Below, one piece after another: positions 1-64,000 of a DNA stretch of 64,000 nucleotides. The DNA comes from Granulicella sp. Lineage in GTDB: Bacteria; Acidobacteriota; Terriglobia; Terriglobales; Acidobacteriaceae. Location: contig DAHWNL010000078.1 of assembly GCA_027339965.1 (NCBI GenBank), forward strand, positions 96,001 through 160,000, given 5' to 3'. Under the pieces are notes generated by a model. That model saw only the letters and a list, made by a program, of their open reading frames with translations. It ran no database searches and was not told where the DNA came from. How positions within the stretch are numbered: the first letter of the stretch is position 1; each line of letters starts with the position of its first letter. The translations under genes were made by a program, and so were the position numbers.

Positions 1-286
1 GGCGCCCGCTTGTTCCGTATAGGCATCTCGTTTTTACCCATCTCCCAGCTTGCCACATCCCAGCCCAGCATCCATGCTGCGCTTCTTTCAAATCCGGCTG
101 CCAGAGCAAAGCCTTTTGTCCGTCAACAGGCTAGCACAAGAAAGATCAACGACATCGCAAACGATCTTCGTCCAACAAATTACCTGACTCCTGTCAGACT
201 GAAATGCTTCTTTGCGGACTTGCGGGCACCCTGTGACACGCCATCAAGGAACGGAAGTCAGTACGAAAGGCTTTGAAAGTTCTATC

Positions 287-316
287 TTGACAAACGCAAC
301 GCTGGCTGCATAGCAT
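287..316 (+). promoter_or_regulatory. Putative sigma70 promoter of the TBDR/glycosidase locus
   Basis: TTGACA (287-292), an 18-nt spacer, then TAGCAT (311-316), immediately upstream of a palindromic operator. Confidence 0.6.
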
Positions 317-329
317 TTTGTCGGATTCG

Positions 330-343
330 TGACAGCGCTGTCA
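330..343. promoter_or_regulatory. LacI-family-like operator
   Basis: Perfect 14-bp palindrome TGACAGCGCTGTCA with a central GCGC, just downstream of the predicted transcription start of a sugar-utilisation operon. Confidence 0.7.
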
Positions 344-610
344 ATCTTATTTGACGGACAAAGCTCCTCTCTCCCGGAGAAGAAATAAGGAGGGTGAGTT
401 TTTCGCAACTGCCTCATCAGCGCAAGACCGTTTTGACCCATTCGCGCAAGCCGGGTGGCCTTGCTGAACGACCATCCTTCGCCCGGGAAGGCTAGCGGTC
501 TGTGAATACCCGAGGATTCCCCCTGAGGCTTCTCCTTCAGAGTTCTCAGGGGTCTGTATGAGAAATCTCAATGCCGGGCAAGCGCGGCAGGGGGCCGTAG
601 GAGGAACACA

Positions 611-3600
611 ATGAGCCATGGAAAATCCCAACACTCAGCGTTTCGACCAATGGTTGGAAACCTATGCTGGCAATCTCATCTCCTTTATCTTGCAGTACTC
701 GCACTACTGACGCTGCCGCTGGTAACGCCAGTCTGTGGGCAGGAGTTTCGCGCTACGATTACCGGCGAGGTGCAAGATCCATCAGGCGCCGTCATTCAGA
801 ACGCGAAGGTCACGGCGGTCAATGTTGACACCAAGGTCTCCGCCTCGGCAAAAACAGATACCCGGGGCGTCTATTCGCTGCTTTATCTGCTGCCTGGAAC
901 CTATACCGTTACAGCTACGGCACCGCGCTTTCAAACCGAAGTTTACAACCGCGTCCGTCTGGATTCAGCCCAACAATTGGGTCTCAACCTGACCCTGAAG
1001 CCTGGCAGCGTCTCTCAGCAGGTGGTGGTGACAGAAGGATCTGTTGAACTGGATACCGTCTCTGCCAGCACCGGGGGCGTCCTGGACCAATTGAAGGTGG
1101 AAAACATGCCAACCGTCGGCCTGATGGTCTGGGATGACGTGGTTTTGACCCAGGGCATCAGCTACTCCAATAATGGAGGGCTGTTTAACCTCACTCTTCG
1201 GAACAACTCCGACAGCTATGCGGCTGCCGGAGCACAGACCGACGAAAATGCCTTTTTTGTCAATGGAGTTCCTGTAAGCGATCAAGGAAGCTGGTACATC
1301 ACTCCCAACATGGCGTCGGTGCAACAGATGCAATCCAGCGTCATGCCCTACGATGCACAATATGGGAGGACCGGGGGCGCTGTATTCAACGCCAACGTCA
1401 AGGACGGAACCAACGAGTACCATGGAGCGGTTTACGACTACTACGGCAACTCCGCCTTGAATGCGAATACCTGGGAGAATAACCTGACTGGAATCCGCAA
1501 GCCCATTAACACCCGTGACACATGGGGCGCCCAGACCGGCGGACCGATCCGTAAAGACAAGACTTTCTTCTTTGGCTCCTACGAGCAATTCGACCAGCAT
1601 GAACCGATGGACGTGACGTCTACCGTGCCGACTGCAGCAGAGGCCGGCGGAGACTTCTCCGGGAGCGGCTACACCATCTACGATCCCAATTCGACCGCGT
1701 GCATCAAGAAGAGCGCATCCGGCGGCTGCACTACGTATGGAAGAACCGAGTTTCCTAACGACACCATCCCTGCCGGCGAGATCAGTCCTATTGGCAAGGC
1801 CATTATTGGCTTGTTTCCCAAGCCAAACAACTCAGCCATCCTGGACAACTACATCGTGGCCGCCCCCAACATCTATGGATACACGCAGTTCATCGGCCGA
1901 GTAGATCAAAACTTTTCGCAGAATACCCGCATGTATGGAGTATTTTTATACCAATATAACGATGACACCACGGGCGGTAACGGGTTTCCAGGCCTCGGAT
2001 GGGACGGGGCCCACGACACCGGCACCGACTACACTGGCATTCTGGACTGGACCCATATCTTTTCGCCAAACCTGGTTGCTGATTTGAAGGCTGGATACAC
2101 GCGTGACTCCTCGATGAATGAAAATGGAGTGACCGTGAGCCAAAATTTCACCGCCGGCAAGGTGGGTCTCACGGACCCCGCGGTGGCAACCTCCTCGCTC
2201 GGGATCATGCCGGAGATTTTTATGACCGATGCGACACAGATCTTCGGCAATACGGACAACGGGAAAATGGATGCCGATGCGGACTTTTCCGGAAGCATCA
2301 CCCAGCTTCTCGGTCGCCATAGCCTGCACTACGGGGCTGAATTTGAGGATGTCCAAGCGGCCCCCACCGGTGTCCTGGGAGATCCCTACGGAAGCTTCAC
2401 CTTCAATTCCGCCTTCTCCCAGGAAAACCCCACGCAACCCGTCGTAGGCGAGGGCAACGAGTTTGCCGATCTACTCCTCGGTTACCCAGCCTCGGGCGGT
2501 GTCAACTGGGATGAACCGACCTTTGTCACCGTCCACTACTACGCCCTGTTTGTCCAGGATGAATACCACGCTCTTCCCAACCTGACCTTGAATCTCGGCT
2601 TGCGCTGGGATGTTGAATTGTCACCACGAGACCGCCATAACCGCATCAACGCGGGCTTTTGCCTTACCTGCACCAACCCCCTCACCAATTCTGTCAACTT
2701 TGCCAATGCCCCTGATCTCTCCAGCCCGTTATTGGGCGGACTTCAGTTTGCCGGAGTGAATGGAGAGCCAAGCACGCCCTTTGCCGTGCAATGGAACAAC
2801 TGGCAGCCCAGAATCGGCTTTAGCTGGCAACCCATAGCCAATACCGTCATTCGCGGCGGCTTCGGACTGTATTACCCGTGGGAGACCCCGGACGTTGATG
2901 ATATCGGCTTCAGCCAAACGACGCCCTTCACGCCAACGCTCGACAACCCTAACCCGTATACTCCCGACAACTACTTCAACTCCGGCACACCGTATCCGGA
3001 CGGCGCCACAGCTCCCACCGGATCTTCGCTTGGCCTGGAAACCGACGCAGGCGACGGCATCTCGTACAATGACCTGAACCGCCAGTTGCGCCGAACCCAA
3101 CACTGGTCTTTTGGCGTGCAGCGTGCCTTGCCTGCCGGCATGGTGCTCGATGTTGAGTATCTGGGCACCCAAGTCCAGCATGTCCCCGTGAATATCCCTC
3201 TAGGCATCATCTCAACTGCCTTACAACAGGCCTGCTATGCGGACCTCTCCCAGTGCGAAACACTGGTGAAGAACCCGTTTTTTGGAGTGTTACCCAGAAA
3301 CACTCCATTGGGCGCCTCTCCAAGGATTCCTGATTGGGAGCTGAAGCGAGGCTATCCTCTCTTCGACGGTGTCACCGAAGAAAGGGTTCCTTCGGGAAGC
3401 ACTCACTACAACTCTCTCAATGTACGCGTGGAAAGTCGCGTAAAGAAGTTTGATTTCATCTTCAATTACATCTACTCCAACTGGATGGATAGAGATGCCT
3501 ATCTCAATGCAGGCGACTTCATTTACCCGGACTATCTCATCAGCGAGCTCGATAGCAACGATAGAAGAAACTCTTTGAACACGGACGCGGTTCTACCCGT

Positions 3601-4111
3601 ACCTGGCCTCAGACGCGGCGGACCGGTCGTGCGATATTTCACCAAGGACTGGCTCTTCGATTCTCTCCTGCTGTGGCAGACCGGCGCTCCTGTTGGCCTG
3701 CCCTCAGGCACCTTTAACTTTGGCGCACCTGGCTGCGCCAGCTATTCGCCTCCCGGAGGCCAAACTCGTGCCCACTGGTTCAACAACAATCCAGGCTGTT
3801 GGACGCCCCTCGCCGACTGGCAGGCTCGGACGACTCCGCCAGAGCTGGGTTATATACGCGCTCCAGGCTTCATTCAATGGAATCCATCGATCAATCGAGT
3901 CTTCCCTCTTCCTCGTCAAGGCATGTATCTTCAGTTCCGGTTGGAGGCGTTGAACGGCTCCAACCATCCCACTTGGCGCGAGCCCAGCACGGATATTGCC
4001 GACAAGCCTACCTTTTCGCCCAGAACCAGCTGGACCGGCCTGGGAACCCTGCCGAACTCTCAAGGAAACACACCGCGGCAAATCATTGCGTCGGTCAAGA
4101 TCGTCTTCTAA
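611..4111 (+). CDS. TonB-dependent receptor (Oar-like, N-terminal carboxypeptidase-regulatory-like domain)
   Basis: 1166 aa; AGGAGG RBS; signal peptide; ITGEVQDPSGAVI...LLPGTY N-domain; YDAQYGRTGG, LNLGLRWD and QPRIGFSW motifs; C-terminal KIVF beta-signal. Confidence 0.92.
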   Translation: MSHGKSQHSAFRPMVGNLCWQSHLLYLAVLALLTLPLVTPVCGQEFRATITGEVQDPSGAVIQNAKVTAVNVDTKVSASAKTDTRGVYSLLYLLPGTYTVTATAPRFQTEVYNRVRLDSAQQLGLNLTLKPGSVSQQVVVTEGSVELDTVSASTGGVLDQLKVENMPTVGLMVWDDVVLTQGISYSNNGGLFNLTLRNNSDSYAAAGAQTDENAFFVNGVPVSDQGSWYITPNMASVQQMQSSVMPYDAQYGRTGGAVFNANVKDGTNEYHGAVYDYYGNSALNANTWENNLTGIRKPINTRDTWGAQTGGPIRKDKTFFFGSYEQFDQHEPMDVTSTVPTAAEAGGDFSGSGYTIYDPNSTACIKKSASGGCTTYGRTEFPNDTIPAGEISPIGKAIIGLFPKPNNSAILDNYIVAAPNIYGYTQFIGRVDQNFSQNTRMYGVFLYQYNDDTTGGNGFPGLGWDGAHDTGTDYTGILDWTHIFSPNLVADLKAGYTRDSSMNENGVTVSQNFTAGKVGLTDPAVATSSLGIMPEIFMTDATQIFGNTDNGKMDADADFSGSITQLLGRHSLHYGAEFEDVQAAPTGVLGDPYGSFTFNSAFSQENPTQPVVGEGNEFADLLLGYPASGGVNWDEPTFVTVHYYALFVQDEYHALPNLTLNLGLRWDVELSPRDRHNRINAGFCLTCTNPLTNSVNFANAPDLSSPLLGGLQFAGVNGEPSTPFAVQWNNWQPRIGFSWQPIANTVIRGGFGLYYPWETPDVDDIGFSQTTPFTPTLDNPNPYTPDNYFNSGTPYPDGATAPTGSSLGLETDAGDGISYNDLNRQLRRTQHWSFGVQRALPAGMVLDVEYLGTQVQHVPVNIPLGIISTALQQACYADLSQCETLVKNPFFGVLPRNTPLGASPRIPDWELKRGYPLFDGVTEERVPSGSTHYNSLNVRVESRVKKFDFIFNYIYSNWMDRDAYLNAGDFIYPDYLISELDSNDRRNSLNTDAVLPVPGLRRGGPVVRYFTKDWLFDSLLLWQTGAPVGLPSGTFNFGAPGCASYSPPGGQTRAHWFNNNPGCWTPLADWQARTTPPELGYIRAPGFIQWNPSINRVFPLPRQGMYLQFRLEALNGSNHPTWREPSTDIADKPTFSPRTSWTGLGTLPNSQGNTPRQIIASVKIVF

Positions 4112-4359
4112 CCAGGAACAAACGGGCCAATCCGCCGGCTGGAGATCATGAATCTAAGGCCATGCGGGCACCAAACGTCGGGCACATCAACTCGTCTTGA
4201 AGGAAAAAGGAACGGATTCTCGTTCTCTTCCCGGGAGGGTCAACCGTAACGCTTAGCGGAAGTACATTCAATCCGCTGCGCGTCAATTGCCGTGCTGATC
4301 ATCTGCCGCATCTTTCAAGTTTTTGCTTACCCGCTTCATCTGCTCCGAGGATCGACACC

Positions 4360-6612
4360 ATGTCTTCATCTCTGCTTTCATTCCGCGTAAAATTCTTCCC
4401 CGCGAAGCTGCTCCAGACATTGCTTGTGCTCATCTGCTGTCCATCCCTTTCCAGCGCCCAGCAGCACTACCAGTACCCTTTTCAAAATCCGGATGTGCCT
4501 ACCGAGCAACGCATCACCGATCTGCTCTCCCGGATGACGCTCGATGAAAAGATTGACATGCTCAGCAATGAGGCTCTCTCCGCGGGCATGATGTCTTCGA
4601 GCGATGTTCCTCGTCTTGGAGTTGTGGGAACGGGACATATCGAGGGCTTGCACGGCGTGTCTCTGGGCGGCCCTGGCCACTGGCAAGGAGCCGGTAAAAC
4701 AGTGATCCCCTCCACGCAATTTCCGCAATCGCGCGGCCTGGGGCAAACCTGGGATCCGGCCCTCCTGGAGCAGGCAGGCGGCGTGGAGGGGTTTGAAGCC
4801 CGCTATATCACTGGACGCTATCATCGCGGCGGGCTCATCGTGCGCGCTCCCAACGCTGATTTAGCGCGCGATCCTCGCTGGGGACGGAGTGAGGAGTCCT
4901 ACGGCGAGGATCCTTATGAGACCGGCACGATGGCCGCAGCTTACGTAAAAGGTTTGCAGGGCAATAATCCGCATTACCTGCTCTCCGCCTCGCTCCTGAA
5001 GCATTTCCTCGCTAACAGCAATGAGAATGGACGAACCAACGGCTCGTCGAACTTTGATGAACAACTCTTCCGCGAATACTATTCGGTTCCCTTCCGCATG
5101 GCCATCGAGCAGGCCCATGCCTCAGGATTTATGACCGCCTATAACGCCTGGAACGGGATTCCCATGGCAGTGCAGCCGGTCCTCAAGAATGTGGTCATCA
5201 AAGAGTGGGGATTTGACGGCATCATTTGTTCGGATGGCGGCGCGATTACCAATCTGGTGACGCAGCACCACTACTACAAGACTCTGCCGGAGGCCATTGC
5301 AGGCGCCGTTCATGCGGGCGTCAACGAGTTCATCGATAACTATGCCAGGACCACGCAGGCGACCCGTGAGGCAGTTGCAGAGGGCTTGCTGACCGAGCCG
5401 GATATCGACACCGATCTGCGCGGCCTGATCCGGGTGATGATCCGGCTCGGACTGCTGGATCCCGCAAGCCACGTTCCATATTCAGGAATCGGTATCTCGG
5501 ATGTGGATCCCGCAAAGGGCGATCCTTGGTACTGGCAGTCGCACAAGGATTTGGCCCGCAAGGCCACGGATGAGTCCATTGTTCTGCTGAAGAATGACCA
5601 TGGGATGCTTCCGCTTGACGCCGGCAAGCTCAAATCGATCGCAGTCATTGGTCCCGATGCGGACAAGGTGCTGGAGGATCTTTACGGCGGAACGCCGCCC
5701 TACGCCGTCAGTCCACTTGACGGCATCCGCCGACGCGCCGGATCCGCTGTAACCGTCAACTTTGCCTCAGGTGCCGATCTGGATGAAGCCAAAGAGCTGG
5801 CACAGCAGTCCGATGTAGCTGTCGTGATCATCGGCAACAGTCCGGCCTGTGGAGGTACGGGATGGCATCACTGTAACCTGCCGAGCGAGGGCCATGAGGG
5901 TGTGGACCGCACTTCGTTATCGCTCGAACAGGAAGAGATTGCAAAAGCCGTGTTTGCGGCCAATCCGCATACCATCGTTGTCCTCAATGCAAGCTTTCCG
6001 TATACGACTACATGGTCACAACAACACGTTCCGGCGATCCTCGAGATGACCCATGGAAGTCAGGAAGAGGGGAATGGATTGGCCGACGTTCTGTTCGGGG
6101 ACTACGATCCGGCCGGCCGGCTCACGGAAACCTGGGTGGCTTCCATGGATCAGCTGCCGCCCATGAAGGATTACGACCTTCGCCACGGACGGACCTACAT
6201 GTATCTGCGCCAGAAGCCGCTCTACCCGTTTGGTTACGGGCTGAGCTACACGACCTTCCGGTATTCGAAGCTGCACATCAGTTCCATGACCTTGCACTCT
6301 GGCGGCACTGTCAACGTCAAGGTGGATGTAAGCAACATCGGTCAACGTGCCGGTGATGAGGTGGTTCAGCTCTACGTGACCCACCTCAATTCCAAGATCG
6401 AGCGGCCGATTCAACAGCTCAACGGCTTTGATCGCATTCATCTTGCTCCCGGTGAAACCAGGACCGTGAGCCTGACGCTCACCGCCAATTCCCTGCGTTA
6501 TTGGGATGACACGGCCAGCCGTTGGGTGCTGGAGCCGGATCAGGTAGAGATTCGAGTCGGCGCTTCCTCAGAGGATATTCGCGCCAGGCAAACAATCCAT
6601 GTCGTCCCATAA
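4360..6612 (+). CDS. Glycoside hydrolase family 3 (beta-glucosidase/beta-xylosidase) with Fn3-like C-domain
   Basis: RDPRWGRSEESYGEDP, KHF, SDGG nucleophile region, ESIVLLKN and PLYPFGYGLSYT motifs; signal peptide. Confidence 0.93.
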   Translation: MSSSLLSFRVKFFPAKLLQTLLVLICCPSLSSAQQHYQYPFQNPDVPTEQRITDLLSRMTLDEKIDMLSNEALSAGMMSSSDVPRLGVVGTGHIEGLHGVSLGGPGHWQGAGKTVIPSTQFPQSRGLGQTWDPALLEQAGGVEGFEARYITGRYHRGGLIVRAPNADLARDPRWGRSEESYGEDPYETGTMAAAYVKGLQGNNPHYLLSASLLKHFLANSNENGRTNGSSNFDEQLFREYYSVPFRMAIEQAHASGFMTAYNAWNGIPMAVQPVLKNVVIKEWGFDGIICSDGGAITNLVTQHHYYKTLPEAIAGAVHAGVNEFIDNYARTTQATREAVAEGLLTEPDIDTDLRGLIRVMIRLGLLDPASHVPYSGIGISDVDPAKGDPWYWQSHKDLARKATDESIVLLKNDHGMLPLDAGKLKSIAVIGPDADKVLEDLYGGTPPYAVSPLDGIRRRAGSAVTVNFASGADLDEAKELAQQSDVAVVIIGNSPACGGTGWHHCNLPSEGHEGVDRTSLSLEQEEIAKAVFAANPHTIVVLNASFPYTTTWSQQHVPAILEMTHGSQEEGNGLADVLFGDYDPAGRLTETWVASMDQLPPMKDYDLRHGRTYMYLRQKPLYPFGYGLSYTTFRYSKLHISSMTLHSGGTVNVKVDVSNIGQRAGDEVVQLYVTHLNSKIERPIQQLNGFDRIHLAPGETRTVSLTLTANSLRYWDDTASRWVLEPDQVEIRVGASSEDIRARQTIHVVP

Positions 6613-6937
6613 GACGCGCCGCCTCCACTCTCAAAAGGGAGGCCAGGAAGTCTCCTCCTTGGACTCAAAGGCTGCTCTTCGCCCTCGGGCCATCTTGGAA
6701 TCCATTGCGCTCTGGTGAGCAAAGTCTCTTGCGACAGCACGCCGGTAGCCCAGAACAGCATCCGTCTTGGCCATCTCATGGAGGTGTGCTCTTGAGGTAA
6801 CATCGGATTAGCATAGGCTCCTCTGGAACTCTGGATGCTTCCATGCTTGCTGCATCCGTCACGTCCTTCAGAAATCCATCGGCATTGTCGTCCTCAACGC
6901 ATCGCGGACTGCAATTGCAAACCTGCAAGGTGTCTTT

Positions 6938-8860
6938 ATGTTGGAACGCAGAAGGTTTGTCAAAACGGCCAGCATGGCAGCCGCCGGAGTCATTGCTTCT
7001 CGTCATCCGCTCGCGGCGCAAATCGCCGCGCGGTCCACGGTCCACAACGATACCCGCCTTCACTATGTCTCGGACAGCATCGAAGCTCAGTTTTCCGCAA
7101 CCGCTCCGGAGTTCCTGAGCCTCCACATCGACGGGCTTGGGAAGGGCAGGCGCGGCGCGAACATTCTACAGTCGCTCGGACCCATGAGCGGCTATCTGGT
7201 TTCAGCCTCCAGGTCTGGATCAACCCTGCGGGTGGAATACCGCAGCAACCTGGCCGACGCTGCTTCGCGCCCCATGTGGACGGTGGAGTGCAGTGGCAAC
7301 AAGATCGTGCTCAGCTCCGCGTGGAACCCAAATGTTCAGCCGGCCCCGTTCTCTTTTCATTTCAATCTGAACCAAGCTCACAGCACAGTCCTCGCCTTGT
7401 TCCGCAAGGACGGCCTGCTGGCATTGCCGGCGCTCATGCATGTTCCCGGGCAGGGCTCCATGCGCCTCACGGCCAACGTACCCAGCTTCGGGCTGACCTA
7501 TGACTCCAGCCGCTCGCAACAGACTGCCGATCTGTCGCTTCCAGGGGCAACTTTGCCTTTCCAGACGGTGGCCTACACGCTGGAAGTAGTAGCCATCTAT
7601 CCAAATTTGCCGGGGATCGGCGGAGATGCGTGTTTCGATCCATTTCGCCGCGGTTGGCTTGATGTACTGCAACTCAATCCCACCGTGCAAGCACTGGCCA
7701 ACAACACCGCCAGCGACTCCTGCGCGTTCTGCTACTACGAGTTCGCGGACATTGCCGCGCTTTCACCCCCACTGGTCGGGGAACTGACGGCGCTTGCGAT
7801 CGTTCGCCAGACTTTGGATCGGATCCTGGCGGGAGGGTTCGCCTACGGGATGCCCGCAGTACCCGACCATCCGGGGACGACTTCGGATACTTATCCGTCC
7901 TTGGTGATTGCCGCAGCCAACTGTGCCCGCGATGGCGGCGGCGAGGAATGGTTGAAAACCAACTATGAAGGTATTCGTAGCTGGACAGAATCGATGCTCG
8001 CTACGGACAACAATGGCAATGGCCTTATCAAATACTGCGTAAGTGGAAACTCGAGCATCTGGCCCAATGGCAACCCTCCCTATCGACCATCCAATTGGTG
8101 GGACACGATTGGATTCGGGTACGAAGACGCCTATGGCAACGCCCTGGCCTATCGTGCTCTGCGCAACATGGCGATGATGGCGAAAAGAGCAGGGAAAGAT
8201 GCCGATTACGCTCGCTATCTGGCTATCGCGCAAAAGCTGCGCGACGCGTACTTCAAATGTTTTTTCGATCCGGCCACCGGCGTCCTGGGGGGGTGGCGAA
8301 GCAAGGATGGACACCTTCACGACTTCTATTTTCTGTTTGTCAGCGGCATCGCCATTCACTATGGGCTGATTCGGAAGGCGCAAGCAAACGCCATCATGGA
8401 CAAGCTGCTGGCCAAGATGCGTGAGGTAGGGTACACGAACTTCCACCTCGGCCTGCCCGGCAACCTGATCACTGTCGCACTGCCGGACTGTGTGGACAAA
8501 CGCGGCAAAGGCCGCTTTGGCTGCGGCGTCCGCCCGGATAACTCTGATGGTTTTGAAAACTACGAAAACGGTGGCGCCACTGGAGCTTTCGCCTTCTTCA
8601 CCCTTGCAGCACTCTATGATCTGGGACGCAAGCAGGAGGCGGACAAAATACTGTTTGCCATGCTGGACGAATACGACAAAAATGGCTTTTCACAGCGGGC
8701 TGCGGATGGATTGTCTACCGACTGGCGGCGTTGGGATGGAACTCCTACCGGTTACGAGGGCCTGCTCACCGACGACTACTACGCCATGCTCGCAGTTCCC
8801 TTGCGCCAGTCCGAGATCGTCTGGAAGAGCAGCTACCGTCCGGCTACCAACCTGACCTGA
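6938..8860 (+). CDS. Tat-exported putative (alpha/alpha)6-barrel glycoside hydrolase, family unassigned
   Basis: ERRRFVK twin-arginine leader; DNNGNGL and NWWDTIGFGYEDAYGNALAYRAL segments typical of six-hairpin glycosidases; sits in a sugar locus. Confidence 0.6.
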   Translation: MLERRRFVKTASMAAAGVIASRHPLAAQIAARSTVHNDTRLHYVSDSIEAQFSATAPEFLSLHIDGLGKGRRGANILQSLGPMSGYLVSASRSGSTLRVEYRSNLADAASRPMWTVECSGNKIVLSSAWNPNVQPAPFSFHFNLNQAHSTVLALFRKDGLLALPALMHVPGQGSMRLTANVPSFGLTYDSSRSQQTADLSLPGATLPFQTVAYTLEVVAIYPNLPGIGGDACFDPFRRGWLDVLQLNPTVQALANNTASDSCAFCYYEFADIAALSPPLVGELTALAIVRQTLDRILAGGFAYGMPAVPDHPGTTSDTYPSLVIAAANCARDGGGEEWLKTNYEGIRSWTESMLATDNNGNGLIKYCVSGNSSIWPNGNPPYRPSNWWDTIGFGYEDAYGNALAYRALRNMAMMAKRAGKDADYARYLAIAQKLRDAYFKCFFDPATGVLGGWRSKDGHLHDFYFLFVSGIAIHYGLIRKAQANAIMDKLLAKMREVGYTNFHLGLPGNLITVALPDCVDKRGKGRFGCGVRPDNSDGFENYENGGATGAFAFFTLAALYDLGRKQEADKILFAMLDEYDKNGFSQRAADGLSTDWRRWDGTPTGYEGLLTDDYYAMLAVPLRQSEIVWKSSYRPATNLT

Positions 8861-8880
8861 CCGGGGCAGACAGGAACAAG

Positions 8881-10194
8881 ATGAACTCTCGAACAGGCGA
8901 GAAGAGCGATGCCGAGCTGCTCACTGATCCACAATCACATCACTCAAACTGGGCGGGCAATATTGTCTTCAAGGCTTCTCAACGCAGCGAACCTGCGGCT
9001 GTGGAAGAGTTGCAGCGGCTGATCAAGGTTTGTTCCCGCATCAAGGCGTTGGGCACTCTTCACTCTTTCCACAATATTGCCGACACCCTGGGCATGCACC
9101 TCTCGCTGCGACGCTTCGATGAGATGACGCTGGATCCTGCCGTCCGGACAGTGTCCGTGGGAGCGGGTGTGCGTTATGGAGAGCTGGTAGCCTGGCTGCA
9201 CGCAAAAGGATACGCACTCAAGAATCTCGCCTCGCTGCCGCACATCAGCGTCGCGGGGGCCTGCGCCACCGCCACGCACGGCTCCGGGCTTGGAAACCAA
9301 TGCCTCTCTGCGGAGGTGGCAGCTATCGAGTTTGTTGATGGCCGCGGCGAACGGATCGCCTGGACGCGCCAGAGCGAGCCCCAGAAATTGGCAGCCTCGG
9401 TTGTAGCGTTGGGAGCGTTGGGAGTCGTGACACGGGTGACGCTCGATGTGGTCGCCACCTTCTCTATAGCGCAGACCGTTTATGAGAACCTTTCTCTGGA
9501 TTCCCTGGACAGGCACTGGGAAGAGGTTCTTGGAGCAGGCTACAGCGTGAGCTTGTTTACTGATTGGCGGCAGAATCGAATCAAGCAGATCTGGGTCAAG
9601 CGAAAACTTGCCCAAAGCGGAGAAACAGATCCGCCTGAGAGCCTGTTTGGCGCGCTACGGCAAAAGGACAAGCTTCATCCTCTACCGGGGCATGCCCCGG
9701 AGCCTTGTACGGAACAGATGGGACAGCCCGGCCCATGGTTTCAGCGGCTACCGCATTTTCGAATGGACTTTACGCCATCCAGCGGCGCGGAGCTGCAAAC
9801 GGAATACTTCGTGCCGCTCCATCGGGGCATGGAAGCACTGCTCGCGGTACAACGGCTGGGTGCGGCCATCTCACCGCATCTGCAGATCTCTGAGATCCGG
9901 ACCGTTGCCGCGGATAATCTGTGGATGAGCATGGCCTGCGAGCGGGACTCCCTTGCCATTCACTTCACCTGGCAGCCTCATGGAGAAGCCGTGCAGCGTT
10001 TGCTGCCGCAGATCGAAGCCAGCCTGGCGCCTTTCAAGGCTCGGCCCCACTGGGGCAAACTGTTTAGCATGCCCCGCGAGCGTCTGCAGGAGCTCTATCC
10101 TCGCTTCCATGATTTTGTCGCGCTGGTGAAGCACTGCGATCCGGAGGGAAAGTTCCGCAACGCCTACTTGGATCGATATCTTCTCGGAGATTGA
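8881..10194 (+). CDS. FAD-linked sugar-alcohol/aldonolactone oxidase (alditol/xylitol oxidase-like)
   Basis: NWAGN, GTLHSF (covalent-FAD His), NLASLPHISVAGACATATHGSG, ELQTEY and RPHWGK motifs; start moved to ATG 8881. Confidence 0.85.
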   Translation: MNSRTGEKSDAELLTDPQSHHSNWAGNIVFKASQRSEPAAVEELQRLIKVCSRIKALGTLHSFHNIADTLGMHLSLRRFDEMTLDPAVRTVSVGAGVRYGELVAWLHAKGYALKNLASLPHISVAGACATATHGSGLGNQCLSAEVAAIEFVDGRGERIAWTRQSEPQKLAASVVALGALGVVTRVTLDVVATFSIAQTVYENLSLDSLDRHWEEVLGAGYSVSLFTDWRQNRIKQIWVKRKLAQSGETDPPESLFGALRQKDKLHPLPGHAPEPCTEQMGQPGPWFQRLPHFRMDFTPSSGAELQTEYFVPLHRGMEALLAVQRLGAAISPHLQISEIRTVAADNLWMSMACERDSLAIHFTWQPHGEAVQRLLPQIEASLAPFKARPHWGKLFSMPRERLQELYPRFHDFVALVKHCDPEGKFRNAYLDRYLLGD

Positions 10195-10425
10195 ATCGAT
10201 TCATCTATCGGCGCAACAGCGGCCTTGTCATGATCCGGACAGCAAAAGGCTTCGGTTGTGGCTTTTGGGGCTGAGGGGTTTGGCCATGCCTGGCCTACCG
10301 CTGCTCCAGATGAAGGTTGCGCTCGGCTGCCCGCTCCGTGTCTCAAGCGACGATCTGCTCACGCAAAGCCGGCGCCGATCGATTTGACACACCCCATCTT
10401 GGAAAATAGATGATGATAGACGAAT

Positions 10426-11193
10426 ATGGAAAAAGCTCATCCGTTCACCCTCGTCGGGAAGCAAGCCGTTGTCACCGGGGGCGCCAGCGGCATTGGCCTG
10501 GCCACTGCCCAGGCCTTCGCAGACGCTGGAGCTCGTGTCACCATCCTTGACTTGGCCGCAGCACAGGCTTCTGAAGCCGCCGCATCGCTCTCCCTGCCCG
10601 GGCGGGGCATCGGCTGCGACGTCACCGAGCCCGCCAGCGTCGAGCAAGCCTTCGCAGAGGCCGGCGGGGTGGATCTGCTGGTGAACAGCGCCGGCATCGC
10701 CCACATCGGGACCCTGCTCGGCACCACTCCAGATGACCTTGACCGCCTTTATCGCGTCAACGTCCGTGGAACTTTTTTGTGTATGCGGGCCGCCGTCAGC
10801 CGGATGCAGCAGAGCGGCGGAGGCGCCATCGTCAACATGGCCTCCATCGCCGCCACAGCCGGCCTTCCCGACCGCTTCGCTTACTCCATGACCAAGGGGG
10901 CAGTCCTGGCCATGACCCTTTCGGTGGCGCGCGATTTCCTGGCTCAGGGAATACGCTGCAACTGTATCTCGCCGGCCCGCGTCCACACCCCCTTTGTAGA
11001 TGGGTATCTCGCCCGCACCTACCCCGGCCGGGAGACCGAGATGATGCGGACGCTCGAAAAGGCACAGCCCATCGGGCGCATGGCTCGTCCAGAAGAGATC
11101 GCCTGGCTGGCGCTCTACCTCTGCTCGAATGCCGCCGGCTTCATCACCGGGGTGGACTATCCGATCGACGGTGGCTTCGTCAACCTTCGCTGA
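10426..11193 (+). CDS. Short-chain dehydrogenase/reductase (sugar-acid dehydrogenase-like)
   Basis: TGGASGIG, NSAG, YSMTK catalytic motif, DYPIDGG. Confidence 0.9.
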   Translation: MEKAHPFTLVGKQAVVTGGASGIGLATAQAFADAGARVTILDLAAAQASEAAASLSLPGRGIGCDVTEPASVEQAFAEAGGVDLLVNSAGIAHIGTLLGTTPDDLDRLYRVNVRGTFLCMRAAVSRMQQSGGGAIVNMASIAATAGLPDRFAYSMTKGAVLAMTLSVARDFLAQGIRCNCISPARVHTPFVDGYLARTYPGRETEMMRTLEKAQPIGRMARPEEIAWLALYLCSNAAGFITGVDYPIDGGFVNLR

Positions 11194-11351
11194 GACATCT
11201 TGCTCGGCCGGAGATGTCACCTTGGCTTGCCTGGGCATCTCCCCAAGCCGACCTCTCGATCCTCGCTCCCGTAGACTATGCTCCACGCAAGGGCCCGGGC
11301 TCTCACGGCTCCCCCGTCCAGAGACCACCAAGCTCCACCATGTTTCCCTCC

Positions 11352-11375
11352 ATGTGTGCAACGAAATGCACACAT
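11352..11375. promoter_or_regulatory. Putative upstream activator site for a sigma54 enhancer-binding protein
   Basis: Perfect 9-bp inverted repeat ATGTGTGCA-N6-TGCACACAT centred ~70 bp upstream of the -24 element. Confidence 0.55.
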
Positions 11376-11432
11376 TTCGGGGGTAAGGGCATCTCCACCT
11401 GTCGAATATTGGGCATTCCTCTCCTCTGACTT

Positions 11433-11448
11433 TGGCATCCCAGTTGCT
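11433..11448 (+). promoter_or_regulatory. Sigma54 -24/-12 promoter
   Basis: TGGCAT-CCCAG-TTGCT with correct GG-N10-GC spacing, upstream of a PEP-CTERM gene (a class known to be sigma54-associated). Confidence 0.7.
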
Positions 11449-11838
11449 TCAACTCTAATCAACGGAACCACAAATCAGAGGGTGGCGGAAGCCAAAGGTG
11501 CATTGGCAGGCCTGCAGGTATTCCACCTTCCGCGAAGACGGTCAACCGTTGCAAGGAATGAAGCCTTGCGCATCAGGACCGTTGGCTGCCTTGAAAGCTG
11601 TGGCAATACGCTAAAGTTTGCCCGGAGGGCTGAAGCTGCCATCCGGCAAATCTTGGCAAGGCGCCCACGGCGCAGCTCGGGACTTGGTTTCTCCCTGTGG
11701 CTGCTTGGGTGCAGCGAGCGTTGCCCCCAAAAGCAGCTGCAAAACCATCCACGCGGAGTGCTTCGAAGGCTATCTCCCGCGCAATTGGACAAACCGGCCA
11801 GGGATGCGGTCCGCGAGCCATCCTGCAAGGAGATTTCA

Positions 11839-12408
11839 GTGATAAAGATTGTTCGTTCTCTCTTTTTATGTTTGCTGATCTTCGGACTCACGCGCGCGTC
11901 CTATGCCTTCAAGCTGGGCGTTCTGGATGCTCCGCCCCCGACGTTCGACTTCACGGGCGCGCCTCTGGAAATCTCCTTTTCCAGTTGTGGCGCCGGCTTC
12001 AGTTCTACCGACGGCTGCGCCTCTATCATCAACGGTACGGGCGCCACCATTACCAGCCTGCTCGTGGATGTGCCGGTGAGCGACCTCGCCGGCCAGACCT
12101 CAGTATCTTGCCTGGGAGGTAGACGCAGTCTGTTTACCAGTTGCATCGTCTCTGAGATCGACAATCAAACCCAGTATCAGTTCGACTTCACCGGCGGCGA
12201 TATCCCTTACTCCCCGTTCAGCAAATGCGACACGGACGACGCCACCTTCTTCCAGATTGAGGAGAAGGGAGTCAACTACCACGATATTACCGCTAATGTG
12301 GCGATGACTCCAGAGCCGGCCAACTTCTGGCTACTGGCCAGTGGGATGCTCCTCCTGGCGGGCTTCCTGTACCGGCGGCGACTCTGGTCCAGCACATTGG
12401 GCTGCTGA
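11839..12408 (+). CDS. PEP-CTERM exosortase-sorted surface protein
   Basis: AAGGAG RBS before GTG 11839; signal peptide; C-terminal TPEP, hydrophobic helix and RRR. Confidence 0.85.
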   Translation: MIKIVRSLFLCLLIFGLTRASYAFKLGVLDAPPPTFDFTGAPLEISFSSCGAGFSSTDGCASIINGTGATITSLLVDVPVSDLAGQTSVSCLGGRRSLFTSCIVSEIDNQTQYQFDFTGGDIPYSPFSKCDTDDATFFQIEEKGVNYHDITANVAMTPEPANFWLLASGMLLLAGFLYRRRLWSSTLGC

Positions 12409-12436
12409 GTTCATCCGTCTCCATCGCCCACTCCCC

Positions 12437-12470
12437 AATAGGCCCTGCCCTAACCCGGGCAGGGCCTATT
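12437..12470. terminator. Hairpin between convergent genes (likely bidirectional terminator)
   Basis: Perfect 14-bp inverted repeat AATAGGCCCTGCCC-taaccc-GGGCAGGGCCTATT. Confidence 0.75.
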
Positions 12471-12587
12471 CTCGGTCGGCCACGGCCATTGCGTGATCAC
12501 CGATCCATCGTCGGAGCTATCAGGGAATCTCCACTCGGCCGCACGCTCCCCCGCGGCCACAGAGCGGCTCCCATGGCAGAATCACCG

Positions 12588-13127
12588 CTACATTTTGTAG
12601 CGGCCCATCTCGTCATCGTTAAGATTCTCCAGCCAACGGCGCAGCTCTTCCGGGCTCAGTGTCGAACTTCCGTTCGAGGAGCGGCGAGCTTGCTCGTAGA
12701 CCTGCTGGGAGACGAAGATCGGGCAGTCGGAGCGCAGCGCAAGAGCGATTGCATCAGAAGGCCGCGCATCCAACGCGATGACCTCACCCGCCTGGTCCAT
12801 CCATACCGTTGCGTGGAAGGTGTCCTCACGGAGATCCCCGACCACAACCCGGGTTACCCGGCCGTTCAGACTGTCAATTGCATTGCGCAGCAAATCATGC
12901 GTCCAGGGGCGGAACGTGGTCGCCTTCTCCATCTCGAGTGCGATCGCATTCGCTTCAAAGATGCCGACCCATATCGGCAACACCACCTCCCCGGCCAGAT
13001 CGTTCAACACCACAATGGGCATCTTGGTGGAGGAATCGATCATGAGACCGCGGATACGAACCTCGACTTCTGGTCCCGATTCGCGGTCCTCAGGGTCGGA
13101 TTTGAAGCCGGGCAGGTGCATGGCCAT
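12588..13127 (-). CDS. Bifunctional nuclease family protein (DUF151)
   Basis: LPIWVGIFEANAIA, RPWTHDLL and DARPSDAIALALR motifs; start uncertain. Confidence 0.88.
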   Translation of the reverse strand: MAMHLPGFKSDPEDRESGPEVEVRIRGLMIDSSTKMPIVVLNDLAGEVVLPIWVGIFEANAIALEMEKATTFRPWTHDLLRNAIDSLNGRVTRVVVGDLREDTFHATVWMDQAGEVIALDARPSDAIALALRSDCPIFVSQQVYEQARRSSNGSSTLSPEELRRWLENLNDDEMGRYKM

Positions 13128-13267
13128 AGTGTAACCCCAGCCCGGCCCAGCCGGAAATCCATCTTGGAATGCAGCGCCATGGCTCGACCTGCATTCAAGA
13201 CCCACCATGCGGGCTCAGCCGCTTCGCGCCTTTTTTGCGGTTCCTCTCAGGGCCTCAGCCGCGGCTC

Positions 13268-14632
13268 TCAAACCCGGGCGTTAAGCGCCTGCTGCGCCAG
13301 CAACGTCGGAGAAGGAGAGACGGCGACAGACACCGCAACTCCCAGCAGAGAACTGGGGAAGATCTCCGTGATACGGACATCCAGATAGCCGCCCACCGCG
13401 GGGATACGATCACAGGTAAAGTTCACCGTCTTGTTCTGGGTGGAACGCCCGGTCATCTGGCCACGATGGTTGGGTCCGTGTTCCACCATCACGGACACGA
13501 TCTGGCCCAGATGGCGCGCGTAGTTGCGGCGCTGGATCTCGCGCTGGCGAGCGTTTAGCGTGGCCAGGCGCTGCACCTTGACCTCTTCCGCAATGGAGTC
13601 CGCCATGTGCATGGCAGGGGTGTTGGGACGGGGCGAGTACTTGAAGCCATATACCCCGTCATAGCCAACCTCATCCAGCAAGCGGAGCGTCTCCTCAAAG
13701 TCGCCGTCGTTCTCTCCCGGAAAGCCCACAATAATGTCTGTTGTCAGGGAGATATCCCGCCGTGCCGCCTTGGTCCATGCGATTCGCTCCAGATACCAAT
13801 CCCGGGTGTACTCGCGCTGCATGGCGCGCAGCACGTTGCTGGAGCCTGACTGGACCGGAAGATGCACGTGATCGCACAAGCTCGGCACCGCATCGATGGC
13901 CGAGACGATATCCCTGGTAAAGTCCCTCGGGTGAGAGGTGGTGAAGCGAACGCGCTTGATACCGTTCACCTCGCCCACCGCGGCCAGAAGTTCAGCAAAG
14001 CTGCGCCGGCCGCTGGGGTCCCGATAGCTGTTCACGTTCTGGCCCAAAAGCTGAATCTCAGTAAAACCAAGCTGGGCGATGCGCTGCGCCTCTGCCAGTA
14101 CGGAGGCTGAACTGCGGCTACGCTCCTTTCCGCGGGTATAAGGCACCACGCAGTAAGCGCAAAACTTGTCGCAGCCTTCGATAATCGTGATGTAGCCGCG
14201 GTGGGGATTGGAGCGCGCCGTAAACTCGGTGTCGAAGGTCCGGTCGGTCTGCCGGTCATCCAGACCCGTGATGCGGTTTTCGCCCGCTTCAAGCCGCTCC
14301 AACATCTCCGGCAGATGGTTGTAGCTGGCCGAACCTGCCACGAGCGAGACGTAGGGCGCCTTTTCAAAGATCTTGGCTCCCTCCTGCTGGGCAACGCAAC
14401 CCAAAACCGCAAACTTCTTCCCCTCTCCCTGCATGCGCTTGTACTCGTTCAACCGGTGGAAGACCTTTTGCTCAGCCTTGTCGCGAATGGAGCAAGTGTT
14501 GTAAACAATCAGCGTGGCGTCGGCTTCGTCCGCGGCTGGGGTATAGCCCTGTCGCAGCAAAGTGCCCACAACTTTCTCGGAGTCGTGAGCATTCATCTGG
14601 CAGCCAAAAGTTTCGAGGTAGAAGGTCTTCAT
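13268..14632 (-). CDS. miaB: tRNA-2-methylthio-N6-dimethylallyladenosine synthase
   Basis: TFGCQMN, NTCSIR, LGCVAQ; radical-SAM CDKFCAYC; C-terminal TRAM domain. Confidence 0.96.
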   Translation of the reverse strand: MKTFYLETFGCQMNAHDSEKVVGTLLRQGYTPAADEADATLIVYNTCSIRDKAEQKVFHRLNEYKRMQGEGKKFAVLGCVAQQEGAKIFEKAPYVSLVAGSASYNHLPEMLERLEAGENRITGLDDRQTDRTFDTEFTARSNPHRGYITIIEGCDKFCAYCVVPYTRGKERSRSSASVLAEAQRIAQLGFTEIQLLGQNVNSYRDPSGRRSFAELLAAVGEVNGIKRVRFTTSHPRDFTRDIVSAIDAVPSLCDHVHLPVQSGSSNVLRAMQREYTRDWYLERIAWTKAARRDISLTTDIIVGFPGENDGDFEETLRLLDEVGYDGVYGFKYSPRPNTPAMHMADSIAEEVKVQRLATLNARQREIQRRNYARHLGQIVSVMVEHGPNHRGQMTGRSTQNKTVNFTCDRIPAVGGYLDVRITEIFPSSLLGVAVSVAVSPSPTLLAQQALNARV

Positions 14633-14822
14633 GCGCAACCCTCAGTATAGGGCTTGGCTCGGCCTTTTTTGAACCGCGTTGTCTGCTCCATCTCCGGGCC
14701 TGGCTGGCTGGGGAAGGTCCTGCGGAGCACCCGCAGATCTCCTCTCCATCGGGATCTTCCAAGGGGCGCATGCGCGCCGACCGGCCGGCATGCTATCCTC
14801 GGCCCGAACCCGAGGCGGCGCC

Positions 14823-16553
14823 ATGACGGAAGAGAGCAAGCAGGAAAGACAATCCCGGTCACAACTAAATACGCGGCTGGACAGAGCTTCCACCCGAGCC
14901 AGGGAGAATCAGGCCTCAATGCTAGCGCTGCTCGCGGCTCTACGGGCTCAGGAGGACGAGATTCGTCAGGGAGGCGGCGCCAAGGCGGCCGACGCGCAAC
15001 GGGCCAAAGGCCGGCTGACGGTGCGCGAACGCCTGGCTCGATTGCTGGACCGGGACGCCGAGTTTCTGGAACTCGGCCTGTGGGCCGCCCATGGAATGTA
15101 TGCCGACTACGGAGGCGCTCCCGGAGCCGGCGTGGTCACCGGCCTGGGCAGGATCTGTGGCCGGCTGTGCATGGTAATCGCCAACGATGCGACCGTCAAG
15201 GCGGGAGCCTTCTTTCCCATGACCGCCAAAAAGGTGCTACGCGCACAGATCATCGCTTTGGAGAACCGGATCCCTACGATCTATCTTGTTGATTCGGCCG
15301 GCGTCTTCCTCCCCTTGCAGGAGGATGTCTTCCCCGACACCGATGACTTCGGACGCGTCTTTCGTAACAACGCCGTCATGAGCTCGCTGGGCATTCCGCA
15401 GATCACCGCGATCATGGGCATGTGCGTTGCCGGCGGAGCGTACCTGCCCGTGATGACCGATACCGTTCTGATGACCGAGGGATCCGGCCTCTTTCTCGCC
15501 GGCCCCTCTCTGGTGCAGGCAGCCATCGGGCAGAAGACGGAAGCCGAGGAGCTTGGAGGCGCCACCATGCACGCTGAGATCTCTGGAACCGTGGACTTCA
15601 AGGAGCCCGACGATGCGGCCTGTCTGGCCCGGCTGCGCAGTCTGGTCGGCCTGATGGGACAGCGAGCCACTGGGCCCTTCTCCACAACCCCCTTCGATGC
15701 GGAGCAAGATGCGCCTCGCTTCCCCGCCGAGGACCTCTACGGATTGCTCGATCCATCCCCAGGAGCCGGCAACATCTATGACATGCGCGAGATCATCGCC
15801 CGCATCGTCGACCGCAGCGAGTTCCAGGAGTACAAGGCGGAGTTTGGCCGAACCCTGCTTTGCGGATACGCGCACATCGGCGGCCACGCGGTCGGCATCG
15901 TCGCCAACCAGAAGATCAACCAGACCCAGACCGTGGCTATGGGTCCCCTGGCGGGCAGCAAACGGATCGAAGTCGGCGGCGTGATCTATACCGAGGCCGC
16001 GCAGAAGGCGGCGCGCTTCATCATGGACTGCAACCAGAACCTGGTCCCCCTAGTGTTTCTGCATGATGTCAACGGCTTCATGGTCGGCAAGGACGCTGAG
16101 TGGTCAGGGATCATTCGCGCCGGAGCCAAGATGGTCTCGGCCGTAAGCACCAGCGTGGTGCCCAAAATTACGGTCATCATCGGCGGAAGCTTTGGAGCCG
16201 GGCATTACGCCATGTGTGGCAAGGCCTATGATCCACGGTTTGTCTTCGCCTGGCCAACCGCGCGCTACGCCGTTATGAGCGGCGCCTCAGCCGCCGGCAC
16301 CTTGGCGGAAGTTCGCGCCCGACAGTTGGAACGCGGAGGCAAACAGCTCAACCCGGAACAGAGACAAGCGCTTTACAACGACATCAAGGAGACCTACGAT
16401 GCGCAGGCGGACCCGAGATATGCCGCAGCGAGACTGTGGATCGATGCCATCATCGACCCCGCCCAGACCCGCCAGGCGCTGATCACCTCGCTACAAGCCT
16501 GCGCGCTGAATCCAGAGGTGGCAAGATTCAATCCAGGCGTGCTGCAAACTTAA
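14823..16553 (+). CDS. Acyl-CoA carboxylase carboxyltransferase subunit (methylcrotonyl-CoA carboxylase beta-like)
   Basis: ANDATVKAG, LVDSAGVFLPLQ, CVAGGAY and GGSFGAGHYAMCG motifs; liu-type context. Confidence 0.88.
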   Translation: MTEESKQERQSRSQLNTRLDRASTRARENQASMLALLAALRAQEDEIRQGGGAKAADAQRAKGRLTVRERLARLLDRDAEFLELGLWAAHGMYADYGGAPGAGVVTGLGRICGRLCMVIANDATVKAGAFFPMTAKKVLRAQIIALENRIPTIYLVDSAGVFLPLQEDVFPDTDDFGRVFRNNAVMSSLGIPQITAIMGMCVAGGAYLPVMTDTVLMTEGSGLFLAGPSLVQAAIGQKTEAEELGGATMHAEISGTVDFKEPDDAACLARLRSLVGLMGQRATGPFSTTPFDAEQDAPRFPAEDLYGLLDPSPGAGNIYDMREIIARIVDRSEFQEYKAEFGRTLLCGYAHIGGHAVGIVANQKINQTQTVAMGPLAGSKRIEVGGVIYTEAAQKAARFIMDCNQNLVPLVFLHDVNGFMVGKDAEWSGIIRAGAKMVSAVSTSVVPKITVIIGGSFGAGHYAMCGKAYDPRFVFAWPTARYAVMSGASAAGTLAEVRARQLERGGKQLNPEQRQALYNDIKETYDAQADPRYAAARLWIDAIIDPAQTRQALITSLQACALNPEVARFNPGVLQT

Positions 16554-16764
16554 AGAAGCGCAACGCAAACTTCCGCCAATCCCAGCCGGCTACGCAACTT
16601 CCGGCCGGGGCGGGCCGAGGGTTGTAGAGCATTGCGATCGAAGCCTCTTCTTCGGAAACCGCCGGAGTCCACCGCTTCGGGTTCGATAGTCGCCCACAGG
16701 ACTGGGCAGCCGCCTTCCCTGGGTTGTATGATTCGCTGGCTCGGCCCGAAGGCGGATCGCGGCA

Positions 16765-16815
16765 GCCGGAGTGCATGGTGGGCCGGAGTGTATGGTGGGC
16801 CGGAGCGCATGGTGG
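16765..16815. repeat. 3 x 17-bp tandem repeat
   Basis: GCCGGAGTGCATGGTGG / GCCGGAGTGTATGGTGG / GCCGGAGCGCATGGTGG, intergenic. Confidence 0.9.
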
Positions 16816-16897
16816 GAAGGATCGGCAGCCTTCTCAATACCTACCAAAGATCAGCGCCAGGCCATGGCGCACGGAACTCAACCAAGGAGCCGAAACG

Positions 16898-18088
16898 ATG
16901 GATGTTGCAGTTGAGCAAGCAGAACGCTTATACCCATTCGTCCTCACCGAAGACCAGGAGGCGCTGCGCAGGGAGATTCGCCATTTCGCCGCGCGCGAGA
17001 TCGCGCCGTTCATCATGGAGTGGGACGAGAAGAGTGAGTTTCCCGTTGCGGCTGTCAAGAAGCTGGGGGAGATGGGGCTACTGGGCGTGATCTTTCCCTC
17101 CGAGTACGGCGGCGCTGGGATGGGGTACGTCGACTATGTGCTGGCCATCGAGGAGCTCTCCGCCGTCGATGGCTCCATCGGCCTGACCGTGGCGGCGCAT
17201 AACTCACTGGGCTCCAATCACATCTTTTTGGCCGGCAATGAAGAACAGCGGCGAAGATATCTCCCCAAACTGGCAACCGGCCAATCTCTGGCCGCCTGGG
17301 GGCTCACGGAGCCCGGGTCCGGCTCCGACGCCGGAGGCGCGCGAACCACCGCCGTGCGCAAAGGCAACCGATGGATTCTCAACGGAACCAAGACGTTTAT
17401 CACCAACGGACACTTCGCTGATGTGCTGGTGGTGATCGCCGTGACGGACAAGTCCAAAGGAACGCACGGCCTCTCGGCCTTTGTGGTGGAAAAAGATACC
17501 AAAGGCTTTCGCGCGGGAAAGAAGGAGAACAAGCTCGGACTGCGGGCCAGCGACACCTCCGAGCTGATTTTTGAGGACTGCGAGATTCCCGCCGAAAACC
17601 TGCTGGGCGCGGAAGGGGAAGGATTCGTGGATGCAATGCGAATTCTGGACGGCGGCCGTATCTCGATTGCGGCGCTCTCTCTGGGCATCGCGCGCGGAGC
17701 TTTGGACGCCGCACTGCGTTACGTCAAGGAACGCCGCCAGTTCGGAAAAGCCATCGCGGAGTTTCAGGGAATCCAGTGGAAGCTGGCCGATATGGCCACC
17801 GAGTTGGATGCGGCACGCCTGCTCACGCAACGCGCAGCGCTGTTGAAGGATGCCGGGCGAAGGATCACCCGAGAGTCGGCTATGGCCAAGCTCTTTGCCA
17901 GTGAGGTGGCTGTGCAGATCTGCAATGAGGCGGTACAGTTGTTCGGCGGCTACGGTTTCATCAAAGACTATCCGGCCGAGAAGTTCTATCGTGACGTCAA
18001 GCTGTGCACCATCGGAGAGGGAACCAGTGAGATCCAACGCATGGTCATCGCGCGCGAAATCCTGAAGGTGCAACCCTCCCGCGGATAA
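16898..18088 (+). CDS. Acyl-CoA dehydrogenase (isovaleryl/short-branched-chain type by context)
   Basis: [33 protein letters not shown] and IGEGTSEIQ motifs; AAGGAG RBS before ATG 16898. Confidence 0.92.
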
Positions 18089-18337
18089 AGCAATCCTTCC
18101 TTGGAGGGGAGTTGGCCAAAGCGAGCCTGCCGGGCGATCTCTTACGGGAGATCGCCCGGCTGATGACGCATCCTTTGTGGGGTGTTGCCAGAAAGCTCGC
18201 TGCGGAGATCTGCCCAGGCACCGCCTGCTCGCTCGAAGGCGGCCTGATCCGTTGGTTTCGCCTGAGCTCCTGCATGCGCTCGGCAGCAACCCAAGAGCCG
18301 GAGATCGCAGCCATGAGGCTGGGAAAGAAGAGATGCC

Positions 18338-19249
18338 GTGAACCAAGCCGTCAAGATCGTGGAGTGCCCTCGCGATGCCTGGCAGAGTCTGAGGGGGCAG
18401 ATTCCCACCATGCGCAAAGCCGCTTACCTGCAGCAACTCTTCGAAGCGGGCTTTGAACACATCGATGCGGTCAGCTTCGTCTCCCCCTCGGCCGTCCCGC
18501 AGATGGCGGACTCCGAAGAGGTCCTGCAACGGCTGGCTCCATTGCCGGAAGGACTGGAGTTGATCGGGATCGTCGTCAATCTTCGTGGAGCGCAGCGGGC
18601 CGCTGCTACCGGAAGGATCAACACCCTGGGCTTCCCTTACTCCATCTCGCCCGGATTTCTTCGCCGCAATCAAAACCAGACTCAGTTGGAGGCGCTCCAT
18701 GCGCTGGAGGAGATTCGAAGCCATGCCCACGGCGCCGGTTTGGCCCTGATAGCCTATATCTCCATGGCATTCGGCAATCCTTATGATGATCCCTGGAGCC
18801 TGTCCTCACTGATCGATGCCTGCGCCACCCTGAAGAGCTTCGGCATCGGGCAGGTCTCCCTGGCTGATACCGTGGGCATCGCCACCCCCCCGCAGCTTAT
18901 GCAGGTGGTCACTGAGGTGGTGGCTCAGCATCCAGACCTGGAGATCGGGGTACACCTGCATGCGCGTCGGGACCAGGCCGCTGACCTCGTTCAGGCCGCC
19001 TTTGCCGGCGGCTGTCGCCGCTTTGATGCCGCCATCGGCGGGCTGGGCGGTTGCCCCTTCGCCCAGGACGAGTTGGTAGGAAACATCCCCACCGAGATTC
19101 TTCTTCGGGTGCTCCGCGAACTGGACGCCACCATCCCGCAGATTCAGCCATTGCATGAACTTATCTCCGAGACAGAACGAATTGCCAGCGAGTTCAGCAA
19201 GCATTCCCCAGCGGAGCAGCAGCCCCCGGACCAAGGAGAAACAACGTGA
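18338..19249 (+). CDS. Hydroxymethylglutaryl-CoA lyase
   Basis: ECPRDAWQ, SFVSPSAVPQMAD, LADTVG, HLH and GGCPFA motifs. Confidence 0.92.
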   Translation: MNQAVKIVECPRDAWQSLRGQIPTMRKAAYLQQLFEAGFEHIDAVSFVSPSAVPQMADSEEVLQRLAPLPEGLELIGIVVNLRGAQRAAATGRINTLGFPYSISPGFLRRNQNQTQLEALHALEEIRSHAHGAGLALIAYISMAFGNPYDDPWSLSSLIDACATLKSFGIGQVSLADTVGIATPPQLMQVVTEVVAQHPDLEIGVHLHARRDQAADLVQAAFAGGCRRFDAAIGGLGGCPFAQDELVGNIPTEILLRVLRELDATIPQIQPLHELISETERIASEFSKHSPAEQQPPDQGETT

Positions 19250-20022
19250 GCTACGCAACGGTTGAGGTGCACGAGCAGGAGTGGGTGCGTAGAATTCGGC
19301 TCAACCGGCCGGAACGGCGCAACGCCCTGACTCCCCAGATGCAGACCGAACTGACCGTCGCCCTCGAGGAGGCCGCCGCCGGAGCCTGCCGCGTAATCGT
19401 GTTAGAGGGGGCCGGCGAAGCATTTTGCTCCGGACTGGATCTATCCGCGCTGCAGGCGGCCAAAGACAAGAGCGCGCTGGAACACCGGGAGGACGCGGAA
19501 CGTGTGTCCCGGCTCTTCCGCACGTTATATGAGCTGCCCAAAGCCACCATCGCCGCAGTGCATGGAGCGGCAATTGCCGGAGGAACCGGTCTGGCCACCA
19601 TCTGCGACTTCACTCTGGCCGCGCCAGAGGCCAAGTTTGGTTACTCAGAGGTGCGGATTGGATTCCTTCCGGCACTCGTCTCGGCCTATCTGGTCCTGCA
19701 GATTGGCGAGAAGCGCGCTCGCGATCTGCTGCTCACTGGAAGGCTCTTTGACGCCGCCGAGGGTCATCGCCTGGGATTGGTCACCGAGGTCGTCGCTGCC
19801 CCCGATCTCGCAGCCCGCGTGCAGGCGCTCGCACAGACGCTCAGCGCAAACAGTCCGGCCGGCGTTCAGGCCACCAAGAAGCTGTTAGCCGCACAGAGCC
19901 AGGCCTGGCTGGATGAGGCCATCGCGCTCTCCCTGCAGGCCAACGCAACCGCCCGGGAGACAGTTGACTTTCAGGAGGGCGTGGCTGCGTTCCTGGAAAA
20001 GCGAAGGCCGCGGTGGCTCTGA
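19246..20022 (+). CDS. Enoyl-CoA hydratase (methylglutaconyl-CoA hydratase-like)
   Basis: LNRPERRNA, AFCSGLDL, AIAGG and SEVRIG motifs; overlaps the HMG-CoA lyase stop. Confidence 0.88.
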   Translation: MSYATVEVHEQEWVRRIRLNRPERRNALTPQMQTELTVALEEAAAGACRVIVLEGAGEAFCSGLDLSALQAAKDKSALEHREDAERVSRLFRTLYELPKATIAAVHGAAIAGGTGLATICDFTLAAPEAKFGYSEVRIGFLPALVSAYLVLQIGEKRARDLLLTGRLFDAAEGHRLGLVTEVVAAPDLAARVQALAQTLSANSPAGVQATKKLLAAQSQAWLDEAIALSLQANATARETVDFQEGVAAFLEKRRPRWL

Positions 20023-20217
20023 ACCACGCAAGCAGAGGCGGGATGGAGACCTGCTGGCCCGCTGGCCTCCCAACCCATCCTTGCGTTCTTTGCGTCACTC
20101 GGCACCCTCCCGACGACGCAGCCCGGCATGCGGGACTCACCTCAGCCTTCAAGTTCAACCAGACCCGCGTCTGGTCGAATCGTCACGCTGTAAACCAGCG
20201 AAGTCCCGACCGAAGCG

Positions 20218-21609
20218 TCATAGCCGGTACGCCTTCTTGGCCAATCCGTAGGCCAGCGCATGGGCCAGTTCGACTGCCTCTTCGTGCTCCAGCCGATGGT
20301 CGCGCACCAGCCGGGCCAGAAAGCCACAGTCCATCCGGCGCGCTACATCATGCCGCGCCGGGATCGACAAAAATGCCCGCGTATCGTCATTGAATCCCAC
20401 AGTGTTATAAAAGCCGGCCGTCTCTGTTACGGACTCCCGGAAGCGCCTCATCCCCTCCGGACTGTCAAAGAACCACCAGGGGGGCCCAAGCTTCAAACAC
20501 GGATAGTGTCCAGCCAGCGGGGCCAGCTCGCGGCTATAAGTGCTCTCATCCAGCGTAAAAAGAATGATGCTCAGCCCGGGCTCGTTTCCAAAGGCATCCA
20601 GAAGCGGACGCAGCGCCTGCACATAGTTGGTCGGAGCAGGAATATCCGCTCCCGTATCTCTCCCGTAGTGTTCAAAGATCTCGCGATTATGGTTCCGCAC
20701 GCTCCCCGGATGGATCTGCATCACCAGCCCATCCTCCAGGCTCATCCGCGCCATCTCGGTTAGCATCTGGGCCCGGAACATCTCCTGTCTGGCGGGATCG
20801 GCTCGTCCTTCCAACACCTCGGCAAAGACCCTCTCTGCCTCTGCGGACGAAAGATCTGCTGTCTGTGCCGTCGGATGTCCATGATCGGTAGCCGTGCAGC
20901 CGAGCGCCCGGAATCGCTCCCGGGCGCAGCGTAGCGCCCTCAGGTATCCTTTCCACGTCGAAGTGTCTTCTCCGGTCAGACCACAGAGCTCTTCGACGTT
21001 GCTTGCAAATCCCTTGAACTCCGGGTCCACCACTGGATCCGGGCGAAACGTGGGCACAATCCTTCCCTTCCATCCCGATCTCAGAATCGCCTTGTGATCC
21101 TCCAGCGAGTCCAGGGGGGAGTCGGTCGTCGCCAGTACCTCCATGCTGAAGCGTTCGTAGAGTGCGCGAGGCAAAAACTCCGGCGTCTTCAGCTTTGCGG
21201 AGATCGTATCAAAATACTCTTCGGCTGTGCTCTCCGACAGACGCTCCTGCAGCCCAAACAGTTCCTGGAAGCAGTAATCCAGCCAGATGCGCGTCGGCGT
21301 TCCTCGAAAGAGATAATAATGGCGAGCGAATATCCTCCACACCTTTCTCGGATTCTTGATCTCTGCCTGCCCTATCTCTAAATCCTCCATCGACACGCCC
21401 TGGCTGTATAGCATGCGGTAGATATAGTGATCGGGTTGCACAAAGAGTGTCGCGGGGTCTGGAAAAGGCTGGTTGTGTGCAAACCATGCTGCCTGCGTAT
21501 GCCCATGCGGACTCACGATGGGCAAGCTTCGCACCTGTTCATACAGCGCCTTGGAAATGGCCAGAGCGCCAGGTTCCGCAGGGAAAAGATAATCTTTGTG
21601 AATCAACAT
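20218..21609 (-). CDS. uxaC: Glucuronate isomerase
   Basis: SPHGHT, PDHY, PTFRPD, MQIHPGS, GPPWWF and GFNDDTRAFLSIPARHD motifs. Confidence 0.95.
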   Translation of the reverse strand: MLIHKDYLFPAEPGALAISKALYEQVRSLPIVSPHGHTQAAWFAHNQPFPDPATLFVQPDHYIYRMLYSQGVSMEDLEIGQAEIKNPRKVWRIFARHYYLFRGTPTRIWLDYCFQELFGLQERLSESTAEEYFDTISAKLKTPEFLPRALYERFSMEVLATTDSPLDSLEDHKAILRSGWKGRIVPTFRPDPVVDPEFKGFASNVEELCGLTGEDTSTWKGYLRALRCARERFRALGCTATDHGHPTAQTADLSSAEAERVFAEVLEGRADPARQEMFRAQMLTEMARMSLEDGLVMQIHPGSVRNHNREIFEHYGRDTGADIPAPTNYVQALRPLLDAFGNEPGLSIILFTLDESTYSRELAPLAGHYPCLKLGPPWWFFDSPEGMRRFRESVTETAGFYNTVGFNDDTRAFLSIPARHDVARRMDCGFLARLVRDHRLEHEEAVELAHALAYGLAKKAYRL

Positions 21610-21940
21610 GACCAGGCACTCTCTCTTTCAGGGATGGAGGCTCTCTCCGAAGATCATATTCTTACGCGGTCTGAACACTTAAACAGGGTTCCGAAAGCGA
21701 AACAAATCCGTTCAGCAATAGTTAGGCTCCCTGCTCATTCGGACCTTCCTGCCGTCGCTTGTTCTGATCGAACTTCTCCAAACCGGTTTCCATTGCCACC
21801 CCAAGCCCGCCGGCCCCGCCCGGATTCCGAGACGTTCTTCCCATTTTTCTCTGCCTGCCTGATATCCGGCGGCAGACGATTCATCTCCCAAGCATGCCAA
21901 GCTCCGGCTGCGCCAAGTAACCCTCAACGAAGCATGCTCT

Positions 21941-22876
21941 TCAGGCCGGCAAAGTCCGGGCACCATCCGCTCGCCGGTCCACCATCCGCAGATACTCCTG
22001 AGTCAAGAGCAGGCGAAGCGTCCGGTCCGTTTCTGGAGCGCAGGGGGTCTCAAGAGAGCGGCAGCGATCAATGGCCCGGCGCAGATCCCCGAGAAATGCA
22101 ACGCACGGCCGGCAACCCTCGATATGCTTCCGAATCTTTTCGCACCTTGGCTCCACGACCCGCCCATCCATGTACTCGGAAAGATTGGCGAAGATCTCCC
22201 GGCAGGTCTTTGGCTGGGGGCGCACCCCGGCCTGCCTGCCCCTGCGCTCGCGCACTGCCGCAGGAGCCACTCGGTTCTCTGGCTCGACTCCTTCGCCAGT
22301 CGTTGTGTCCGCGGCGGCGAGAAGCTTTCTCAGTTGCAGCCTCGCCCGGTGCAGCCTTACCCTTACCGTTCCCTGCTCTATTCCCAGCACTTGAGCGATC
22401 TGTTCGGTCTCCAAATCCTCCATATCATGGAGCACCAACACCATCCGGTAAGGTGGAGGCAGCATCAGGATCGCCTCCTGAAGGCGTTGGTTCTGTTCAG
22501 CTCTGGAAACCAGTGTCTCCGGATTGGGATTCGGATCCTTCAGTAACTGGCTCAGTTCGGATTCGGCGGGAGTCAGTTCACTCAACGAAAGCATCTGGAC
22601 TGGGGCTTCACTCACCTTGCGCCGCATCCTCCAACAGCGATTGCGCGCTACCTTATACAGCCACACCGCAAGCGCCTTCGGCTCAGTGATCTTGGCCAAA
22701 TGGGGTAGCGACCGCACAAAAACCTCCTGCGCGGTGTCCTCAGCGTCCTCCGTGTGGCCGCATATCTTCATGCTGAAGGCATACACAGTGTTCTGCAGCA
22801 GTTCCAAGGCTTCGTTGACCGCGGCGGCATCCTTTTGCTGCAGCAGGCCGGTTGCTCGAATCAGTTCCGGACGCAT
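21941..22876 (-). CDS. ECF sigma factor with fused C-terminal zinc-finger (ZAS/zf-HC2-like) extension
   Basis: Region 2 DAEDTAQEVF...WLYKVARN; region 4 GTVRVRLHRAR; C-terminal CREIFANLSEYMD...HIEGCRPC; TAGGAG RBS. Confidence 0.88.
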   Translation of the reverse strand: MRPELIRATGLLQQKDAAAVNEALELLQNTVYAFSMKICGHTEDAEDTAQEVFVRSLPHLAKITEPKALAVWLYKVARNRCWRMRRKVSEAPVQMLSLSELTPAESELSQLLKDPNPNPETLVSRAEQNQRLQEAILMLPPPYRMVLVLHDMEDLETEQIAQVLGIEQGTVRVRLHRARLQLRKLLAAADTTTGEGVEPENRVAPAAVRERRGRQAGVRPQPKTCREIFANLSEYMDGRVVEPRCEKIRKHIEGCRPCVAFLGDLRRAIDRCRSLETPCAPETDRTLRLLLTQEYLRMVDRRADGARTLPA

Positions 22877-24174
22877 TGATCTCCTATAGCCCCATCGTTC
22901 TATCCCAGCGCGCCCCAGTTCTCGGTGCGCTCCTTCCTCCATTCTAAAGCTCTGGCTTTCCTGCAATCGGGTCAGTCCCTTGATCTGGTATGAAAAAGAT
23001 CCGCTCAGGCGTCAGACGCTACGACCACCTGCTCGAAGGACTTCAACTGGTCAAAAATTCTTCCGATGCCGCCAAGGGCGAAGTTCTCGACGCGCGCTGC
23101 GCCGCTTTGTTCTTGCCCGGGATCACCTTGGTCCCGGTCTGATCAATGTCTATGCTGAAATGCTCATCGTGGTTCAACTCCAGCGGTGCGGAGCAGAGGA
23201 TACATCGCGGCCATCCGCTCACTTCCTGGAGCCCCCTCACGACCGCCCTCGATCCATTTGCCCACAAGTTGTCCAGAGTCAGGGATGGCTCTCGAACCAC
23301 AGCCAGCACTGCCCTGAACACGGCCTTCACGTTCAGGATGCACAAGAAGGGCGTCTTGCCCGGAAGCCGTTGTTGGCTCCCGCTGAAATCACGGTCCGCT
23401 TGGAACGAAAGGCATAGGCCACAACCACCGACGCGTTGGACTGGGCGCAAAGCCGGGGCTCCCACCCGCCCGTGCCTCCCTTCTACCCCGGGTAGCTATG
23501 GGCAACTCATTCGCTCTGCTTGCCCGCCGTCGTCATTCTGGCTTAGCCCATGACCATTCCCACTGCCCTTTGTCGCATTTCATCCAACGCGGCCCCGAGG
23601 CAAAGGCCTGCCGTGGCCCTTGCTCAGGCCATATTTAAGCCCGGGATCACGCACTCCTTCCATCCAGGATCAATAGGATCGCCCTACAAGGTAACGGCGC
23701 AGCTTTCTGCTTCACTGGACGCCCTGCCAGGATCGGTCATTCCTCTGAACGATAACCAATGTTTAAGAAGGAAGATTCATATCTCCCGGCGAGTATTTCA
23801 TCAAGCTCTCCACTCCCGTTGACCAACCTGTTCCGCCCTATGCAGTCACGATGCGCAGCCGGCTTCGAGGAGCAGCAACGAGAAATCCGCATTTGGACAA
23901 TGCACCAGCGATCCATCTTCCGTCACATGCATTCTGGTCCCCAACTCATTGTGTACAGACGCCGTAAGCATTCGGTGACGATAATCACATACAACCTTCC
24001 TTCGATCTTGATCTGATACATAGCAACGACACTGAGACGATCCGGTGCGCTTCAGTTGCATTCGATATTTCAAAGAGCTTGCAGGTGGAGGAGCGTTTTC
24101 GGACCGTTGGCTGAGATGCAGGTGCCGTGCCATACCTGGAACCAAACAACATTAAATTGATCGAAGGAGAAACG

Positions 24175-24756
24175 ATGAAGCGCATTCTTTCAGTAACTTT
24201 CGTGTTGCTGAGCACAGCAGTTGCCGCGCAGGCGGGAACGATCCACGGTAAGGTGACCGGCGCCAAAGGGCAGTCCGTCGTCTACATTGACGCTATTGCA
24301 GGCAAGACCTTCCCTGCCCCATCGCAGCACGCGGTGATGGATCAAAAGGGTTTGATGTTCGCGCCCCATATTCTGGCGATCCTGAAGGGAACCACTGTGG
24401 ACTTCAAGAACGAAGACAGCGTGGAGCACAACGTGTTCTGGCCTTCCATCAGTGGCAACAAGAGTCTTGGCCACAATATGGGAACCTGGCCGACCGGTCA
24501 ACAACGCAGTTTCAAGTTCGATACTGCTGGAATCGTTCCCCTCCTCTGCAACGTGCATCCCGATATGTATGGTTTTATCGTGGTTTCGCCGACGCCCTAC
24601 TATGCAATAACCGACAAAACAGGCGCCTTCACGATCTCCAATGTTCCCAACGGCACCTATAGCGTGACTGGATGGAACGAGCGAGACAAGATGCGCACCC
24701 ACACCGTTCAGGTTACGGTAAACGGCGATGTAACAGCGACCATTCCCCTGAAGTGA
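24175..24756 (+). CDS. Exported cupredoxin-domain protein (type-1 copper ligands) with carboxypeptidase-regulatory-like flanks
   Basis: Signal peptide; HNVF ... CNVHPDM (His, Cys, His, Met); AAGGAG RBS. Confidence 0.8.
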   Translation: MKRILSVTFVLLSTAVAAQAGTIHGKVTGAKGQSVVYIDAIAGKTFPAPSQHAVMDQKGLMFAPHILAILKGTTVDFKNEDSVEHNVFWPSISGNKSLGHNMGTWPTGQQRSFKFDTAGIVPLLCNVHPDMYGFIVVSPTPYYAITDKTGAFTISNVPNGTYSVTGWNERDKMRTHTVQVTVNGDVTATIPLK

Positions 24757-24826
24757 CAGGCGATCCTAGGGCGGGAAATCTCGCAATCCGGTTGCACCAT
24801 AGCGCCCCAGCAGAGAGACAGCCATC

Positions 24827-26800
24827 ATGCTGAAGAGATTTGAAAACAAAGCGGTCGACGCGGGATGGCTGAACAGCAATTTCCCCTGCATGATGGCATG
24901 CCCGGCTCATACCAATGCGGGACGGTATGTTGCGCTTATTGCGGAAGGCAAGTACGAAGATGCCTATCGCTATGCGCGTGGTCCAAATCCTTTGGCCAGC
25001 GTCTGTGGCCGGGTTTGCGCTCACCCCTGCGAAACTGCCTGCCGCCGCGGTGAGATTGATCGCCCTATCTCGATCCGGGCTCTCAAACGCTTTTTGACCG
25101 AGCGTCACGGACCTGAGTCCCGGCGGCCCGTTGATATAAATGCTGGTCGCAGACAGGAAAAGCTGCCCTTCAAAATTGCGATTGTGGGAGCCGGACCGGT
25201 TGGCCTTTCAGCCGCTCATGACCTCGCGGTGATGGGCTACTCGGTCACAATCTTTGAGGCCGCGCCGGTAGCAGGCGGCATGCTCCATCTCGGTCTACCG
25301 GAGTACCGGCTTCCTCGCAGTGTGATCCAGGCGCAAGTACGCGAAATCCTTGCAACCGGAGATATCACGCTAAAACTCAACCATGCCGCGGGCCGAGATT
25401 TCACCGTCTCCGGCCTGCGCAGTCAGGGCTTCGATGCGGTTCTGATTGCCGTCGGAGCCCATCGCAGCCGCGACCTTTCCATTCCAGGAGTTGATCTCGA
25501 CGGCGTCCATAAGGGCATCGACTTCCTCCTGAACGTCAATCTTGGCTATCAATTCACCATCGGCAAGAAAGTGGTCGTGATTGGAGGCGGCAATGTCGCC
25601 ATGGATGTGGCCCGTTCGGCAGCCCGAGAGGTGCTTCGCCAGCATTCCGCTGGAGTGCAGGAACAGGAACCTCTCCAGGAGAATGTCAACGCTGTCGCTG
25701 CCAAGGAGATGATGGACATCTCCCTTTCAGCCCTTCGCCTCGGCGCCAGTGAAGTTCATCTGGTATGCCTTGAAAGCCGAGCAGAAATGCCCGCATCCGA
25801 CGAAGAGATCGCTGAAGCCGAGGAAGAAGGAATCATCCTGCACCCCGGACTCGGCCCAAAGCGTATGATCGGCGGCCCTGACGGCGTTACCGCCCTCGAA
25901 GTGCTTAAAACCAAGCAAGTCTTCGATGCGGACGGCCGCTTTAATCCCACATTCTATGAAAACAGCGAGTTTCAACTCGATTGCGACACAATCATCATGG
26001 CCATCGGCCAGGCTCCACGGCTTGACTTCCTCCAGCCGCAGGATGGGGTTGAAATCTCACGCCGGGGTCTGATCGCCGTAGAACCGCGCACGCTCATGAC
26101 CACATCTCCGGGAGTCTTTGCTGGTGGCGACTGCGCATTTGGACCCCGCCTGATCATCGACAGCGTCGCGGACGGCAAGCGAGCAGCGATGGGAATCGAT
26201 GAGTACCTCCGAGGGACTCGTCATCCGGAGCCGACGATCGAGGTCGAGGTCCTGCAACGCCACAGCATGCCGCTCAATCTCCTGGATCTTGTACGGAACG
26301 ACCCTCCCCTGCTTCCCCTGGACCGTCGGACCGGCGTCACCGAGGTCGAAACGGTTTACGACGAAGAGACAGCCCGGGCAGAAGCGCAACGCTGCCTACA
26401 CTGCTGGGTTAACACGATCTTCGAGGGCAGCCCCCTGGATGGAAGTCAATGCATCCTCTGTGGTGGTTGCGTGGATGTGTGCCCAGAGAATTGTCTTGAG
26501 CTGGTAAGCCTGGATCGCTTCGATTTCCAGCCAGCAGTCGTTGAACAGCTTGTTGCCAACGAGAGCCTCCTCACCGTGGAGCTGGATGATGTTCGAGCGA
26601 AGGAGCTTGGCACGATCTCCGGCTCCGTAATGCTGAAAGACGAGACGCGGTGCATCCGTTGCGGCCTCTGCGCAGCACGATGCCCGGTGGGCACGATCAC
26701 CATGGAATCCTACAACCTGATCCCGGCCGAACCGACCGGGCTCATCTCCCCTGAATCCATCGAAGCGCCTCTGCGCGCGACGTTGGCAAACAGAAAGTGA
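24827..26800 (+). CDS. Fe-S flavoprotein NAD(P)H oxidoreductase (GltD/NfnB/SudA/DsrL superfamily) with C-terminal 2x[4Fe-4S] ferredoxin
   Basis: CMMACP...CGRVCAHPCETAC N-domain; GAGPVG and GGGNVAMD Rossmann motifs; CILCGGCVDVCP and CIRCGLCAARCP. Confidence 0.88.
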   Translation: MLKRFENKAVDAGWLNSNFPCMMACPAHTNAGRYVALIAEGKYEDAYRYARGPNPLASVCGRVCAHPCETACRRGEIDRPISIRALKRFLTERHGPESRRPVDINAGRRQEKLPFKIAIVGAGPVGLSAAHDLAVMGYSVTIFEAAPVAGGMLHLGLPEYRLPRSVIQAQVREILATGDITLKLNHAAGRDFTVSGLRSQGFDAVLIAVGAHRSRDLSIPGVDLDGVHKGIDFLLNVNLGYQFTIGKKVVVIGGGNVAMDVARSAAREVLRQHSAGVQEQEPLQENVNAVAAKEMMDISLSALRLGASEVHLVCLESRAEMPASDEEIAEAEEEGIILHPGLGPKRMIGGPDGVTALEVLKTKQVFDADGRFNPTFYENSEFQLDCDTIIMAIGQAPRLDFLQPQDGVEISRRGLIAVEPRTLMTTSPGVFAGGDCAFGPRLIIDSVADGKRAAMGIDEYLRGTRHPEPTIEVEVLQRHSMPLNLLDLVRNDPPLLPLDRRTGVTEVETVYDEETARAEAQRCLHCWVNTIFEGSPLDGSQCILCGGCVDVCPENCLELVSLDRFDFQPAVVEQLVANESLLTVELDDVRAKELGTISGSVMLKDETRCIRCGLCAARCPVGTITMESYNLIPAEPTGLISPESIEAPLRATLANRK

Positions 26801-26807
26801 GCCAACT

Positions 26808-27299
26808 ATGACCACTACAAAAGACACCTATATCGTTCAGGAAGGCGCGGTGCTCGATCGCAGGGAGTTTTTCACCAAGCTCGGTCTCGGCTCTCTGGGC
26901 GTTGCAGCCGTTGGTACATTGGCGTTTTACTACCAGTACCTTTCACCCAACGTACTCTTTGAACCATCCCCCATTGTGAACGCCGGAGCTATTGATCGGT
27001 ATCCTCTGGGCTCCGTCACGCTCGATGTCAACTCAGCAATCTACCTCGTTCATATAGCCAGAGGCTACTTCTCTCTCAGCGCTATTTGCACTCACCTGGG
27101 CTGTATGACCGCGTGGAAGCCCGAGCTCAACATGATCGCATGTCCATGCCATGGAAGCCGCTTCAACCGCGAAGGGCAAAAGCTGGCAGGTCCGGCGCCT
27201 AAACCTCTTCCATGGCTAAAAACCTGGTTGAGTGACGATGGAGAACTCATGGTCGATCGCTCCATTACGATTCCACAGTTCCAATTCTTGAGGGTATAA
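26808..27299 (+). CDS. Rieske [2Fe-2S] protein of a Rieske/cytochrome b complex
   Basis: DRREFF Tat-type anchor; CTHLGC and CPCHGS boxes. Confidence 0.93.
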   Translation: MTTTKDTYIVQEGAVLDRREFFTKLGLGSLGVAAVGTLAFYYQYLSPNVLFEPSPIVNAGAIDRYPLGSVTLDVNSAIYLVHIARGYFSLSAICTHLGCMTAWKPELNMIACPCHGSRFNREGQKLAGPAPKPLPWLKTWLSDDGELMVDRSITIPQFQFLRV

Positions 27300-27302
27300 A
27301 AG

Positions 27303-28094
27303 ATGCCGGGCACCATCGAAACCTACTTCGACAAACTCGAACGCACGCGGGTGTGGCGGTCGATCTTCCGCAGCGGCAAGGGCACAAGTACGCTTCACAA
27401 TGCGTTGGCCATTCAGCAAAACGTATTTCTGCACCTGTTCCCCACCAAAGTTCGTAAACGAATGCTCGGGCTGGGCGCTACCTGGTACCTCGGAACACTT
27501 ACGTTGGGCACATTCATCGTTCTAGTCGTCACCGGCATTCTCTTGATGCTCTACTACCATCCATCCGTGCCACGTGCATATTCCGATGTAAAAGATCTCC
27601 AATTTGTCGTTTCTTCAGGTCTTTTCCTGCGCAATCTGCATCGCTGGTCGGCCCATGCGATGGTTTTTCTTGCCTTTGCACACATGTTTCGCGTCTTTTA
27701 CCGCGGAGCATACCGTACCCCGAGAGAATTCAACTGGGTGATCGGGGTCGTTCTTCTTCTGGTAACTCTTCTGCTCAGCTACACCGGCTATCTGTTGCCC
27801 TGGGATCAACTCGCCTTCTGGGCAATCACTGTCGGGACGAACATCTCTTCGGCAGTGCCACTTATCGGCGACAAAATACGCTTTATGCTGCTGGGCGGAC
27901 ATCTTGTGAATGCCAATGCCTTGCTTCGCTTTTACGTTCTGCACTGCGTGATTCTACCGCTCACCGCAGTTCTCTTTTTAGCCGTTCATTTCTGGCGAAT
28001 CCGTAAGGACGGTGGTCTATACGTGCGGGAGACCGAGCCCGGAGTCGCAAATTCGGACCAGGACCTTTCAAATCAGGAGCAGGAATCGCGATGA
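27303..28094 (+). CDS. Cytochrome b6-like (split cytochrome b, N-terminal part)
   Basis: LHRWSAH...[26 protein letters not shown]...VHFWRIRK (four heme-b His). Confidence 0.93.
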
Positions 28095-28795
28095 CGCCTC
28101 CAAAAGACTACTCGGCCGAAGTCAGCTCGAACATGCAGGTTTCCCAACGGCGCGTTCTTTTCGTAACGCGGCGCACCTCTCCTCAGGTTAAAGCGTACGA
28201 CGAGGAGCGAGTGCAGACCTCTCCCGAGGTTCTGATTCGAGCTCTGCTCGCAGTCGAGTGCCTCCTGATTGCCCTGGTACTGATGTCATTGTTCTTCAAC
28301 GCACCGTTGGAAGGAGTTGCCAATCCGACCAACACGCCTAACCCAGCCAAAGCTCCGTGGTACTTTCTTGGGCTGCAGGAGATTTTGCACTACTTCCCAC
28401 CTGTTGTTGCCGGGGTTCTCATTCCTGGATTGCTCGTTACCGCACTCATCATTATTCCCTATTTTGACATCAACATCGAGGCAGATGGCCTCTTTCTCAA
28501 GAATCGCGAGCGGCGTCTGATGCTCTCGATGGCCGTTGCGGGTGCGCTGTCCGTCTTCTTCCTGTTTTTCAAGGTATATGTGGCGCTGGCGCCAACGTTG
28601 CTCGTGACCGCATTCGTGTTGCTTGCGGCGTTCAGCCCTCCAGAGTCGTCAGGACGCTTTCGACGGTATCTCGCACGAAGACCCGTCTTCTGGTGGATTA
28701 TGACCTGGTTTCTATGTGAACTCATCGTTCTCACGGCAGTAGGCACCTTCTTCCGCGGCCCCGGTTGGTCGTGGGTCTGGCCATGGAGGAGTTAG
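28091..28795 (+). CDS. Subunit IV-like (cytochrome b C-terminal part)
   Basis: [21 protein letters not shown], the PEWY-equivalent region; ATGA overlap with cyt b6. Confidence 0.88.
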
Positions 28796-30853
28796 ATGCA
28801 AACGACAAATAAGGGCTCATTCTCCTCGATCAGGGCATTCTTGTGCGACCCTTTCCTCATGTTTGGCGTCGTCAGCGTGTTCTTGCTCTTGCTGTTGATG
28901 GTGGCCCCGGCAAAGGATTACTTCAGCCAGTGGCGTAGCTATCAAAGGCAATACCTTAACCTCATCCGCAATCGCGGCGATGCGGTAACGTTGCTTCGGC
29001 ATTTTCAAGGCGGAATCCAGCAGATTTGGATTCCTCAGTTGGGCGTGATCGATCGTTGCCAGACCTGTCACGTTGGCGTGGCGGAGGCAAGCCTCTCCGA
29101 TGTGAAAGAGCAGCCGTTCCGGGCACATCCACCGATTCCGCACAAGCTGACCGAGTTCGGGTGTGTGATATGTCATCGTGGACAGGGTGCGGCGACGACC
29201 CTATCGGAGGCGCACCACAGCAAAATGGCCGGCGAAGAGCCCATCCTTCCCATGCGCTACATTGAGGCATCCTGCGGCCAGTGTCACCACGAACCCCTCG
29301 AGGGCACGCCCAAACTCAACCAAGGCCGTCTGCTGCTGGCTCGCTATGGATGCGTCAACTGCCACGCCATCAATCTTCCCGATGGCAGCACCATACAAGC
29401 CACGGACAATGCTCCGCCGTTGACTCACATCGCCGACAAAACCACCCGGGAGTGGATTTACGCCTGGCTCAAAGATCCAACGAGTTATTCCGCGTCATCC
29501 ACCATGCCCAACTTTCTGTTTAGCGACGCCGACGCGAGTGACATCTCCGCATTTTTGATTGCAAACAGTACACCACAATCGGGCGATTCGATGGCGTATG
29601 CAGCAACTTCGAGTGGATCTGGTTCCGATTCATCTGCGGGCGCCGTCCTCTATGGCGAGTCGTTCTGCGCATCCTGCCACGCGACCCAGAATGAGGCCGG
29701 CAATCTGGTCGGTGGAGATCTTGGACCTGAACTGACCAACGTCGGAACGAAAGTCAAGCCAGGTTGGCTCATGGCATGGCTGAAGGATCCACACACGTAC
29801 GACCCGAAGACCAAGATGCCGCAGTATCGCTGGACCGACCAACAACTCCAAACCCTGACTGCGTACGTTGCCAGCAAGACAGATCCGGATTTTGTCGCCA
29901 ATGTTCATCTGCAACCTGCGACCCAGGAGCAGATTGCACATGGTAAAAAGCTGGTCATCGAGTATGGCTGCGCTTCATGCCATGAGATTAGAGGGATACC
30001 GAAGCCAGACAACTTCGCGCCCGATCTCAGCCGAGTCGGGAGTAAGCCTCTGGTTCAGCTCATCTTTTTACCGGGGATGGAGCAGAGCCTGCCGGCCTAC
30101 CTCGCAGAGAAAATCCGACAGCCCCGAGCCTTTGGGCCTTCGCTTCATATGCCGAAGTACAGCTTTAGCAGCAGTCAGATCGACGACTTGACCACTGCGC
30201 TGCTCTCCTTCACGAACCGCAGCTTCACACTCCCTCCAAACTTGCAGATCCCTGCCGTCCGGGACACAAACTATCAGCCGGCAGGCCATGCGGGTCAGTT
30301 AATGGCGAACATCAACTGCCTGAGCTGCCATCGCATTAACGGCAACGGAGGCACAATGGCCCCCAACCTTAGCTGGGAGGGCTCATCCGTTCAACAACCG
30401 TGGCTTGACGCCTTCCTCAAGAACCCCAACACTTTACGCCCGACCCTTATTCGGCGCATGCCCAAATTCAACCTCACGGATTCGGAGCGTACTGTGCTGA
30501 CCAACTACATCCTAGCCGTCTACCAGACACCTGCATTCGAACGTGACGAGATGCCACTGACTGGGTACTCGCCGGATCTCGTCGAGAAGGGCCGACAACT
30601 GTTTTATTCCAAGTACGCCTGTCAGTCCTGCCACATCGTAAATCCCAACCAGGACAAAGGCTACATCGGCCCCACACTGACAACCGTTGGCGCTCGTCTC
30701 AACGCCGCTTGGATCTACCACTATCTGAAAGATCCTCAGGCGATACGGCCTGACACCATTGAGCCCAATCAACACATGAGTGACGACGATGCTCGTGCAT
30801 TAACCGCATTCCTGATGGCGCAGAAGACGATCGCAGGGCAGGGGGCAAAGTGA
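28796..30853 (+). CDS. Membrane-anchored octaheme cytochrome c
   Basis: N-terminal TM helix; 8 CxxCH (CQTCH, CVICH, CGQCH, CVNCH, CASCH, CASCH, CLSCH, CQSCH); repeated class-I-like W-L-x-D/N-P...MP domains. Confidence 0.9.
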   Translation: MQTTNKGSFSSIRAFLCDPFLMFGVVSVFLLLLLMVAPAKDYFSQWRSYQRQYLNLIRNRGDAVTLLRHFQGGIQQIWIPQLGVIDRCQTCHVGVAEASLSDVKEQPFRAHPPIPHKLTEFGCVICHRGQGAATTLSEAHHSKMAGEEPILPMRYIEASCGQCHHEPLEGTPKLNQGRLLLARYGCVNCHAINLPDGSTIQATDNAPPLTHIADKTTREWIYAWLKDPTSYSASSTMPNFLFSDADASDISAFLIANSTPQSGDSMAYAATSSGSGSDSSAGAVLYGESFCASCHATQNEAGNLVGGDLGPELTNVGTKVKPGWLMAWLKDPHTYDPKTKMPQYRWTDQQLQTLTAYVASKTDPDFVANVHLQPATQEQIAHGKKLVIEYGCASCHEIRGIPKPDNFAPDLSRVGSKPLVQLIFLPGMEQSLPAYLAEKIRQPRAFGPSLHMPKYSFSSSQIDDLTTALLSFTNRSFTLPPNLQIPAVRDTNYQPAGHAGQLMANINCLSCHRINGNGGTMAPNLSWEGSSVQQPWLDAFLKNPNTLRPTLIRRMPKFNLTDSERTVLTNYILAVYQTPAFERDEMPLTGYSPDLVEKGRQLFYSKYACQSCHIVNPNQDKGYIGPTLTTVGARLNAAWIYHYLKDPQAIRPDTIEPNQHMSDDDARALTAFLMAQKTIAGQGAK

Positions 30854-31584
30854 TGAAAAGGACTCTATTGGCCGTTGTAGTGCTTCTGTCCACTATGGTC
30901 TCAGGTTGTAATCACAAGAGGGCTTTGCCGCCCGCACTGGCCGCCAAAGCGAATGGTACCGCCATCGTGGTGGTTAGTGGAGATAAGCAACTCGGGTCAA
31001 TCGGATCCCAGCTTCCCCAACCTCTCATCTTGCAGATCAATGACGACCAGGGAAATGCGGTGACTGGAGCCAACGTGCAACTGTACGGACCTCCCGGCGT
31101 CACCTTTACCCCGCAGCAAATTCTCACTGACGACAATGGGCAAGCGACCTTCAAGGTAACCATGGGTGGAATCAATGGCCGGTACGAACTTACCGCATCT
31201 TCTCAGGATGCGCACGGCAGGACATTCAGTCTCACGATTCCAGAGTTTGCGGCAGGTTACCAACAGGAGGTAGGTTACGAAGTCAATCAACAATACTGTT
31301 CGCGGTGCCACAACCCCGACTCAACTTCGGAGCAGGTTTCTAACTATGACAATCTCGCTGTCAAGCCGCACCGCTTTTCCGACGGATTGATCTACAACAA
31401 CATTTCAGAGACTGATTTGACGACCATCATCTCGCACGGAGGCGCTGCAATGAATCGTTCAGCACTGATGCCGCCCTACGGGTGGACGCTCAACAAGGCG
31501 GAGGTTCAGGGAGTGATTGCTTACATTCGGCTGGTTTCTGATCCGCCCTATGTTGCTCCAGGTGTCGTGTATCAGAAGCATTGA
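30850..31584 (+). CDS. Lipoprotein with Ig-like domain and monoheme cytochrome c
   Basis: Lipobox VSGC; Big-like segment (DDQGNAVTGANV...TDDNGQA); CSRCH plus distal LMPPY. Confidence 0.8.
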   Translation: MMKRTLLAVVVLLSTMVSGCNHKRALPPALAAKANGTAIVVVSGDKQLGSIGSQLPQPLILQINDDQGNAVTGANVQLYGPPGVTFTPQQILTDDNGQATFKVTMGGINGRYELTASSQDAHGRTFSLTIPEFAAGYQQEVGYEVNQQYCSRCHNPDSTSEQVSNYDNLAVKPHRFSDGLIYNNISETDLTTIISHGGAAMNRSALMPPYGWTLNKAEVQGVIAYIRLVSDPPYVAPGVVYQKH

Positions 31585-31763
31585 AATCACGCAAATGGTG
31601 GATTCGTAACGCAGGCAGAAGTGCCGACAATCTCTTTCCTCAGTACCAGGTTGAATCCCTGCCGGCACTCCGTGCACCTTGAGACGCTTCATCCCACCAA
31701 ATGGTGGAACCGGGAATATTGGCACGATCGTGCGCAATTGATTGATTCAAACTAGGAGGATAT

Positions 31764-33122
31764 ATGAACATCTCACCTTCGGGGACCAGGACTCTGCTAT
31801 CAGTGGCAGCACTTTCAGTCCTGATCTCCGCATTTCCCAGGGATGCAATGGCCGTTCCCAGTTATGCGCGCCAAACTGGTCTTCCCTGCAACGGCTGCCA
31901 CTATGATCCGCCGGAACTGAACCCCGCTGGACGGCTTTTCAAGCTACTGGCCTACGTGCAGCGATCGAGCCTTCTCGGCAGCATAACGGCAAACAGCGGC
32001 GGGAAAAGCGCTGGGCTGGATCTTCTCCAGGCACTGCCTCTTGCTGTCATGTTGGAGACCTCCTACACTTCGCTGAACAGCCCGGAGCCAAACACGCAAA
32101 ATGGCAACTTTGAGTTTCCTCAGGACATTTCCCTGTTTCTTTCTGGGGCCTGGACGAGCAATATCGGCAGCTTTCTGCAGGTTACGTATGACACTCAAGA
32201 GGATCACTTCGGTATAGACAATACCGACATTCGTTTCGCAAACCAGACGAAACTGGATGGCAAGGATCTGGTCTACGGTCTCGACTTCAACAACAACCCG
32301 ACAGTAGAAGATCTTTGGAATGATACGCCAGCCTGGGGTTTCCCGTGGATTCAAAGTGACTTTGCACCAACGCCAGCCGCTGTCCCAATCATCGATGGCC
32401 CTCTGGCCCAGGATGTTGCCGGATTCGGCGGCTACGCCATGTGGAATCGCCATGTGTATTTGGATGTGGCGGCCTACACATCAGAGCACGTAGGCGCTCC
32501 ACAACCGAACTCAGGCAATGGATTCTCGTACAACATTCGCAATGCGGCCCCCTACTGGCGACTTGCCTACCAGGGGCATACCACCACGCTGCAGTATGAG
32601 GTCGGCACTTATGGCATGCATCTGCATAGCAGCCCCAATGCAGTTGTCGGTCCAGAAGATGATTACACCGACTACGCTTTTGATATGCAACTTGACCAAT
32701 CGCTGTTCCGCACAGATGTACTTTCCTTTCGCGGTGATTTCATCCATGAGAACTCTGACTTGCTGGGAAGCCTAACCCAAGGATTGGCTTCTCAAGGAGA
32801 ACACCATCTCAACACGGGAACGGTTAACGCCGAATATCATCTTGGCAACAAATATACTGGCACATTCCAATGGTTTGAGACCAGTGGGACAACAGATCCT
32901 CTGCGCTATTCTCCTGCTCCTGTTACCGGCAGCGCCAATGGAAACCCGAGGAGCGCTGGATACATCCTCAACTTCTCATACTGGCCGTGGCAGAACCTGC
33001 AAATCTCGCCACAGTACACCGCATATACCCGTTTCAACGGCGGTTCGACGAACTACGATGGCTCTGGGCGCAACGCGAGCGCCAACAACACGTTCTATCT
33101 GGATGTTAAGTTCCTCTTTTGA
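31764..33122 (+). CDS. cyc2: Cyc2-like fused cytochrome c / outer-membrane beta-barrel
   Basis: Signal peptide then VPSYARQTGLPCNGCHYDPPELNPAGRLFKL, matching the Cyc2 signature PxFARQTGxxCxxCH...PxL...GRxFK; aromatic beta-strand-rich body; C-terminal Phe. Confidence 0.82.
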   Translation: MNISPSGTRTLLSVAALSVLISAFPRDAMAVPSYARQTGLPCNGCHYDPPELNPAGRLFKLLAYVQRSSLLGSITANSGGKSAGLDLLQALPLAVMLETSYTSLNSPEPNTQNGNFEFPQDISLFLSGAWTSNIGSFLQVTYDTQEDHFGIDNTDIRFANQTKLDGKDLVYGLDFNNNPTVEDLWNDTPAWGFPWIQSDFAPTPAAVPIIDGPLAQDVAGFGGYAMWNRHVYLDVAAYTSEHVGAPQPNSGNGFSYNIRNAAPYWRLAYQGHTTTLQYEVGTYGMHLHSSPNAVVGPEDDYTDYAFDMQLDQSLFRTDVLSFRGDFIHENSDLLGSLTQGLASQGEHHLNTGTVNAEYHLGNKYTGTFQWFETSGTTDPLRYSPAPVTGSANGNPRSAGYILNFSYWPWQNLQISPQYTAYTRFNGGSTNYDGSGRNASANNTFYLDVKFLF

Positions 33123-33449
33123 AGCACTGCATGCGCAGCAATCGTATGCTTTGAAAGCGCTGTAGGAACCAGCTTGGATGAAGATCCATTCGCTTGAAAT
33201 GCGGCGCTTACACCCAACCTCAATTCAAGCTCCGGGGAAGAGGAATTCTTGTTTCGGTACAAATTCGCATTGCCTCGGCCGGGGATCGAATCTTGAGAGA
33301 ACCCTTTCTGGCGGGTGAGGGCGGAGGATGCAGTTGAAAGCTGAGCGGCGGTTCTACCCGATTCTGCAGGAATCGAGTTGCCAACCCTTTACTTACAACG
33401 AGAACCGCCGTGAAAAGAGCTTGCCGCACCATCCGCAAGCAAGTGAAAC

Positions 33450-33900
33450 TGAACCTGGACAAGACGCTGGTTAGAGCCGCCATTCACGAAGATGGAAAGG
33501 GCGTGTGAAGAAGCCTTATTCGGCAGCTCCTCGATGCTTCCGCGGCCAGCTTGATCCCCTTTGTTCAGGGCTCGATAGCTGCGGGAAGCCTGGCTCATAC
33601 GAATGGCTAGCAGGGCTATTCGGCGCTGAAGGGCAACGGTTTCCAGCATCAGATCACCTATCTCAAAGGGAGGCCGGAAGCCGCTTCGGAGTTGTTGCCG
33701 CGAGTTCATCTGGGCGATCTCACTGCTGAAGCGATGGCTGATGGAAACCCCTCAGGGAGCGGTAAACCACAAACATCTGGACTACTTGGATGAGGTCGCC
33801 TTCCGGATCAACCGGCGCACCTCACGGAGCCTGGCAAGCTGTTTTATCGTTCGGCACAACAATCTGGGGCCGTCTATCCAGTTACTCGCCATCAAATCGC
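33450..33900 (+). pseudogene. IS1595-family (ISXO2-like) transposase remnant
   Basis: Broken frames read KTLVRAAIHEDGKG, LDASAASLIPFVQ...HTNG*QGY, LLPRVH, LLKRWLM and QGAVNHKHLDYLDEVAFRINRR; boundaries approximate. Confidence 0.75.
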
Positions 33901-34024
33901 TCACCCCGCCGAAGAAAAACCGGTCGAAAAGCACAGCCGCTGCTGGATTTTGACGGGGCCGGGTGCAACCGAATAACCTCAGAGTGGCATCGGTCCATTG
34001 TATCGATGCAAACGAGGAGGATAG

Positions 34025-35383
34025 ATGAACTTTTCACCTTCGGGAGCCAATACAGTTCTATCGGTAGCAGCGATTTCGCTCCTGATCTCCGCATTCCCCA
34101 AGGGTGCAATAGCTGTCCCCAGTTATGCGCGCCAAACCGGCCTCCCGTGCATCGGGTGCCACGATGACCCGCCGGAGTTGAACCCTGAGGGGCGGCTTTT
34201 CAAGTTGCTGGCCTATGTGTAGGGAGCGAGCTTCCTCGGCTCCATAAATGCAAAGAGCAGCGGGAAGAATGCTGGTTTGGATCTTCTCCACGCACTGCCT
34301 CTTTCTGTCATGTTGCAGACCTCATACACTTCACTGAACAGTCCAGAGCCAAATACCCAAAATGGGAACTTTGAGTTTCCCCAGAACATCTCCCTGTTTC
34401 TCTCCGGTGCCTGGACGAGCAACGTCGGCAGTTACCTTCAGGTTACATACGACACCCAAGCCAATCACTTCGGTATGGACAATACCGACATTCGGTTCGC
34501 AAACCAGACAAAGGTAGATGGTAAGGATCTTGTTTACGGACTTGACTTCAACAACAATCCGACGGTAGAAGATCTCTGGAACGACACGCCGGCATGGGGC
34601 GTCCCATTGATTCAAAGTGACTTTGCGCCAACGCCGGCGGCTGTTCCCATCATCGATGGCCCTCTGGGCCAGGAAGTTGCCGGATTCGGTGGTTACACCA
34701 TGTGGAACAGCCATGTGTATCTGGACGTGACAGCCTACACCTCAGAGCACATTGGCGCCTCACAACCAAACTCCGGAAATGGTTTCTCGTACAACATCCG
34801 TAACGCTGCACCCTACTGGCGTCTTGCCTACCAAGGACAGACAGCCACGACGCAGTATGAGATCGGAACCTATGGCATGCATATGCGCAGCAGTCCTAAT
34901 TCAGTCGTCGGTCCCCAGGATGATTACACCGACTACGCTTTCGACACCCAAATTGACCAATCGGTGTTCCAGACAGACGTGCTCTCGTTCCGAGGCAATT
35001 TCATCCGGGAAAACTCCGATTTGCAGGCCAGCCTGAACCAAGGATTGGCTTCTCAAGGAGGAAACCATCTGAATACTGGCACGGCTAACGTCCAGTATCT
35101 TATTGGCAGCAAATATTCAGGTACATTTGAGTGGTTTGAAACAAACGGCACAACCGATCCTCTGCGTTATGCTCCCGCTTCTGTTACCGGCAGTGCCAAT
35201 GGAAACCCGAGGAGCGCCGGATACATTCTCAACTTCTCGTACTGGCCATGGCAAAACCTTCAAATTTCGCCCCAATACACTGCGTATACACGTTTCAACG
35301 GTGGTTCGACGAACTACGATGGTTCTGGACGTAACGCCAACGCCAATAATACGTTCTACCTGGATGTGCAGTTCCTCTTTTGA
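34025..35383 (+). pseudogene. cyc2: Second Cyc2-like gene interrupted by a single in-frame TAG at codon 66
   Basis: Collinear with 31764-33122; CIGCH heme motif; TAG at 34220-34222 where copy 1 has CAG (31959-31961); the frame continues to DVQFLF. Confidence 0.85.
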
Positions 35384-35533
35384 ATTGCCGTTTGCGCGGC
35401 AATCAAATACCTGAAAACACCGTATGGGCCAGCCCGAAAGGAGGTCCATTTGATTTGCTCACCCGGCAAGGAAGGTTTAGGGTGACCTGCTACCTGAAAG
35501 CTCTACCAGTTGGAACTGGAGTCCTCTCGTAAT

Positions 35534-36911
35534 TGACCCGCCCCGCATGACTAAGCCAGAAGCGGCTGGAAAATCCGGCTTGCGTGGTTCGGTTCGGCCC
35601 GTGTTGACGGGCGGATTTGCAGATACTGTAGCTCAAGTGAGTGTCTCAAGTAACAGCGTTGAACCACTGTCGTTCTGCGCTGTGACAGCAGCCGTCGTCG
35701 TGCCATGGAAAAGTGGGAGGCGAGTAGCTGCTTCCACTTTTCCACGGCTGCAGATAGCCGCGAACTCCGCCGGTGTGCGGTCGTCCAGCGCAGAGTGCGG
35801 GCGCTGGTGGTTTGTAGTCGCGTCGCCAGAGGTGCAGCTTCCGGCGAGCGTCAGCCAGGTTCAAGGACACCTCCACGTTCAGGCACTCGTCGCGCAGCTT
35901 TCCGTTGAAGCTCTCGATGTAGTCGTTCTCTACCGGCCTGCCCGGGGGGATGAAGTTCAGATGCACACCGTTCCGATACGCCCAGTGGTCGAGCGCTTTA
36001 CTGGTAGATTCCGTTTCGTTGTCCACAGTGATCGACTCCGGCAGGCCGCGTTGCAGCAGCGCCTTATCCAACGCCGTTGCGACCTCCTCCCCGCTCAGTG
36101 TGTTGTCTGTCAGCAGCGTCACACACTCCCGCGTGTACTGGTCCACTACCGTCCGCACACGGATCCAACGCCCGTCCGGCAACCACTGCGCCACGAAGTC
36201 CATCGACCGCTTCTGGTCTGGCCGCAACGCCGATCCCTGCGCCACACGATGCCGCTGCGCGCGCTCCTTGCGCTTCTTCGTCCTCACGATCGGGCCCTCC
36301 TCGACGTACAGTCGGTAGATGCGCTTGGCGTTGACCTTCCAGCCTTCGCGCTTCAACAGCACGGTCAGCCGCCGGTAGCCGTAACGCACGCGGTTGCCGG
36401 CCAGCTCCCTCAGACGGATACGCAAGGCCTCCTGCCGGTCGCGGTGATGCTCGTAGCGCAGCGTCATCCGCTCGACTGAAATCAGCTGCGACACGCGCCT
36501 CTGGCTCATCCGGTGGACCTGCTGTGCCCACTCGGCCGGCTCGCGCCGCGCACGAGGCCTTACAGTTTTTTGCGACGATCTCCTGCGACACATGACGGTC
36601 CGGGTTCGGGTCCGCTACCAAACGCTTCGACTTCGCGTTCTCTTCACGCAACTGGAGCAGCTCCTGAAGCTCGTTCAGCCCCAACCCGGAAGACTTCTTC
36701 TTCCGCAAATAAAACGTCTGCTGGCTGATGCCGTGCTTCCGGCAAGCCTCGACCACCGTGTCGCCAGACGTGGTCTCCCGCAGCACCCGCAGAATCTCTT
36801 CCTCGCTGTGTCCACCCTTACCCGTACAGGTTCTCCTCTCTTGCTTCTCAGAGAACCACAACAGGCCAAATCCTCAACGTCAACTTGGCCTAGTTTTTGG
36901 GTTTTGGGTCA
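35534..36911 (-). mobile_element. Degenerate IS3-family element (orfA/orfB)
   Basis: TG...CA ends with imperfect IRs (TGACCCgccccgcatgACTAaGCCA vs TGACCCaaaacccaaaaACTAgGCCA); orfA HSEEEILRVLRE...CRKHGISQQTFY; orfB RYGYRRL, SMDFV, DQYTREC, IESFNGKLRDECLN; A6 tract at the orfA/orfB junction; decayed DN(G)xEF motif. Confidence 0.88.
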
Positions 36912-37070
36912 GATCGGACGTTTCCAATGGTGTCCGGACAATCTCCGGGCCAGGAGATCCGGCAAATCACCATGCATTCTAAGGTCTATCTAAATCTCCA
37001 TCTTTCGATGGAAGTAGGACGATAAACGACTGCCGTATAATTCAGTCTCTCCCAGAATGGAGCGGGCCTT

Positions 37071-37952
37071 GTGCACGCAAACCTCCAGGATGGCTTCGCC
37101 GATTCCCCGGATGCTTTAAAGGACGGGCAGCGGCAACGAACGATCATCCGGGTTCTCGGTATCGAAGTGGGTGGGGATGAGTTCGTCACCATGGCAGGGC
37201 CATGCTCGGTTGAAACCGAGTCCCGGCTCATGGCAACCGCTCATCATGTTCGCCGCTGCGGCGCGCGCATCCTTCGTGGCGGCGCGTTCAAGCCGCGCAG
37301 CTCCCCCTATTCCTTTCAAGGTCATGGTCTTCAGGCGCTCAGGACGCTCGCCCGCGCCCGAGCGGAGTTTGGACTGGCCATCGTCACCGAAGTCATGTCG
37401 GAAAGCGATGTCCCTTTGGTGGCTGAGTACGCTGACATACTGCAGATTGGCTCGCGCAGCATGGAAAATCTTCTCCTGCTCAAGGCTGCAGCGCAATCCG
37501 GGCGACCGATCCTTCTGAAGCGAGGCATGATGGCTACGGTTGCCGAGCTACTCTACGCGGCGCAGTTGATCCTGGAAGAGGGCAACCCCAACGTCATTCT
37601 CTGTGAACGAGGCATCCGCACCTTTGAAACATCGATGCGCAACACCTTCGATGCCGCGGCCATCGCATTGCTCAAGCAGATCTCGCACCTGCCCGTGATC
37701 GCCGACCCAAGCCACGCGGCCGGGCATCACGATCTGGTTCCCGCTTTGGCCCGCATTGCCGCGGCCGCGGGAGCGGACGGCCTGCTGGTTGAAGTGCACC
37801 CCGAGCCCGAGCAGGCGTGGAGCGATGGGGAACAATCCTTGGATTTTGCTGAATTCGAAGCCATGATGATTTCGCTGGACCCTCTTCTGGCGCTGCGCTC
37901 GACGGTTCCGGGCGCGCCCGTGGATGCAGGGTTCGTGGAGGTTGGTGGGTGA
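37071..37952 (+). CDS. aroF: 3-deoxy-7-phosphoheptulonate (DAHP) synthase, type I-beta, catalytic barrel only
   Basis: [39 protein letters not shown] and EVHP...SDG motifs. Confidence 0.88.
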
Positions 37953-39367
37953 GGGGTTCTTTCTTCTTGTTTTTAGCCGCTCTCAGTGCTTTTGCGCCTT
38001 CGCCCTCACGTGCCCTGCCGCCCCGCATAGTCCACCAGACGGAAGCCGATTTTCTTGTCACCGCTGCTCCCGTCTACGTCCCCCTGGCAGAGATGCACGG
38101 GCGGGAGCGATTCCCCCGCGGAGCACGGTTGCTGCTGGTCCACAACGGCAAGGCCGCGCCCCTCGTGACCGGCTTCGCAGATACCGCGGACCCCGATCTC
38201 TCCTTCGGTGGCCAGAGGGTGCTCTTTGCCGGCAAGCGCACCACCGCCGATCCTTGGCAGATCTGGGAGCTCAACCTCAAGAACGGCTCGTTGCGGAACG
38301 TCATCAGCACCGGAGTCGATGCCGAGCGACCGCTGTATCTGCCGGGCGGACGTATAGTCTGGGCGCAACGCACGGCCTCTGGATTCCGGATCGAGTCGGC
38401 TCCGGACGGCCATCCTCCCAAGGTACCGTTCCTGAACCCGACCGCCGGTCCCGGAGTGCTGCCCCTCACCTACATCCAGACCAACGCCTTTCCCACCACC
38501 ATCCTGGCCGACGGCCGCATTCTCTTCGAGTCCGGCTATCCGCTCGGAGAAGGCGCAGCCACTGACTTATTTGCGGTCTACGCTGATGGCTCGGGCGTGG
38601 AGGAACTCCGTCCCTATCAAGGCCGCTCCCGCTGGGGTGGCTCGCAACTGGCCTCCGGTGACGTGGTGTTCTCCCATGGAAGGTCGCTGGCGAGGCTCAC
38701 CTCCGCGCTGCTGCAGGAGGAGCCCATTGCCGCCCCCCAGGCCGCCTACGCCGGCACAATCGAGGAGACGCCTTCCAGCGAATGGTTGCTGAGTGCGCGC
38801 GCGACCGGCCAGACGCACTATGCAATTGATCTGTGGAAGCCCGGAACCGCTGCACTCCAGACCATCCTTTCAGAACGCGGCGAGGATCTTGTCCAGCCTG
38901 TCCTGCTGGCGCCTCGTACCCCGCCCAGACGATTCCCTTCAGACCTCCACCCTTGGAACTACGCCAATCTTCTGGCCCTCGACTCGCGCCTGTCCATGGA
39001 AGGCAATCTGAAATTGGCGCCCGCATCGGTCCGCCTGGAGAGCCAGGATCCGAATGGCCACATCCACAACAACGGAACCGCTCCGATCTATCCCGACGGC
39101 TCCTTCTTTGTGAAGGTTCCTGAAAACCTCCCGATTCGCTTCCTCCTCCTCGATAAAAATGGCGCCGTTCTGCGTCGCGAACGCGGGTGGTTCTGGAGCC
39201 GCGGCGGCGAACAGAGGATCTGCGTCGGATGCCATACGGGACCGGCACTCTCTCCTGAAAATCAAGTGCCTGAAGTGCTGCTGCACACCACTACCCCGAT
39301 GGACCTCACGCTTGACTCACCTCGCACACCCACGCGCACTGAGGTGCAGAAAGGTAATACGAGATGA
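37949..39367 (+). CDS. Exported hydrazine-synthase-alpha-like protein (TolB-like propeller plus HZS-alpha middle domain, one CxxCH)
   Basis: Signal peptide; DPDLSFGGQRVLFAG...WQIWE and PLYLPGGRIV propeller blades; DGSFFVKVP...PIRFLLLD...GEQRICVGCH middle-domain pattern. Confidence 0.72.
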   Translation: MRGSFFLFLAALSAFAPSPSRALPPRIVHQTEADFLVTAAPVYVPLAEMHGRERFPRGARLLLVHNGKAAPLVTGFADTADPDLSFGGQRVLFAGKRTTADPWQIWELNLKNGSLRNVISTGVDAERPLYLPGGRIVWAQRTASGFRIESAPDGHPPKVPFLNPTAGPGVLPLTYIQTNAFPTTILADGRILFESGYPLGEGAATDLFAVYADGSGVEELRPYQGRSRWGGSQLASGDVVFSHGRSLARLTSALLQEEPIAAPQAAYAGTIEETPSSEWLLSARATGQTHYAIDLWKPGTAALQTILSERGEDLVQPVLLAPRTPPRRFPSDLHPWNYANLLALDSRLSMEGNLKLAPASVRLESQDPNGHIHNNGTAPIYPDGSFFVKVPENLPIRFLLLDKNGAVLRRERGWFWSRGGEQRICVGCHTGPALSPENQVPEVLLHTTTPMDLTLDSPRTPTRTEVQKGNTR

Positions 39368-41130
39368 TCCTTCGCTCCCTGCTTCTTTTCTCTGCCGCCG
39401 TCTCGATCGCCGCAGCACAAAAAGCAGCGCCGCCGGCAAGATCCACCACGGATACCGCAAAAACAGCGGGACAACCTACCATCCGCTTTGAAGATGCTAC
39501 TGGGCAGTCCGGAATCCACTTCGTTCACAGCTTCGGATCCGCCAGGCTCAGTTCGCTGCTCGAAGGCACCGGAGCCGGCTGCGTATGGTTCGACTACAAC
39601 CACTCCGGCCGCAAGTCGCTCTTCGTCGTCAACGGAAGCACCCTTGACCCAGGCATGACGCACAACCCTCTGCCAACAAAGCCTGACCCGGCTCCGCATG
39701 CGCATCTGTACCGTAACGACGGGAACGGCCATTTTACTGATGTGACCGCTCAATCCGGCCTCGATCCCGATCTGTACGGTGACGCCGTCACCGTCGCTGA
39801 CTACGACAACGACGGCTATGACGACCTGCTCGTCACCGGCTACGGCAAAGTGATCCTCTACCACAACAACGGCAACGGCACGTTTACCGACGTTACCCGG
39901 CAAAGCGGCATCAAGGTTACCGGCTGGGCTATCGGCTCCACATGGCTGGACTACGACCGCAATGGCTGCGTCGATCTCTTCGTCGGCCGTTACGTCAAGT
40001 TCGACCCCGAATACCACTCGTATTATGCGGCCGATAACTATCCCGGGCCGCTCAACTATGCCGGCGAGTCCAACATGCTGTTTCACAACAACTGCGACGG
40101 CACGTTTACCGACGTCTCGGATAAGTCGGGAATCAGCGCCTTCGTGGGCCGCACCATGGGAGTGACCGCTGCCGACTTCGACAACGATGGCTGGGACGAT
40201 ATCTACGTCACAAATGACGATACGCCCAACTTTCTTTTCCACAACATGCACAATGGCACCTTCCAGGAGATTGCCAACAACGCTGGCGCAGCCTACGGAG
40301 AAGATGGCGAAGCCACTTCGTCCATGGGTCCCGTCGCAGCCGACTTCTGGAACCGCGGATTGTTAGACCTCTGGGTAACCGATGGGAGTTACAACCGCTT
40401 TCTCAAAAACCTGGACGCTCCGCAACTCGGGTCTTCCTCTGCCCATTCGGATTGGCATGGCTTCCAGGATGTTACCGCGGCAAGCGCCATCTCCCAGGTC
40501 GAAGCGCAATACGTCAGTTGGGGCACCGGCGTCTACGACTTTGACAACGACGGGCTGCTGGACATCCTGGTCTTTCACGGTGGCCTGACCCACATGATTC
40601 CAATGGAGCACACCCTCTTCCGCAGCCTGGGCAACGGCAAGTTTGAGGATGCCTCCCGCCAGGCAGGCCCCGTCCTGAGCGTACGTACTGTAGCCCGCGG
40701 AGCCTGCTTTGCCGACTACCGGAACGATGGAAAGGTTGACGCCTACGTGGTCAATCTCGGGTCGGAGGGAACGCTGCTTCACAACGTCTCTACCAACACC
40801 GGCCATTGGGTTGAAATCAAGCTCGTCGGCGCCATGAGAAAGGGCGATGCGGGTATACCCGTCGGAGATCCTGGAGCACGGAGCAACCGCGACGGCATCG
40901 GCGCTCGCATCCAGGTCGTCACCGGCGATGTGAGGCGCTCTGCGGAGCGAGTAGCCAGTTCCGGCTATCTCTCCCAGAATGAAGGACGCGTCCACTTCGG
41001 CCTGGGTACCGCTACGACCATTGACAAGCTGGTCGTCCGTTGGCCCAGCGGGATTGTGCAGACGCTCACGAACCAGCCGGCGGATCGCGTGCTCACGATA
41101 GCGGAACCGGGAAGAGGGGAGGCGCAATGA
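39364..41130 (+). CDS. CRTAC1/ASPIC-UnbV family FG-GAP repeat protein
   Basis: Repeated DYDNDG/DFDNDG Ca-binding blades; SNRDGIGARI, GYLSQ and VHFGLG...VRWPSG (UnbV domain). Confidence 0.9.
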   Translation: MILRSLLLFSAAVSIAAAQKAAPPARSTTDTAKTAGQPTIRFEDATGQSGIHFVHSFGSARLSSLLEGTGAGCVWFDYNHSGRKSLFVVNGSTLDPGMTHNPLPTKPDPAPHAHLYRNDGNGHFTDVTAQSGLDPDLYGDAVTVADYDNDGYDDLLVTGYGKVILYHNNGNGTFTDVTRQSGIKVTGWAIGSTWLDYDRNGCVDLFVGRYVKFDPEYHSYYAADNYPGPLNYAGESNMLFHNNCDGTFTDVSDKSGISAFVGRTMGVTAADFDNDGWDDIYVTNDDTPNFLFHNMHNGTFQEIANNAGAAYGEDGEATSSMGPVAADFWNRGLLDLWVTDGSYNRFLKNLDAPQLGSSSAHSDWHGFQDVTAASAISQVEAQYVSWGTGVYDFDNDGLLDILVFHGGLTHMIPMEHTLFRSLGNGKFEDASRQAGPVLSVRTVARGACFADYRNDGKVDAYVVNLGSEGTLLHNVSTNTGHWVEIKLVGAMRKGDAGIPVGDPGARSNRDGIGARIQVVTGDVRRSAERVASSGYLSQNEGRVHFGLGTATTIDKLVVRWPSGIVQTLTNQPADRVLTIAEPGRGEAQ

Positions 41131-43178
41131 ATCGTCTCGGACGAGGCCGACGCCAGCTACCATCCCATCCGGTGGCAGCTCTCTCTGCAGCACTTGCGGC
41201 GCTGCTCCTTGTTCTGCCGTGGCCCGGCCGCACCGTCCGCGCCGCCACTGCTTCTCCAGCCAGCCCGCTGCTGGGCTACGCCTCTCCGGTGGAGTTGCTG
41301 TTTTCGCCCGACGCAACGCGGCTTTATGTCCTCTGCCAGGATAGCGGCGAGGTGCGCGTGCTGAACGCTACAACCTACGCCCCCACCGCAACCATCGACG
41401 TGGGTCATGTGCCACGCGGATTCTTTCTCTCTCCCCATGGGAACAGGCTCTTCGTAACCAACTCCTGGGACGACACCCTTTCGGTCATCGACACCCGCGC
41501 ACTGAAAGTGGTGGCTACATGGCATGTCGGAATGGAGCCATCGAGCGTCATTGAGGGGCCTGCAGGCAAGCATCTCTATATCGCCAATCGCATCAGTAAC
41601 GACGTTGCTGTGCTGGACGCCCATACCGGCAGTGAGATCAAGCGACTTGCAGCCGGACGCGGAGCAAGCTACATGGCTCTCTCCCCCGATGGGCGGCGCA
41701 TCTACGTCTCTCATGTCTACCCCAACCCTACTCCTTACCGCACCCCGCCGGAGTCGGAGTTGACGGTGATTGACACGGCTACAGCAGAAGTGGTCCATCG
41801 TCTTCCTCTGCCCAGCATCGCCGGCGCCTTTCATATCGCGTTTACCCCCAACGGCAGCCTGGGCGTACTGGCGGAGATGCACCCCAAGAACATGGTTCCG
41901 GTCACCCAGGTCGAGCATGGCTGGGCCTTTGAAGATACACTCGAACTCTTTGGCTCCGCTGTACCGCATCAAGCAGTCGAAGTGCCGCTGGATGATCTGG
42001 ACAGCTATGCGGTGCGCCCCTTCGGCGTCGCCATCACGCCGGATGGTTCACGCCTTTACGTGAGCTGCGGTGGCTCGGACATCGTTACCGTCATCAACCT
42101 GTGGAACCTGCGCCGTTATCTTCACACCCACAGCGGGCCAATCGCGTATGATCTTGCCGCCAGCGCCCATTACGTCGTAGCCAGAATCTCCGTGGGCCAC
42201 GATCCACGCGGTGAGGTCGTCAGCGCCGATGGCCGTCGGTTGCTGGTAGCGAACCGGCTGGATGACACCATCAGCGTGATCGACACCGCCACCGGCAAGG
42301 TGGTCACTACCATCCCTCTGCCCCCATCCAGGCATCTGTGGGCAGAACGCTTCGGCCTGCAGATGTTCGCTGAGATGACCAACCCCTCTCCGGGGATGAG
42401 ACGTTGCCCAGCCTGCCATATCGACGAGCGCCATCGCAATGCTCAGAAGATGAACCTGACGCCACAGCAACTGCTGGCCGCCCTGCGGCGTGGCCAGCAG
42501 GCCTTCTATAGCGCGAACTACTCCTTTCATGGCGGCATGGGCTGTGCCAACTGCCACGTCGATACCACCATGGATGCGCTGTTGTGGAACTTTGAACCGG
42601 CTGGCCTGGGCCGGAACATCGTAGAAAACATGCTTCTGGAGGACATCCGCAACACCGCGCCGTACGATTGGACGGGCGTCAACCCCAACCTGCCCACCCA
42701 GTGCGGACCTCGTACCGAGTTATTCATCTGGCGCTCCCAGAACTACAACGCCCGCACCCTCGCTGATACAGCCGCCTATCTGAACAGCCTTCCGTCCCGG
42801 CCCAACCGCTGGCGTCTGCCCAACGGTCAATTCAGCCCCGCGCAGGAGCGCGGCCGGCAGATCTTTGATCGCACCGTAGACGACTTCGGCAAGCCCATCC
42901 CGCTGACCAACCGCTGCAACTTCTGTCACAGCGGTCCGCTGGGCACGGATAGCAGGAAGTTCGATGTAGGAACCAAAGGACCGTACGATACTACGGGGTT
43001 GTTCGTCACAGCGCAGTTGACTAACGTCGCACTCACCGCACCTTACCTGCATGACGGCTCTGCAGCAACCCTCGAAGAGATATGGACCACCCACAACCCG
43101 CATGACCAGCACGGTCGCACCAATGACCTGACCAAGAACCAGCTCAACGACCTGATCGACTACCTGCGGACCCGATGA
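41127..43178 (+). CDS. YVTN beta-propeller fused to a CcP/MauG-type cytochrome c (hydrazine synthase beta-gamma fusion-like), 3 CxxCH
   Basis: LFVTNSWDDTLSVID-type repeats; CPACH, CANCH and CNFCH; TAPYLHDGSAATLEE and DQHGRT C-terminus; start ATG 41127 overlaps the upstream stop. Confidence 0.8.
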   Translation: MNRLGRGRRQLPSHPVAALSAALAALLLVLPWPGRTVRAATASPASPLLGYASPVELLFSPDATRLYVLCQDSGEVRVLNATTYAPTATIDVGHVPRGFFLSPHGNRLFVTNSWDDTLSVIDTRALKVVATWHVGMEPSSVIEGPAGKHLYIANRISNDVAVLDAHTGSEIKRLAAGRGASYMALSPDGRRIYVSHVYPNPTPYRTPPESELTVIDTATAEVVHRLPLPSIAGAFHIAFTPNGSLGVLAEMHPKNMVPVTQVEHGWAFEDTLELFGSAVPHQAVEVPLDDLDSYAVRPFGVAITPDGSRLYVSCGGSDIVTVINLWNLRRYLHTHSGPIAYDLAASAHYVVARISVGHDPRGEVVSADGRRLLVANRLDDTISVIDTATGKVVTTIPLPPSRHLWAERFGLQMFAEMTNPSPGMRRCPACHIDERHRNAQKMNLTPQQLLAALRRGQQAFYSANYSFHGGMGCANCHVDTTMDALLWNFEPAGLGRNIVENMLLEDIRNTAPYDWTGVNPNLPTQCGPRTELFIWRSQNYNARTLADTAAYLNSLPSRPNRWRLPNGQFSPAQERGRQIFDRTVDDFGKPIPLTNRCNFCHSGPLGTDSRKFDVGTKGPYDTTGLFVTAQLTNVALTAPYLHDGSAATLEEIWTTHNPHDQHGRTNDLTKNQLNDLIDYLRTR

Positions 43179-43185
43179 AAGGACA

Positions 43186-44283
43186 GTGAAGATGAGAGGG
43201 GTGCTCAACAAGCTTTGCCTGGGCGTGGCGTTTGCGGCCTCTGCGGCCTCAGCGTCTGCCGTGGCGCCAAAGCCGCCCGAAGTGCCACACTACCGCTTTG
43301 TCAACTACACCGTCGCGAACGGCCTGCCCAACAATCACGTCTACTCGGTTCTGGTGGATGGAAGCCGCGTCTGGGCTGGTACGGACGATGGCCTCGGCCT
43401 CTATGAAAATGGCAGGTGGAGAACTTTTACCACCAGGGATGGCCTGGCGCAGCAAGCCGTGCTCTCGCTGGCGCTCGACAAGCAGACCGGCGACGTGTGG
43501 GCCGGAACGATGGGTGGGCTGAATCGCATCTCCGGCGGCCGCATCATCGCTACCTACACACAATTGAACTCAGGACTCAGCAACGATATCGTGTACGGTG
43601 TATCCGTGGAAGGCAGGAATGTGTGGGTTGCCACAGCCGCCGGAGCCTGCCGGCTGAACCTGGATACGAACCAATGGTCGATCTATACCGACGAAAATAC
43701 CCCCATGAAGGAGATCTGGGTCTACGGCGTCTCAGCCGCATCGGACAAAGTCTACTTCGCTATCTGGGGAAGCGGTCTGCTCGAATATAACCAGCAAACC
43801 AGGCTCTGGGATATCTACGATGACCCCGACCACGAAACCGATCTTGTGCTCTTCAAAAACCAGGGGCTCATCCACGACATCGTATCTTCCGTCAGTTATG
43901 TTGATAAGACCGTCTGGGTCTCCACTTACTTCGGTGCCAGCCGCTACAACGGACGGTATTGGCATAACTTCCTCACCAAAGATAGCGGCCTGCCCTCGAA
44001 CTTCATCAACTACCTGAAGGCAGCAGACGCTAATCATGCGTGGTTCTGCACTGACCAGGGGCTGGCGTTCTATGACGGAGTCAGCTGGGCCGTCTACACG
44101 CCATCGCTCGCCACCGGCAAGCCGGAGATGTGGATGCGCGACGCCCAGGCTCATATCACCCACATTCCCGTCACCACCGCACCCGCCAGCAATTACTGCC
44201 TCGGTATCGATTTCCAGGGCCGCGATATCTGGGTCGCAACCGCCGGCGGACTAAGCCACGGAATCTTCCAACCGCAACCATAA
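43186..44283 (+). CDS. Exported beta-propeller protein (two-component-regulator-propeller-type repeats)
   Basis: Signal peptide; repeats GLPNNHVYS / VWAGTDDGL / GLSNDIVY / VWVATAAG. Confidence 0.75.
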   Translation: MKMRGVLNKLCLGVAFAASAASASAVAPKPPEVPHYRFVNYTVANGLPNNHVYSVLVDGSRVWAGTDDGLGLYENGRWRTFTTRDGLAQQAVLSLALDKQTGDVWAGTMGGLNRISGGRIIATYTQLNSGLSNDIVYGVSVEGRNVWVATAAGACRLNLDTNQWSIYTDENTPMKEIWVYGVSAASDKVYFAIWGSGLLEYNQQTRLWDIYDDPDHETDLVLFKNQGLIHDIVSSVSYVDKTVWVSTYFGASRYNGRYWHNFLTKDSGLPSNFINYLKAADANHAWFCTDQGLAFYDGVSWAVYTPSLATGKPEMWMRDAQAHITHIPVTTAPASNYCLGIDFQGRDIWVATAGGLSHGIFQPQP

Positions 44284-44295
44284 GGAGGTATCACT

Positions 44296-44796
44296 ATGAG
44301 CCCATTGACTGAACTTCTCGAGAGCATTGCCCACGCACCGGTCAGGAAACACGCCATTACCAACTACGGCGTACTGAATGAAGCCTACTGCTATGACAAG
44401 CCGAGTTCCTTTTCACGCGGCATGAGAATCGATCTCGGCCAGGTATCTATCCTGCTCATCTCCGGCACGGCTTCCATTGACGAGCACGGCAAGAGCGTCC
44501 ACATCGGTGACTTCCGCGCGCAGATGCGGCGCACGCTTTCCAATATCACCGGCTTGTTGGCCAGTGAAGGCTGCACCTGGCACGATATCGTACGGACCAC
44601 CTGCTACCTGCGAGACATCGAGCGCGATTACGAGGCATTCAACGAAGAACGTACAGCGTTTTACAAACAACTTGCACTCGACCCTCTGCCCGCTTCGACC
44701 GGCATTCAGGCAATCCTCTGCCGGCCGGAGCTGCTGATCGAAATCGAGGCCATCGCCATGTTCCGCAACGTTCAGACGGCCACCGCCAGGGAGTAG
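44296..44796 (+). CDS. Rid/YjgF-family protein resembling FkbO/Hyg5-type chorismatase domains
   Basis: AYCY, SFSRG, ISGTASI, PASTG and LCRPELLIEIEA; lacks the RidA PAR Arg; TAAGGAGG RBS. Confidence 0.7.
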   Translation: MSPLTELLESIAHAPVRKHAITNYGVLNEAYCYDKPSSFSRGMRIDLGQVSILLISGTASIDEHGKSVHIGDFRAQMRRTLSNITGLLASEGCTWHDIVRTTCYLRDIERDYEAFNEERTAFYKQLALDPLPASTGIQAILCRPELLIEIEAIAMFRNVQTATARE

Positions 44797-44801
44797 CCGC
44801 G

Positions 44802-46964
44802 ATGGTACAGAGATGGTTCGAGCGTTCTCCCTGTTACCGGGTACTCCGGGGAGAGCGAGTCGGCGCGTTTTCCGTTGGAAAAACCCATGCTCCTGTCGAT
44901 GCCCCGCGTTACCCCTGCCGGGGAGTCGCTCCAGCGGCCGCGGCCTGCCTTTGCCTGGCAGGCGTTACGCTTGCTTCTCGGGCTCAGCAGGCGCATCCGT
45001 CTCCGGCTGTGCCTCCTGCTCCACCGGCTATTTCCCACGCAACGGACTCCTGGTGCTCCTGTGGCGCTCATCCACCCGGCCCGGAACCGCTTTGGACTTC
45101 CAGGCCCTACGCCAATGTTCCACCGGACATGAAGCCCTACGCCAGGTTCGCCAAACCGTACTATCACTACTACACCCAGCCGACCATCTGGAACGGGCCG
45201 GGGCGCGATACACCCGCTCCCGCAAATCTCACCGAGGTGCGCATAGGTTTCGTCGGCCCCATCTCCCCGACCGATCCTGATTACACCATGGGTATGCGCA
45301 TGTTGCATGGAGTGCAGTTGGCCGTGGAAGAGGCAAACGCCCGTGGCAGCTACGGAGGCAAACCTTTCCGCCTGATGCTGCACGACGACTACAACAACTG
45401 GCAGGCAGCGGCGGTCGCCGGCCAGGCTCGTCCTACCAATCCTGCCATCTGGGGCGCTGGCTTGGATCCAGCCGTCAAGTGCATCTACGACGACAAGGAC
45501 TGGGCCATCTTCGGCTCCATCAACTCAGAGACCACCCACGAGATGTTGCGCCTCTCCCTCAAAGCCGAAATCCCCATCGTCAACTCGGCTTCCACAGACC
45601 CCACCATCCCGGAGACCTCCGTCCCCTGGTACTTCACTGATCTCCAGGATGACCGCGTCCAGGACTACACGCTGGCGCGCCGCATCTACACCGAACTGGG
45701 CCTCCAGCGGGTGGCTATCCTGCGCGTCAACAACCGCTATGGCCGCATGGGCGTCTTCAAATTTCGCGATGTCTCGCGCCGACTCGGCCATCCCGTAGTC
45801 ATCGAACAGACATTCGCGGCTGGAACCACGGACTTCACGCAGGAACTGAGAAGCATCCAGGACTCGCGCGCCGACGCCATTCTGCTTTGGAGCGATGAAG
45901 CCCCCGCGGCAATGATCCTGCGGCAGATGCGCGCCATGGGGATGAAGCAGCGCGTCTTCGGCTCATATCGCACGCTGGGCCCCACCTTGCTGGCTCAGGC
46001 AGGTCCGGCGGCAGAGGGGTTTGAAGCTGCGTTTCCCTATGATCCCAACCGCAACAACCCGCGGTGGCTCGCCTTCAATCGCCGCTTCGAAGCCCGCTTC
46101 CACGAACCGCCCGATTCGCTTGACTCCCTGGCCTACGATGCCATGAACATCCTGCTCGACGCCATCTGCAGGGCGGGCCTGAATCGTGTGCGCATTCAGG
46201 ACGCGCTAGACAACGTGCGGCAGTACGACGGAGTGACGGGGCACATGGTCTTCGATCCTAACCAGAAGAACGTAGCTCCCATGTACCTGGGCACGGTGCA
46301 CCATGGCGCCATCACCTACCGGCTCGCCCCACTTTCGGAGCTACCCCTTGCCGGGCAGTCCACAGGCGCCCAGGCTCAGGCCAGCCAGAAGCCTGCTCTC
46401 CATCCCGCGGCAGTGCCCATTCCCTATGCACGCGTCGGTGAGGATGGCATCCATTATTTCGGGCCGACACAGCCCAGCATACCGCTCGGCCCGGTGCGCG
46501 CCATACTCATCGGGCCCCAGGCTCAAAAACTGGCACAGTCGCCCGCGATCAAGGCGGAGTTGGCTGCTGCCGCGCAAAAGGGGCGCGCCTGGATGCTGCT
46601 GCCTGTGGACAGCGACCAGCAGTGGGGCGCTGCATCCACCCAGTTGGTTCGTGACTTGTGGAACGAACACCCTCTGGCAATCATTGCTTTCGGCAGCAAA
46701 GCCGGTCATCTGTCGGAACAGTTGGCGCTGAAGACCTTTGTCCCGGTTGTGGCCGTCTCCGACGACCGGACTCTGACCTCCGCGGCCGTGCCATGGATCT
46801 TCCGCCTCCCGACGGGAACCTCCGCGGTGGCCGCGCTGCATCTCCTCGCAGACGCTGAGGCTCGCGGAGGGCCCAATCCCGAACGGGTCAGGAATGTGCT
46901 GGCCTCGGGAGATCTGATCTCAGGATTCGCATTTCTTCCCAGCGGAGATCTGCGCAAGCCATAA
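44802..46964 (+). CDS. Periplasmic solute-binding protein (branched-chain amino acid/type 1 PBP fold) with an extra partial PBP domain
   Basis: VRIGFVGP...GVQLAVEEANARG, AIFGSINS and LAYDAMNILLDAI...GVTGHMVFD; start uncertain. Confidence 0.78.
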   Translation: MVQRWFERSPCYRVLRGERVGAFSVGKTHAPVDAPRYPCRGVAPAAAACLCLAGVTLASRAQQAHPSPAVPPAPPAISHATDSWCSCGAHPPGPEPLWTSRPYANVPPDMKPYARFAKPYYHYYTQPTIWNGPGRDTPAPANLTEVRIGFVGPISPTDPDYTMGMRMLHGVQLAVEEANARGSYGGKPFRLMLHDDYNNWQAAAVAGQARPTNPAIWGAGLDPAVKCIYDDKDWAIFGSINSETTHEMLRLSLKAEIPIVNSASTDPTIPETSVPWYFTDLQDDRVQDYTLARRIYTELGLQRVAILRVNNRYGRMGVFKFRDVSRRLGHPVVIEQTFAAGTTDFTQELRSIQDSRADAILLWSDEAPAAMILRQMRAMGMKQRVFGSYRTLGPTLLAQAGPAAEGFEAAFPYDPNRNNPRWLAFNRRFEARFHEPPDSLDSLAYDAMNILLDAICRAGLNRVRIQDALDNVRQYDGVTGHMVFDPNQKNVAPMYLGTVHHGAITYRLAPLSELPLAGQSTGAQAQASQKPALHPAAVPIPYARVGEDGIHYFGPTQPSIPLGPVRAILIGPQAQKLAQSPAIKAELAAAAQKGRAWMLLPVDSDQQWGAASTQLVRDLWNEHPLAIIAFGSKAGHLSEQLALKTFVPVVAVSDDRTLTSAAVPWIFRLPTGTSAVAALHLLADAEARGGPNPERVRNVLASGDLISGFAFLPSGDLRKP

Positions 46965-47133
46965 GTCCCCGCTTCGCCTACGTAGCAAAAGAACCACTGG
47001 CTGGAGCCAGTCCGGAGAAAGTGGCCGCATAGGGAAGACAACCTCCTTCCTCCCGGGGACGGTCTCCAGCGGTCGGGTACCTCTGTACCACTGGTCGTGC
47101 TGGCAGATTGGCGTTTGCAGCGCCGGCAAACGC

Positions 47134-48263
47134 GTGAGCGCTCAACGAAGCCCAGGGTCAGAGCGCGGCGAGTTCGGCCATGGTCGTGTCGTGGCGTAGC
47201 TTCCACTGGTCGGGGAGCCACAGGTCGAGGTCGGCGTCGGGCGTGACCGGCAGGTTGGTAAGCAGTTGGGTGAAGTAGATCTGCGGGTCGACCGCGTGGC
47301 GGCGGCAGGTCGAGGTCAGGCTGGAATAAGATGGCTGCCGTACGTCCGCCGCGCGGGTTGCCGACGAAGAGGCTGTTCTTCCGGTTTAGAACCACGCGCT
47401 TCATCTCGCACTCGCTGACACGATTGTCCAGCGGTATGGCGGGGTCGAAGAGGAAAACAGTCATCTCGGGCCATTGCCGGAGGGCGCAGCCGACAGCGTC
47501 GGCCATGGGATGCTTGGGCAGCAGGTACTCTTTCCAGCCAAGCAGCTTCTCGCGCGGCGCCGAGTGCTCCCCGCGCAGCGCCAGTCTGGCCGCAGGCTCC
47601 AGATCTTTTGCCTTGCGTTCGACCGCGTAGAGCGCGCGCACGTACTCGACCGCGGCAGCGGCGATCTCGGGAGCGGACTTTTCGGCTTCGACGAATCTTC
47701 TTTTCAGATGCGCCCAGCAGCCGGCGTGCGTGATGCCGTTGCGGGCGACAACTCCGTTGTAGCCGTCGTAACCATCGGAGAGCGCCAACTCGGCAGTCCC
47801 ATCATCCCCACCCTTGCTCTCCCACGGCGACCGGCATCGCTTCCAGCACCCGAATCACCGCGCAAAGTTGATCGCCGTCAAATCCAGGCCCCACCAGAAG
47901 GCTGCGCCCACCGCAAAGGGGAACTTCGATGGTAGACCTGTTCGAGCCCAACGAACTGCCCTCGGTCGGCTCCGCTTGAAGAGCCGGTGACTGGCGACTG
48001 GGTTTTTTCTCGCGAATGCCCCAACGACCGCAACCTCAACAAAACCGTCTGCCGCTCCATCCCTCAACCTCGGCCGCCAGGCGTAAAACCGCCCAACGCG
48101 CAGATCGCGTGCTCGGCAAAACGCCGCCACGCTCGCGCCGCTCATCTCCTGATCTCGAACCTGCTCCCGCCAAACCACCTACTCCGTCTTATCATGACGC
48201 CGCATGGGTCGAGTCTTACGCACCTCGACATCCCGCACAAGATGGCCTTCGTTGAGCGCTCAC
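47134..48263 (-). mobile_element. Internally deleted IS66-family element
   Basis: Perfect 17-bp terminal IRs GTGAGCGCTCAACGAAG (47134-47150) and CTTCGTTGAGCGCTCAC (48247-48263); tnpC fragment (SDGYDGY, HAGCWAHLKRRF, DNRVSE, RKNSLF) and tnpA fragment (SGASVAAFCRA...FYAWR); only 1130 bp. Confidence 0.88.
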
Positions 48264-48286
48264 GGAATTTCTGCTCGATCTGAGGG

Positions 48287-49303
48287 TCAAGTCAGTACCG
48301 TCACCGGACCGCGACCCCTCCAGTTCGGGAAGGGAGACTGGCTGGCTCGCCGCAGTCGTCCTATCATCTCCCGCAGGCGATGGCGTCTGGCAAGCAGCGT
48401 AACTACAAGCAACTCGAGTCGATGGAGATCCGCCCCATGCCATTCTGGCGGCATGGTTTGGGCCAAGCTCCACAGAATGTCGGGGTCAAACTCTTCCATC
48501 CGGCTGAGCCATGGTTCGAAGCTGTTCCACCCGGTCACCCCAGCATAGACTCTATTGTCTGTGCACCTTCCTAGGAGTGGGGTGTCCTGAAACTCCCAAC
48601 GGCTGCCGCTGAAGCAGGACCCCTGATCGATGAACAGAACACGATACTCGGGCTCTTGCGCATTGCGTAGAAAGATGGCTTGGCGACGGTCGGTGTTGCC
48701 GGTCCATTGGTCGAAGGCGAGCATGGGGGCGAACTCACCTAGATTGCATACATTGCGGAGCCACTCGCCAGGCAGGAGATCAAAGGCTTGCTGATGCAGA
48801 ACCCCAGCGCCGAAACGGCTTCCGAACTGCAAGCCGCTAGCGCATCTCTCCCAACGCTGGTCTCCATAATGAATGATGAGTTGCGGACTGCGTTCGATCA
48901 GCCATTCACTGACCTGGATCATTCCCGTCCTCGGCACGGACAGCCCCACCACCTCTGCCATGCGGTTAGCCAGAAACTCATTGGCCGGTACCCGGGGATG
49001 CTGGGGATTATTCTTGAACTTAACCACCCACACTGCGTGGTCTTCACCCAAGATCAACTTGCTCTGCGAACCGCCTCGCAGGGAGGAGATCGCGTGCATC
49101 GCCCTTATCGGCGTCTCTTGGAAAGGCCCCATCTGTCTGGCCGGCTGTCCGGTCAGCGTAGAAACGGCTTCTGAAGCCCCATGCGCTGTCTCCGCCAAGG
49201 GGTTCAGCGATGCTTTGCTCTCCATCCGTCGGGAGGCGCACAATAAGGGTTCTACAGACGCGTCTACTGTCACACTCTGCCACGCGCTCGCTCCCATAAG
49301 CAC
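48287..49303 (-). CDS. HipA-like Ser/Thr kinase (HipA_2 type)
   Basis: RGGSQ, VVKF, NEFLA, FDQWTGNTDRR and FIDQG kinase motifs; the true start is probably downstream of 49303. Confidence 0.75.
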   Translation of the reverse strand: MLMGASAWQSVTVDASVEPLLCASRRMESKASLNPLAETAHGASEAVSTLTGQPARQMGPFQETPIRAMHAISSLRGGSQSKLILGEDHAVWVVKFKNNPQHPRVPANEFLANRMAEVVGLSVPRTGMIQVSEWLIERSPQLIIHYGDQRWERCASGLQFGSRFGAGVLHQQAFDLLPGEWLRNVCNLGEFAPMLAFDQWTGNTDRRQAIFLRNAQEPEYRVLFIDQGSCFSGSRWEFQDTPLLGRCTDNRVYAGVTGWNSFEPWLSRMEEFDPDILWSLAQTMPPEWHGADLHRLELLVVTLLARRHRLREMIGRLRRASQSPFPNWRGRGPVTVLT

Positions 49304-49976
49304 ACACCTCTAGGTGTTAATCGGAGAAAGAAGGTGTATCATGAGATGTGTCGCAATTTGGAGCATCCTTCGCCCAGATTCCATCGCAGTCCGCCGCCCG
49401 ATACCCTCCGCGCTTCCAGTCTGATCCCAGCCAGCGCATGAAGGCCCTCCAGTGGGTTGTCATTCTTCCAACCCATGCTCTTGTTCGCTAAACCGAGCTC
49501 GGGCCTCCACTCTGCCGTCCACAGGTTCGTGGCGACTGTTGGTCGGATCCAACCGCCCCGCTCTAATGCCGGCTTGTTCGGAAATTCCCAGTTCTTTCCT
49601 GGCTCCTTATGCTTGTCAGCGCCAGTTCTTGCCTGAAAGCGCTCTCCAAGTGCGTACCTGGATCTTCACTTCTCTGAGCCTGCCAACAGCCTCGCAACCG
49701 ATCCCCGGCAACAATTCTTCCTCGCCCTCGGAGCCGGCAACACGGAACCAGAGTCCTCTGCGGAGATGAGCGGTCTACTCTCTCTATCCCACTCAGGACT
49801 GGTCTCAGTCACCACCCTTTCATCCGCGGAGATCCAGGATCTTCGTCTTGTGATGAAGCTCACATACGATCGCCCTTTTCGTGCCGCCCAATAAGGCAAC
49901 ATCGAATTGTCCTCCCGAGATTCACCCTCTAGAGGGCCGGTTCGCTGCAATTGCCGGGCGAAAGCGACATCGCTTG

Positions 49977-50450
49977 ATGAAAAACTTCCGGGATTCGGAA
50001 CATCTGCTCAGATTCGCCTTTCTGTTTGCGATGGTGCTCGCCCTCTTTCTAATCGTGCGCCACTTCGTCGTGCCCAAGAGTTTCGGAGAATACGGCCACT
50101 ATCGCGGGGCTGCCATCGGCGAGACCGCCGCACGGCCGATTCACTTCGCCGGACAATCCGCCTGCGCAACCTGCCACACGGACATCGCGGCAACCAAACA
50201 GGCCGGCATGCACGCTGGCGTTCACTGCGAAGCTTGCCACGGGCCTCTGGCCAAGCATGCCGCCGATCCGGCATCCGTTCAGCCGCCCAAACTTGACACC
50301 GCAGTTTTGTGCGTCCGGTGCCATGCAGCCAGCGCCGCCAAGCCGAAGAACTTCCCCCAGGTAGCCGCGGCAGAGCACTCCGGCGGATTGGTCTGTGAGA
50401 CCTGCCACCACCCCCACAGCCCTGCTATTCAAAGTGAAGGCGCCAAATGA
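49977..50450 (+). CDS. Membrane-anchored tetraheme cytochrome c
   Basis: TM helix; CATCH, CEACH, CVRCH and CETCH. Confidence 0.88.
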   Translation: MKNFRDSEHLLRFAFLFAMVLALFLIVRHFVVPKSFGEYGHYRGAAIGETAARPIHFAGQSACATCHTDIAATKQAGMHAGVHCEACHGPLAKHAADPASVQPPKLDTAVLCVRCHAASAAKPKNFPQVAAAEHSGGLVCETCHHPHSPAIQSEGAK

Positions 50451-51181
50451 ATCTCAGTCGACGTCAATTTCTCGTGCTGGTGCCAGCCACGGCTGTCGCA
50501 TGGCAGTATGTGCTTGCCGGCACCCCCCGGGATGCCCCTAACTACCAGCTCGCCGACCACTGGTGGGGCATGTTGCTTGATATCACCAAGTGCATCGGCT
50601 GCGGAAACTGCGTCCGCGCCTGCCAGGCAGAGAACGATGTCCCTGACGGATACTTTCGCACCTGGGTCGAACGCTACCTCAGAACCGATTGGAATCTGAC
50701 CACCCCGGAGGTCATCTCTCCCGACGGCGGCAAAGAAGGCTTCCCGACCGCCGAAGAGGTCAAGGATGGCATGTACTTCTTCGTTCCCAAGATGTGCAAC
50801 CACTGCGCCGACTCTCCCTGTACCCAGGTCTGTCCCGTAGGAGCCACCTTCATCACCCCGGACGGCGTCGTCCTCATCGACCAGACCTACTGCCTTGGCT
50901 GCGCCTACTGCGTGCAGGCCTGCCCCTATGGGTGCCGCTATATTCACCCTACAAGACACGTCGCCGACAAGTGCACGCTCTGCTATCACCGCATCACCAA
51001 GGGCCTTACCACGGCCTGCTGTGAGAACTGCCCCACCGGGGCGCGTCAACTGGTCGATCTCAAAAACCCCAATGATCCCATCCATGCCTTTTTGAAGACG
51101 CATGACGTGCATGTCCTCAAGCCGGAGATGGCAACGGGAGCAAAGGCCTTTTACAACGGTTTGGATGGCTCGGTGCGATAA
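50447..51181 (+). CDS. Tat-exported 4x[4Fe-4S] ferredoxin (NrfC/PsrB/DsrO-like)
   Basis: SRRQFL; CIGCGNCVRAC, CNHCADSPCTQVCP, CLGCAYCVQACP and KCTLC...CCENCP. Confidence 0.9.
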   Translation: MNLSRRQFLVLVPATAVAWQYVLAGTPRDAPNYQLADHWWGMLLDITKCIGCGNCVRACQAENDVPDGYFRTWVERYLRTDWNLTTPEVISPDGGKEGFPTAEEVKDGMYFFVPKMCNHCADSPCTQVCPVGATFITPDGVVLIDQTYCLGCAYCVQACPYGCRYIHPTRHVADKCTLCYHRITKGLTTACCENCPTGARQLVDLKNPNDPIHAFLKTHDVHVLKPEMATGAKAFYNGLDGSVR

Positions 51182-51199
51182 AAGGAGGAACGGACCATT

Positions 51200-52390
51200 A
51201 TGGGCGGCGTCGAAGGCTACATGTATCCCAATGAGATCAATCTGTACTGGAGCGTCCTGATCGTCGTGTACCCCTACGTCACGGGACTGGTCGCAGGCGC
51301 CTTCATTCTGGCATCCCTGGTCCGCATCTTCAACGTGAAAGAGGTCGCCCCGACCTATCGGCTCGCTCTCTTGACCGCCTTGGCGTTCCTCATTGTGGCG
51401 CCCTTGCCGTTGCTGCTCCACCTCGGTCATCCCGAGCGCTGTTTTGAGATGTACTTCACCCCCCATGACACCTCGGCCATGGCCATGTTTGGCTACGTCT
51501 ATATCTGGTACCTAATGGCTGTGCTGTTGTTCGAGATCTGGCTTGACTTCCGCCATGACATCATCCTCACCGCCCGCTCCTCAAAGGGCCTCAAGCGAGC
51601 CTTCTATGTCCTGCTGAGTCTGGGCTCGAATAACACCAGCGAGCACTCTCTCGCCGTCGATGAACGTGCCGGATGGATCGTCACTCTGATTGGCATTCCT
51701 TCCGCCTTCCTTCTCCACGGATACGTTGGCTTCATCTTCGGTTCCATCAAAGCCAATCCGTGGTGGAGTTCACCCCTCATGCCGGTGGTCTTCATCTTCT
51801 CCGCCATGGTCTCCGGCATCGCTCTGGTGCTGCTGGTCTATATGTTCACCACACGTGCGCGCCATCGCGAAATCGACATGCCCTGCGTGGACACCATCGC
51901 CAGGTATCTCCTCTATATCTTCATCATCGACTTTGTCATGGAGATGCTCGACCTGGTCCATCGCATCTATGTCGCCGACGAGAGCTTCCGTTCCATCAAC
52001 TTTATGGTCCACACCAAACTCTACTTCTCCCAGATTGTCCTTCAGATCTACATCGGAACCCTGGTACCGCTGATCCTCCTGGGCATCGTTCAGGTGACCA
52101 GACTCTCCCCATCCCTGCGCAAGGCCATCTATGCCCTTTCGGCTGCACTGATCGAGATCGCAGTGGTCTCCATGCGCTGGAATGTGGTCATCGGCGGGCA
52201 GCTCTTCTCCAAAAGCTTCCTCGGATATACCACCTACAAGATCGGCCTGATTACTCACGAAGGGCTGTTCATGGCCGTCTTCCTCACCCTGCTCCCGCTG
52301 GCCTTCCTGTGGGTCCTGGTCAAGATACTTCCCCCTTGGCCGGAGCTCAAGCGGGGTATGAATCGCGTCGCAAGTGTAACCATGCCATAA
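51200..52390 (+). CDS. NrfD/PsrC-family quinol-interacting membrane subunit
   Basis: WSVLIVVYPYVTGLVAG, HLGHPER, LHGYVGFIF and RWNVVIGGQ; multiple TM helices; AGGAGG RBS. Confidence 0.9.
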   Translation: MGGVEGYMYPNEINLYWSVLIVVYPYVTGLVAGAFILASLVRIFNVKEVAPTYRLALLTALAFLIVAPLPLLLHLGHPERCFEMYFTPHDTSAMAMFGYVYIWYLMAVLLFEIWLDFRHDIILTARSSKGLKRAFYVLLSLGSNNTSEHSLAVDERAGWIVTLIGIPSAFLLHGYVGFIFGSIKANPWWSSPLMPVVFIFSAMVSGIALVLLVYMFTTRARHREIDMPCVDTIARYLLYIFIIDFVMEMLDLVHRIYVADESFRSINFMVHTKLYFSQIVLQIYIGTLVPLILLGIVQVTRLSPSLRKAIYALSAALIEIAVVSMRWNVVIGGQLFSKSFLGYTTYKIGLITHEGLFMAVFLTLLPLAFLWVLVKILPPWPELKRGMNRVASVTMP

Positions 52391-52429
52391 CTGCGCCCGA
52401 CTGAGACCATCCCGGGTGAAGGGGGGACC

Positions 52430-54181
52430 ATGAACGAAGACCCCTTAAACGAGGTCGAGCAGTTGAGCCAACGCCTGGACGCTCGATTGCGTGCATTGGA
52501 GAGGCGGGTTGATCAGCTGGAGCGCCGGCAGGAAAGATCCTCGTCTCCACGAAACCCTTCGCTCGCTCATGCCCTGGAGCCCAGTGCCGAACCCACAATA
52601 CCGTCTCTGCCCGGCACGGGTGGAACCCTCCCGATTCTTGGCAGAGCAGTACTTGGGATCGCGGGTGCTTACCTTCTCCGCGCCATGGCTCAGCTGGCTT
52701 CGCCCCTACATTTCGCGGTTCTTGCACTGGCCATCGTCTATGCCATGAGCTGGCTGGCGCTGGCCGGCAGAGTTCGTCATGCGGCGTGGTTTGCGCGCCC
52801 CACCTATGCTCTCACCTCGGCCCTGATTCTCATTCCCATGCTGTGGGAGATGACGCTTCGCTTCCAGATGTTCAGCCCGGTCACCAGCGCCTGCGTTCTT
52901 GGAGCCTTCGCGCTGGAGGGATTGGTTCTTACCTGGAGGTGTTACAGTGCGACCGTGCTCTGGTTGGCCTATAGCGCTTCCCTGGCGGGATCCATCGCAC
53001 TCATGTTCGCGGCTCATCGGGTGATGCCATTTGGATGGGTGGTGCTCGGAGTTGCCTTGGCGAGCGAGATCGCCCAAAGCATGGGCCATAGGCTGCGGGG
53101 ACGTCTCCTCTCCGCGATTGCCATCGACTTAATCATCAGCTTTTTGATCTACGTCTACTCCATGCCGGAGAACGCTCGCCCAGCTTACCCCGATGCATCG
53201 ATCCCTCTTCTGGTCGCGTTGGCCTCCATTCCGTTCTTTCTCTATCTTGGCAGCTACTCTATCCAAACCCTATCCAACACGCGAACCATCACGGTCTTTG
53301 AGATGGCTCAGATCGTGCTCACATTCTTCTTTGCCTGCTACGGTTCCATGGTGCTCAGCTCCGGGCGCTACAAGGTTGCCATTGGAGCCATCTGCATTGC
53401 ATTGGCTGCCGCGGGCTATGGCATTGCCCCATGGCGCTTGGGCGATCAAAACCACCCGCGCAACCTTCGCGCCTACACCACCGCAAGCACAGCCTGGATG
53501 CTTCTCGGTTGCTCCCTTGCGCTTCCCCATGCATGGTTGGCGCCGGTACTGGGTCTGGCAGCCTTCATCGTAACCTTGGTAGGAGGGTGCCGGTCAGAGC
53601 CTATTCTGCTGGCCCAGGGCGGAGCCCTTCTGCTGGCGGCTTCGTTCTTCTCAGGGCTCCTAGAATTCTGCTTGCATGCTCTATCCGGGACGCACCCCTT
53701 AGCGCCTCCATGGATCATCTTGCTCGTTCTGGCTTTCGCTATGCTTGCCTATGCAGCCGGAGCCCGCAGTCCGCAGGGACAGACCGAGGTAGAGATCGCA
53801 CAACTCGCTTCAGCGTCTCTGATCAGCGCAACCGCGGCGTCCTTCGCAACATTTTTCATCGAGACGGCTATCGCGCATCGCGGAGGCCTGAAACTGCTCT
53901 ATACCGGAGGCTTGCTGGAGTTCCTTCAAACGCTGATGCTGTGCGCTCTTTCTCTGTGCCTGGCGGCAATCGGACCGCGCTGGAACAAGAACATACTGAC
54001 TTGGCTGGCCTACACAACGCTCGTGATGACCGCTGCTAAAATCCTTCTTGAGGACGCGCTCCACGGGCATCTGGTGTTCATCGCCGCTTCTTTCATTCTC
54101 TATGCTGCCACCTTGATGCTCCTGCCGCGTCTCTCCCGTCCTCGCCGCAAGGGACCGGCTCTGATCTCAAAGCTCCTTTGA
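52430..54181 (+). CDS. Polytopic membrane protein (DUF2339-like)
   Basis: N-terminal coiled coil (LRALERRVDQLE) followed by many hydrophobic helices. Confidence 0.6.
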   Translation: MNEDPLNEVEQLSQRLDARLRALERRVDQLERRQERSSSPRNPSLAHALEPSAEPTIPSLPGTGGTLPILGRAVLGIAGAYLLRAMAQLASPLHFAVLALAIVYAMSWLALAGRVRHAAWFARPTYALTSALILIPMLWEMTLRFQMFSPVTSACVLGAFALEGLVLTWRCYSATVLWLAYSASLAGSIALMFAAHRVMPFGWVVLGVALASEIAQSMGHRLRGRLLSAIAIDLIISFLIYVYSMPENARPAYPDASIPLLVALASIPFFLYLGSYSIQTLSNTRTITVFEMAQIVLTFFFACYGSMVLSSGRYKVAIGAICIALAAAGYGIAPWRLGDQNHPRNLRAYTTASTAWMLLGCSLALPHAWLAPVLGLAAFIVTLVGGCRSEPILLAQGGALLLAASFFSGLLEFCLHALSGTHPLAPPWIILLVLAFAMLAYAAGARSPQGQTEVEIAQLASASLISATAASFATFFIETAIAHRGGLKLLYTGGLLEFLQTLMLCALSLCLAAIGPRWNKNILTWLAYTTLVMTAAKILLEDALHGHLVFIAASFILYAATLMLLPRLSRPRRKGPALISKLL

Positions 54182-54260
54182 CAATGTTACTGAAGCGCTG
54201 GAATCCGGCCCCTAAAGCTTCCCAACCCGCTGCGTTGCTCCCCTGACACTACTACAGGAT

Positions 54261-54327
54261 CTGCCGCGCCCCGCCCGGCGCCTGATCCAGAGCCGCAGGA
54301 TCGGCGCCAAACGGACGGCAGCTTTTT
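54261..54327 (+). terminator. Hairpin plus T tract between convergent genes
   Basis: CTGCCG...GGCGCC-TGATCC...GGATC-GGCGCC...CGGCAG followed by CTTTTT. Confidence 0.5.
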
Positions 54328-54328
54328 G

Positions 54329-55123
54329 TCATTGGTTGGAGGTTGAGCCGGATGGCGTCGAGGATTGGGGAGTGGTACTGCTTGAGGCCGACGGGGCCTG
54401 ACCCGACGCGCCGCCCGGAGCCACGGAAGAGGATGGGGCCGAGGATGAGGATGGCGTTGAGGATGACGAAGAAGTCGAGGATGATGGGAGGGGAGCGATG
54501 ATCACATCCTGCACTTCAGGCTGGATCGTAGCTGACCCACAGTCCGAATTGTTGCCTGCAGCGTCAAACCGGCAGCCGTAGAGGCCTTCGGTGGGAACTC
54601 CGCAGTCTCCTGCATTCAGCTCCGAGACCCACCAGCCTGAACCAACTGGGCGCTTGCGCGTGTTGCCCTTGGCGTAGATCGCCATCAGAGTGGAACCGGA
54701 GGCTGACTGGCCATTGCCACAGCTAAAGGTCCGATCGTTGCTTATATAGAGAACCTTGCTGTGATTGTCCCAGGCCTCATTGACCAGCACCGGGTTCCCG
54801 GAGTTATCCACATCCAACTGCTCGGCCCAGAAGGAACGGTCATGCGGGCTTCCTTTGAAGTGAACAGCAGCTTTTCCCTTGCCGAAGTCTTTGGTCGCGG
54901 CTTTTTTGACAGCTTTCGGTCCGGGCTTTGGGGCAGCCGCCTTGGCTTGGATCGGCGGAGTGACATGAATATTCGGCACGGACGGAGCAGGTTGCGGAGC
55001 CGGTTGGGTGACGGGTTGATTCGCAGCTACTTCGGGCTTTGGAGACTGCTTACAGGCAACGGCTATACATGCCAACGCGGTAGCCATGAAGATGGCGCCA
55101 GTACGGAAGAACCTAACGTTCAT
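54329..55123 (-). CDS. Hypothetical lipoprotein with Pro-rich linker and Ser-rich tail
   Basis: Lipobox AVAC; four further Cys in the globular part; low-complexity C-terminus. Confidence 0.7.
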   Translation of the reverse strand: MNVRFFRTGAIFMATALACIAVACKQSPKPEVAANQPVTQPAPQPAPSVPNIHVTPPIQAKAAAPKPGPKAVKKAATKDFGKGKAAVHFKGSPHDRSFWAEQLDVDNSGNPVLVNEAWDNHSKVLYISNDRTFSCGNGQSASGSTLMAIYAKGNTRKRPVGSGWWVSELNAGDCGVPTEGLYGCRFDAAGNNSDCGSATIQPEVQDVIIAPLPSSSTSSSSSTPSSSSAPSSSVAPGGASGQAPSASSSTTPQSSTPSGSTSNQ

Positions 55124-55289
55124 ATCGATCCTTTCTTTTGCAAAGAACTTGTAATTTCAATACAACGGAAGATTGTACGCCGGCAGTTGGTTCGGGAAAA
55201 TATGCGCTTCGAAAGTCTGGTTCCTTGGACTCCGCCATCCCTCGCAAGCATCAAGGTAGCGCCACCGGTGGATAGCCATAATCCCCTCC

Positions 55290-57803
55290 TCAGCGGTACC
55301 AGAGAATCTGCTTGGCCTCGAGCGGGATGGTTGCCTCCGGATGGTAGGCAATCACGCGCGGAGTAAAGTCCCCCGCAGGCCGGAGAGCAGGCACGGATGC
55401 CGTGAAGCACGGGCTTCCTTTGTCTTTGCATGGATCTTCCAACGTCATGGTGATCGGAGACGGATCGCTCCCCTCGAGCGGTTCGGCGTACAGTTGCACT
55501 CTGACCGATTTGGGGCTGAGATCACCCAGGTAGACCTGGGCACGGACGTGGTGATGATCCCCTTGCGTCTCCACGTCAACCGATAGGAAGCGAACTTTAG
55601 GCCATTCCTCGGACAGTTGTCGCTGCCAGCGGAGCAGGCCTGCCGCAGTTTTGGACCCGGATCTGCTTCGACGCATATAGCTTGCCGCCAAAGGAGCATA
55701 GTACTTTGTGGTGTACTCCTGCACGCAGCGGGTCGCGGAAAAGGCCGGCGTCAGGCGCGCCATGCTTTCCCGCACCCGATTGATCCATGCGATGGGCAAG
55801 CCCTCTTCATTCCGGTCGTAAAACTCTGGAATCACCCGCTGTTCAAGGAGCGTATAGAGTTGTTGGGCTTCGGCGGCATCCCAGGCCGGATCGTCTCCGT
55901 GATCCAGCCCATCGCCCAATGCCCAGCCCAGGCCAGGCTGATAGGCCTCCGCCCACCAGCCGTCAAGTACTGAGAGGTTTAAACCGCCGTTGACAAGAAC
56001 CTTCATACCGCTGGTGCCGCAAGCTTCCCATGGACGACGTGGCGTATTCAACCAAACATCGACGCCATGCACCAGATGCTCCGTCAGACGCATATCGTAG
56101 TCACTCAAAAAGACTACCTTCGGCCGAGCTGCGGTGTGACGAATAAACTGGATCCACTGGCGGATCATCTCCTGGCCCGCGGTATCCTGGGGATGAGCCT
56201 TGCCGGCGAGGACCAGCTGCACAGGGCGATCCTTGTTGGTCAGGATCGACAAGAGACGATCCTGATCCATCAGCAGCAGGTTGGGCCGTTTATAAGTGGC
56301 AAAGCGCCTTGCAAATCCCAGAGTGAGCGTATCCGGATCAAAGATGGTCTCCATCTCTTTCACTTCATCCGCCGAGGCGCCATAGGACGCGGTCTGCCGC
56401 GCCAGCCGCTTGCGAACCACCTGGACGAGCGACTTCCTGGAAGCTGCGCGCATCTGCCAAAGCCGCGCGCTGGGGATACGGCGGATCTGCTCTTCGATCT
56501 GTTGCAAATCGCCGTCCCAACGTTGTCCTCCACAAGCTTCTGTCCACAGATTGTCTGATTCCGTAGAGTCCCAGATGGGCACGTGAACTCCGTTGGTGAC
56601 CGAACCAATGGGCACCTCGGGCTCTGGCCAGCGCGGGAAGATGTCCTGAAAGAGTTGGCGGCTTACTTGACCATGCAGACGGCTGACGCCGTTCACGGCT
56701 CCGCTGCCGCGCATCGCCAGCAGTGCCATGCTGAACGGTTCACGGGGATCATCAGGATTTTTACGTCCAAGAGCAAGGAAGTCATGCATGGAGATGCGCA
56801 AGGCATCCTGCACATAGTGCCGGAAGTGGTTCTCCACCAGCTCCGGGGCAAATCGATCAAAGCCGGCGGCTACCGCGGTATGAGTTGTAAAAAGATTACC
56901 GACGCGGGTGAGGGTCAAGGCGGCTTCAAAGGAAACGCCCTGCTCTTCCATATACTCCCTGGCGCGCTCGATGATTGCAAAAGCGGCATGCCCCTCGTTG
57001 AGATGGCAAATCTCGGGCCGCAGTCCCAACTCTCGCAGCAGCCGCCACCCGCAGATGCCAAGAATCAGTTCCTGCTGAATTCGCAGTTCAGGCCCTCCGC
57101 CGTAGAGTTCGCTGGCTATACCCCGATACTCCGGCAGATTGGCCGGATCATTCGTGTCGAGCAAATAGAGCGTTGTCCGTCCTACATCGGCCTGCCACAC
57201 CCTCACCCATAGTTGAAAACCGGGTAGCTGGAGGCTGATCCTCAACCATCCGCCATTGGCCCTGCGAACGGGCCGGATGGGGAGCTGGCCAGGATTGTTG
57301 AACGGATATAGCGCTTCTTGCCGGCCGTCGGCGTCGATCCGTTGCCGGAAGTAGCCCACCTGGTAGAGCAGGCCAACGGCAACCACCGGGACGCCAAGAT
57401 CGCTGGCGGCCTTGAGTTGGTCGCCGGCAACGTTGCCAAGGCCACCGGAGTAGATAGGCAGCGCGTCGTTCAGCATGTATTCCATGCTGAAATAAGCCAC
57501 GGAAGTGAATGGACTCTTGGTATAAGCTCGTTCAAACCAACTTTTGATCTCTTCGCGCCGTTCCTTTCGCTGATAGATCTCATCCAGAGCCTTCCTGAAC
57601 TGGGCGTCGGAGGAGAGCGATGCCAGTCGCTCTTCGGAAACGGTTTGCAGCATGGCACACGGGTTCCGCGTCAGTTCCCAAAGTTCCGGGTCCAACTGGC
57701 TCCAGAGACTGTCTGCGGCGTGGTTCCAGGACCAACGCATGTTGACGGAGAGTTCCGTCAGGGCGTCTCTCACAGAGTTGGCGGAGAAAAAATCGGCTTC
57801 CAT
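55290..57803 (-). CDS. glgP: Alpha-glucan (glycogen/maltodextrin) phosphorylase
   Basis: [22 protein letters not shown] and EACGTSGMK (PLP Lys) motifs. Confidence 0.95.
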
Positions 57804-58708
57804 TCAAGATCCCTAGCCGGAAAAAGGCATCATGAAGAATGTATCTTCTCTTTTTAGGACGCAGCACAGCCGGGGTGGTTGCTCGACCACCCCAAAAATC
57901 TTCTCCGTCCGGGCAACCAGCGGATTCGATTGGCGTCTATAACCTTTAGAAGGACCGCAGGCGGCCTCCGGTAAGAGACTCCCTTCTGTTCTGGCTCTGT
58001 TTTTCCTCGCTGGGTGGTCCGATTGGTGTCATGGGCACGGCAAAATCTCACGGCCCTCATCACTAGGGCGGACCTAGATGCAGGCGGGGTGGAGACAAGC
58101 ACGGCAAGCGGTGAGGTGATGTTCATGATGGAAGAGGGGCTAAGGTGGCAGAGCAGGCCATCCGCGATCTTGCCCGGCGTTCCAGTGCCTGAAGAACCAA
58201 AGCGAATCAGTGCTACCCGGCAGCTCCTGCCACGCAGGAATCGCTATCAAAAGGAGCCTGAAGGCTCCGAGCAAAAGCCTCGCTCGCCGGCTTTGGCCGG
58301 CCCGCCCGGCGGGCATCTCTCCTGGGCCACGATGATCGGGCATCAAGATGTGAGTTTTCCTACGCTCATCTCTTCTGCCGAGTCCAAGCCTCTGCTCAGC
58401 AGAACGGTCTTGCCAGAGAAGCGCCGACGACGAAAGCCGTATAGCCGATTTGGTCCCGGCAGGGCCCCTAACGTCATCTGCATGGCTCTGATCTCCGTTC
58501 CATGGACGCCCCAGATGCCGTTAGGCCGCCTCGGCAACGCTCAGCCGCAACGGGGCCCAGTCAGGTCAGCAATTGGCTTTGCATCCAACACCACTTTTTG
58601 CTTACGCAACAAGTGCAACTGACATCCCGCCTCTTGCGGAGGTATTTGGCTCGAGGTCGAACCTTTTGTGACACAAACCTCAGGAACACGAAAAGGAGAG
58701 TTCCTCTT

Positions 58709-59272
58709 ATGAAGAAATTGTGCCGTTTGATGGCGGTGGCTGCGTGCTCCGCTGTTTTTTTGCTGCCCATGGCATCTGCTGACAGCATCAAGGTCGACTA
58801 CAACCACCATACAAACTTTGCCAACTATCACACCTATTCGTGGGGCAAGGTGGTGGTTACGGATCCACTGGTGGCGTCACGTATCAAGCGAGTGGTCAAC
58901 GCTGACTTGCAGAAAGAAGGCTGGAAGGAAGTTCCCTCGGGTGGTCAGGTCACCATCATGGCGCATGACAACATCCACAATGAACAGGAGGAAGAGACCT
59001 TCTACAGTGGCATGGGCGGCGGCATGGGCGGCTGGGGCTGGGGCGGCTGGGGTATGGGTCCGGGTGGCGGCCTGGGCGAAGAAGACACCACGACGGAAAA
59101 TATTCGCGTAGCGCACCTTGTGATCGACGTGTTCCATACCCAGTCCAAGCATCTGCTATGGCGCGGCGTATCACGCGGTGAGTTGTCAGGAAAGCCGGCT
59201 GACAACAGAAAGCGCTTGTTCGAGGACATCGATAAGATGTTCAAAAACTTCCCTCCGAAACAGAAGCACTAA
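58709..59272 (+). CDS. DUF4136-family exported protein (copy 1)
   Basis: Signal peptide; VDYNH..NF..YHTYSW, Gly/Trp-rich loop, LVID...LLWRG and KMFKNFPP; AGGAG RBS. Confidence 0.8.
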   Translation: MKKLCRLMAVAACSAVFLLPMASADSIKVDYNHHTNFANYHTYSWGKVVVTDPLVASRIKRVVNADLQKEGWKEVPSGGQVTIMAHDNIHNEQEEETFYSGMGGGMGGWGWGGWGMGPGGGLGEEDTTTENIRVAHLVIDVFHTQSKHLLWRGVSRGELSGKPADNRKRLFEDIDKMFKNFPPKQKH

Positions 59273-60083
59273 TCGCAGGTTGAATTGACGCCGGCTACGG
59301 GCCGGCGAAAGTAGCGCACAGCGCGATGCCCTTGTAAACTTGACCCGAGGATTGGTGCAGCCAGTGAATTTCGGGCCGGTTCACATGTCATCGCACTGTG
59401 CGCAGTTCTTTGGTAACCCTCGTGGAGATGTGTTTCACACAGACCCATATCCGACCTCCCTTTCGGGACCTCGGCTACTTGCCCCGTCTACCCTGCAGTT
59501 CCGCTGCCAGCTTACGGACCTTACGTGTCACCTGACCAGTCCGGCAGCGAGAGATCACATCTAGCCACCGCTTCTCTGTTTCGGCCAGCTCGCCGTATCG
59601 CTGGCCCATAGCGGCGATAAGGATAAGGATGGCATGGCTGCTCGTTGCGCGACTTCGATCAGCCCGCCCCTGGCTCCGGACGCTGGGTAATCGGCTTCGC
59701 CCGTTGGAAGAAGCGCTTGCCCGGCGCTGAGCAGGCGAAGGGGTGGTTTCCTTGCCTTTTTGCTCTTCCTTTCTTGCCGATGGTGCGCTAAGCTTGAGTC
59801 GGCAGCTCTTCTCATGAACTAGCGATGCTCTGAATTCTCTCAAACTGAGTTGAGCGGTCGTGCCACTTGCAACTAGAGAAGGAATTCTCCATGGCTTCAC
59901 CGGTTTTTGCAATGCTTCGGCGCCACTCGGACGCAGTGCATCCAACCACTCCGGGTCTTGGGCACCTGGCACTTCCGTTCGGTTGAGGGAGCAAAGTCCG
60001 GTCTGCCTCCTGGGGAGGTTTTCGGGTTGGGATCTAATGTTTCCATGAAGCACGAGCTGGGATATAGAAGAGGGGGTTGTTGT

Positions 60084-60593
60084 ATGTTGAGACTTTTGCG
60101 ATGGGTGACGGTGGTAATTTGCTTCTCGGTATGCATCTTGCCGATGGCGTCTGCTGACAACATCAAGGTTGACTATAGCCATCAGGTAGATTTTTCTCAG
60201 TTTCACACCTATTCATGGGGCCGGATGCAGGTTCCGGACTCCCTGGTTGCCGCGCGGATTCAACGCAGAGTCAACCTTGCCCTACAAGAGGCTGGGTGGC
60301 GAGAGGTTCCCAGGGGCGGCCAGGTGATCATCATGGTCCAGGACGGCATCCACACGGAGCAAGAGCAAGAAACCTTCTACGAAGGGATGCGTATGGGCGT
60401 GTCCACTACGTCAGAGTACGATTACCGGGTGGCGCATCTTGTGATCGCCATCTTCAACACGCAGTCAAGGAATTTATTGTGGCGGGGCGTATCCAGGGGC
60501 GAGTTGACGGACAATCCATCTGCGAACAGGAAGCGGTTGTTTGAAGATATCGATAAGATGTTCAAAGGCTTCCCGCCGAAGCCGAGAAGCTGA
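60084..60593 (+). CDS. DUF4136-family exported protein (copy 2)
   Basis: Clear paralog of 58709-59272 lacking the Gly-rich loop. Confidence 0.78.
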   Translation: MLRLLRWVTVVICFSVCILPMASADNIKVDYSHQVDFSQFHTYSWGRMQVPDSLVAARIQRRVNLALQEAGWREVPRGGQVIIMVQDGIHTEQEQETFYEGMRMGVSTTSEYDYRVAHLVIAIFNTQSRNLLWRGVSRGELTDNPSANRKRLFEDIDKMFKGFPPKPRS

Positions 60594-60926
60594 TCGCTGT
60601 CTCGCTTCGTCGCTGATCTCTTCTCGCCGGCAAGAAATTTGGCCGGTTTGCTTCTGCTTGTTCCGCCGGGTTTGAGAAGTGCAGTAGAGCAACTCAAGCT
60701 AGCGGAACGCAAGGGGTCAGCATGCGCTCTATGCAAGCGCGCTATAGATGTTCCCTTGTGGATAGTCTTTAAGATGCGGGTTGGCTGTCACGGTTTCGTT
60801 CCACCCCGGGCAATCAAGCCTCCCGGGGATTTCGATCTTGGAGGAAACGCCCATCAACGTCAAGGCTTTGAGATAAACCTCCACAAGAAAATCCTCTCAT
60901 TGGCTTCAGATTCCACGTAGATCGGC

Positions 60927-62312
60927 TCAGTACAACTCCAGGACGATGCTGCCGCGAGGTGGCAGGCTGAGGACGATCCTCCGGGCAGGTTCGAAAACGG
61001 TATGGTTCCAGAGATTGCGTGATCGGAGCTTGGAGCCACGGATGCCCAGTTGCTTCCATGTGAAATTCACGGTCGCTTGGCTGTCAGAGAGATTGAAGAG
61101 CGCGAGATACTGAGAATCGCCACCGGAAGCTGCTTGGGCGACGGTCGCACTCCAGACGCTCAGGTTCCGAGAAGCTGGGCCCAGACGATTGGCGGAGATA
61201 GGACGGCTCGAAGTTGCATGCTGGTCGATGGAGAGCAGCGTTCGGTTGGTGAGCAGTGAGCGCGAAAGTGCGTTGAGGCGGGTAAGATTCCCGCCAAAAA
61301 ACAATGGGGCTCGGGCGAAGCACCAAAGGGCAAATTCGGTTCTCTGCTCATCAAATGTCTCACCCGATTCGCGCGCAACTCCCCAGCCTGGGCTTGGTCC
61401 CAACCATCCTTCGGGAAGCATGTCCGGATCCGGCCAGTGGCCGGGGCGGGCGTAGGAAGACCAGAAGGCGAGTCGCTGGAAGGCTTCTTCCACACCAAAC
61501 GGGAACTCGCCTTCCGGGTCGTGCCGAAATTTCCACCCGTCCCAATGGTCGCCGGAGATGCGCCACATCTGGGCCATGCCGGTGACTTCGCCGACCTCAC
61601 TCAAGGGTGGCGGGCCAGTGGCAAGACTGAGGACGATGGGCCGGCCGGCCTTGCGGATCGCTGTGGCGATCTGGCGTACCTCAGAGAGACGATACGGGTG
61701 GCCCGCGACGCAGTCCACTTTGAGAAAGTCGATACCCCAGGATGCGTAGAGCTTCATCATGGAGTCGTAGTAGGCTTGCCCGGCAGGGTTATCCTTTACT
61801 CCCCAGACGCCGGCAAACCACGGACAGGGAGCATTGGTGTCGGCGGCATCGGCGGCGCGAAAGCCAGTTCCAGCTATGGGCAGGTTGGCCGTGACGACCT
61901 GGCGAGGAATGCCGCGCACGATGTAGATGCCAAACTTGAGTCCACGCGCGTGAACCCAATCAGCAAGGGGTTTGAAGCCGGCGCCGTTTGCCGAAGACGG
62001 AAAGCGTCCGGGAGCGGGGATGAGCAGCCCGTTGCGATTCCAAACGTAGAATTTCTGCTCGACTGAGTGCCCTGTGGGATTGGCCATAAACCACCCAAGG
62101 TCGATTACAGCGTACCTCCACCCGTAGTTCGCCAGCGTACCAAGAACTGTTGCATTGGCCTTGAACTGATCCTCATTGATGGCGAGCCCATAGGCGTCCC
62201 AACTGTTCCAGCCCATGGGGGGCGTAGAGGCAAGGTCCTCGGCCAGGATGCGAACTCCGGCAAGGAAGAGAACCGCAAGCAGCGCCGCAGAGAGGGGGCG
62301 GTGTCTGGTCAT
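60927..62312 (-). CDS. Glycoside hydrolase family 27 (alpha-galactosidase/beta-L-arabinopyranosidase)
   Basis: TPPMGWNSW, GLKFGIY, FLKVDC (nucleophile), WRISGD (acid/base) and WPDPDML; signal peptide. Confidence 0.92.
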   Translation of the reverse strand: MTRHRPLSAALLAVLFLAGVRILAEDLASTPPMGWNSWDAYGLAINEDQFKANATVLGTLANYGWRYAVIDLGWFMANPTGHSVEQKFYVWNRNGLLIPAPGRFPSSANGAGFKPLADWVHARGLKFGIYIVRGIPRQVVTANLPIAGTGFRAADAADTNAPCPWFAGVWGVKDNPAGQAYYDSMMKLYASWGIDFLKVDCVAGHPYRLSEVRQIATAIRKAGRPIVLSLATGPPPLSEVGEVTGMAQMWRISGDHWDGWKFRHDPEGEFPFGVEEAFQRLAFWSSYARPGHWPDPDMLPEGWLGPSPGWGVARESGETFDEQRTEFALWCFARAPLFFGGNLTRLNALSRSLLTNRTLLSIDQHATSSRPISANRLGPASRNLSVWSATVAQAASGGDSQYLALFNLSDSQATVNFTWKQLGIRGSKLRSRNLWNHTVFEPARRIVLSLPPRGSIVLELY

Positions 62313-62582
62313 GTGGGAAGATATAGCACAATGATCAGCTCTAGCGGCGCGCGACGGACCAAAAGCGGGCGAAGCGTAGGTTGGAAGGTGGGACTCGACC
62401 TGTGCTGAAGCCAGAACTCGAGCACGGTGATACGATCAAAAGCTATCCGGCAGAGTCGATTGCTGTTGCAAGCTCTGCGCGCAACAAAGGCGAGAACGCG
62501 AGGGTTGTTTTGCGCCTGCGAGTTCCGGCAAAGTTCTCCTTAAGCCGTAAGCTCAGCCTGATGGCTTCCGATTGAGGTTTCG

Positions 62583-63521
62583 ATGGTGAAAAAGCGAAGA
62601 CGCAGTGCATGTTTTGCCGTAATAACGCTCATGGTTTTTCTAGACGGGGCCGCTGCGGCGGCGCAGAGCTCCGCCGTTGCCGCACCGGCTCAGGAGTTGT
62701 CCTGTTCTCTGCCCGGACTTACAGCGGATGCGGCAAAAGCACCCACAGTGAAGGAACTTCTTCAGGCTTATAACGCGCAGGGAAGATCGATTCGCAGCCT
62801 TCACGCCTTCTTGATGTTGCACGCTCAGGACAGTGCTGAACTGAATGGGAAGCTGAAAAATTCAAAGCCATTTCCGGCCATGCTCACCTTCAGGTCGCCG
62901 GCATCACTGCGATTGACGGGAGCCATCCCATTCTCTTCCCGCCGAATATTCGACCTCGCCAGCGACGGGCACACATTTGAACTGCTGACGCCCGAAGGCA
63001 AGACGATGCGCTTGATTCTGGGAGAGGTGGACGCGCCGGCTACTTCGCCCAATCCTCGAGAAGATATAAGGCCCCAAGCAATCCTGGAGGCAGTTCGGCT
63101 GCTTCCGGCGCGGCTTTCAGGCTCGCCAGTAGCCACACCCAGAAGGCCGGCTCACTCGACAACGGTCGATGTAGAACTCGATGCCTCCACCGGATCTGTA
63201 GCGGCTCAACTCGAATTCGATCTGCATTCCGGCACGATTTCACGTCTTTCCATCTCCGGCCCTCGGGGAAACTCTGGCACGGAAGTAGATTACTCCGACT
63301 GGCAACGTGAACCCGATGGGCGGCAAACAGGCAAGTTCGTCTGCTTCCCATCCCGCATCCTGGTTACGCAGCCAACGCAGGGCCGGCGGCTGGAGTTCAA
63401 GTTTCTTTCCATCGAGATGAACAAACCGACGCCGCTTTCGCAGTTTCGCTTTTTCCCGCCGCCGGGCGTTGTGGTTACACGGGTCGGACGCAGTGGTCGG
63501 GGGAGTGCAGCCAAGCCGTAG
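62583..63521 (+). CDS. Exported LolA/DUF4292-like protein
   Basis: Signal peptide; FDLASDG..F and DYSDW...FPSRI beta-rich pattern. Confidence 0.5.
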   Translation: MVKKRRRSACFAVITLMVFLDGAAAAAQSSAVAAPAQELSCSLPGLTADAAKAPTVKELLQAYNAQGRSIRSLHAFLMLHAQDSAELNGKLKNSKPFPAMLTFRSPASLRLTGAIPFSSRRIFDLASDGHTFELLTPEGKTMRLILGEVDAPATSPNPREDIRPQAILEAVRLLPARLSGSPVATPRRPAHSTTVDVELDASTGSVAAQLEFDLHSGTISRLSISGPRGNSGTEVDYSDWQREPDGRQTGKFVCFPSRILVTQPTQGRRLEFKFLSIEMNKPTPLSQFRFFPPPGVVVTRVGRSGRGSAAKP

Positions 63522-64000
63522 CCTGAAGCGGCAACTCGCACAGGCAGGCGTGTACCGGGCGCATCTTCGTTCCATAGGCGGCGTACCCAGACCAAAGCGC
63601 AATCGTCTGAGCGCATTCGAGGGCACCCAATCGTTCCAGATCTCAGCTAATCGAGTTGCAGGTTCCCCTGGTAGATGATGAACTTACCTCGCCCGGTGCC
63701 GGGGGATCGCCACGACATTTTCCCTGTTGCAAATTTTTTTACGAAACTGCCGTGATAGAACGCGCAGAACACACACTTAACAATAAGGGCTGCAAGGTTA
63801 CGTTTAGGCAATAGGACGAAACGTGCGCGGAGACGTGTCTCCGTTTGGCCCCAGTGCGAGGTCATAGATGATTTCGAAGGGGTTTGGAATATTCCTGATC
63901 GGGGCCGTGCTCCGCTTCTTCCCTGCCTGCGGAGCACAGAGCTGGCAGCCGTCTGTCGCAGATGGAATAGCGTCCGGGAACGCAGTTACCCGTCCCATGG

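Follow-up and report, generated by a model that had tools for sequence, protein, structure and literature searches.

A conserved Cyc2-Rieske operon, an NrfCD quinone module and a 15.1-kb insertion side by side in a Granulicella genome

The window analysed here, a 64,000-nucleotide stretch from Granulicella sp., carries a redox region in three blocks for which a preliminary description had listed Cyc2-like, Rieske/cytochrome b, NAD(P) oxidoreductase, HZS-like and NrfCD genes, a gene content borne out by Pfam and NCBIfam. Gene calls with the same profiles reproduced the location of all core genes on the plus strand, and a recount of the CxxCH motifs gave the same total of 19 (8+1+1+1+1+3+4), one of which sits in a Cyc2 pseudogene copy. 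The first block and the gene divergent from it comprise the following features:

21941..22966, minus strand: ECF sigma factor with a fused zf-HC2 anti-sigma-like domain (Pfam Sigma70_r2/r4 and zf-HC2; NCBIfam sigma70-ECF)
24127-33122, plus strand: conserved operon (unit 1; profile searches and synteny), with the eight genes below
24127..24756, plus strand: periplasmic type-1 cupredoxin, C-terminal CarboxypepD_reg-like domain (Pfam Copper-bind)
24827..26800, plus strand: cytoplasmic NAD(P)-binding Fe-S flavoprotein, GltD/NfnA-like (Pfam Fer4_20, Pyr_redox_2, Fer4)
26808..27299, plus strand: Rieske [2Fe-2S] subunit (Pfam Rieske)
27303..28094, plus strand: cytochrome b6-type subunit, four-helix split form (Pfam Cytochrome_B)
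28091..28795, plus strand: subunit IV-like (SUIV) membrane subunit (Pfam Cytochrom_B_C; NCBIfam ExtQ)
28796..30853, plus strand: membrane-anchored octaheme cytochrome c (eight CxxCH; Pfam Cytochrom_C, Cytochrome_CBB3, Cytochrome_C7)
30850..31584, plus strand: monoheme cytochrome c lipoprotein with Ig-like domain (Pfam Big_1, Cytochrome_CBB3)
31764..33122, plus strand: Cyc2a, intact Cyc2-type fused cytochrome-porin (CxxCH motif, AlphaFold2, Foldseek)

The actual unit thus listed consists of eight genes, from the cupredoxin to Cyc2, and the ECF sigma gene keeps its position in the closest relative, G005 (85% amino acid identity). The cupredoxin, with a probable ATG start at 24175, has a signal-like N-terminus and a copper motif Cys-x2-His-x2-Met at residues 141-147. 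The flavoprotein has four Cys clusters and lacks TM helices; it scores 453 bits against NCBIfam PRK12771, below the cut-off of 516, its top PDB matches are NfnA 9n5u and 9bov/9bp5 (Bfu-type NfnABC), and the Cys and GxGxxG columns of its alignment (A2) are invariant. For the Rieske protein, whose box II signature is Ser...Phe, the top PDB match is 9rk4 with 88.4 bits, against at most 64.8 bits for b6f Rieske proteins; 9rk4 is described as the Kuenenia Kuste4569 Rieske protein (PMC12954380). The cytochrome b6-like subunit reaches 263 bits with NCBIfam ExtP and 191 bits with cytochrome b6, and its four heme-ligand His are invariant (alignment A3), while SUIV carries the Qo motif A-P-W-Y at residues 88-91. 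The octaheme cytochrome combines four c3/c7-like hemes with four class-I domains behind a single N-terminal hydrophobic segment, and the monoheme cytochrome has one CxxCH and a lipobox-like N-terminus. In Cyc2a, a single CxxCH at residue 42 has A-V-P-S-Y-A-R-Q-T before it and P-E-L after it; its AlphaFold2 model (pLDDT 91.5) has 16 long strands, and its Foldseek matches are outer-membrane porins, OprP (2o4v) among them.

This first block is a conserved and widespread operon of the Acidobacteriaceae. Of 301 family genomes, 82 carry its NAD(P) oxidoreductase marker, a tally that includes one unpublished genome (G287), and the seven-gene core is complete in 69 of the 80 loci around block-1 homologues, with the cupredoxin first in all 69; of the other 11 loci, ten run into a contig end and the last is a lone paralogue. 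Cyc2 adjoins the core in 47 of the 62 loci whose flanks reach at least 1.7 kb on both sides (36 upstream, 11 downstream), and its absence beside the core in the remaining 15 indicates that the complex is not strictly dependent on an adjacent Cyc2. A further Cyc2 paralogue of the same genome (50% identity) precedes a Rieske gene and a cytochrome b-tetra-cytochrome c fusion. No description of the eight-gene Cyc2-Rieske operon was found in the literature.

Downstream of Cyc2a, collinearity with G005 breaks off, and the window continues with these features:

33190-48315: insertion of 15.1 kb (decayed Cyc2 duplicate, IS3, seven-gene cassette, IS66 fragment), defined by the collinearity break against G005
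33190..33994, no strand: non-coding left end of the insertion; G005 collinearity stops at 33190
34025-35383, plus strand: Cyc2b, second Cyc2 copy, pseudogene (ORF split by an in-frame TAG at 34220-34222)
35480..36990, minus strand: IS3-family element, orfA and orfB (ORFs within 35646-36861; Pfam rve, rve_3, HTH_21, HTH_Tnp_1; NCBIfam transpos_IS3)
36992..46967, plus strand: seven-gene cassette of about 10 kb (genes 37071-46964; Pfam/NCBIfam families)
46968..48314, minus strand: IS66 transposase fragment (47300-47788) and repeat DNA, right end of the insertion (Pfam DDE_Tnp_IS66)
48287..49303, minus strand: HipA-like kinase gene (Pfam HipA_2, HipA_C)

Collinearity between G005 and the window extends over 23926-33190 and 48315-54301, and G005 has 411 bp in place of the 15.1 kb; Cyc2b, the IS3 element, the cassette and the IS66 fragment were not found at this place in G005, where a HipA-like gene is the sole separator of the first and third blocks. 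The 15.1-kb segment is, in this regard, a secondary insertion between units 1 and 2. Cyc2b is 84% identical to Cyc2a and is a pseudogene because of its one in-frame TAG. Of the separators named in the preliminary description, IS3 was confirmed by profiles and IS66 as a fragment covering just positions 131-283 of DDE_Tnp_IS66. For the proposed IS1595 remnant at 33190-33994, neither Pfam nor NCBIfam returned a match at E <= 1, and a 115-145-bp repeat within that segment recurs at three other sites of the genome. Nor is the HipA-like gene mobile DNA: it is native to the locus, since it occupies the same position in G005 (82% amino acid identity) and adjoins the tetraheme gene in G019.

That the arrangement is no artefact of this one assembly is shown by four further public runs, which come from four studies and contain contigs matching it at 95% or more; one of these studies is probably that of the source itself, with a different sample. 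The listed pieces from runs X2, X3 and X9 bridge the Cyc2a-insert, IS3-cassette, cassette-IS66 and IS66-HipA junctions, and those of X3 and X9 additionally Cyc2b-IS3, which is also the sole junction bridged (35538-35880) by the short pieces listed for X10 (341-645 bp). As to an iron context, near-identical DNA is contained in runs labelled as mine drainage, sediment and wastewater metagenomes, and the runs aligned to the window included each of these labels. The IS3 element is single-copy in the assembly, and 168 bp of it (36052-36221) are missing from the contigs of the four other runs. Contigs C80, C31 and C50 carry copies related to the IS66 fragment, read depth doubles at this region in other runs, and the repeat core (47.39-47.75 kb) is tiled in those runs by short contigs alone, which makes the right join of the cassette less secure than the left one.

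The HZS-like periplasmic cassette encodes, in order, a DAHP synthase, an HZS-alpha-like protein with one heme motif, an FG-GAP/ASPIC protein, an HZS-beta-gamma-like protein with three, a Reg_prop propeller, a RidA-like protein and a Peripla_BP_6 protein, and its PDB matches are 5c2v_B (116.9 bits), 5c2v_C (59.7 bits) and 5c2v_A (34.8 bits). Its GC content is 61.0%, against 55.2% for the first block. It was found beside none of the 80 block-1 loci and in only 3 of the 301 family genomes, compared with 82 for the block-1 marker; it was not found in G005 (93% complete), and in G019 and G007 it lies on contigs other than that of block 1. In G000 (contig C81) and G019 (C179) its orthologous home locus is flanked by squalene-synthesis rather than respiratory genes, with an amine-oxidase and two SQS_PSY genes downstream in both. 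These two copies are 89.0% identical to each other at the nucleotide level, and the one in the window is 80.8% identical to the former and 81.7% to the latter, an equidistance that argues against a recent duplication within the genome. The cassette in the window is thus an extra, diverged copy of one whose home locus is unrelated.

Beyond the HipA-like gene lies the third block:

49881-54181, plus strand: four-gene quinone module (unit 2): tetraheme c, NrfC, NrfD, 14-TM protein
49881..50450, plus strand: membrane-anchored tetraheme cytochrome c (four CxxCH; Pfam c554/c3/c7)
50447..51181, plus strand: NrfC-type four-cluster Fe-S protein (Pfam Fer4_11)
51200..52390, plus strand: NrfD-type quinone-interacting membrane subunit (Pfam NrfD, 124.5 bits)
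52430..54181, plus strand: conserved 583-aa membrane protein, fourth gene of the NrfCD module

The tetraheme cytochrome, with a probable start at about 49977, has one TM-like segment, and the NrfC-type protein has a twin-arginine-like N-terminus and scores under the cut-offs of NCBIfam TtrB, DsrO and NrfC. The NrfD-type subunit shows nine TM-like segments. The 583-aa protein combines some 14 TM helices with a coiled coil at its N-terminus and matches no Pfam or NCBIfam family; its gene lies 3' of NrfD in G005, G019 and G007, and likewise in L049, L071 and L086, where the identity is 34%. The first and third blocks adjoin in G005, but among 24 other genomes with both markers only seven have them on one contig, one of these within 10 kb, and in six genomes they are 125 kb to 5 Mb apart. 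The module is independent and happens to stand beside unit 1 in the lineage of the window. The two units may still be functionally tied, since both occur in 28 of the 301 genomes against 14.2 expected (related genomes not being independent) and neighbour each other in several arrangements (L021, L049, L071, L086, G229), although across the family they are mostly unlinked.

The idea of one ancestral super-operon, advanced in the preliminary description, fails on the comparison of synteny with relatives that had been set beforehand: the cassette drops out entirely, being found at none of the 80 loci around block-1 homologues, whereas the quinone module adjoins the first block in the nearest relative and is mostly unlinked elsewhere in the family. 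The best explanation as a whole, which we hold to be probable, is that three unrelated units make up the region, namely the Cyc2-Rieske operon, the NrfCD quinone module and the 15.1-kb insertion.

From the gene families, synteny and insertion demonstrated above, we infer a mechanism centred on the first operon. Of the complete chain initially envisaged, a part is encoded by this operon alone, leading from the Cyc2-type porin of the outer membrane over the cupredoxin and c cytochromes of the periplasm to the Rieske/cytochrome b complex and its cytoplasmic NAD(P) oxidoreductase. The operon most likely connects iron outside the cell or in the periplasm, by way of Cyc2, with the quinone (menaquinone) and NAD(P) pools. 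As to direction, we lean, tentatively and on the predicted proteins, towards outward flow, in which quinol oxidation would deliver electrons through Cyc2 to a high-potential acceptor, with a b-heme branch to NAD(P)+. Inward flow, in which the chain would be fed by Fe(II) oxidation, is the slightly less favoured alternative: Fe(II) oxidation is the result of all functional work on Cyc2, but, by textbook potentials, NAD(P)H would be obtained without further energy input in the quinol-oxidising direction only. Cyc2 cluster 3, which includes Leptospirillum Cyt572, was rated the most uncertain in function by its authors.

In the preferred outward direction, quinol would be oxidised at the Qo site, and a first electron would pass from the Rieske protein to the octaheme cytochrome, the monoheme cytochrome c or cupredoxin, Cyc2 and finally a high-potential acceptor, for instance Fe(III) at low pH; alternatively, it might reach an oxidase through the cupredoxin. 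The second electron would run over the b hemes, the four Fe-S clusters and FAD to NAD(P)+, as proposed for Kuenenia (PMC12954380), although NAD(P)H may instead serve as input at the flavoprotein side. According to PMC8790237, cultivated Acidobacteriaceae from acidic, metal-rich waters show Fe(III) reduction under micro-oxic conditions, and a model given there for Acidithiobacillus leads from quinol through bc1, cytochrome c, rusticyanin and Cyc2 to Fe(III).

The label anammox-type is supported for the Rieske/cytochrome b part; the HZS-like proteins lie far under their family cut-offs. Assignment of the former to the anammox 'APWY' type is supported by its motifs, as the Qo APWY together with the Ser and Phe of the Rieske protein fit the APWY clade, to which mid-to-high-potential Rieske proteins are ascribed (PMC4122944). 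As described in PMC12954380, Kuenenia-type complexes contain a b6-like cytochrome b, SUIV, a cytochrome c with six or eight hemes, and an NAD(P) oxidoreductase carrying four Fe-S clusters, the same subunit architecture as here, and NfnA is the structural homologue named there too for the oxidoreductase. On the basis of operon conservation and this analogy, the NAD(P) oxidoreductase would be a subunit of the membrane complex. In comparison with cytochrome f-containing complexes, the membrane-anchored octaheme cytochrome c takes the place of cytochrome f.

The part of the window that stands out is an eight-gene operon joining an outer-membrane cytochrome of the Cyc2 type, a cupredoxin and a Rieske/cytochrome b complex with an NAD(P) oxidoreductase, which, judged from its genes and neighbourhoods, is conserved in the Acidobacteriaceae. 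Its combination of genes was found without description in the literature on Cyc2, Rieske proteins and Acidobacteriota (subscription-only papers and supplements being outside this scope), and the available portion of PMC9599518, on peat Terracidiphilus genomes, holds no passage on Rieske, porin or multiheme proteins. Pfam and NCBIfam scans together with motif counts reproduced the gene inventory of the preliminary description, where this operon was part of a 32-kb redox island. All block genes lie on the + strand within 30 kb, and the announced total of 19 CxxCH motifs holds, but only when a second Cyc2 copy is counted. The genome is metagenome-assembled (3.8 Mb in 88 contigs, estimated 98.9% complete), and the features of the window are the following.

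24127-33122, + strand: block 1, the core operon, with genes for a cupredoxin, a 657-aa GltD/NfnA-like NAD(P) Fe-S flavoprotein, a Rieske protein, a cytochrome b6-like protein, a SUIV-like protein, an octaheme cytochrome c, a monoheme cytochrome c lipoprotein and a 452-aa protein with one CxxCH (Pfam and NCBIfam scans, motif counts)
37071-46964, + strand: block 2, the HZS-like cassette, with genes for a DAHP synthase, an HZS-alpha-like protein (one CxxCH), an FG-GAP/ASPIC protein, an HZS-beta-gamma-like protein (three CxxCH), a Reg_prop propeller, a RidA-like protein and a Peripla_BP_6 protein (Pfam and NCBIfam scans, motif counts)
49881-54181, + strand: block 3, with genes for a tetraheme cytochrome c, NrfC, NrfD and a 583-aa protein
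1-20000 and 55000-64000: flanks, with genes for a TonB-dependent receptor, a GH3 protein, a rhamnosidase-like protein, leucine-catabolism enzymes, glucuronate isomerase, glycogen phosphorylase and alpha-galactosidase; by content, they read as the gene neighbourhood of an organotroph

Block 1 has the composition described for the Rieske/cytochrome b complexes of the anammox bacterium Kuenenia. According to the available text of PMC12954380, those complexes contain a b6-like four-helix cytochrome b, a SUIV-like subunit, a c-type cytochrome with six or eight hemes and a putative cytoplasmic NAD(P) oxidoreductase in which four Fe-S clusters lead to FAD, the NAD(P) link in anammox being a proposal of Kartal 2013 as told there. 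In the window, the cytochrome b6-like and SUIV-like proteins match Pfam Cytochrome_B (263 aa) and Cytochrom_B_C (234 aa), a 685-aa membrane-anchored protein with eight CxxCH takes the place of cytochrome f or c1, and the oxidoreductase has the Pfam domains of an FAD enzyme with four Fe-S clusters, with invariant Cys groups and two GxGxxG sites (alignment A2). The top match of the Rieske protein among all PDB chains was 9rk4 (88.4 bits), the Rieske protein (Kuste4569) of the Kuenenia Kuste4569-4574 complex, against 63.3 bits for 9rk3 (Kustd1480) and at most 64.8 bits for b6f Rieske proteins. The best PDB matches of the oxidoreductase were NfnA and Bfu-type NfnABC, the same homologue that PMC12954380 names for the Kuenenia oxidoreductase, and its gene adjoins the Rieske gene in 79 of the 80 related loci. 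The HAO-like octaheme subunit, which belongs to Kuste4569-4574 only, was not found with Pfam and NCBIfam in the operon, nor among the genes scored in the 80 loci. Moreover, the Qo motif of the SUIV-like protein is APWY and box II of the Rieske protein has a Ser...Phe signature, so that by its motifs the complex would belong to the APWY clade of Kao and Hunte 2014 (PMC4122944); in the accessible parts of that work, the clade is found in Deltaproteobacteria, Planctomycetes, Nitrospirales and other groups, and its partners are mid-to-high-potential Rieske proteins with a Ser-Phe or Ser-Tyr signature. The earlier label of "anammox-type" parts is thus borne out for the Rieske/cytochrome b part by the Kuste4569 match and the composition, and fails for the HZS part at the cut-offs given below. 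As a separate observation, another genome of the family (G311:C57:76105-85003) encodes a 51%-identical oxidoreductase paralogue at a distance of 6 kb from a homologue of NrfD (66%), a hint that the flavoprotein may also partner NrfCD-type modules.

The 452-aa protein (Cyc2a) is predicted, from its sequence and model, to be a cytochrome-porin of the Cyc2 type, with all the characters required by Keffer et al. 2021 save for a Tyr/Phe swap. In the sections available (PMC8406198), these are a signal peptide, a single CXXCH preceded by AXPXFAR[Q/K][T/Y] and followed after about four residues by PXL, a minimum of 365 aa and a porin of 16 strands. By inspection, a hydrophobic N-terminal stretch, modelled by AlphaFold2 as a helix at residues 5-23, ends in A-M-A before the motif; the sole CxxCH is at residue 42 and is preceded by A-V-P-S-Y-A-R-Q-T, with Tyr where the consensus of 91 family members (A-V-P-S-F-A-R-Q-T) has Phe, and P-E-L begins at the fourth residue past the His, with P50 near-invariant and L52 invariant (alignment A1). 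The AlphaFold2 model (pLDDT 91.5, pTM 0.87) has 16 long strands at residues 93-451 after a small helical heme region. With this model Foldseek returned at least 500 matches, of which those listed down to rank 50 were all outer-membrane beta-barrel proteins, mostly porins including OprP (2o4v), plus the AlgE exporter; porins were found by this fold search alone, the profile search of PDB sequences returning none. The family of Cyc2a comprises 2209 clusters at 50% identity that reach E <= 0.001. No Pfam or NCBIfam model matches the protein, the 120 homologues among the matches listed are all unnamed or "hypothetical", ten cluster look-ups gave one name, "Cytochrome C", and the Atlas offered nothing beyond "Cytochrome c family protein" and neighbours resembling porins. 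In a published similarity network, as far as its available description goes, Acidobacteria homologues adjoin Leptospirillum Cyt572 (PMC10654088). The second copy in the window, Cyc2b (34025-35383), is 84% identical to Cyc2a and has its frame broken by a TAG codon. A third paralogue, 50% identical, is found about 74 kb upstream of the window's first base (locus L020, G000:C70:22157-27180), where it is followed by a Rieske gene and a gene for a 910-aa protein in which cytochrome b is fused to four class-I cytochrome c domains, the NAD(P) oxidoreductase being absent from this locus. Cyc2 and a Rieske/cytochrome b complex are therefore paired twice in this genome, and the same 50%-type paralogue is carried by another genome of the genus (G007).

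The distribution of these genes was followed in an even draw of 301 genomes of the family, the present one included. The marker for the NAD(P) oxidoreductase was found in 82 of them (one unpublished, G287), spread over 59 of 142 genera, the NrfD marker in 52 and the HZS-beta-gamma-like marker in three. Among 80 loci examined around homologues of the oxidoreductase, the seven-gene core from the cupredoxin to the monoheme cytochrome c is complete in 69, whereas contig ends truncate ten of the remaining 11 and the last is a lone paralogue. In the 62 loci where each flank measured at least 1.7 kb, so that adjacency could be judged, Cyc2 adjoins the core in 47 (36 upstream of the cupredoxin gene and 11, as in the window, downstream of the monoheme gene) and does not in 15. 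Block 3 is adjacent to the core in four of the 80 loci (L021, which is that of G005, and L049, L071 and L086), and block 2 in none.

From these parts and their conserved linkage, which are observed, we infer an electron path. Cyc2 would stand in the outer membrane, with the cupredoxin and the monoheme cytochrome c in the periplasm. At the inner membrane, the octaheme cytochrome c and the Rieske protein would be on the outer side, the b hemes would span the membrane, and the four Fe-S clusters and FAD would lie on the cytoplasmic side. Tentatively, and with the reserve due to a proposal that is rather unlikely in so specific a form, the eight genes may make up a single path from the cytoplasm to the cell surface with the Cyc2 porin-cytochrome as its exit, working either as a bifurcating menaquinol:Fe(III)/NAD(P)+ oxidoreductase or as an NAD(P)H:Fe(III) oxidoreductase. 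With potentials of about -0.07 V for menaquinone, -0.32 V for NAD(P) and up to about +0.7 V for Fe(III)/Fe(II) at low pH, the oxidation of quinol could drive the reduction of NAD(P)+ only if the other electron falls to a high-potential acceptor. Such a mechanism would be the one proposed for anammox, with iron, or oxygen reached via the cupredoxin, replacing nitrite. As to direction, outward electron flow comes just short of being probable, Fe(II) oxidation is a serious if less than probable possibility, and other possibilities make up the remainder. Outward flow is favoured because the habitat labels include mine drainage, because the flanks of the window encode organotrophic functions, and because, in the accessible text of PMC8790237, Fe(III) reduction in micro-oxic settings is reported for Acidicapsa species and Acidobacterium capsulatum, and a model is given for Acidithiobacillus in which electrons pass from quinol through bc1, cytochrome c, rusticyanin and Cyc2 to Fe(III).

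On the other hand, the inward direction stays alive because the activity found in tested Cyc2 proteins is Fe(II) oxidation and because the APWY clade has been proposed to run in reverse. The core operon would then be a Fe(II)-oxidation pathway like rus/petI of Acidithiobacillus ferrooxidans, in which Cyc2 oxidises Fe(II), the cupredoxin and the c cytochromes lead to a terminal oxidase, and an uphill branch passes through the APWY-type complex in reverse, reducing quinone. In favour of this reading, which we consider quite possible without thinking it probable, the Cyc2 homologues of tested activity are Fe(II) oxidases (PMC8406198), the set of cupredoxin, cytochrome c, Cyc2 and a bc-type complex parallels rus/petI (PMC10654088, PMC8790237), and APWY complexes have been suggested to accept electrons from a high-potential chain (PMC4122944), all as stated in the available parts of these works; in addition, the habitat labels are iron-rich. 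However, the potentials imply that the reversed complex would consume NAD(P)H rather than make it, the flanks encode the breakdown of polysaccharides and leucine, as is typical of an organotroph, cultured relatives have been described as reducing Fe(III), and no terminal oxidase gene was found with Pfam in the operon or in the 80 related loci.

Block 3 has the make-up of an NrfCD-type quinol module, with Fer4_11 and NrfD Pfam matches over their cut-offs and a Tat-like leader (R-R-Q-F-L), and neither a catalytic molybdopterin subunit nor an NrfA gene was found next to it with Pfam and NCBIfam. Its fourth gene (52430-54181) encodes the 583-aa protein, which has about 14 TM segments and a coiled coil at the N-terminus and belongs to no Pfam or NCBIfam family. 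A 34%-identical version of it follows NrfD in L049, L071 and L086, and the protein has the same position in three same-genus genomes (G005, G019 and G007). These three genomes are the only ones among 24 of the genus that have the oxidoreductase marker, at 96% (G005), 85% (G019) and 80% (G007) identity, and all three also carry block 3. In G005, the closest relative, the order is UxaC, ECF sigma, cupredoxin ... Cyc2, HipA (- strand), a small ORF, tetraheme, NrfC, NrfD and the 583-aa protein; its DNA is collinear with positions 23926-33190 and 48315-54301 of the window, with 411 bp in between versus 15.1 kb in the window. Blocks 1 and 3 of G019 share one contig, about 9 kb apart, with genes for a gamma-glutamyltranspeptidase, an FAD/Fe-S oxidase and an FHA-GAF protein between them, and the three blocks of G007 lie on three contigs.

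A functional pairing of blocks 1 and 3, the HZS-like cassette being an unrelated passenger, is doubtful. It would agree with their adjacency in G005, where only HipA intervenes, with their proximity in G019, with the adjacent arrangements at L049, L071 and L086, with a distance of 9 kb in a further genome (G229) and with the presence of block 3 in every same-genus genome that has block 1. Both markers occur together in 28 of the 301 genomes versus 14.2 expected, an excess that ignores shared ancestry and is an indication only, and the outcome of a Fisher test was not read as a probability, since genomes that are related do not count as independent observations. Against the pairing, block 3 occurs without block 1 in 24 of its 52 genomes and block 1 without block 3 in 54 of its 82, and in G007 block 3 is on another contig beside a malate/lactate dehydrogenase gene. 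Moreover, 24 other genomes have a core-type oxidoreductase (at least 69% identity) together with NrfD, on different contigs in 17 and on one contig in seven, and in the latter group G229 is accompanied by six genomes with long contigs where the two are 125 kb to 5 Mb apart.

With respect to block 2, homology points to true but remote relatives of all three HZS subunits, the scores against PDB chains being 116.9 bits for 5c2v_B, 59.7 for 5c2v_C and 34.8 for 5c2v_A. By the tests of cut-off and length, the cassette does not encode a hydrazine synthase: the NCBIfam equivalog cut-offs stay out of reach for alpha (40 vs 800 bits), the beta-gamma fusion (149 vs 1250), beta (136 vs 560) and gamma (64 vs 625), and the HZS-alpha-like protein has 472 aa and one CxxCH against the 782 aa of 5c2v_A, to which it aligns at residues 55-136 and 380-432 only. 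Pairs of hzsA-like and fused hzsBC-like genes have been reported in Phycisphaerae (UBA1845) in PMC10732223, the authors of which suggest, in the part available, a wider family of HZS-like enzymes with other substrates. It was also observed that the cassette brings together heme proteins and propellers of the periplasm, a DAHP synthase and a RidA-like protein. An HZS-like gene was located in the window, elsewhere in the same genome (G000:C81), and at G019:C179, G007:C23, G009:C5 and G121:C8, and the same seven-gene cassette was found in all four copies compared (window, G000:C81, G019 and G007). The other copy of this genome is also full (C81:1081-10895). At the DNA level the window cassette is 80.8% identical to the C81 copy and 81.7% to that of G019, whereas these two are 89.0% identical to each other and share, downstream, an amine oxidase gene and a pair of squalene/phytoene synthase genes, which identifies the C81 copy as the resident orthologue. 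The cassette of the window, with 61.0% GC versus 55.2% in block 1, is an older paralogue or an import placed between IS3 and an IS66 fragment, and a recent duplication within the genome as its source is ruled out by the identity pattern (81% vs 89.0%).

That the island could be an assembly or binning chimera joined at repeats (the Cyc2 duplicates, IS3 and IS66) is very improbable. The source genome is indeed a metagenome assembly in 88 contigs, the junctions fall at repeats, and depth doubles over the IS66 fragment, whose repeat core (47.39-47.75 kb) is tiled by short pieces only. Near-identical DNA is present, however, in runs from six studies, and four runs, each of a separate study, had their contigs mapped on positions 31000-50900, one of these studies being the probable source study with a different sample. 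Among the pieces listed, contigs from X2, X3 and X9 (public sequencing runs of three studies, one of them that of the probable source) bridge the junctions of Cyc2a with the 15.1-kb insert, of IS3 with the cassette, of the cassette with IS66, and of IS66 with HipA and block 3, with at most 10 differing letters per bridging piece, and the Cyc2b/IS3 junction is also bridged in X3 and X9. The pieces listed for the fourth run, X10, measure 341-645 bp; one of them (35538-35880) spans Cyc2b-IS3 and none spans another junction, six of its 30 depth bins being uncovered. Depth is even over the stretch outside the repeat. Moreover, the DNA past the IS66 fragment is exactly that found past Cyc2 in G005, the pattern expected of a simple insertion.

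Of the three IS remnants reported initially, IS3 and the IS66 fragment were confirmed and the IS1595 remnant was not, no ORF in 33328-33953 having a Pfam or NCBIfam match; a likeness of a 70-aa ORF to the C-terminus of IS1595 found no support in the same profile scans. Within this region, a stretch of 115-145 bp (33326-33469) recurs at 82-89% identity on three other contigs of the genome (C29, C51 and C17) and may be a small dispersed repeat or an IS end. All four runs have a form of IS3 lacking 168 bp (36052-36221), and in the window the orfA and orfB frames of IS3 overlap by about 530 bp, seemingly unusually long; the window form may carry an internal duplication. The flanks of the cassette, IS3 on the left and an IS66 fragment on the right, are not those of a composite transposon, in which the cargo would be enclosed by two copies of one IS.

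The notion that all three blocks descend from one super-operon forming a single chain (from Cyc2 through the cupredoxin, cytochromes and HZS-like enzyme to NrfCD and Rieske/cytochrome b and on to NAD(P)H) and split later by IS insertions has, on gene order, been largely refuted and is scarcely credible: it could draw on block genes all on the + strand within 30 kb, on IS3 and IS66 DNA at two gaps and on the electron supply that the periplasmic heme proteins of block 2 would require, but block 2 was not found in G005 (93% complete), lies on contigs other than that of block 1 in G019 and G007, is near block 1 in none of the 80 loci, occurs in three of the 301 family genomes versus 82 for block 1 and stands alone in G121, has its orthologous home locus beside squalene-synthesis genes and is present in the window as a diverged extra copy, while in six genomes that have blocks 1 and 3 on one contig a distance of 125 kb to 5 Mb separates them. 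The expected contiguity of the three blocks in relatives thus fails outright for block 2, and the opposite expectation, of blocks at unlinked loci, holds for block 2 and, in most of the family, for block 3, which stands beside block 1 in G005. Taken as one unit, the 32-kb island is not, by these arrangements, real biology.

Cyc2 is a common metagenome marker of iron oxidation, and as such it may mislead in organotrophs with the core operon. To our knowledge, work on NAD(P)-linked Rieske/cytochrome b complexes has been confined to anammox bacteria, for which we know of neither a pure culture nor a genetic system. Whether the anammox complexes truly bifurcate electrons to NAD(P)H is still described as an open question in the available text of PMC12954380. 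The same architecture is present in about one quarter of the sampled Acidobacteriaceae genomes, usually with Cyc2 and cupredoxin. With iron, it gives the high-potential partner a name, and its hosts may be tractable; several genomes of the family that consist of a single contig have the operon. The architecture is in addition a concrete candidate for the iron reduction of acidophilic Acidobacteriaceae, which is described without a mechanism in the accessible parts of PMC8790237. If the path with its exit at the cell surface were true, it would supply the mechanism, missing so far, by which the Acidobacteriaceae of acid soils and mine waters reduce iron and perhaps cycle it reversibly, and NAD(P)-coupled Rieske/cytochrome b complexes, treated until now as an anammox peculiarity, would be widespread in a soil family with cultured members.

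Among known systems, the Cbc-type sets of Geobacter resemble the window in that its cytochrome b6-like, SUIV-like and c-type subunits score best with the NCBIfam models ExtP, ExtQ and ExtS, although all scores are below the equivalog cut-offs. The tetraheme, NrfC and NrfD of block 3 have what we take to be the composition of the Geobacter Cbc4 complex, and we know of no NAD(P) oxidoreductase or Cyc2 partner in these sets. The clusters of Phycisphaerae UBA1845 share with block 2 an alpha-like and a fused beta-gamma-like protein in one cluster and low scores to Kuenenia HZS, but in the window the two genes are split by the FG-GAP/ASPIC gene, the alpha-like protein is short (472 aa, one heme), and a DAHP synthase, a RidA-like and a Peripla_BP_6 protein are added. 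Like Cyc2 and Cyt572 of Acidithiobacillus, Mariprofundus and Leptospirillum, the window protein, known by sequence and model, has a putative signal peptide, an N-terminal CxxCH, the family motif and PxL, about 450 aa and a predicted 16-stranded porin, but it carries Tyr for Phe and sits in a Rieske/cytochrome b-NAD(P) operon. The rus/petI system of Acidithiobacillus ferrooxidans (Cyc2, rusticyanin, CycA1, bc1 and SdrA) likewise joins Cyc2, a cupredoxin, a c cytochrome and a Rieske/cytochrome b complex, links iron to the quinone and NAD(P) pools and has been proposed to be bidirectional (PMC10654088, PMC8790237, in the parts available). It uses, however, a canonical bc1 and a separate NDH-1, whereas here one operon encodes a b6/SUIV-type complex, an octaheme cytochrome c and a putatively attached NAD(P) flavoprotein. 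In Kuenenia Kuste4569-4574 and Kustd1480-1485 we find again the split b6-type cytochrome b and SUIV-like subunit, the Rieske protein, closest here to Kuste4569, the hexa- or octaheme cytochrome c replacing cytochrome f and the cytoplasmic NAD(P) oxidoreductase with four Fe-S clusters and FAD. In contrast, the host here is an organotroph of the Acidobacteriaceae instead of an anammox planctomycete, the HAO-like octaheme subunit is missing, and a cupredoxin, a monoheme lipoprotein and an outer-membrane Cyc2 are encoded in addition, so that iron or oxygen, and not nitrite, is probably the partner of high potential.

What the first reader, a model, noticed from the sequence alone, without database searches (positions are those of the whole stretch)
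24175..33122. Self-contained Cyc2-to-NAD(P)H electron conduit operon (candidate Fe(II) oxidation or extracellular electron uptake)
Seen: cupredoxin, Fe-S flavoprotein, Rieske, cyt b6, subunit IV, octaheme cyt c, lipoprotein cyt c and Cyc2 in one direction with gaps of 180 bp or less. Knowledge: in Acidithiobacillus, Cyc2 passes electrons through the blue-copper protein rusticyanin and c-type cytochromes to an uphill bc1 complex, and these parts are encoded in separate operons. Inference: this operon packages an analogous reverse-electron-transport wire ending directly in a pyridine-nucleotide flavoprotein. It could instead run outward as an Fe(III)-reduction route, a known acidobacterial phenotype whose genes are poorly defined.
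Basis: partly seen in the sequence, partly recalled or inferred. Interest (0 to 1): 0.85.

Follow-up and report, generated by a model that had tools for sequence, protein, structure and literature searches.

The report
Cyc2 haem-porin wired to Rieske/b complex
A soil-type acidobacterium carries a conserved eight-gene operon that joins an outer-membrane iron-reactive haem pore and a blue copper protein to an unusual quinol-oxidising membrane complex with its own NAD(P) flavoprotein, most likely a route for passing electrons between the cell and dissolved iron.

Summary
Eight co-directional genes (24175-33122) encode an amicyanin-like cupredoxin, an NfnB/GltD-like Fe-S flavoprotein, a Rieske protein, cytochrome b6, subunit IV, an octahaem cytochrome c, a monohaem lipoprotein and a Cyc2-family haem-porin. 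The barrel protein is a true Cyc2 relative: one CXXCH, the family motif with F replaced by Y, a 16-strand AF2 barrel, and 31-34% identity to the rus-operon Cyc2 and to Cyc2B of Acidithiobacillus, with which it shares a 99%-supported clade. Linkage is real. The same eight genes recur in three gene orders, with both deep Cyc2 branches, in Acidobacteriota and Eisenbacteria. A second Cyc2-like gene in this genome sits beside a second Rieske/cytochrome b locus. The inner-membrane part matches the anammox Kuste4569-73 type of complex. The only junction between the two chains is the quinol site, no RuBisCO was found, and Cyc2B is linked to Fe(III) reduction. I favour outward flow from quinol to soluble Fe(III), with an NAD(P) side branch (confidence 0.45). 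Direction remains untested. I found no paper describing the operon. This scan has noted it before in at least eleven other genomes.

The parts
24175..24756 (+). Periplasmic type-1 copper protein (amicyanin-like C-x2-H-x2-M site) with a C-terminal CarboxypepD_reg beta-sandwich
   Evidence: Pfam Copper-bind 25.2 bits, fn3_3 and CarboxypepD_reg; weak amicyanin/plastocyanin NCBIfam hits far below cut-off. H85, C125, H128 and M131 are invariant in 60 of 60 aligned homologues. It follows cyc2 directly in most relatives.
24827..26800 (+). Cytoplasmic NAD(P)-binding Fe-S flavoprotein (NfnB/GltD-like N-terminal Fe-S domain, FAD and NAD(P) Rossmann folds, C-terminal 2x[4Fe-4S] ferredoxin domain)
   Evidence: Pfam Pyr_redox_2 116 bits, Fer4_20 74 bits, Fer4 motifs. 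NF009410 scores 453 bits, below its cut-off of 516. Best solved relatives are NfnA 9n5u and NfnABC 9bov/9bp5. Both dinucleotide glycine motifs and the cysteine clusters are invariant in 17 of 17. No signal peptide by reading.
26808..27299 (+). Rieske [2Fe-2S] protein with twin-arginine leader/anchor
   Evidence: Pfam Rieske. The best solved relative is 9rk4 at E 4.4e-24 and 88 bits, against 65 bits for the next. 9rk4 is Kuste4569 according to Table 1 of PMC12954380. Box II reads CPCHGSRF; 29 of 30 homologues read CPCHGS[KRQ]F and one reads CPCHGG.
27303..28094 (+). Four-helix cytochrome b6-type subunit with an N-terminal extension
   Evidence: Pfam Cytochrome_B 154 bits. ExtP NF040969 scores 263 bits, below its cut-off of 290. 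Best solved relatives are b6 of b6f complexes. His44 in the extension is kept in 25 of 26 flavoprotein-linked b6 sequences, and the extension is absent from the genome's two other cytochromes b. There is no cysteine at the haem cN position.
28091..28795 (+). Subunit IV-like membrane protein (quinol-site motif APWY)
   Evidence: Pfam Cytochrom_B_C; ExtQ-like at 57 bits, below cut-off. The motif KAPWYF occurs in 23 of 23 homologues and in the window protein.
28796..30853 (+). Membrane-anchored octahaem cytochrome c (four packed N-terminal haems, then four class-I cytochrome c domains)
   Evidence: 8 CXXCH in the window protein and in 21 of 21 homologues. Pfam Cytochrom_C in 5 stretches, plus Cytochrome_C7/c3-like. 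N-terminal hydrophobic helix by reading.
30850..31584 (+). Lipoprotein with Ig-like (Big_1) domain and one class-I cytochrome c domain
   Evidence: Pfam Big_1 and Cytochrome_CBB3. Lipobox VSGC by reading. One CXXCH in 15 of 15 homologues, and a lipobox cysteine in the 8 N-termini printed.
31764..33122 (+). Cyc2-family fused monohaem cytochrome-porin (copy 1, intact)
   Evidence: AVPSYARQTGLPCNGCHYDPPEL. AF2 pLDDT 90.3, pTM 0.87, 16 strands. Porin fold hits include OprP 2o4v. 34% identity to the Cyc2B cluster and 31% to a rus-operon Cyc2. Clade support 99.
34025..35383 (+). Tandem second copy of the Cyc2-like gene, interrupted by an in-frame TAG at 34220-34222
   Evidence: 84% identity over residues 1-452 with 1 TAG. 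Sequence read. The duplication starts 23 bases before each ATG. It is sister to copy 1 in the tree when the stop is read as X.
35646..36861 (-). IS3-type transposase ORFs next to the duplicated cyc2
   Evidence: Pfam rve, rve_3 and HTH_21 on 35646-36593. An overlapping upstream ORF lies at 36064-36861.
21941..22966 (-). Divergent ECF sigma factor fused to a zf-HC2 anti-sigma domain; a possible regulator, not shown to act on the operon
   Evidence: Pfam Sigma70_r2, Sigma70_r4_2 and zf-HC2. It was not found upstream of the operon in the 8 relatives whose flanks were scanned.

Best explanation
The operon encodes one respiratory module that spans the envelope. A Cyc2-family haem-porin in the outer membrane, an amicyanin-like cupredoxin and a monohaem lipoprotein in the periplasm, and a membrane-anchored octahaem cytochrome connect to a Rieske/cytochrome b6/subunit IV complex. 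On its cytoplasmic face that complex carries an NfnB/GltD-like NAD(P) flavoprotein, as in the anammox Kuste4569-73 type.

Most likely mechanism (inferred): menaquinol is oxidised at the periplasmic quinol site. One electron runs Rieske -> octahaem -> lipoprotein c / cupredoxin -> Cyc2 haem -> dissolved Fe(III) or another small high-potential acceptor outside the cell. The other runs through the b haems towards the flavoprotein, either reducing NAD(P)+ (anammox-type bifurcation) or being recycled, with NAD(P)H able to feed the same chain.

Shown: gene content, family membership, conserved linkage and predicted topology. Inferred: physical association of the flavoprotein, iron as the substrate, and the direction of flow.
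For: Gene content and cofactor motifs.

Cyc2 membership: motif and single haem; 16-strand model at pLDDT 90.3; porin fold; full-length homology to the Cyc2B cluster that holds ACK78881 (34%, E 1e-63) and to a Cyc2 that heads a cyc1-coxBAC-cupredoxin operon (31%, E 1e-44); shared clade with SH-aLRT 99.

Linkage:
- 20 complete sets among 80 metagenome loci, 19 with cyc2 first and 1 with cyc2 last as in the window.
- An Eisenbacteria MAG and a Solibacteraceae MAG hold all eight genes with the other deep Cyc2 branch, the latter in the order cupredoxin-cyc2-flavoprotein.
- In a sample of 300 other Acidobacteriota genomes, 23 of the 50 with the flavoprotein (E <= 1e-100) have a Cyc2-family hit within 10 kb on the same contig, and 20 of the 22 best-scoring do (my reading of the place tables).
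- Within the window's own family all 7 flavoprotein-bearing genomes have one, 3 of the window's type and 4 of the other type.
- This genome's third Cyc2-like gene sits just upstream of a second Rieske plus cytochrome b/c4 fusion.

Outward direction:
- Q-cycle logic (established knowledge).
- The published proposal needs an oxidant on the c-haem side.
- Cyc2B, Cyc1B and the petII bc1 complex rise during anaerobic Fe(III) reduction in A. ferrooxidans (passages of PMC7735108 and PMC8790237; PMC10715153 names Cyc2B ACK78881).
- No RuBisCO hit in a 98.9%-complete genome, and glycoside hydrolases in the window.
- Acidophilic Acidobacteriaceae isolates reduce Fe(III) (passages of PMC8790237).
Against: No experiment or expression datum bears on this operon, and direction rests on inference.

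The closest validated activities of the family are Fe(II) oxidation: A. ferrooxidans Cyc2, Cyc2 PV-1 and Cyt572 (PMC8406198 passages). The window protein is about as close to a rus-operon Cyc2 (31%) as to Cyc2B (34%), and those two are sisters in the tree. Homology to Cyc2B therefore does not favour reduction over oxidation.

The evidence that Cyc2B acts in Fe(III) reduction is itself only differential abundance.

High-potential carriers such as a type-1 copper protein are equally at home in an Fe(II)-oxidising chain, as in the rus operon.

The genome has two haem-copper oxidases and a bd oxidase, so Fe(II)-derived electrons would have a sink.

Association of the flavoprotein with the membrane complex was not tested.

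In 6 of 80 loci the barrel gene has no Rieske/b genes within 10 kb; in 5 of these the cupredoxin gene is adjacent, in the sixth it lies 10 kb away. 27 of 50 flavoprotein-bearing genomes show no nearby Cyc2 with my two queries. The parts can therefore work apart.
Confidence: 0.45

Rival explanations
1. Inward flow. Cyc2 oxidises dissolved Fe(II), the cupredoxin collects the electrons, and they go downhill to a terminal oxidase. The operon's Rieske/b complex serves as the uphill branch into the quinone pool, like petI in A. ferrooxidans. The flavoprotein supplies or takes low-potential electrons at the b-haem side.
For: All biochemically validated Cyc2 proteins oxidise Fe(II) (PMC8406198 passages). 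The window protein shares a 99%-supported clade with a Cyc2 that heads a rus-type operon. The pairing of Cyc2 with a cupredoxin mirrors Cyc2/rusticyanin. In many relatives the same operon uses the Cyc2 branch that contains the Mariprofundus and Chlorobiaceae proteins. Oxidases are present.
Against: Electrons entering at the c-haem/Rieske side cannot reach the flavoprotein except through quinol, so 'ending directly in NAD(P)H' does not follow from the architecture (inference). A reversed complex would consume rather than make low-potential electrons on the b side. No RuBisCO was found and the gene neighbourhood is heterotrophic, so there is little need for uphill NAD(P)H synthesis. The trait is patchy: 10 of 300 other phylum genomes carry the window's Cyc2 type, and the one other genome of the same genus in the sample does not.
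Confidence: 0.3
2. The substrate outside the cell is not iron. The haem-porin exchanges electrons with another small soluble redox species such as Mn, Cu, or small quinones from humic matter. Alternatively the module is mainly an alternative complex III that reduces the cupredoxin for the terminal oxidases, with Cyc2 as an overflow valve or an assimilatory ferric reductase.
For: Cyc2 homologues are common in bacteria not known for iron metabolism, and additional functions are considered possible (PMC8406198, PMC6344600 and PMC9040806 passages). In 5 of 80 loci cyc2 and the cupredoxin form a unit with no Rieske/b genes within 10 kb. The genome already has a caa3-linked bc complex, so this one is accessory.
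Against: Nothing in the sequence points to another substrate. The nearest characterised relatives all handle iron. A conserved eight-gene unit with nine c haems suggests respiratory flux rather than assimilation.
Confidence: 0.2
3. The genes are neighbours without a shared function; cyc2 landed here through the mobile elements beside it.
For: cyc2 stands at the 3' end after a 179-base gap. It is duplicated, and it is flanked by an IS3-type transposase.
Against: The same eight genes are linked in three different orders, in two phyla, and with two deeply diverged Cyc2 branches. A second Cyc2-like gene and Rieske/b pair lies in the same genome.
Confidence: 0.03

Closest known systems
Kuenenia stuttgartiensis Rieske/cytochrome b complexes Kuste4569-4574 and Kustd1480-1485 (PMC12954380, passages read)
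   Same: Rieske protein (best solved relative of the window's Rieske is Kuste4569, 9rk4). Four-helix b6-type cytochrome b plus subunit IV. Hexa- or octahaem cytochrome c in place of cytochrome f. A cytoplasmic Fe-S flavoprotein related to NfnABC subunits, encoded in the cluster. An N-terminal histidine in b6 that could match the extra haem b ligand predicted there.
   Different: No HAO-like octahaem enzyme. No anammoxosome: the positive side is the periplasm. The Terriglobia b6 lacks the cysteine for haem cN. The module is joined to a cupredoxin, a lipoprotein cytochrome and an outer-membrane Cyc2, which those passages do not mention for anammox. The function is unproven in both systems.
rus operon of iron-oxidising Acidithiobacillus (cyc2-cyc1-orf-coxBACD-rus)
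   Same: An outer-membrane Cyc2 of the same clade (31% identity) encoded together with a type-1 copper protein and c-type cytochromes. I saw this operon in genome G312.
   Different: There the partners are an aa3 oxidase, the dihaem Cyc1 and rusticyanin. Here they are a Rieske/b6 complex with a flavoprotein, and the copper protein is amicyanin-like with an extra beta-sandwich. The host here is a heterotroph-type acidobacterium.
Cyc2B-Cyc1B with the petII bc1 operon of A. ferrooxidans (PMC7735108, PMC8790237, PMC10715153, passages read)
   Same: A Cyc2 paralogue (34% identical to the window protein) sits next to a Rieske/cytochrome b operon; in the Acidithiobacillus MAG locus L212 all genes are co-directional. 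The proposed flow is quinol -> bc1 -> c cytochromes -> outer-membrane cytochrome -> Fe(III).
   Different: A classical bc1 with cytochrome c1, a short-chain dehydrogenase and c4 cytochromes. No flavoprotein, no cupredoxin in the cluster, no octahaem. The evidence there is differential expression only.
Geobacter ExtP/ExtQ/ExtS (b6-like quinol oxidoreductase genes beside an outer-membrane conduit)
   Same: The best NCBIfam hits of b6, subunit IV and part of the octahaem are to these families. The idea of a b6-type complex encoded beside an outer-membrane electron conduit is shared.
   Different: All scores lie below the curated cut-offs (263 < 290, 57 < 150, 84 < 100). The outer-membrane part there is a porin with multihaem cytochromes, not a Cyc2. 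What I say of the Ext cluster beyond the NCBIfam family names is recalled.

Membership tests
Cyc2 fused cytochrome-porin (criteria of Keffer et al. 2021, PMC8406198) | Signal peptide | tested here: met
   N-terminal hydrophobic stretch ending AMA|VP by reading; helix 5-23 in the AF2 model. No dedicated signal-peptide predictor was run.
Cyc2 fused cytochrome-porin (criteria of Keffer et al. 2021, PMC8406198) | Exactly one CXXCH near the N-terminus | tested here: met
   CNGCH at residues 42-46. 73 of 75 close homologues have exactly one; 2 have none.
Cyc2 fused cytochrome-porin (criteria of Keffer et al. 2021, PMC8406198) | AXPXFAR[Q/K][T/Y] five residues upstream of CXXCH | tested here: inconclusive
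   The window has AVPSYARQT with correct spacing but Y for F, so the strict PXFAR screen of the paper would drop it. Of 75 close homologues, 68 match A.P.[FY]ARQT (54 with Y, 14 with F), 5 have the Y form with G in place of the first A, and 2 lack CXXCH. The genome's third copy and the consensus of 86 diverse relatives have F.
Cyc2 fused cytochrome-porin (criteria of Keffer et al. 2021, PMC8406198) | PXL four residues downstream of CXXCH | tested here: met
   CNGCH-YDP-PEL. P50 is nearly invariant and L52 invariant in 86 sequences.
Cyc2 fused cytochrome-porin (criteria of Keffer et al. 2021, PMC8406198) | 16-stranded porin, at least 365 residues | tested here: met
   452 aa. The AF2 model has 16 strands at mean pLDDT 90.3. 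Foldseek hits are 16-strand porins, with OprP 2o4v at rank 28, the template named in the paper.
Cyc2 fused cytochrome-porin (criteria of Keffer et al. 2021, PMC8406198) | Placement among validated members / FeGenie cluster 1-3 | tested here: inconclusive
   The protein sits in a clade (SH-aLRT 99) with a rus-operon Cyc2 and Cyc2B, apart from the Mariprofundus and Chlorobiaceae proteins. This puts it on the side of the published Cluster 2 anchor and not in Cluster 1. No Leptospirillum Cyt572 sequence and no FeGenie HMMs were available, so Cluster 2 versus Cluster 3 is open.
Cyc2 fused cytochrome-porin (criteria of Keffer et al. 2021, PMC8406198) | Iron redox activity | not testable with these tools
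   Needs expression and assay.
NAD(P) oxidoreductase-bearing Rieske/cytochrome b complex (anammox type) | Rieske, four-helix b6 and separate subunit IV | tested here: met
   The best solved Rieske relative is Kuste4569.
NAD(P) oxidoreductase-bearing Rieske/cytochrome b complex (anammox type) | Hexa- or octahaem cytochrome c in place of cytochrome f/c1 | tested here: met
   8 CXXCH in the window protein and in 21 of 21 homologues.
NAD(P) oxidoreductase-bearing Rieske/cytochrome b complex (anammox type) | Fe-S flavoprotein with an NAD(P) site encoded in the cluster | tested here: met
   It lies directly upstream of the Rieske gene in the window and in all 20 complete loci.
NAD(P) oxidoreductase-bearing Rieske/cytochrome b complex (anammox type) | Flavoprotein physically bound to the membrane complex | not testable with these tools
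Indirect only: a b6 N-terminal extension with His44 in 25 of 26 flavoprotein-linked b6 sequences.
NAD(P) oxidoreductase-bearing Rieske/cytochrome b complex (anammox type) | HAO-like octahaem enzyme subunit (Kuste4574) | tested here: not met
   No such gene in the operon. It is present in only one of the two anammox complexes, so it is not defining for the type.
Geobacter ExtP/ExtQ/ExtS equivalogs (NCBIfam) | Score above the curated cut-off | tested here: not met
   263.3 against 290, 57 against 150, 83.7 against 100.
Rusticyanin | Match to a rusticyanin model | tested here: not met
   Only weak amicyanin and plastocyanin hits in NCBIfam. The ligand spacing C-x2-H-x2-M is amicyanin-like; that comparison is recalled.

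The most novel reading that the evidence does not exclude
The module is a bifurcating menaquinol:Fe(III)/NAD(P)+ oxidoreductase. Reduction of soluble, high-potential Fe(III) outside the cell through Cyc2 pulls one electron of each quinol. That pull pays for pushing the other electron through the b haems and the Fe-S flavoprotein onto NAD(P)+. Widespread soil Acidobacteria would then make NAD(P)H from quinol without spending proton-motive force. They would also provide the first tractable, non-anammox hosts for testing the mechanism proposed for Kuste4569-73.
Probability: 0.2. Interest if true: 0.85.

Novelty: new variant of a known kind. Interest (0 to 1): 0.68.

Why it matters
Two systems studied apart turn out to be encoded as one unit in common soil and peat bacteria: Cyc2 iron cytochrome-porins and the enigmatic NAD(P)-linked Rieske/cytochrome b complexes of anammox bacteria. 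If the unit exchanges electrons with iron, it gives Terriglobia a defined genetic basis for iron redox activity, an acidobacterial trait whose genes are poorly known. It also warns against reading Cyc2 in metagenomes as an iron-oxidation marker. Most members of the window's clade carry Y in place of F in the family motif, so they would fail the motif screen used for the published Cyc2 tree and may be under-counted. The operon also offers a route to test the unproven quinol-to-NAD(P)H bifurcation idea outside anammox bacteria.

Tried and rejected
- Expression: the look-up of sequencing runs listed no RNA holder. The three runs listed (X1-X3, coded, labelled mine drainage metagenome, found by 'same study') hold next to none of the words.
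- Complex prediction for the b6 dimer with the C-terminal domain of the flavoprotein was not available, so binding is untested.
- The search for related loci with the 86-row alignment failed for lack of a conserved stretch. I used a degenerate motif pattern instead.
- An FNR-box consensus (recalled) was searched in the window. It gave 3 one-mismatch hits, none upstream of the operon and no more than chance.
- The promoter/terminator consensus scan was uninformative: fewer hits than in shuffles.
- Copper-bind (PF00127) was sought in five genomes to find rusticyanin next to Cyc2. It gave no hit in the Acidithiobacillus MAG. The rus-type operon was found later by another route.
- In the first tree copy 2 was translated one base out of frame, so its long branch there is meaningless. 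This was corrected.
- Names of close homologues were looked up to find a culturable carrier. Only MAG names appeared: Candidatus Sulfotelmatobacter, Terriglobia, Terriglobales.
- Literature searches found no description of this operon: cyc2+acidobacteria+rieske (4 papers); cyc2+terriglobia (0); cyc2/fused cytochrome-porin/acidobacteria (93, 20 listed); cyc2/cupredoxin/cytochrome b6/nadph (9 papers hold at least 3 of the terms, none relevant by title); geothrix+cyc2 (12); sulfotelmatobacter/cyc2/fegenie/iron oxidation (308 hold at least 2, the 12 listed hold no 'sulfotelmatobacter').
- Supplements and figshare files of PMC8406198 and PMC10654088 (trees, similarity networks) were not seen and may already contain these acidobacterial sequences.
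- PMC12442345 and PMC13647500 held nothing relevant to the terms I asked for.

Full report
**What is there.** Between 24175 and 33122 eight genes lie on the + strand, separated by 70, 7, 3, -4, 0, -4 and 179 bases.

| Gene | Coordinates | Main evidence |
|---|---|---|
| Cupredoxin with C-terminal beta-sandwich | 24175-24756 | Copper-bind, CarboxypepD_reg |
| Fe-S flavoprotein, 657 aa | 24827-26800 | GltD/NfnB-like Fe-S domain, FAD and NAD(P) folds, two C-terminal 4Fe-4S motifs |
| Rieske protein with twin-arginine leader | 26808-27299 | Pfam Rieske |
| Cytochrome b6, four-helix | 27303-28094 | Cytochrome_B 154 bits |
| Subunit IV | 28091-28795 | Cytochrom_B_C |
| Octahaem cytochrome c, membrane-anchored | 28796-30853 | 8 CXXCH |
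| Lipoprotein, Ig-like domain plus one haem | 30850-31584 | Big_1, one CXXCH |
| Haem-porin, 452 aa | 31764-33122 | signal peptide, one CXXCH, barrel; no Pfam or NCBIfam hit |

The cofactor sites are conserved in relatives:
- the four copper ligands in 60 of 60 cupredoxins;
- 8 CXXCH in 21 of 21 octahaems;
- 1 CXXCH in 15 of 15 lipoproteins;
- KAPWYF in 23 of 23 subunit IV proteins;
- both dinucleotide motifs and the cysteine clusters of the flavoprotein in 17 of 17.

**Is the barrel protein a Cyc2?** Keffer et al. 2021 (PMC8406198, passages) define the family by five features: a signal peptide; one CXXCH; AXPXFAR[Q/K][T/Y] five residues upstream of it; PXL four residues downstream; and a 16-strand porin of at least 365 residues.

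The window protein reads AVPSYARQTGLPCNGCHYDPPEL. Everything fits except Y for F. The consensus of 86 diverse relatives is AVPSFARQTG..C..CHT.FPEL. Of 75 close homologues, 68 match A.P.[FY]ARQT (54 with Y, 14 with F), 5 have the Y form with G in place of the first A, and 2 lack CXXCH. The strict PXFAR screen of that paper would have dropped most of this clade.

An AF2 model built on the 86-row alignment has pLDDT 90.3, pTM 0.87 and 16 strands. Foldseek returns 16-strand porins, including OprP 2o4v, the template named in the paper.

The family is large: 5,298 proteins at E <= 0.001 among the 7,999 candidates scored, and 2,209 clusters at 50% identity. The few named close relatives are Terriglobia or Candidatus Sulfotelmatobacter MAG proteins called hypothetical.

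**Placement.** I scanned one genome per species for the motif. Of the 120 loci, 118 gave a motif-bearing ORF, and 66 of those were complete and at least 365 aa.

A quick IQ-TREE of 82 rows was built from those 66, 13 representatives and the 3 copies of this genome. It splits into two halves, each with SH-aLRT 99:
- One half has FARKY motifs. It holds Mariprofundus and other Zetaproteobacteria, Chlorobiaceae, Nitrospira and many others.
- The other half has FARQT motifs. It holds the window protein and an Acidithiobacillus MAG protein (L028).

L028 is 89% identical to an A. ferrooxidans cluster. That cluster contains ACK78881, which PMC10715153 calls Cyc2B (passage). A search of 16 genomes of that genus found a 65%-identical paralogue in G312. 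It heads a cyc1-orf-coxB-coxA-coxC-cupredoxin string, that is, a rus-type operon.

The window protein is:
- 34% identical to the Cyc2B cluster (E 1e-63);
- 31% identical to the rus-operon Cyc2 (E 1e-44);
- alignable to the Mariprofundus protein only over the 56-residue haem region.

A second tree of 49 rows that I selected puts the window copies, the rus-operon Cyc2 and Cyc2B in one 36-row clade with support 99, apart from the Mariprofundus and Chlorobiaceae outgroup. The protein is thus inside the family, on the side of the published Cluster 2 anchor and not in Cluster 1. Cluster 3 (Leptospirillum Cyt572) could not be tested. PMC10654088 reports that Cyc572 arises from a dense cluster with acidobacterial homologues (passage).

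**Is cyc2 linked to the Rieske/cytochrome b genes?** Yes, by four lines of evidence.

*First, metagenome loci.* The 80 loci fetched with the barrel protein sort as follows:

| Class | Loci |
|---|---|
| All eight genes, cyc2 first (cyc2-cupredoxin-flavoprotein-Rieske-b6-SUIV-octahaem-lipoprotein) | 19 |
| All eight genes, cyc2 last, as in the window | 1 |
| Consistent until the contig ends | 41 |
| Too short to judge | 10 |
| No Rieske/b genes within 10 kb (cupredoxin adjacent in 5, 10 kb away in 1) | 6 |
| Second locus type | 1 |
| No neighbours of the set | 2 |

*Second, other phyla.* An Eisenbacteria MAG and a Solibacteraceae MAG carry all eight genes at 32-62% identity, but with a Cyc2 of the other (FARKY) half. 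The Solibacteraceae order is cupredoxin-cyc2-flavoprotein.

*Third, a phylum sample.* In 300 other Acidobacteriota genomes the flavoprotein (E <= 1e-100) occurs in 50. The window's Cyc2 type (E <= 1e-20) occurs in 10. The other type occurs in 53 of the 301 searched, none of them G000. Reading the three place tables together:
- 23 of the 50 flavoprotein genomes have a Cyc2-family hit within 10 kb on the same contig;
- 20 of the 22 with the best flavoprotein scores do;
- in the window's own family all 7 flavoprotein genomes do, 3 with the window's type and 4 with the other.

The Cyc2 partner has therefore been exchanged between deep branches while the rest of the operon stayed 72-80% identical.

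*Fourth, this genome.* It has three cytochrome b loci:
- a caa3-oxidase-linked housekeeping one;
- the window operon;
- a third in which another Cyc2-like gene (50% identical) lies just upstream of a Rieske gene and a cytochrome b/subunit IV/four-haem fusion. This arrangement is also seen in metagenome locus L134.

In the Acidithiobacillus MAG the Cyc2B-type gene is followed on the same strand by two dihaem c4 cytochromes, an SDR, Rieske, cytochrome b and c1.

The paper describes these anammox complexes as b6-like, with subunit IV, a hexa- or octahaem cytochrome and a putative cytoplasmic NAD(P) oxidoreductase. It sets out the proposal that quinol bifurcation there makes NAD(P)H while the other electron goes to an energetically favourable acceptor. 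Its AlphaFold3 models predict an extra haem b held by an N-terminal histidine of the two b6 subunits.

Here the flavoprotein-linked b6 proteins share an N-terminal extension with His44 in 25 of 26 sequences. The genome's two other cytochromes b lack the extension. I could not align Kuste4571 itself, so this is only consistent. The Terriglobia b6 has no cysteine at the haem cN position; the Solibacteraceae one has.

**Direction.** Nothing here measures it. My reasons for preferring outward flow are inferential.

- In any Rieske/b complex the c-haem/Rieske chain and the b-haem chain meet only at the quinol site. Iron-derived electrons entering from the periplasm end in quinol, and in reverse operation the b chain runs away from the flavoprotein. 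A wire from Fe(II) directly to NAD(P)H is not what the architecture offers. NAD(P)+ reduction needs quinol as donor and an oxidant at the periplasmic end.
- At low pH soluble Fe(III) is such an oxidant. PMC7735108 quotes +663 mV for the couple at pH 2.
- In A. ferrooxidans, Cyc2B, Cyc1B and the petII bc1 complex increase during anaerobic Fe(III) reduction.
- The genome shows no RuBisCO hit at 98.9% completeness. The window is rich in glycoside hydrolases.
- Acidophilic Acidobacteriaceae isolates are known Fe(III) reducers under low oxygen (PMC8790237 passages).

Against this:
- Every validated activity in the family is Fe(II) oxidation.
- The window protein is as close to the rus-operon Cyc2 as to Cyc2B.
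- Many relatives of the operon use the Cyc2 branch of neutrophilic iron oxidisers.
- Oxidases are present.

I therefore give outward flow 0.45, inward flow 0.30, another substrate or role 0.20 and no functional link 0.03.

**Local peculiarities.** In this genome cyc2 stands at the 3' end. It is followed, after a 0.9-kb spacer, by a second copy that is 84% identical and carries an in-frame TAG at 34220-34222. The duplication begins 23 bases before each start codon. An IS3-type transposase lies just beyond. Upstream of the cupredoxin, where most relatives have cyc2, lie 1.2 kb without a recognisable gene. This suggests a rearrangement mediated by mobile elements. Genomes G037 and G224 of the same family also appear to have cyc2 last, judged by coordinates.

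**Novelty.** The parts are known kinds. Their union in one conserved operon was not found in the papers I could search (supplements not seen). This scan has already noted the same operon on other DNA at least eleven times. Those notes agree with my reading, which I had recorded before seeing them.

- the tie to a rus-operon Cyc2 and to Cyc2B;
- the Cyc2B-pet adjacency;
- the swap of Cyc2 branches within one bacterial family;
- the second Cyc2-Rieske/b locus in this genome;
- the Y-for-F motif variant;
- the Q-cycle argument on direction.

Noticed in passing
window 33123-35383: Tandem second copy of the Cyc2-like gene with an in-frame TAG (34220-34222). It follows a 0.9-kb spacer whose reading frames include a stretch that looks to me like the C-terminus of an IS1595-type transposase (recalled likeness). 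ORF 33790-34167 had no Pfam hit; ORF 33389-33709 was not scanned.
   Followed up: partly
G000:C70:22157-27182 (L127 8143-13182), outside the window: Third Cyc2-like gene (50% identical) directly upstream of a Rieske gene and a 910-aa fusion of cytochrome b, subunit IV and four cytochrome c domains. The same arrangement occurs in metagenome locus L134.
   Followed up: partly
window 49881-54181: Co-directional multihaem cytochrome c (189 aa), 4Fe-4S dicluster protein (244 aa), NrfD-type membrane protein (396 aa) and a 583-aa protein without a Pfam hit. This looks like another quinone-linked redox module.
   Followed up: no
window 37949-39367 and 41040-43178: A 472-aa protein with a hydrazine-synthase-alpha middle-domain hit (56 bits) and a 712-aa beta-propeller protein with a C-terminal di-haem peroxidase-like region. 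Both lie a few kb downstream of the operon.
   Followed up: no
window 22967-24174: 1.2 kb without a recognisable gene between the divergent ECF sigma/anti-sigma gene and the cupredoxin. This is the place where most relatives carry cyc2.
   Followed up: partly
L211 (G001:C45:77389-81999): The Solibacteraceae MAG has a second flavoprotein-Rieske-b6-SUIV-multihaem module 15 kb from the Cyc2-linked one, with no Cyc2 in the part seen. In the phylum sample the lower-scoring flavoprotein hits mostly lack a nearby Cyc2, so there seem to be two subtypes of the module.
   Followed up: partly
L141 4082-8060 and L184 4334-7862: In two relatives, genes diverge from the operon for a 680-aa (671-aa in L184) multihaem cytochrome fused to a cytochrome b561 domain, a NapC/NirT-type multihaem cytochrome and, in L141, a monohaem cytochrome. 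Only the L141 proteins were scanned against Pfam; the L184 ORFs are matched to them by size and position.
   Followed up: no
L129 1706-2425 and 11464-13389: The one metagenome locus with the window's gene order has a Crp/FNR-family regulator gene just upstream and a P-type ATPase gene just downstream of the operon.
   Followed up: no
L210 9885-10595 versus window 27303-28094: The Solibacteraceae b6 keeps a cysteine at the haem cN position (TFCLGG). The Terriglobia b6 proteins have TWYLGT and so probably lack haem cN.
   Followed up: partly
L225 (G312:C3:1-11000): In one Acidithiobacillus-genus genome the rus-type operon lies on a 51-kb contig separate from the main contigs.
   Followed up: no

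Follow-up and report, generated by a model that had tools for sequence, protein, structure and literature searches.

Anammox bacteria possess two Rieske/cytochrome b complexes that bear a flavoprotein, Kustd1480-1485 (R/b-2) and Kuste4569-4574 (R/b-3) in Kuenenia, whose function is itself only a proposal. AlphaFold3 models of the Kuenenia complexes contain a haem-to-FeS-to-FAD path with steps of no more than 15 Å, and the same 2025 modelling proposes that His43 of the R/b-3 cytochrome b of Brocadia and Kuenenia coordinates an additional haem b at the interface (PMC12954380). The Qo motif APWY was named by Kao and Hunte in 2014 as the hallmark of a cytochrome b clade that includes one of the three cytochromes b of Ca. 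Solibacter usitatus and a p-cresol-linked complex of Geobacter; their discussion of the clade mentions no flavoprotein and states that none of its complexes has been studied by experiment (PMC4122944). Cyanobacterial and chloroplast b6f complexes and the b6c complexes of Firmicutes are also built on a four-helix cytochrome b6 and a subunit IV, and b6f has plastocyanin as its partner. The Geobacter ExtOPQS system is a further relative.

We analysed a 64,000-nt stretch of DNA (the window) from a mine-water acidobacterium. It contains an operon of eight genes that, judged from the encoded proteins, would specify a quinol-oxidising respiratory complex to which an NAD(P)-binding flavoprotein has been added. 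The core of the operon is 24827..28795. All genes lie on the forward strand in the order blue-copper protein, NfnB/GltD-like flavoprotein, Rieske protein, split cytochrome b6 and subunit IV, octahaem and monohaem cytochromes c, followed by a Cyc2/Cyt572-like protein that is probably accessory. From the flavoprotein to the monohaem cytochrome, the open reading frames follow one another closely, at spacings of 7, 3, -4, 0 and -4 nt (negative values being overlaps); as the original prediction had it, the flavoprotein stop (26800) lies 7 bp upstream of the Rieske gene (26808). We are confident in identifying the product as a flavoprotein-linked complex of the APWY clade, with which it has in common the Qo motif, the split gene, several cytochromes b per genome (three in its own genome, one of them with PEWY) and a patchy spread over several phyla.

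The flavoprotein (24827..26800; 657 residues; Pfam and NCBIfam) is predicted to be cytoplasmic, and a search of its sequence for a signal peptide, a transmembrane helix or another hydrophobic segment found none. Its N-terminal FeS domain (Fer4_20) is followed by an FAD/NAD(P) Rossmann core and, at about residues 537-626 (26435..26704; Pfam Fer4_7 and Fer4), by a 2x[4Fe-4S] ferredoxin domain at the C-terminus. The protein scores 453 bits against NCBIfam PRK12771, below the cut-off of 516. Its nearest solved relatives, NfnA, NfnB and GltD, are NADPH/FAD/2x[4Fe-4S] proteins. NfnB and GltD share the N-terminal FeS domain and the two Rossmann domains, whereas the window's protein adds the dicluster ferredoxin domain and is encoded with a membrane cytochrome complex in place of NfnA or GltB. 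In the added domain, the motifs C542-x2-C-x2-C-x3-CP and C609-x2-C-x2-C-x3-CP are separated by an insert of about 55 residues, and all eight cysteines are invariant in 26 sequences. The operon thereby appears to encode, alongside the complex, a subunit that binds NAD(P), FAD and four [4Fe-4S] clusters. The protein aligns over its full length with the Brocadia flavoproteins of the R/b-3 type (41% identity, global alignment) and the R/b-2 type (38%, tblastn), with all FeS cysteines present in both comparisons.

The Rieske protein (26808..27299; 163 residues; Pfam Rieske) carries the twin-arginine signal/anchor DRREFF, box I C94-T-H-L-G-C99 and box II C112-P-C-H-G116. Box II is followed by S117-R118-F119, the SRF sequence that had been pointed out earlier. 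S-x-F occupies this position in 26 of 28 orthologues. The best match in the PDB is Kuenenia 9rk4 (E 4.4e-24), and 9rk3 carries S-G-F. Two Kuenenia Rieske fragments have reported potentials of +303 and +335 mV, the latter from a protein that lacks the Tyr, like the one described here (PMC12954380); an older correlation places S-F Rieske proteins at 200-230 mV (PMC3509893).

Cytochrome b6 (27303..28094; 263 residues; Pfam Cytochrome_B, 153.8 bits) finds its best full-length matches among solved structures in the b6f/b6c group (E 5e-44 for spinach b6). The haem-ligand histidines 113, 127, 214 and 229 on helices B and D align with those of b6 and are invariant in 21 sequences. The N-terminus is 27 residues longer than in b6f/b6c and forms a conserved extension of 45 residues. 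It contains His44 (27432..27434) in an FLHLFP motif; this histidine is invariant in 27/27 orthologues and also kept in 15 representatives that retain the haem-ci cysteine (Cys-type). His44 and Arg234 align with Brocadia His43 and Arg247 at the modelled interfacial haem site.

At the haem ci/cN-binding cysteine position, the motif ATWYLGT places W61-Y62 opposite Y34-C35 of the spinach, Synechocystis and Mastigocladus b6 proteins. This alignment bears out the earlier reading of TWYLG as lacking the cysteine, with Tyr62 in its place (27486..27488). A cysteine is found here in none of 27 orthologues, all of which have another residue. Since Cys35 of b6f and b6c is missing, the complex should have no haem ci, and an ordinary b6-type Qi site is accordingly unlikely. 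The loss is less distinctive than was first supposed, because the cysteine occurs in only 22 of the 121 wider-family representatives that have a residue in this column. Those APWY-clade members that carry a CxGG motif are reported to have it mostly in the form WCMGG (PMC4122944); in the subclade studied here the cysteine is replaced by Y, W, G or F. Both Brocadia sequences likewise have WCMGG against the WYLGT of the window; the anammox complexes thus retain the cysteine, and flavoprotein coupling does not depend on losing it.

Subunit IV (28091..28795; 234 residues; Pfam Cytochrom_B_C) shares its first 4 nt with the end of the cytochrome b6 gene and has four strong hydrophobic segments by Kyte-Doolittle analysis, with a probable fifth at about residues 140-160; anammox subunits IV of this type have five transmembrane helices in place of three. 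HMMER places its K-A-P-W-Y opposite K-P-E-W-Y of the bovine protein, which confirms that APWY (residues 88-91, ending in P89-W90-Y91; 28352..28363) replaces PEWY and that the Glu is gone. The motif, with which the ef helix begins, is shared by 25 of 26 orthologous acidobacterial subunits IV, the remaining one having AAWY. With 27/27 non-Cys residues at the ci position and 26/28 S-x-F sequences, such conservation shows that these features are not due to chance. The view of APWY and S-x-F as special adaptations did not hold up: APWY is the known hallmark of the clade, not a lesion, and is equally present without a flavoprotein. Among 80 loci of Cys-type relatives whose cytochromes b are 43-55% identical to that of the window, a flavoprotein gene is nearby in one, and APWY was present in 77 of 78 subunits IV extracted from relatives lacking such a gene. 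His44, WRSxFRxG and APWY are as conserved in these relatives as in the flavoprotein-linked ones and hence provide no evidence of coupling. Cys-type relatives all have a conserved Glu in subunit IV (76/76), and 18 of the 27 flavoprotein-linked sequences from Acidobacteria, the window's own counted among the 27, have it too, so some kind of n-side site may persist outside the window's own family, in which this Glu is lost.

We compared the complex with R/b-2 and R/b-3 through their Brocadia orthologues (loci L159 and L136). Its cytochrome b shares 52% identity with each of the two Brocadia types. Subunit IV is 40% identical to that of Brocadia, with the same 14-residue stretch around APWY, and the octahaem cytochrome matches the 940-residue octahaem protein of the Brocadia R/b-2-type operon (the Kustd1485 type; tblastn E 3e-58). 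Common to both sides are the split b6-like cytochrome b, the N-terminal WxSxFRxG...LHxxP extension with the His43/His44 equivalent, the APWY-containing stretch and probable extra helices of subunit IV, the Ser after Rieske box II (S-x-F as in Kustd1480) and a multihaem cytochrome c replacing cytochrome f/c1. The suggested kinship with the anammox complexes is therefore true homology, evident from the Rieske protein, cytochrome b, flavoprotein and octahaem cytochrome, and on these sequence comparisons the complex appears to be the acidobacterial counterpart of both. The differences are also clear. The anammox complexes keep the subunit-IV Glu and have 14 residues inserted between helices C and D that the window's complex lacks; the extra subunit-IV helices are placed differently from those of Brocadia; the flavoprotein carries two insertions, and its gene comes ahead of the Rieske and cytochrome b genes rather than after either of them; a cupredoxin gene is present and an HAO-like octahaem absent; and the host, an aerobic or acid-mine acidobacterium, has no anammoxosome. 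In the cytochrome b tree, 28 acidobacterial sequences form one clade (SH-aLRT 97) and the Brocadia sequences fall on the other side, the two groups not being sisters, so the flavoprotein link needs at least two changes. The flavoprotein tree leaves a common origin of the two associations unresolved. The association of flavoprotein and cytochrome b may have arisen twice.

The link itself is widespread, and such oxidoreductases have been stated to co-occur with short cytochromes b "in many other cases" (PMC5600118). By hand count of the rows listed, the 301 Acidobacteriota genomes sampled include at least 61 in which a homologue of the flavoprotein is encoded no more than about 7 kb from a cytochrome b of the APWY type. 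These comprise 37 with a full-length flavoprotein match followed by cytochrome b within about 3 kb, 17 more with a partial match adjoining a longer cytochrome b, and 14 with the link inside a cbb3-oxidase supercluster, 7 of which were already counted otherwise. The distribution is patchy, and the single other sampled genome of the same genus has neither the flavoprotein nor the cytochrome b gene. In fetched loci (flavoprotein at least 45% identical by tblastn, at least 46% in the first search), the flavoprotein is directly followed by the Rieske gene in 28/28 and cytochrome b comes next in 27. A paralogous flavoprotein occurs in clusters of the order Rieske, unsplit APWY cytochrome b, heptahaem cytochrome, CcoN, CcoO, flavoprotein, CcoG and CcoI; Rieske, cytochrome b, multihaem cytochrome and flavoprotein keep this order in 6/6 fetched loci, and cco genes were seen in two of them (L163 and L164). 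These clusters tie the family to Rieske/cytochrome b complexes a second time and indicate O2 as the electron sink.

Such linkage bears on whether the complex might run an ordinary Q-cycle, with the flavoprotein co-transcribed but exchanging no electrons with cytochrome b, perhaps as a soluble NADPH-dependent reductase. The flavoprotein does have soluble relatives in Nfn and GltD, and 79 of the 80 close Cys-type relatives work without a flavoprotein gene nearby. We nevertheless regard this reading as very improbable, given the recurrence of the closely spaced linkage in three different gene orders, the matching subclades in the flavoprotein and cytochrome b trees, the absence of the canonical n-side haem cN and the comigration of the Kuenenia subunits, as cited in PMC12954380. 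Physical attachment of the flavoprotein to the complex is, on balance, probable.

If attached, the flavoprotein could use the cytochrome b core as a simple membrane anchor. NAD(P)H electrons would then pass through FAD, FeS clusters and b haems to quinone, or directly to periplasmic haems, with no bifurcation, as in the "membrane-anchored dehydrogenase" picture of ancestral cytochrome bc complexes. Four-helix cytochromes b have been described as anchors of protruding FeS oxidoreductases, flavoprotein-linked complexes included (PMC5600118), and the n-side is remodelled here, with the haem-cN cysteine lost in all 27 orthologues and the subunit-IV Glu lost in this family. However, the whole Qo machinery is retained with strong conservation, from the Rieske protein and its disulphide boxes to APWY, subunit IV and the octahaem cytochrome, none of which a simple dehydrogenase would need, and Hauser et al. 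consider NAD(P)H-to-quinone flow wasteful beside proton-pumping NADH dehydrogenases (PMC12954380). An anchored dehydrogenase is thus quite unlikely.

The octahaem cytochrome (28796..30853), with eight CxxCH motifs and one N-terminal transmembrane helix as its membrane anchor, stands in for cytochrome f/c1, in contrast to the cytochrome f, with PEWY or PDWY, of the b6f/b6c group. ExtP, ExtQ and ExtS are the best NCBIfam names for cytochrome b, subunit IV and the octahaem protein, but their scores (263.3 versus 290, 57 versus 150 and 83.7 versus 100) are all below the curated cut-offs, so the Geobacter system is related and not an equivalog. The gene of the monohaem cytochrome c, a lipoprotein with an Ig-like (Big_1) domain (30850..31584), begins within the last 4 nt of the octahaem gene, and a homologue follows the octahaem gene in 18/28 orthologous loci. 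A cupredoxin homologue lies directly 5' of the flavoprotein in 18/28 as well. The window's cupredoxin (24127..24756; Pfam Copper-bind 25.2 bits, cut-off 21.2), for which an internal Met ahead of the signal peptide is the likely true start, has a C-terminal CarboxypepD_reg-like domain and candidate type-1 Cu ligands H..C-x2-H-x2-M (LLCNVHPDM); like plastocyanin for b6f, it is a likely periplasmic partner. The Cyc2/Cyt572-like protein (31764..33122) has a signal peptide and one N-terminal CxxCH followed by about 400 residues, with an aromatic last residue as in outer-membrane barrels. It had no match in Pfam or NCBIfam searches; the Atlas clusters closest to it bear the name "cytochrome c family protein", and the nearest Pfam-bearing cluster has Porin_O_P on 20% of its members, which is a lead only. 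A full-length homologue also adjoins the PEWY-type complex of the same genome.

The cupredoxin and Cyc2-like genes flanking the operon raise the question of reverse operation, in which menaquinone would be reduced at Qo by a high-potential donor together with NAD(P)H, Fe(II) electrons entering through the Cyc2-like protein, cupredoxin, c haems and Rieske protein and those of NAD(P)H through FAD, FeS clusters and b haems. APWY has been called typical of complexes run backwards, with the Geobacter metallireducens p-cresol cluster as the example (PMC4122944), and backward bc1 flow is the accepted uphill route in Acidithiobacillus (PMC13741234). The habitat would suit as well, near-identical DNA being present in mine-drainage and sediment runs and parts of it in mine-tailings and wastewater runs. 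Yet NAD(P)H would be spent lifting iron electrons merely to the quinol level, with no obvious gain. A full-length Cyc2-like homologue adjoins just 5/28 orthologous operons. The paralogous clusters lead to an electron sink, a cbb3 oxidase, and the +335 mV of the Kuenenia S-x-F Rieske protein fits a forward scheme (PMC12954380). Reverse operation is therefore unlikely.

The best explanation overall, to which we give about an even chance, is an APWY-clade Rieske/cytochrome b complex with an NfnB/GltD-like subunit, the counterpart of the anammox complexes, that bifurcates in the forward direction. Its APWY Qo site would oxidise menaquinol. One electron would go downhill through the Rieske protein to the octahaem cytochrome and the monohaem cytochrome c or the cupredoxin, and on to a high-potential sink: O2, reached through an oxidase, or perhaps Fe(III) outside the cell, reached through the Cyc2-like protein. 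The second would pass from haem bL to bH, possibly by way of an interfacial haem b between two His44 residues, then to the C-terminal and N-terminal FeS clusters of the flavoprotein, FAD and NAD(P)+, haem cN being absent from this version. The exit through FeS clusters instead of a Qi site, put forward in the original prediction, has a counterpart in the published Kuenenia proposal (PMC12954380), from which it extends to the window's complex by homology. That quinol bifurcation results in net NAD(P)+ reduction is a tentative proposal by analogy, with somewhat less than an even chance. The flavoprotein-linked design itself is common in soil Acidobacteria.

The four genes of the original prediction belong to a longer plus-strand operon. 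It comprises an open reading frame for a cupredoxin (24127–24756) and genes for a flavoprotein (24827–26800) with Fer4_20, Pyr_redox_2 and C-terminal dicluster ferredoxin domains (Pfam, NCBIfam), a Rieske protein (26808–27299) with a Rieske domain match and a twin-arginine motif, cytochrome b6 (27303–28094; Cytochrome_B match), subunit IV (28091–28795; Cytochrom_B_C match) and an octahaem cytochrome c (28796–30853), the last core gene, with eight CxxCH motifs and one N-terminal helix. An open reading frame for a monohaem lipoprotein (30850–31584) follows, and 180 nt past it lies a gene for a Cyc2-like protein with one CxxCH (31764–33122), both also on the plus strand. Spacings from the flavoprotein through the monohaem gene are 7, 3, −4, 0 and −4 nt, the first being the gap originally reported upstream of the Rieske gene. 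The best NCBIfam model for the flavoprotein is PRK12771, at 453 bits and below its cut-off of 516, and a sequence scan of the protein found neither a signal peptide nor a hydrophobic segment. A promoter and terminator scan of 23000–35600 returned fewer sites than shuffled sequence and nothing usable, and no RNA data were listed among the sequencing runs matched to the operon DNA. The genome carries three cytochrome b genes, as does Ca. Solibacter usitatus, and one of the other two bears PEWY. The flavoprotein-linked Rieske/cytochrome b (R/b) feature is real, conserved and functional-looking.

The oddities that had first drawn attention to these genes are present as stated. APWY at 28352–28363 of subunit IV aligns to bovine PEWY; in three solved b6 proteins the residue aligned with Tyr62 of cytochrome b6 (27486) is Cys35, in the column of the haem ci/cN cysteine (hereafter the ci position); and box II of the Rieske protein reads CPCHGSRF. 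Most of them are known hallmarks of a clade and are not special to this complex. Six major Qo patterns are recognised, and APWY, one of them, gives its name to a clade found in several phyla, including one of the three cytochrome b genes of Ca. Solibacter usitatus, in which the CxGG motif, where present, is mostly WCMGG; by that account, all members are uncharacterised (Kao and Hunte 2014, PMC4122944). Among orthologues from other Acidobacteriota genomes, APWY occurs in 25 of 26 subunit IV sequences (AAWY in the remaining one), all 27 of 27 cytochromes b have Y, W, G or F, and never Cys, at the ci position, and S-x-F follows box II in 26 of 28 Rieske proteins, the exceptions being one SRY and one short odd sequence with NRF. 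The three traits, kept across these genomes, are selected states and not damage.

To separate traits of the clade from those of flavoprotein coupling, the operon was compared with 80 loci of relatives that keep the ci cysteine (Cys-type), including Planctomycetota, Vicinamibacteria, Bdellovibrionota, Omnitrophota, Nitrospinota and Poribacteria. Only one of them, from Ca. Brocadia, has a full-length flavoprotein gene nearby. APWY is present in 77 of the 78 subunit IV sequences extracted from this set, the ci cysteine in 76 of 78 flavoprotein-less cytochromes b, and both histidines of an LHxHP motif are invariant in 15 Cys-type representatives. APWY, S-x-F and His44 thus belong to the clade at large and do not signal coupling. 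At the ci column, 150 representatives clustered at 50% identity gave G 56, C 22, Y 15, R 13, W 6 and others 9, and lack of the cysteine is therefore common. What marks the acidobacterial flavoprotein-linked forms is its total lack (0/27, plus 0/6 in the cbb3-linked architecture described below).

Two extra losses on the n-side are confined to the window's own family: the second histidine of the LHxHP motif is gone (FLHLFP), and so is a glutamate of subunit IV, whose position we take, from the Firmicute literature, to be that of the axial haem-cN ligand. This glutamate is present in 76/76 Cys-type relatives and both Brocadia proteins; among acidobacterial sequences it is kept in 18 and replaced by A, V, T or I in nine, including the window's. 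Loss of the ci cysteine and of the glutamate as one coupled event was considered and rejected as a general rule, as it holds only in the window's own family (the nine non-Glu sequences) and the 18 others keep Glu. In the N-terminal region of cytochrome b6 (residues 17–50, window 27351–27452) lies a motif, W-R/K-S-x-F-R-x-G ... F-L-H-x-H-P-x-K-V, that is kept across the aligned APWY-clade cytochromes b with or without a flavoprotein. Were this motif to hold an additional haem, as in the Kuenenia models, such a haem would be general to the APWY clade.

Kuenenia is a known source of flavoprotein-bearing R/b complexes (Hauser et al. 2025, PMC12954380). In that paper one of its two Rieske proteins has a potential of +303 mV and the other, the protein without the Tyr, which the window's Rieske protein also lacks, one of +335 mV; AlphaFold3 models place haem cN and a new haem b on His43 (or His62) of two cytochrome b copies, lead four FeS clusters to FAD, and give subunit IV five helices. 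The best solved match of the window's Rieske protein is 9rk4 (E 4.4e-24), which has a Kuenenia-style name in the PDB, as does 9rk3, which carries S-G-F; from their box-II sequences, we take these entries to be the two crystal structures of PMC12954380. Short cytochrome b genes near such oxidoreductases had also been mentioned "in many other cases" (Dibrova et al. 2017, PMC5600118).

A genome scan seeded with the Cys-type relatives recovered locus L136 of a Ca. Brocadia genome, which encodes, in this order, Rieske, flavoprotein, cytochrome b6, subunit IV, a 362-aa protein and a 588-aa protein, and a second locus of the same genome (L159) reads Rieske, cytochrome b6, flavoprotein, subunit IV and a 940-aa octahaem protein. 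By gene order they match the Kuenenia complexes R/b-3 (Kuste4569–4574) and R/b-2 (Kustd1480–1485), respectively. The window's cytochrome b6 is 52% identical to each; its subunit IV shares a 14-residue stretch with both and is 40% identical overall to the R/b-3-type protein; its flavoprotein keeps every FeS cysteine and has full-length identities of 41% and 38%; and its octahaem protein matches that of the R/b-2 type at E 3e-58. The window's His44 and Arg234 correspond in the alignment to His43 and Arg247 of Brocadia. The anammox complexes differ from the window's in carrying WCMGG where it has WYLGT, in a 14-residue insert in cytochrome b, in the placement of the extra subunit-IV helices and in gene order, while the window's flavoprotein has two insertions. 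In a Ca. Brocadiales MAG (L141), cupredoxin, Rieske, cytochrome b6 (54% identity), subunit IV, octahaem and monohaem genes follow the window's order without a flavoprotein gene. A record titled Ca. Kuenenia stuttgartiensis (L110) has a cytochrome b nearly identical to those of Planctomycetaceae/Pirellulales MAGs (branch length 0–0.014), in an operon that encodes a multihaem protein of 1526 aa and a subunit IV of 498 aa; the contig appears to be mis-binned and not to carry an anammox complex.

Within Acidobacteriota, the flavoprotein query matched 149 of 301 sampled genomes at E 1e-50 or better, many of the matches being other GltD-like proteins; a second genome search gave 143/301, a tally that includes one unpublished genome (G024), of which the other claims are independent. 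Forty flavoprotein loci were fetched, and in 28 the flavoprotein is at least 45% identical to the window's (tblastn; 46% or more in the genome search). The Rieske gene directly follows the flavoprotein in all 28 and cytochrome b comes next in 27 (the adjacent type); seven of the 28 have an unsplit cytochrome b of 414–440 aa. A cupredoxin gene precedes the flavoprotein in 18 of the 28, and a Cyc2-like gene adjoins the operon in five. Eleven of the remaining 12 loci have a second architecture, within a cbb3-oxidase cluster, and the last (L073, flavoprotein identity 30%) is unlinked. In the cbb3 type, a Rieske gene is followed by an unsplit APWY cytochrome b with Gly at the ci position, a heptahaem c, CcoN, CcoO, a small ORF, the flavoprotein, a DsbD-like protein, CcoG and CcoI (L164:4007–17093, on which Pfam was run); the order Rieske, cytochrome b, multihaem, flavoprotein recurs in 6/6 such loci (L160–L165), with cco genes seen in L163 and L164. 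A third form, known from search matches only, places a divergent flavoprotein, matched partially from residue ~105–116 or ~297, directly upstream of a longer cytochrome b with an open frame of ~450–850 aa (e.g. G241:C27:132524–134776 and G191:C3:476443–478694).

Genome counts were matched by hand from the matches listed and are lower bounds: the adjacent full-length type occurs in at least 37/301 genomes, the third form in at least 17 further ones and the cbb3 type in at least 14, seven of them not counted in other types, giving a flavoprotein–cytochrome b link in at least 61/301. Its spread is patchy: among the matches listed, 7 of 22 other genomes of the window's own family have the adjacent type, and the only other genome sampled from the genus lacks both genes. 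Complex III–oxidase superoperons are known in cultured Acidobacteria (PMC8407424); in term searches of that paper, "oxidoreductase" did not occur in the main text, nor "glutamate synthase" or "FAD-dependent" in the supplementary tables, and term searches of the searchable literature gave no text that places the flavoprotein in acidobacterial cbb3 superoperons. No text describing an acidobacterial flavoprotein-linked complex was found in the literature searched, although earlier papers known to us via citations may already show such operons.

In a quick maximum-likelihood tree of 108 cytochromes b, the 28 acidobacterial flavoprotein-linked sequences form one clade (SH-aLRT 97), with the two Brocadia sequences near the base of the other side of a midpoint root. 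The flavoprotein label needs three changes on this tree, and well-supported branches force at least two. In the flavoprotein tree, the adjacent and cbb3 types form one acidobacterial group (support 81), within which the cbb3 type is a clade of its own (support 100); the anammox proteins join other paralogues on long branches, which affect the tree. Neither quick tree resolves a single origin of the link, and one gain with losses and two gains are both possible.

The operon lies in a redox island whose modules are bracketed by an IS3-type (rve) transposase gene (35646–36593, minus strand) and an IS66-family transposase fragment (46706–47788, minus strand). The Cyc2-like gene, of the Cyc2/Cyt572 cytochrome-porin kind, has a second copy at 34025–35383 that is broken between 34222 and 34277 and falls in two frames; a third homologue (L001:1–405), 50% identical across the final 135 residues, is found just upstream of the PEWY-type Rieske/cytochrome b genes of this genome. 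On the minus strand, 1.2 kb ahead of the operon, 21941–22966 encodes an ECF sigma factor with a fused zf-HC2 anti-sigma-like domain, a possible regulator of the operon. A hydrazine-synthase-alpha-like gene (Pfam HZS_alpha) occupies 37949–43178, with a second copy of 78% identity elsewhere in the genome (G000:C81:1959–3374). Such genes occur in 4/301 Acidobacteriota genomes, the three others being without this R/b type among the matches listed. A functional tie between the R/b complex and this hydrazine-synthase-like operon, which lies 5 kb downstream of it, was rejected, given the rarity of the latter, the lack of co-occurrence elsewhere and the IS element between the two operons. Near-identical DNA (0.96–0.97 of sampled words) was found in runs of three studies, from mine drainage, sediment and an unlabelled metagenome, two of these samples being a possible source of the window's DNA, and parts of the DNA occur in wastewater and mine-tailings studies.

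The mechanism we propose starts from a parts list, conservation, gene linkage and homology to the anammox complexes that are directly observed. The flavoprotein would lie on the cytoplasmic face, its FeS chain exchanging electrons with the b haems. Prediction of a complex of two cytochrome b6 copies (21-row alignment) and flavoprotein residues 465–657 (26-row) gave no verdict (score 0.00 in both runs), an uncontrolled result that speaks neither for nor against binding. The forward, bifurcating direction, from menaquinol to a high-potential sink and NAD(P)+, is favoured because the potentials of the homologous Kuenenia Rieske proteins are unusually high for the oxidation of menaquinol, because Acidobacteria use menaquinone and because paralogous clusters are wired to an oxygen reductase. 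Against it stand three rivals: the reverse, confurcating direction, in line with the reverse operation argued for the APWY clade in PMC4122944; a plain NAD(P)H dehydrogenase role; and a flavoprotein that is unrelated to the complex and only co-transcribed with it, a reading that the flavoprotein-less relatives favour and the kept gene linkage speaks against. Extending the favoured forward direction, it is conceivable, though on balance doubtful, that quinol-based bifurcation to NAD(P)+ is widespread in ordinary aerobic soil and mine-water Acidobacteria through a haem-cN-free R/b complex, in which one menaquinol electron would go to O2 (via cupredoxin, c haems or cbb3) or Fe(III), while the other would reach NAD(P)+ through an interfacial haem b held by His44 and through four FeS clusters. 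If so, NAD(P)H would be made from quinol without spending proton-motive force, and the natural loss of haem cN would show it to be dispensable for the flavoprotein route.

The kind of complex is known but uncharacterised; what is new here is a haem-cN-free, cupredoxin-associated form with the flavoprotein gene first. To our knowledge, quinol bifurcation to NAD(P)+ has so far merely been proposed, and for anammox bacteria only. The evidence on the role of flavoprotein-bearing R/b complexes, first noticed in anammox genomes, is all indirect because these bacteria are slow-growing and not genetically tractable. With a homologue common in Acidobacteria, some of them cultured aerobes, the bifurcation hypothesis becomes directly testable, moving from anammox enrichments to a phylum with cultured aerobes. 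Being without haem cN, the acidobacterial version offers a natural experiment on that step of the published model which is least well understood, namely how electrons exit from haem bN and n-side quinone reduction is avoided. From the variant wired to a cbb3 oxidase, a plausible exergonic partner reaction can be named.
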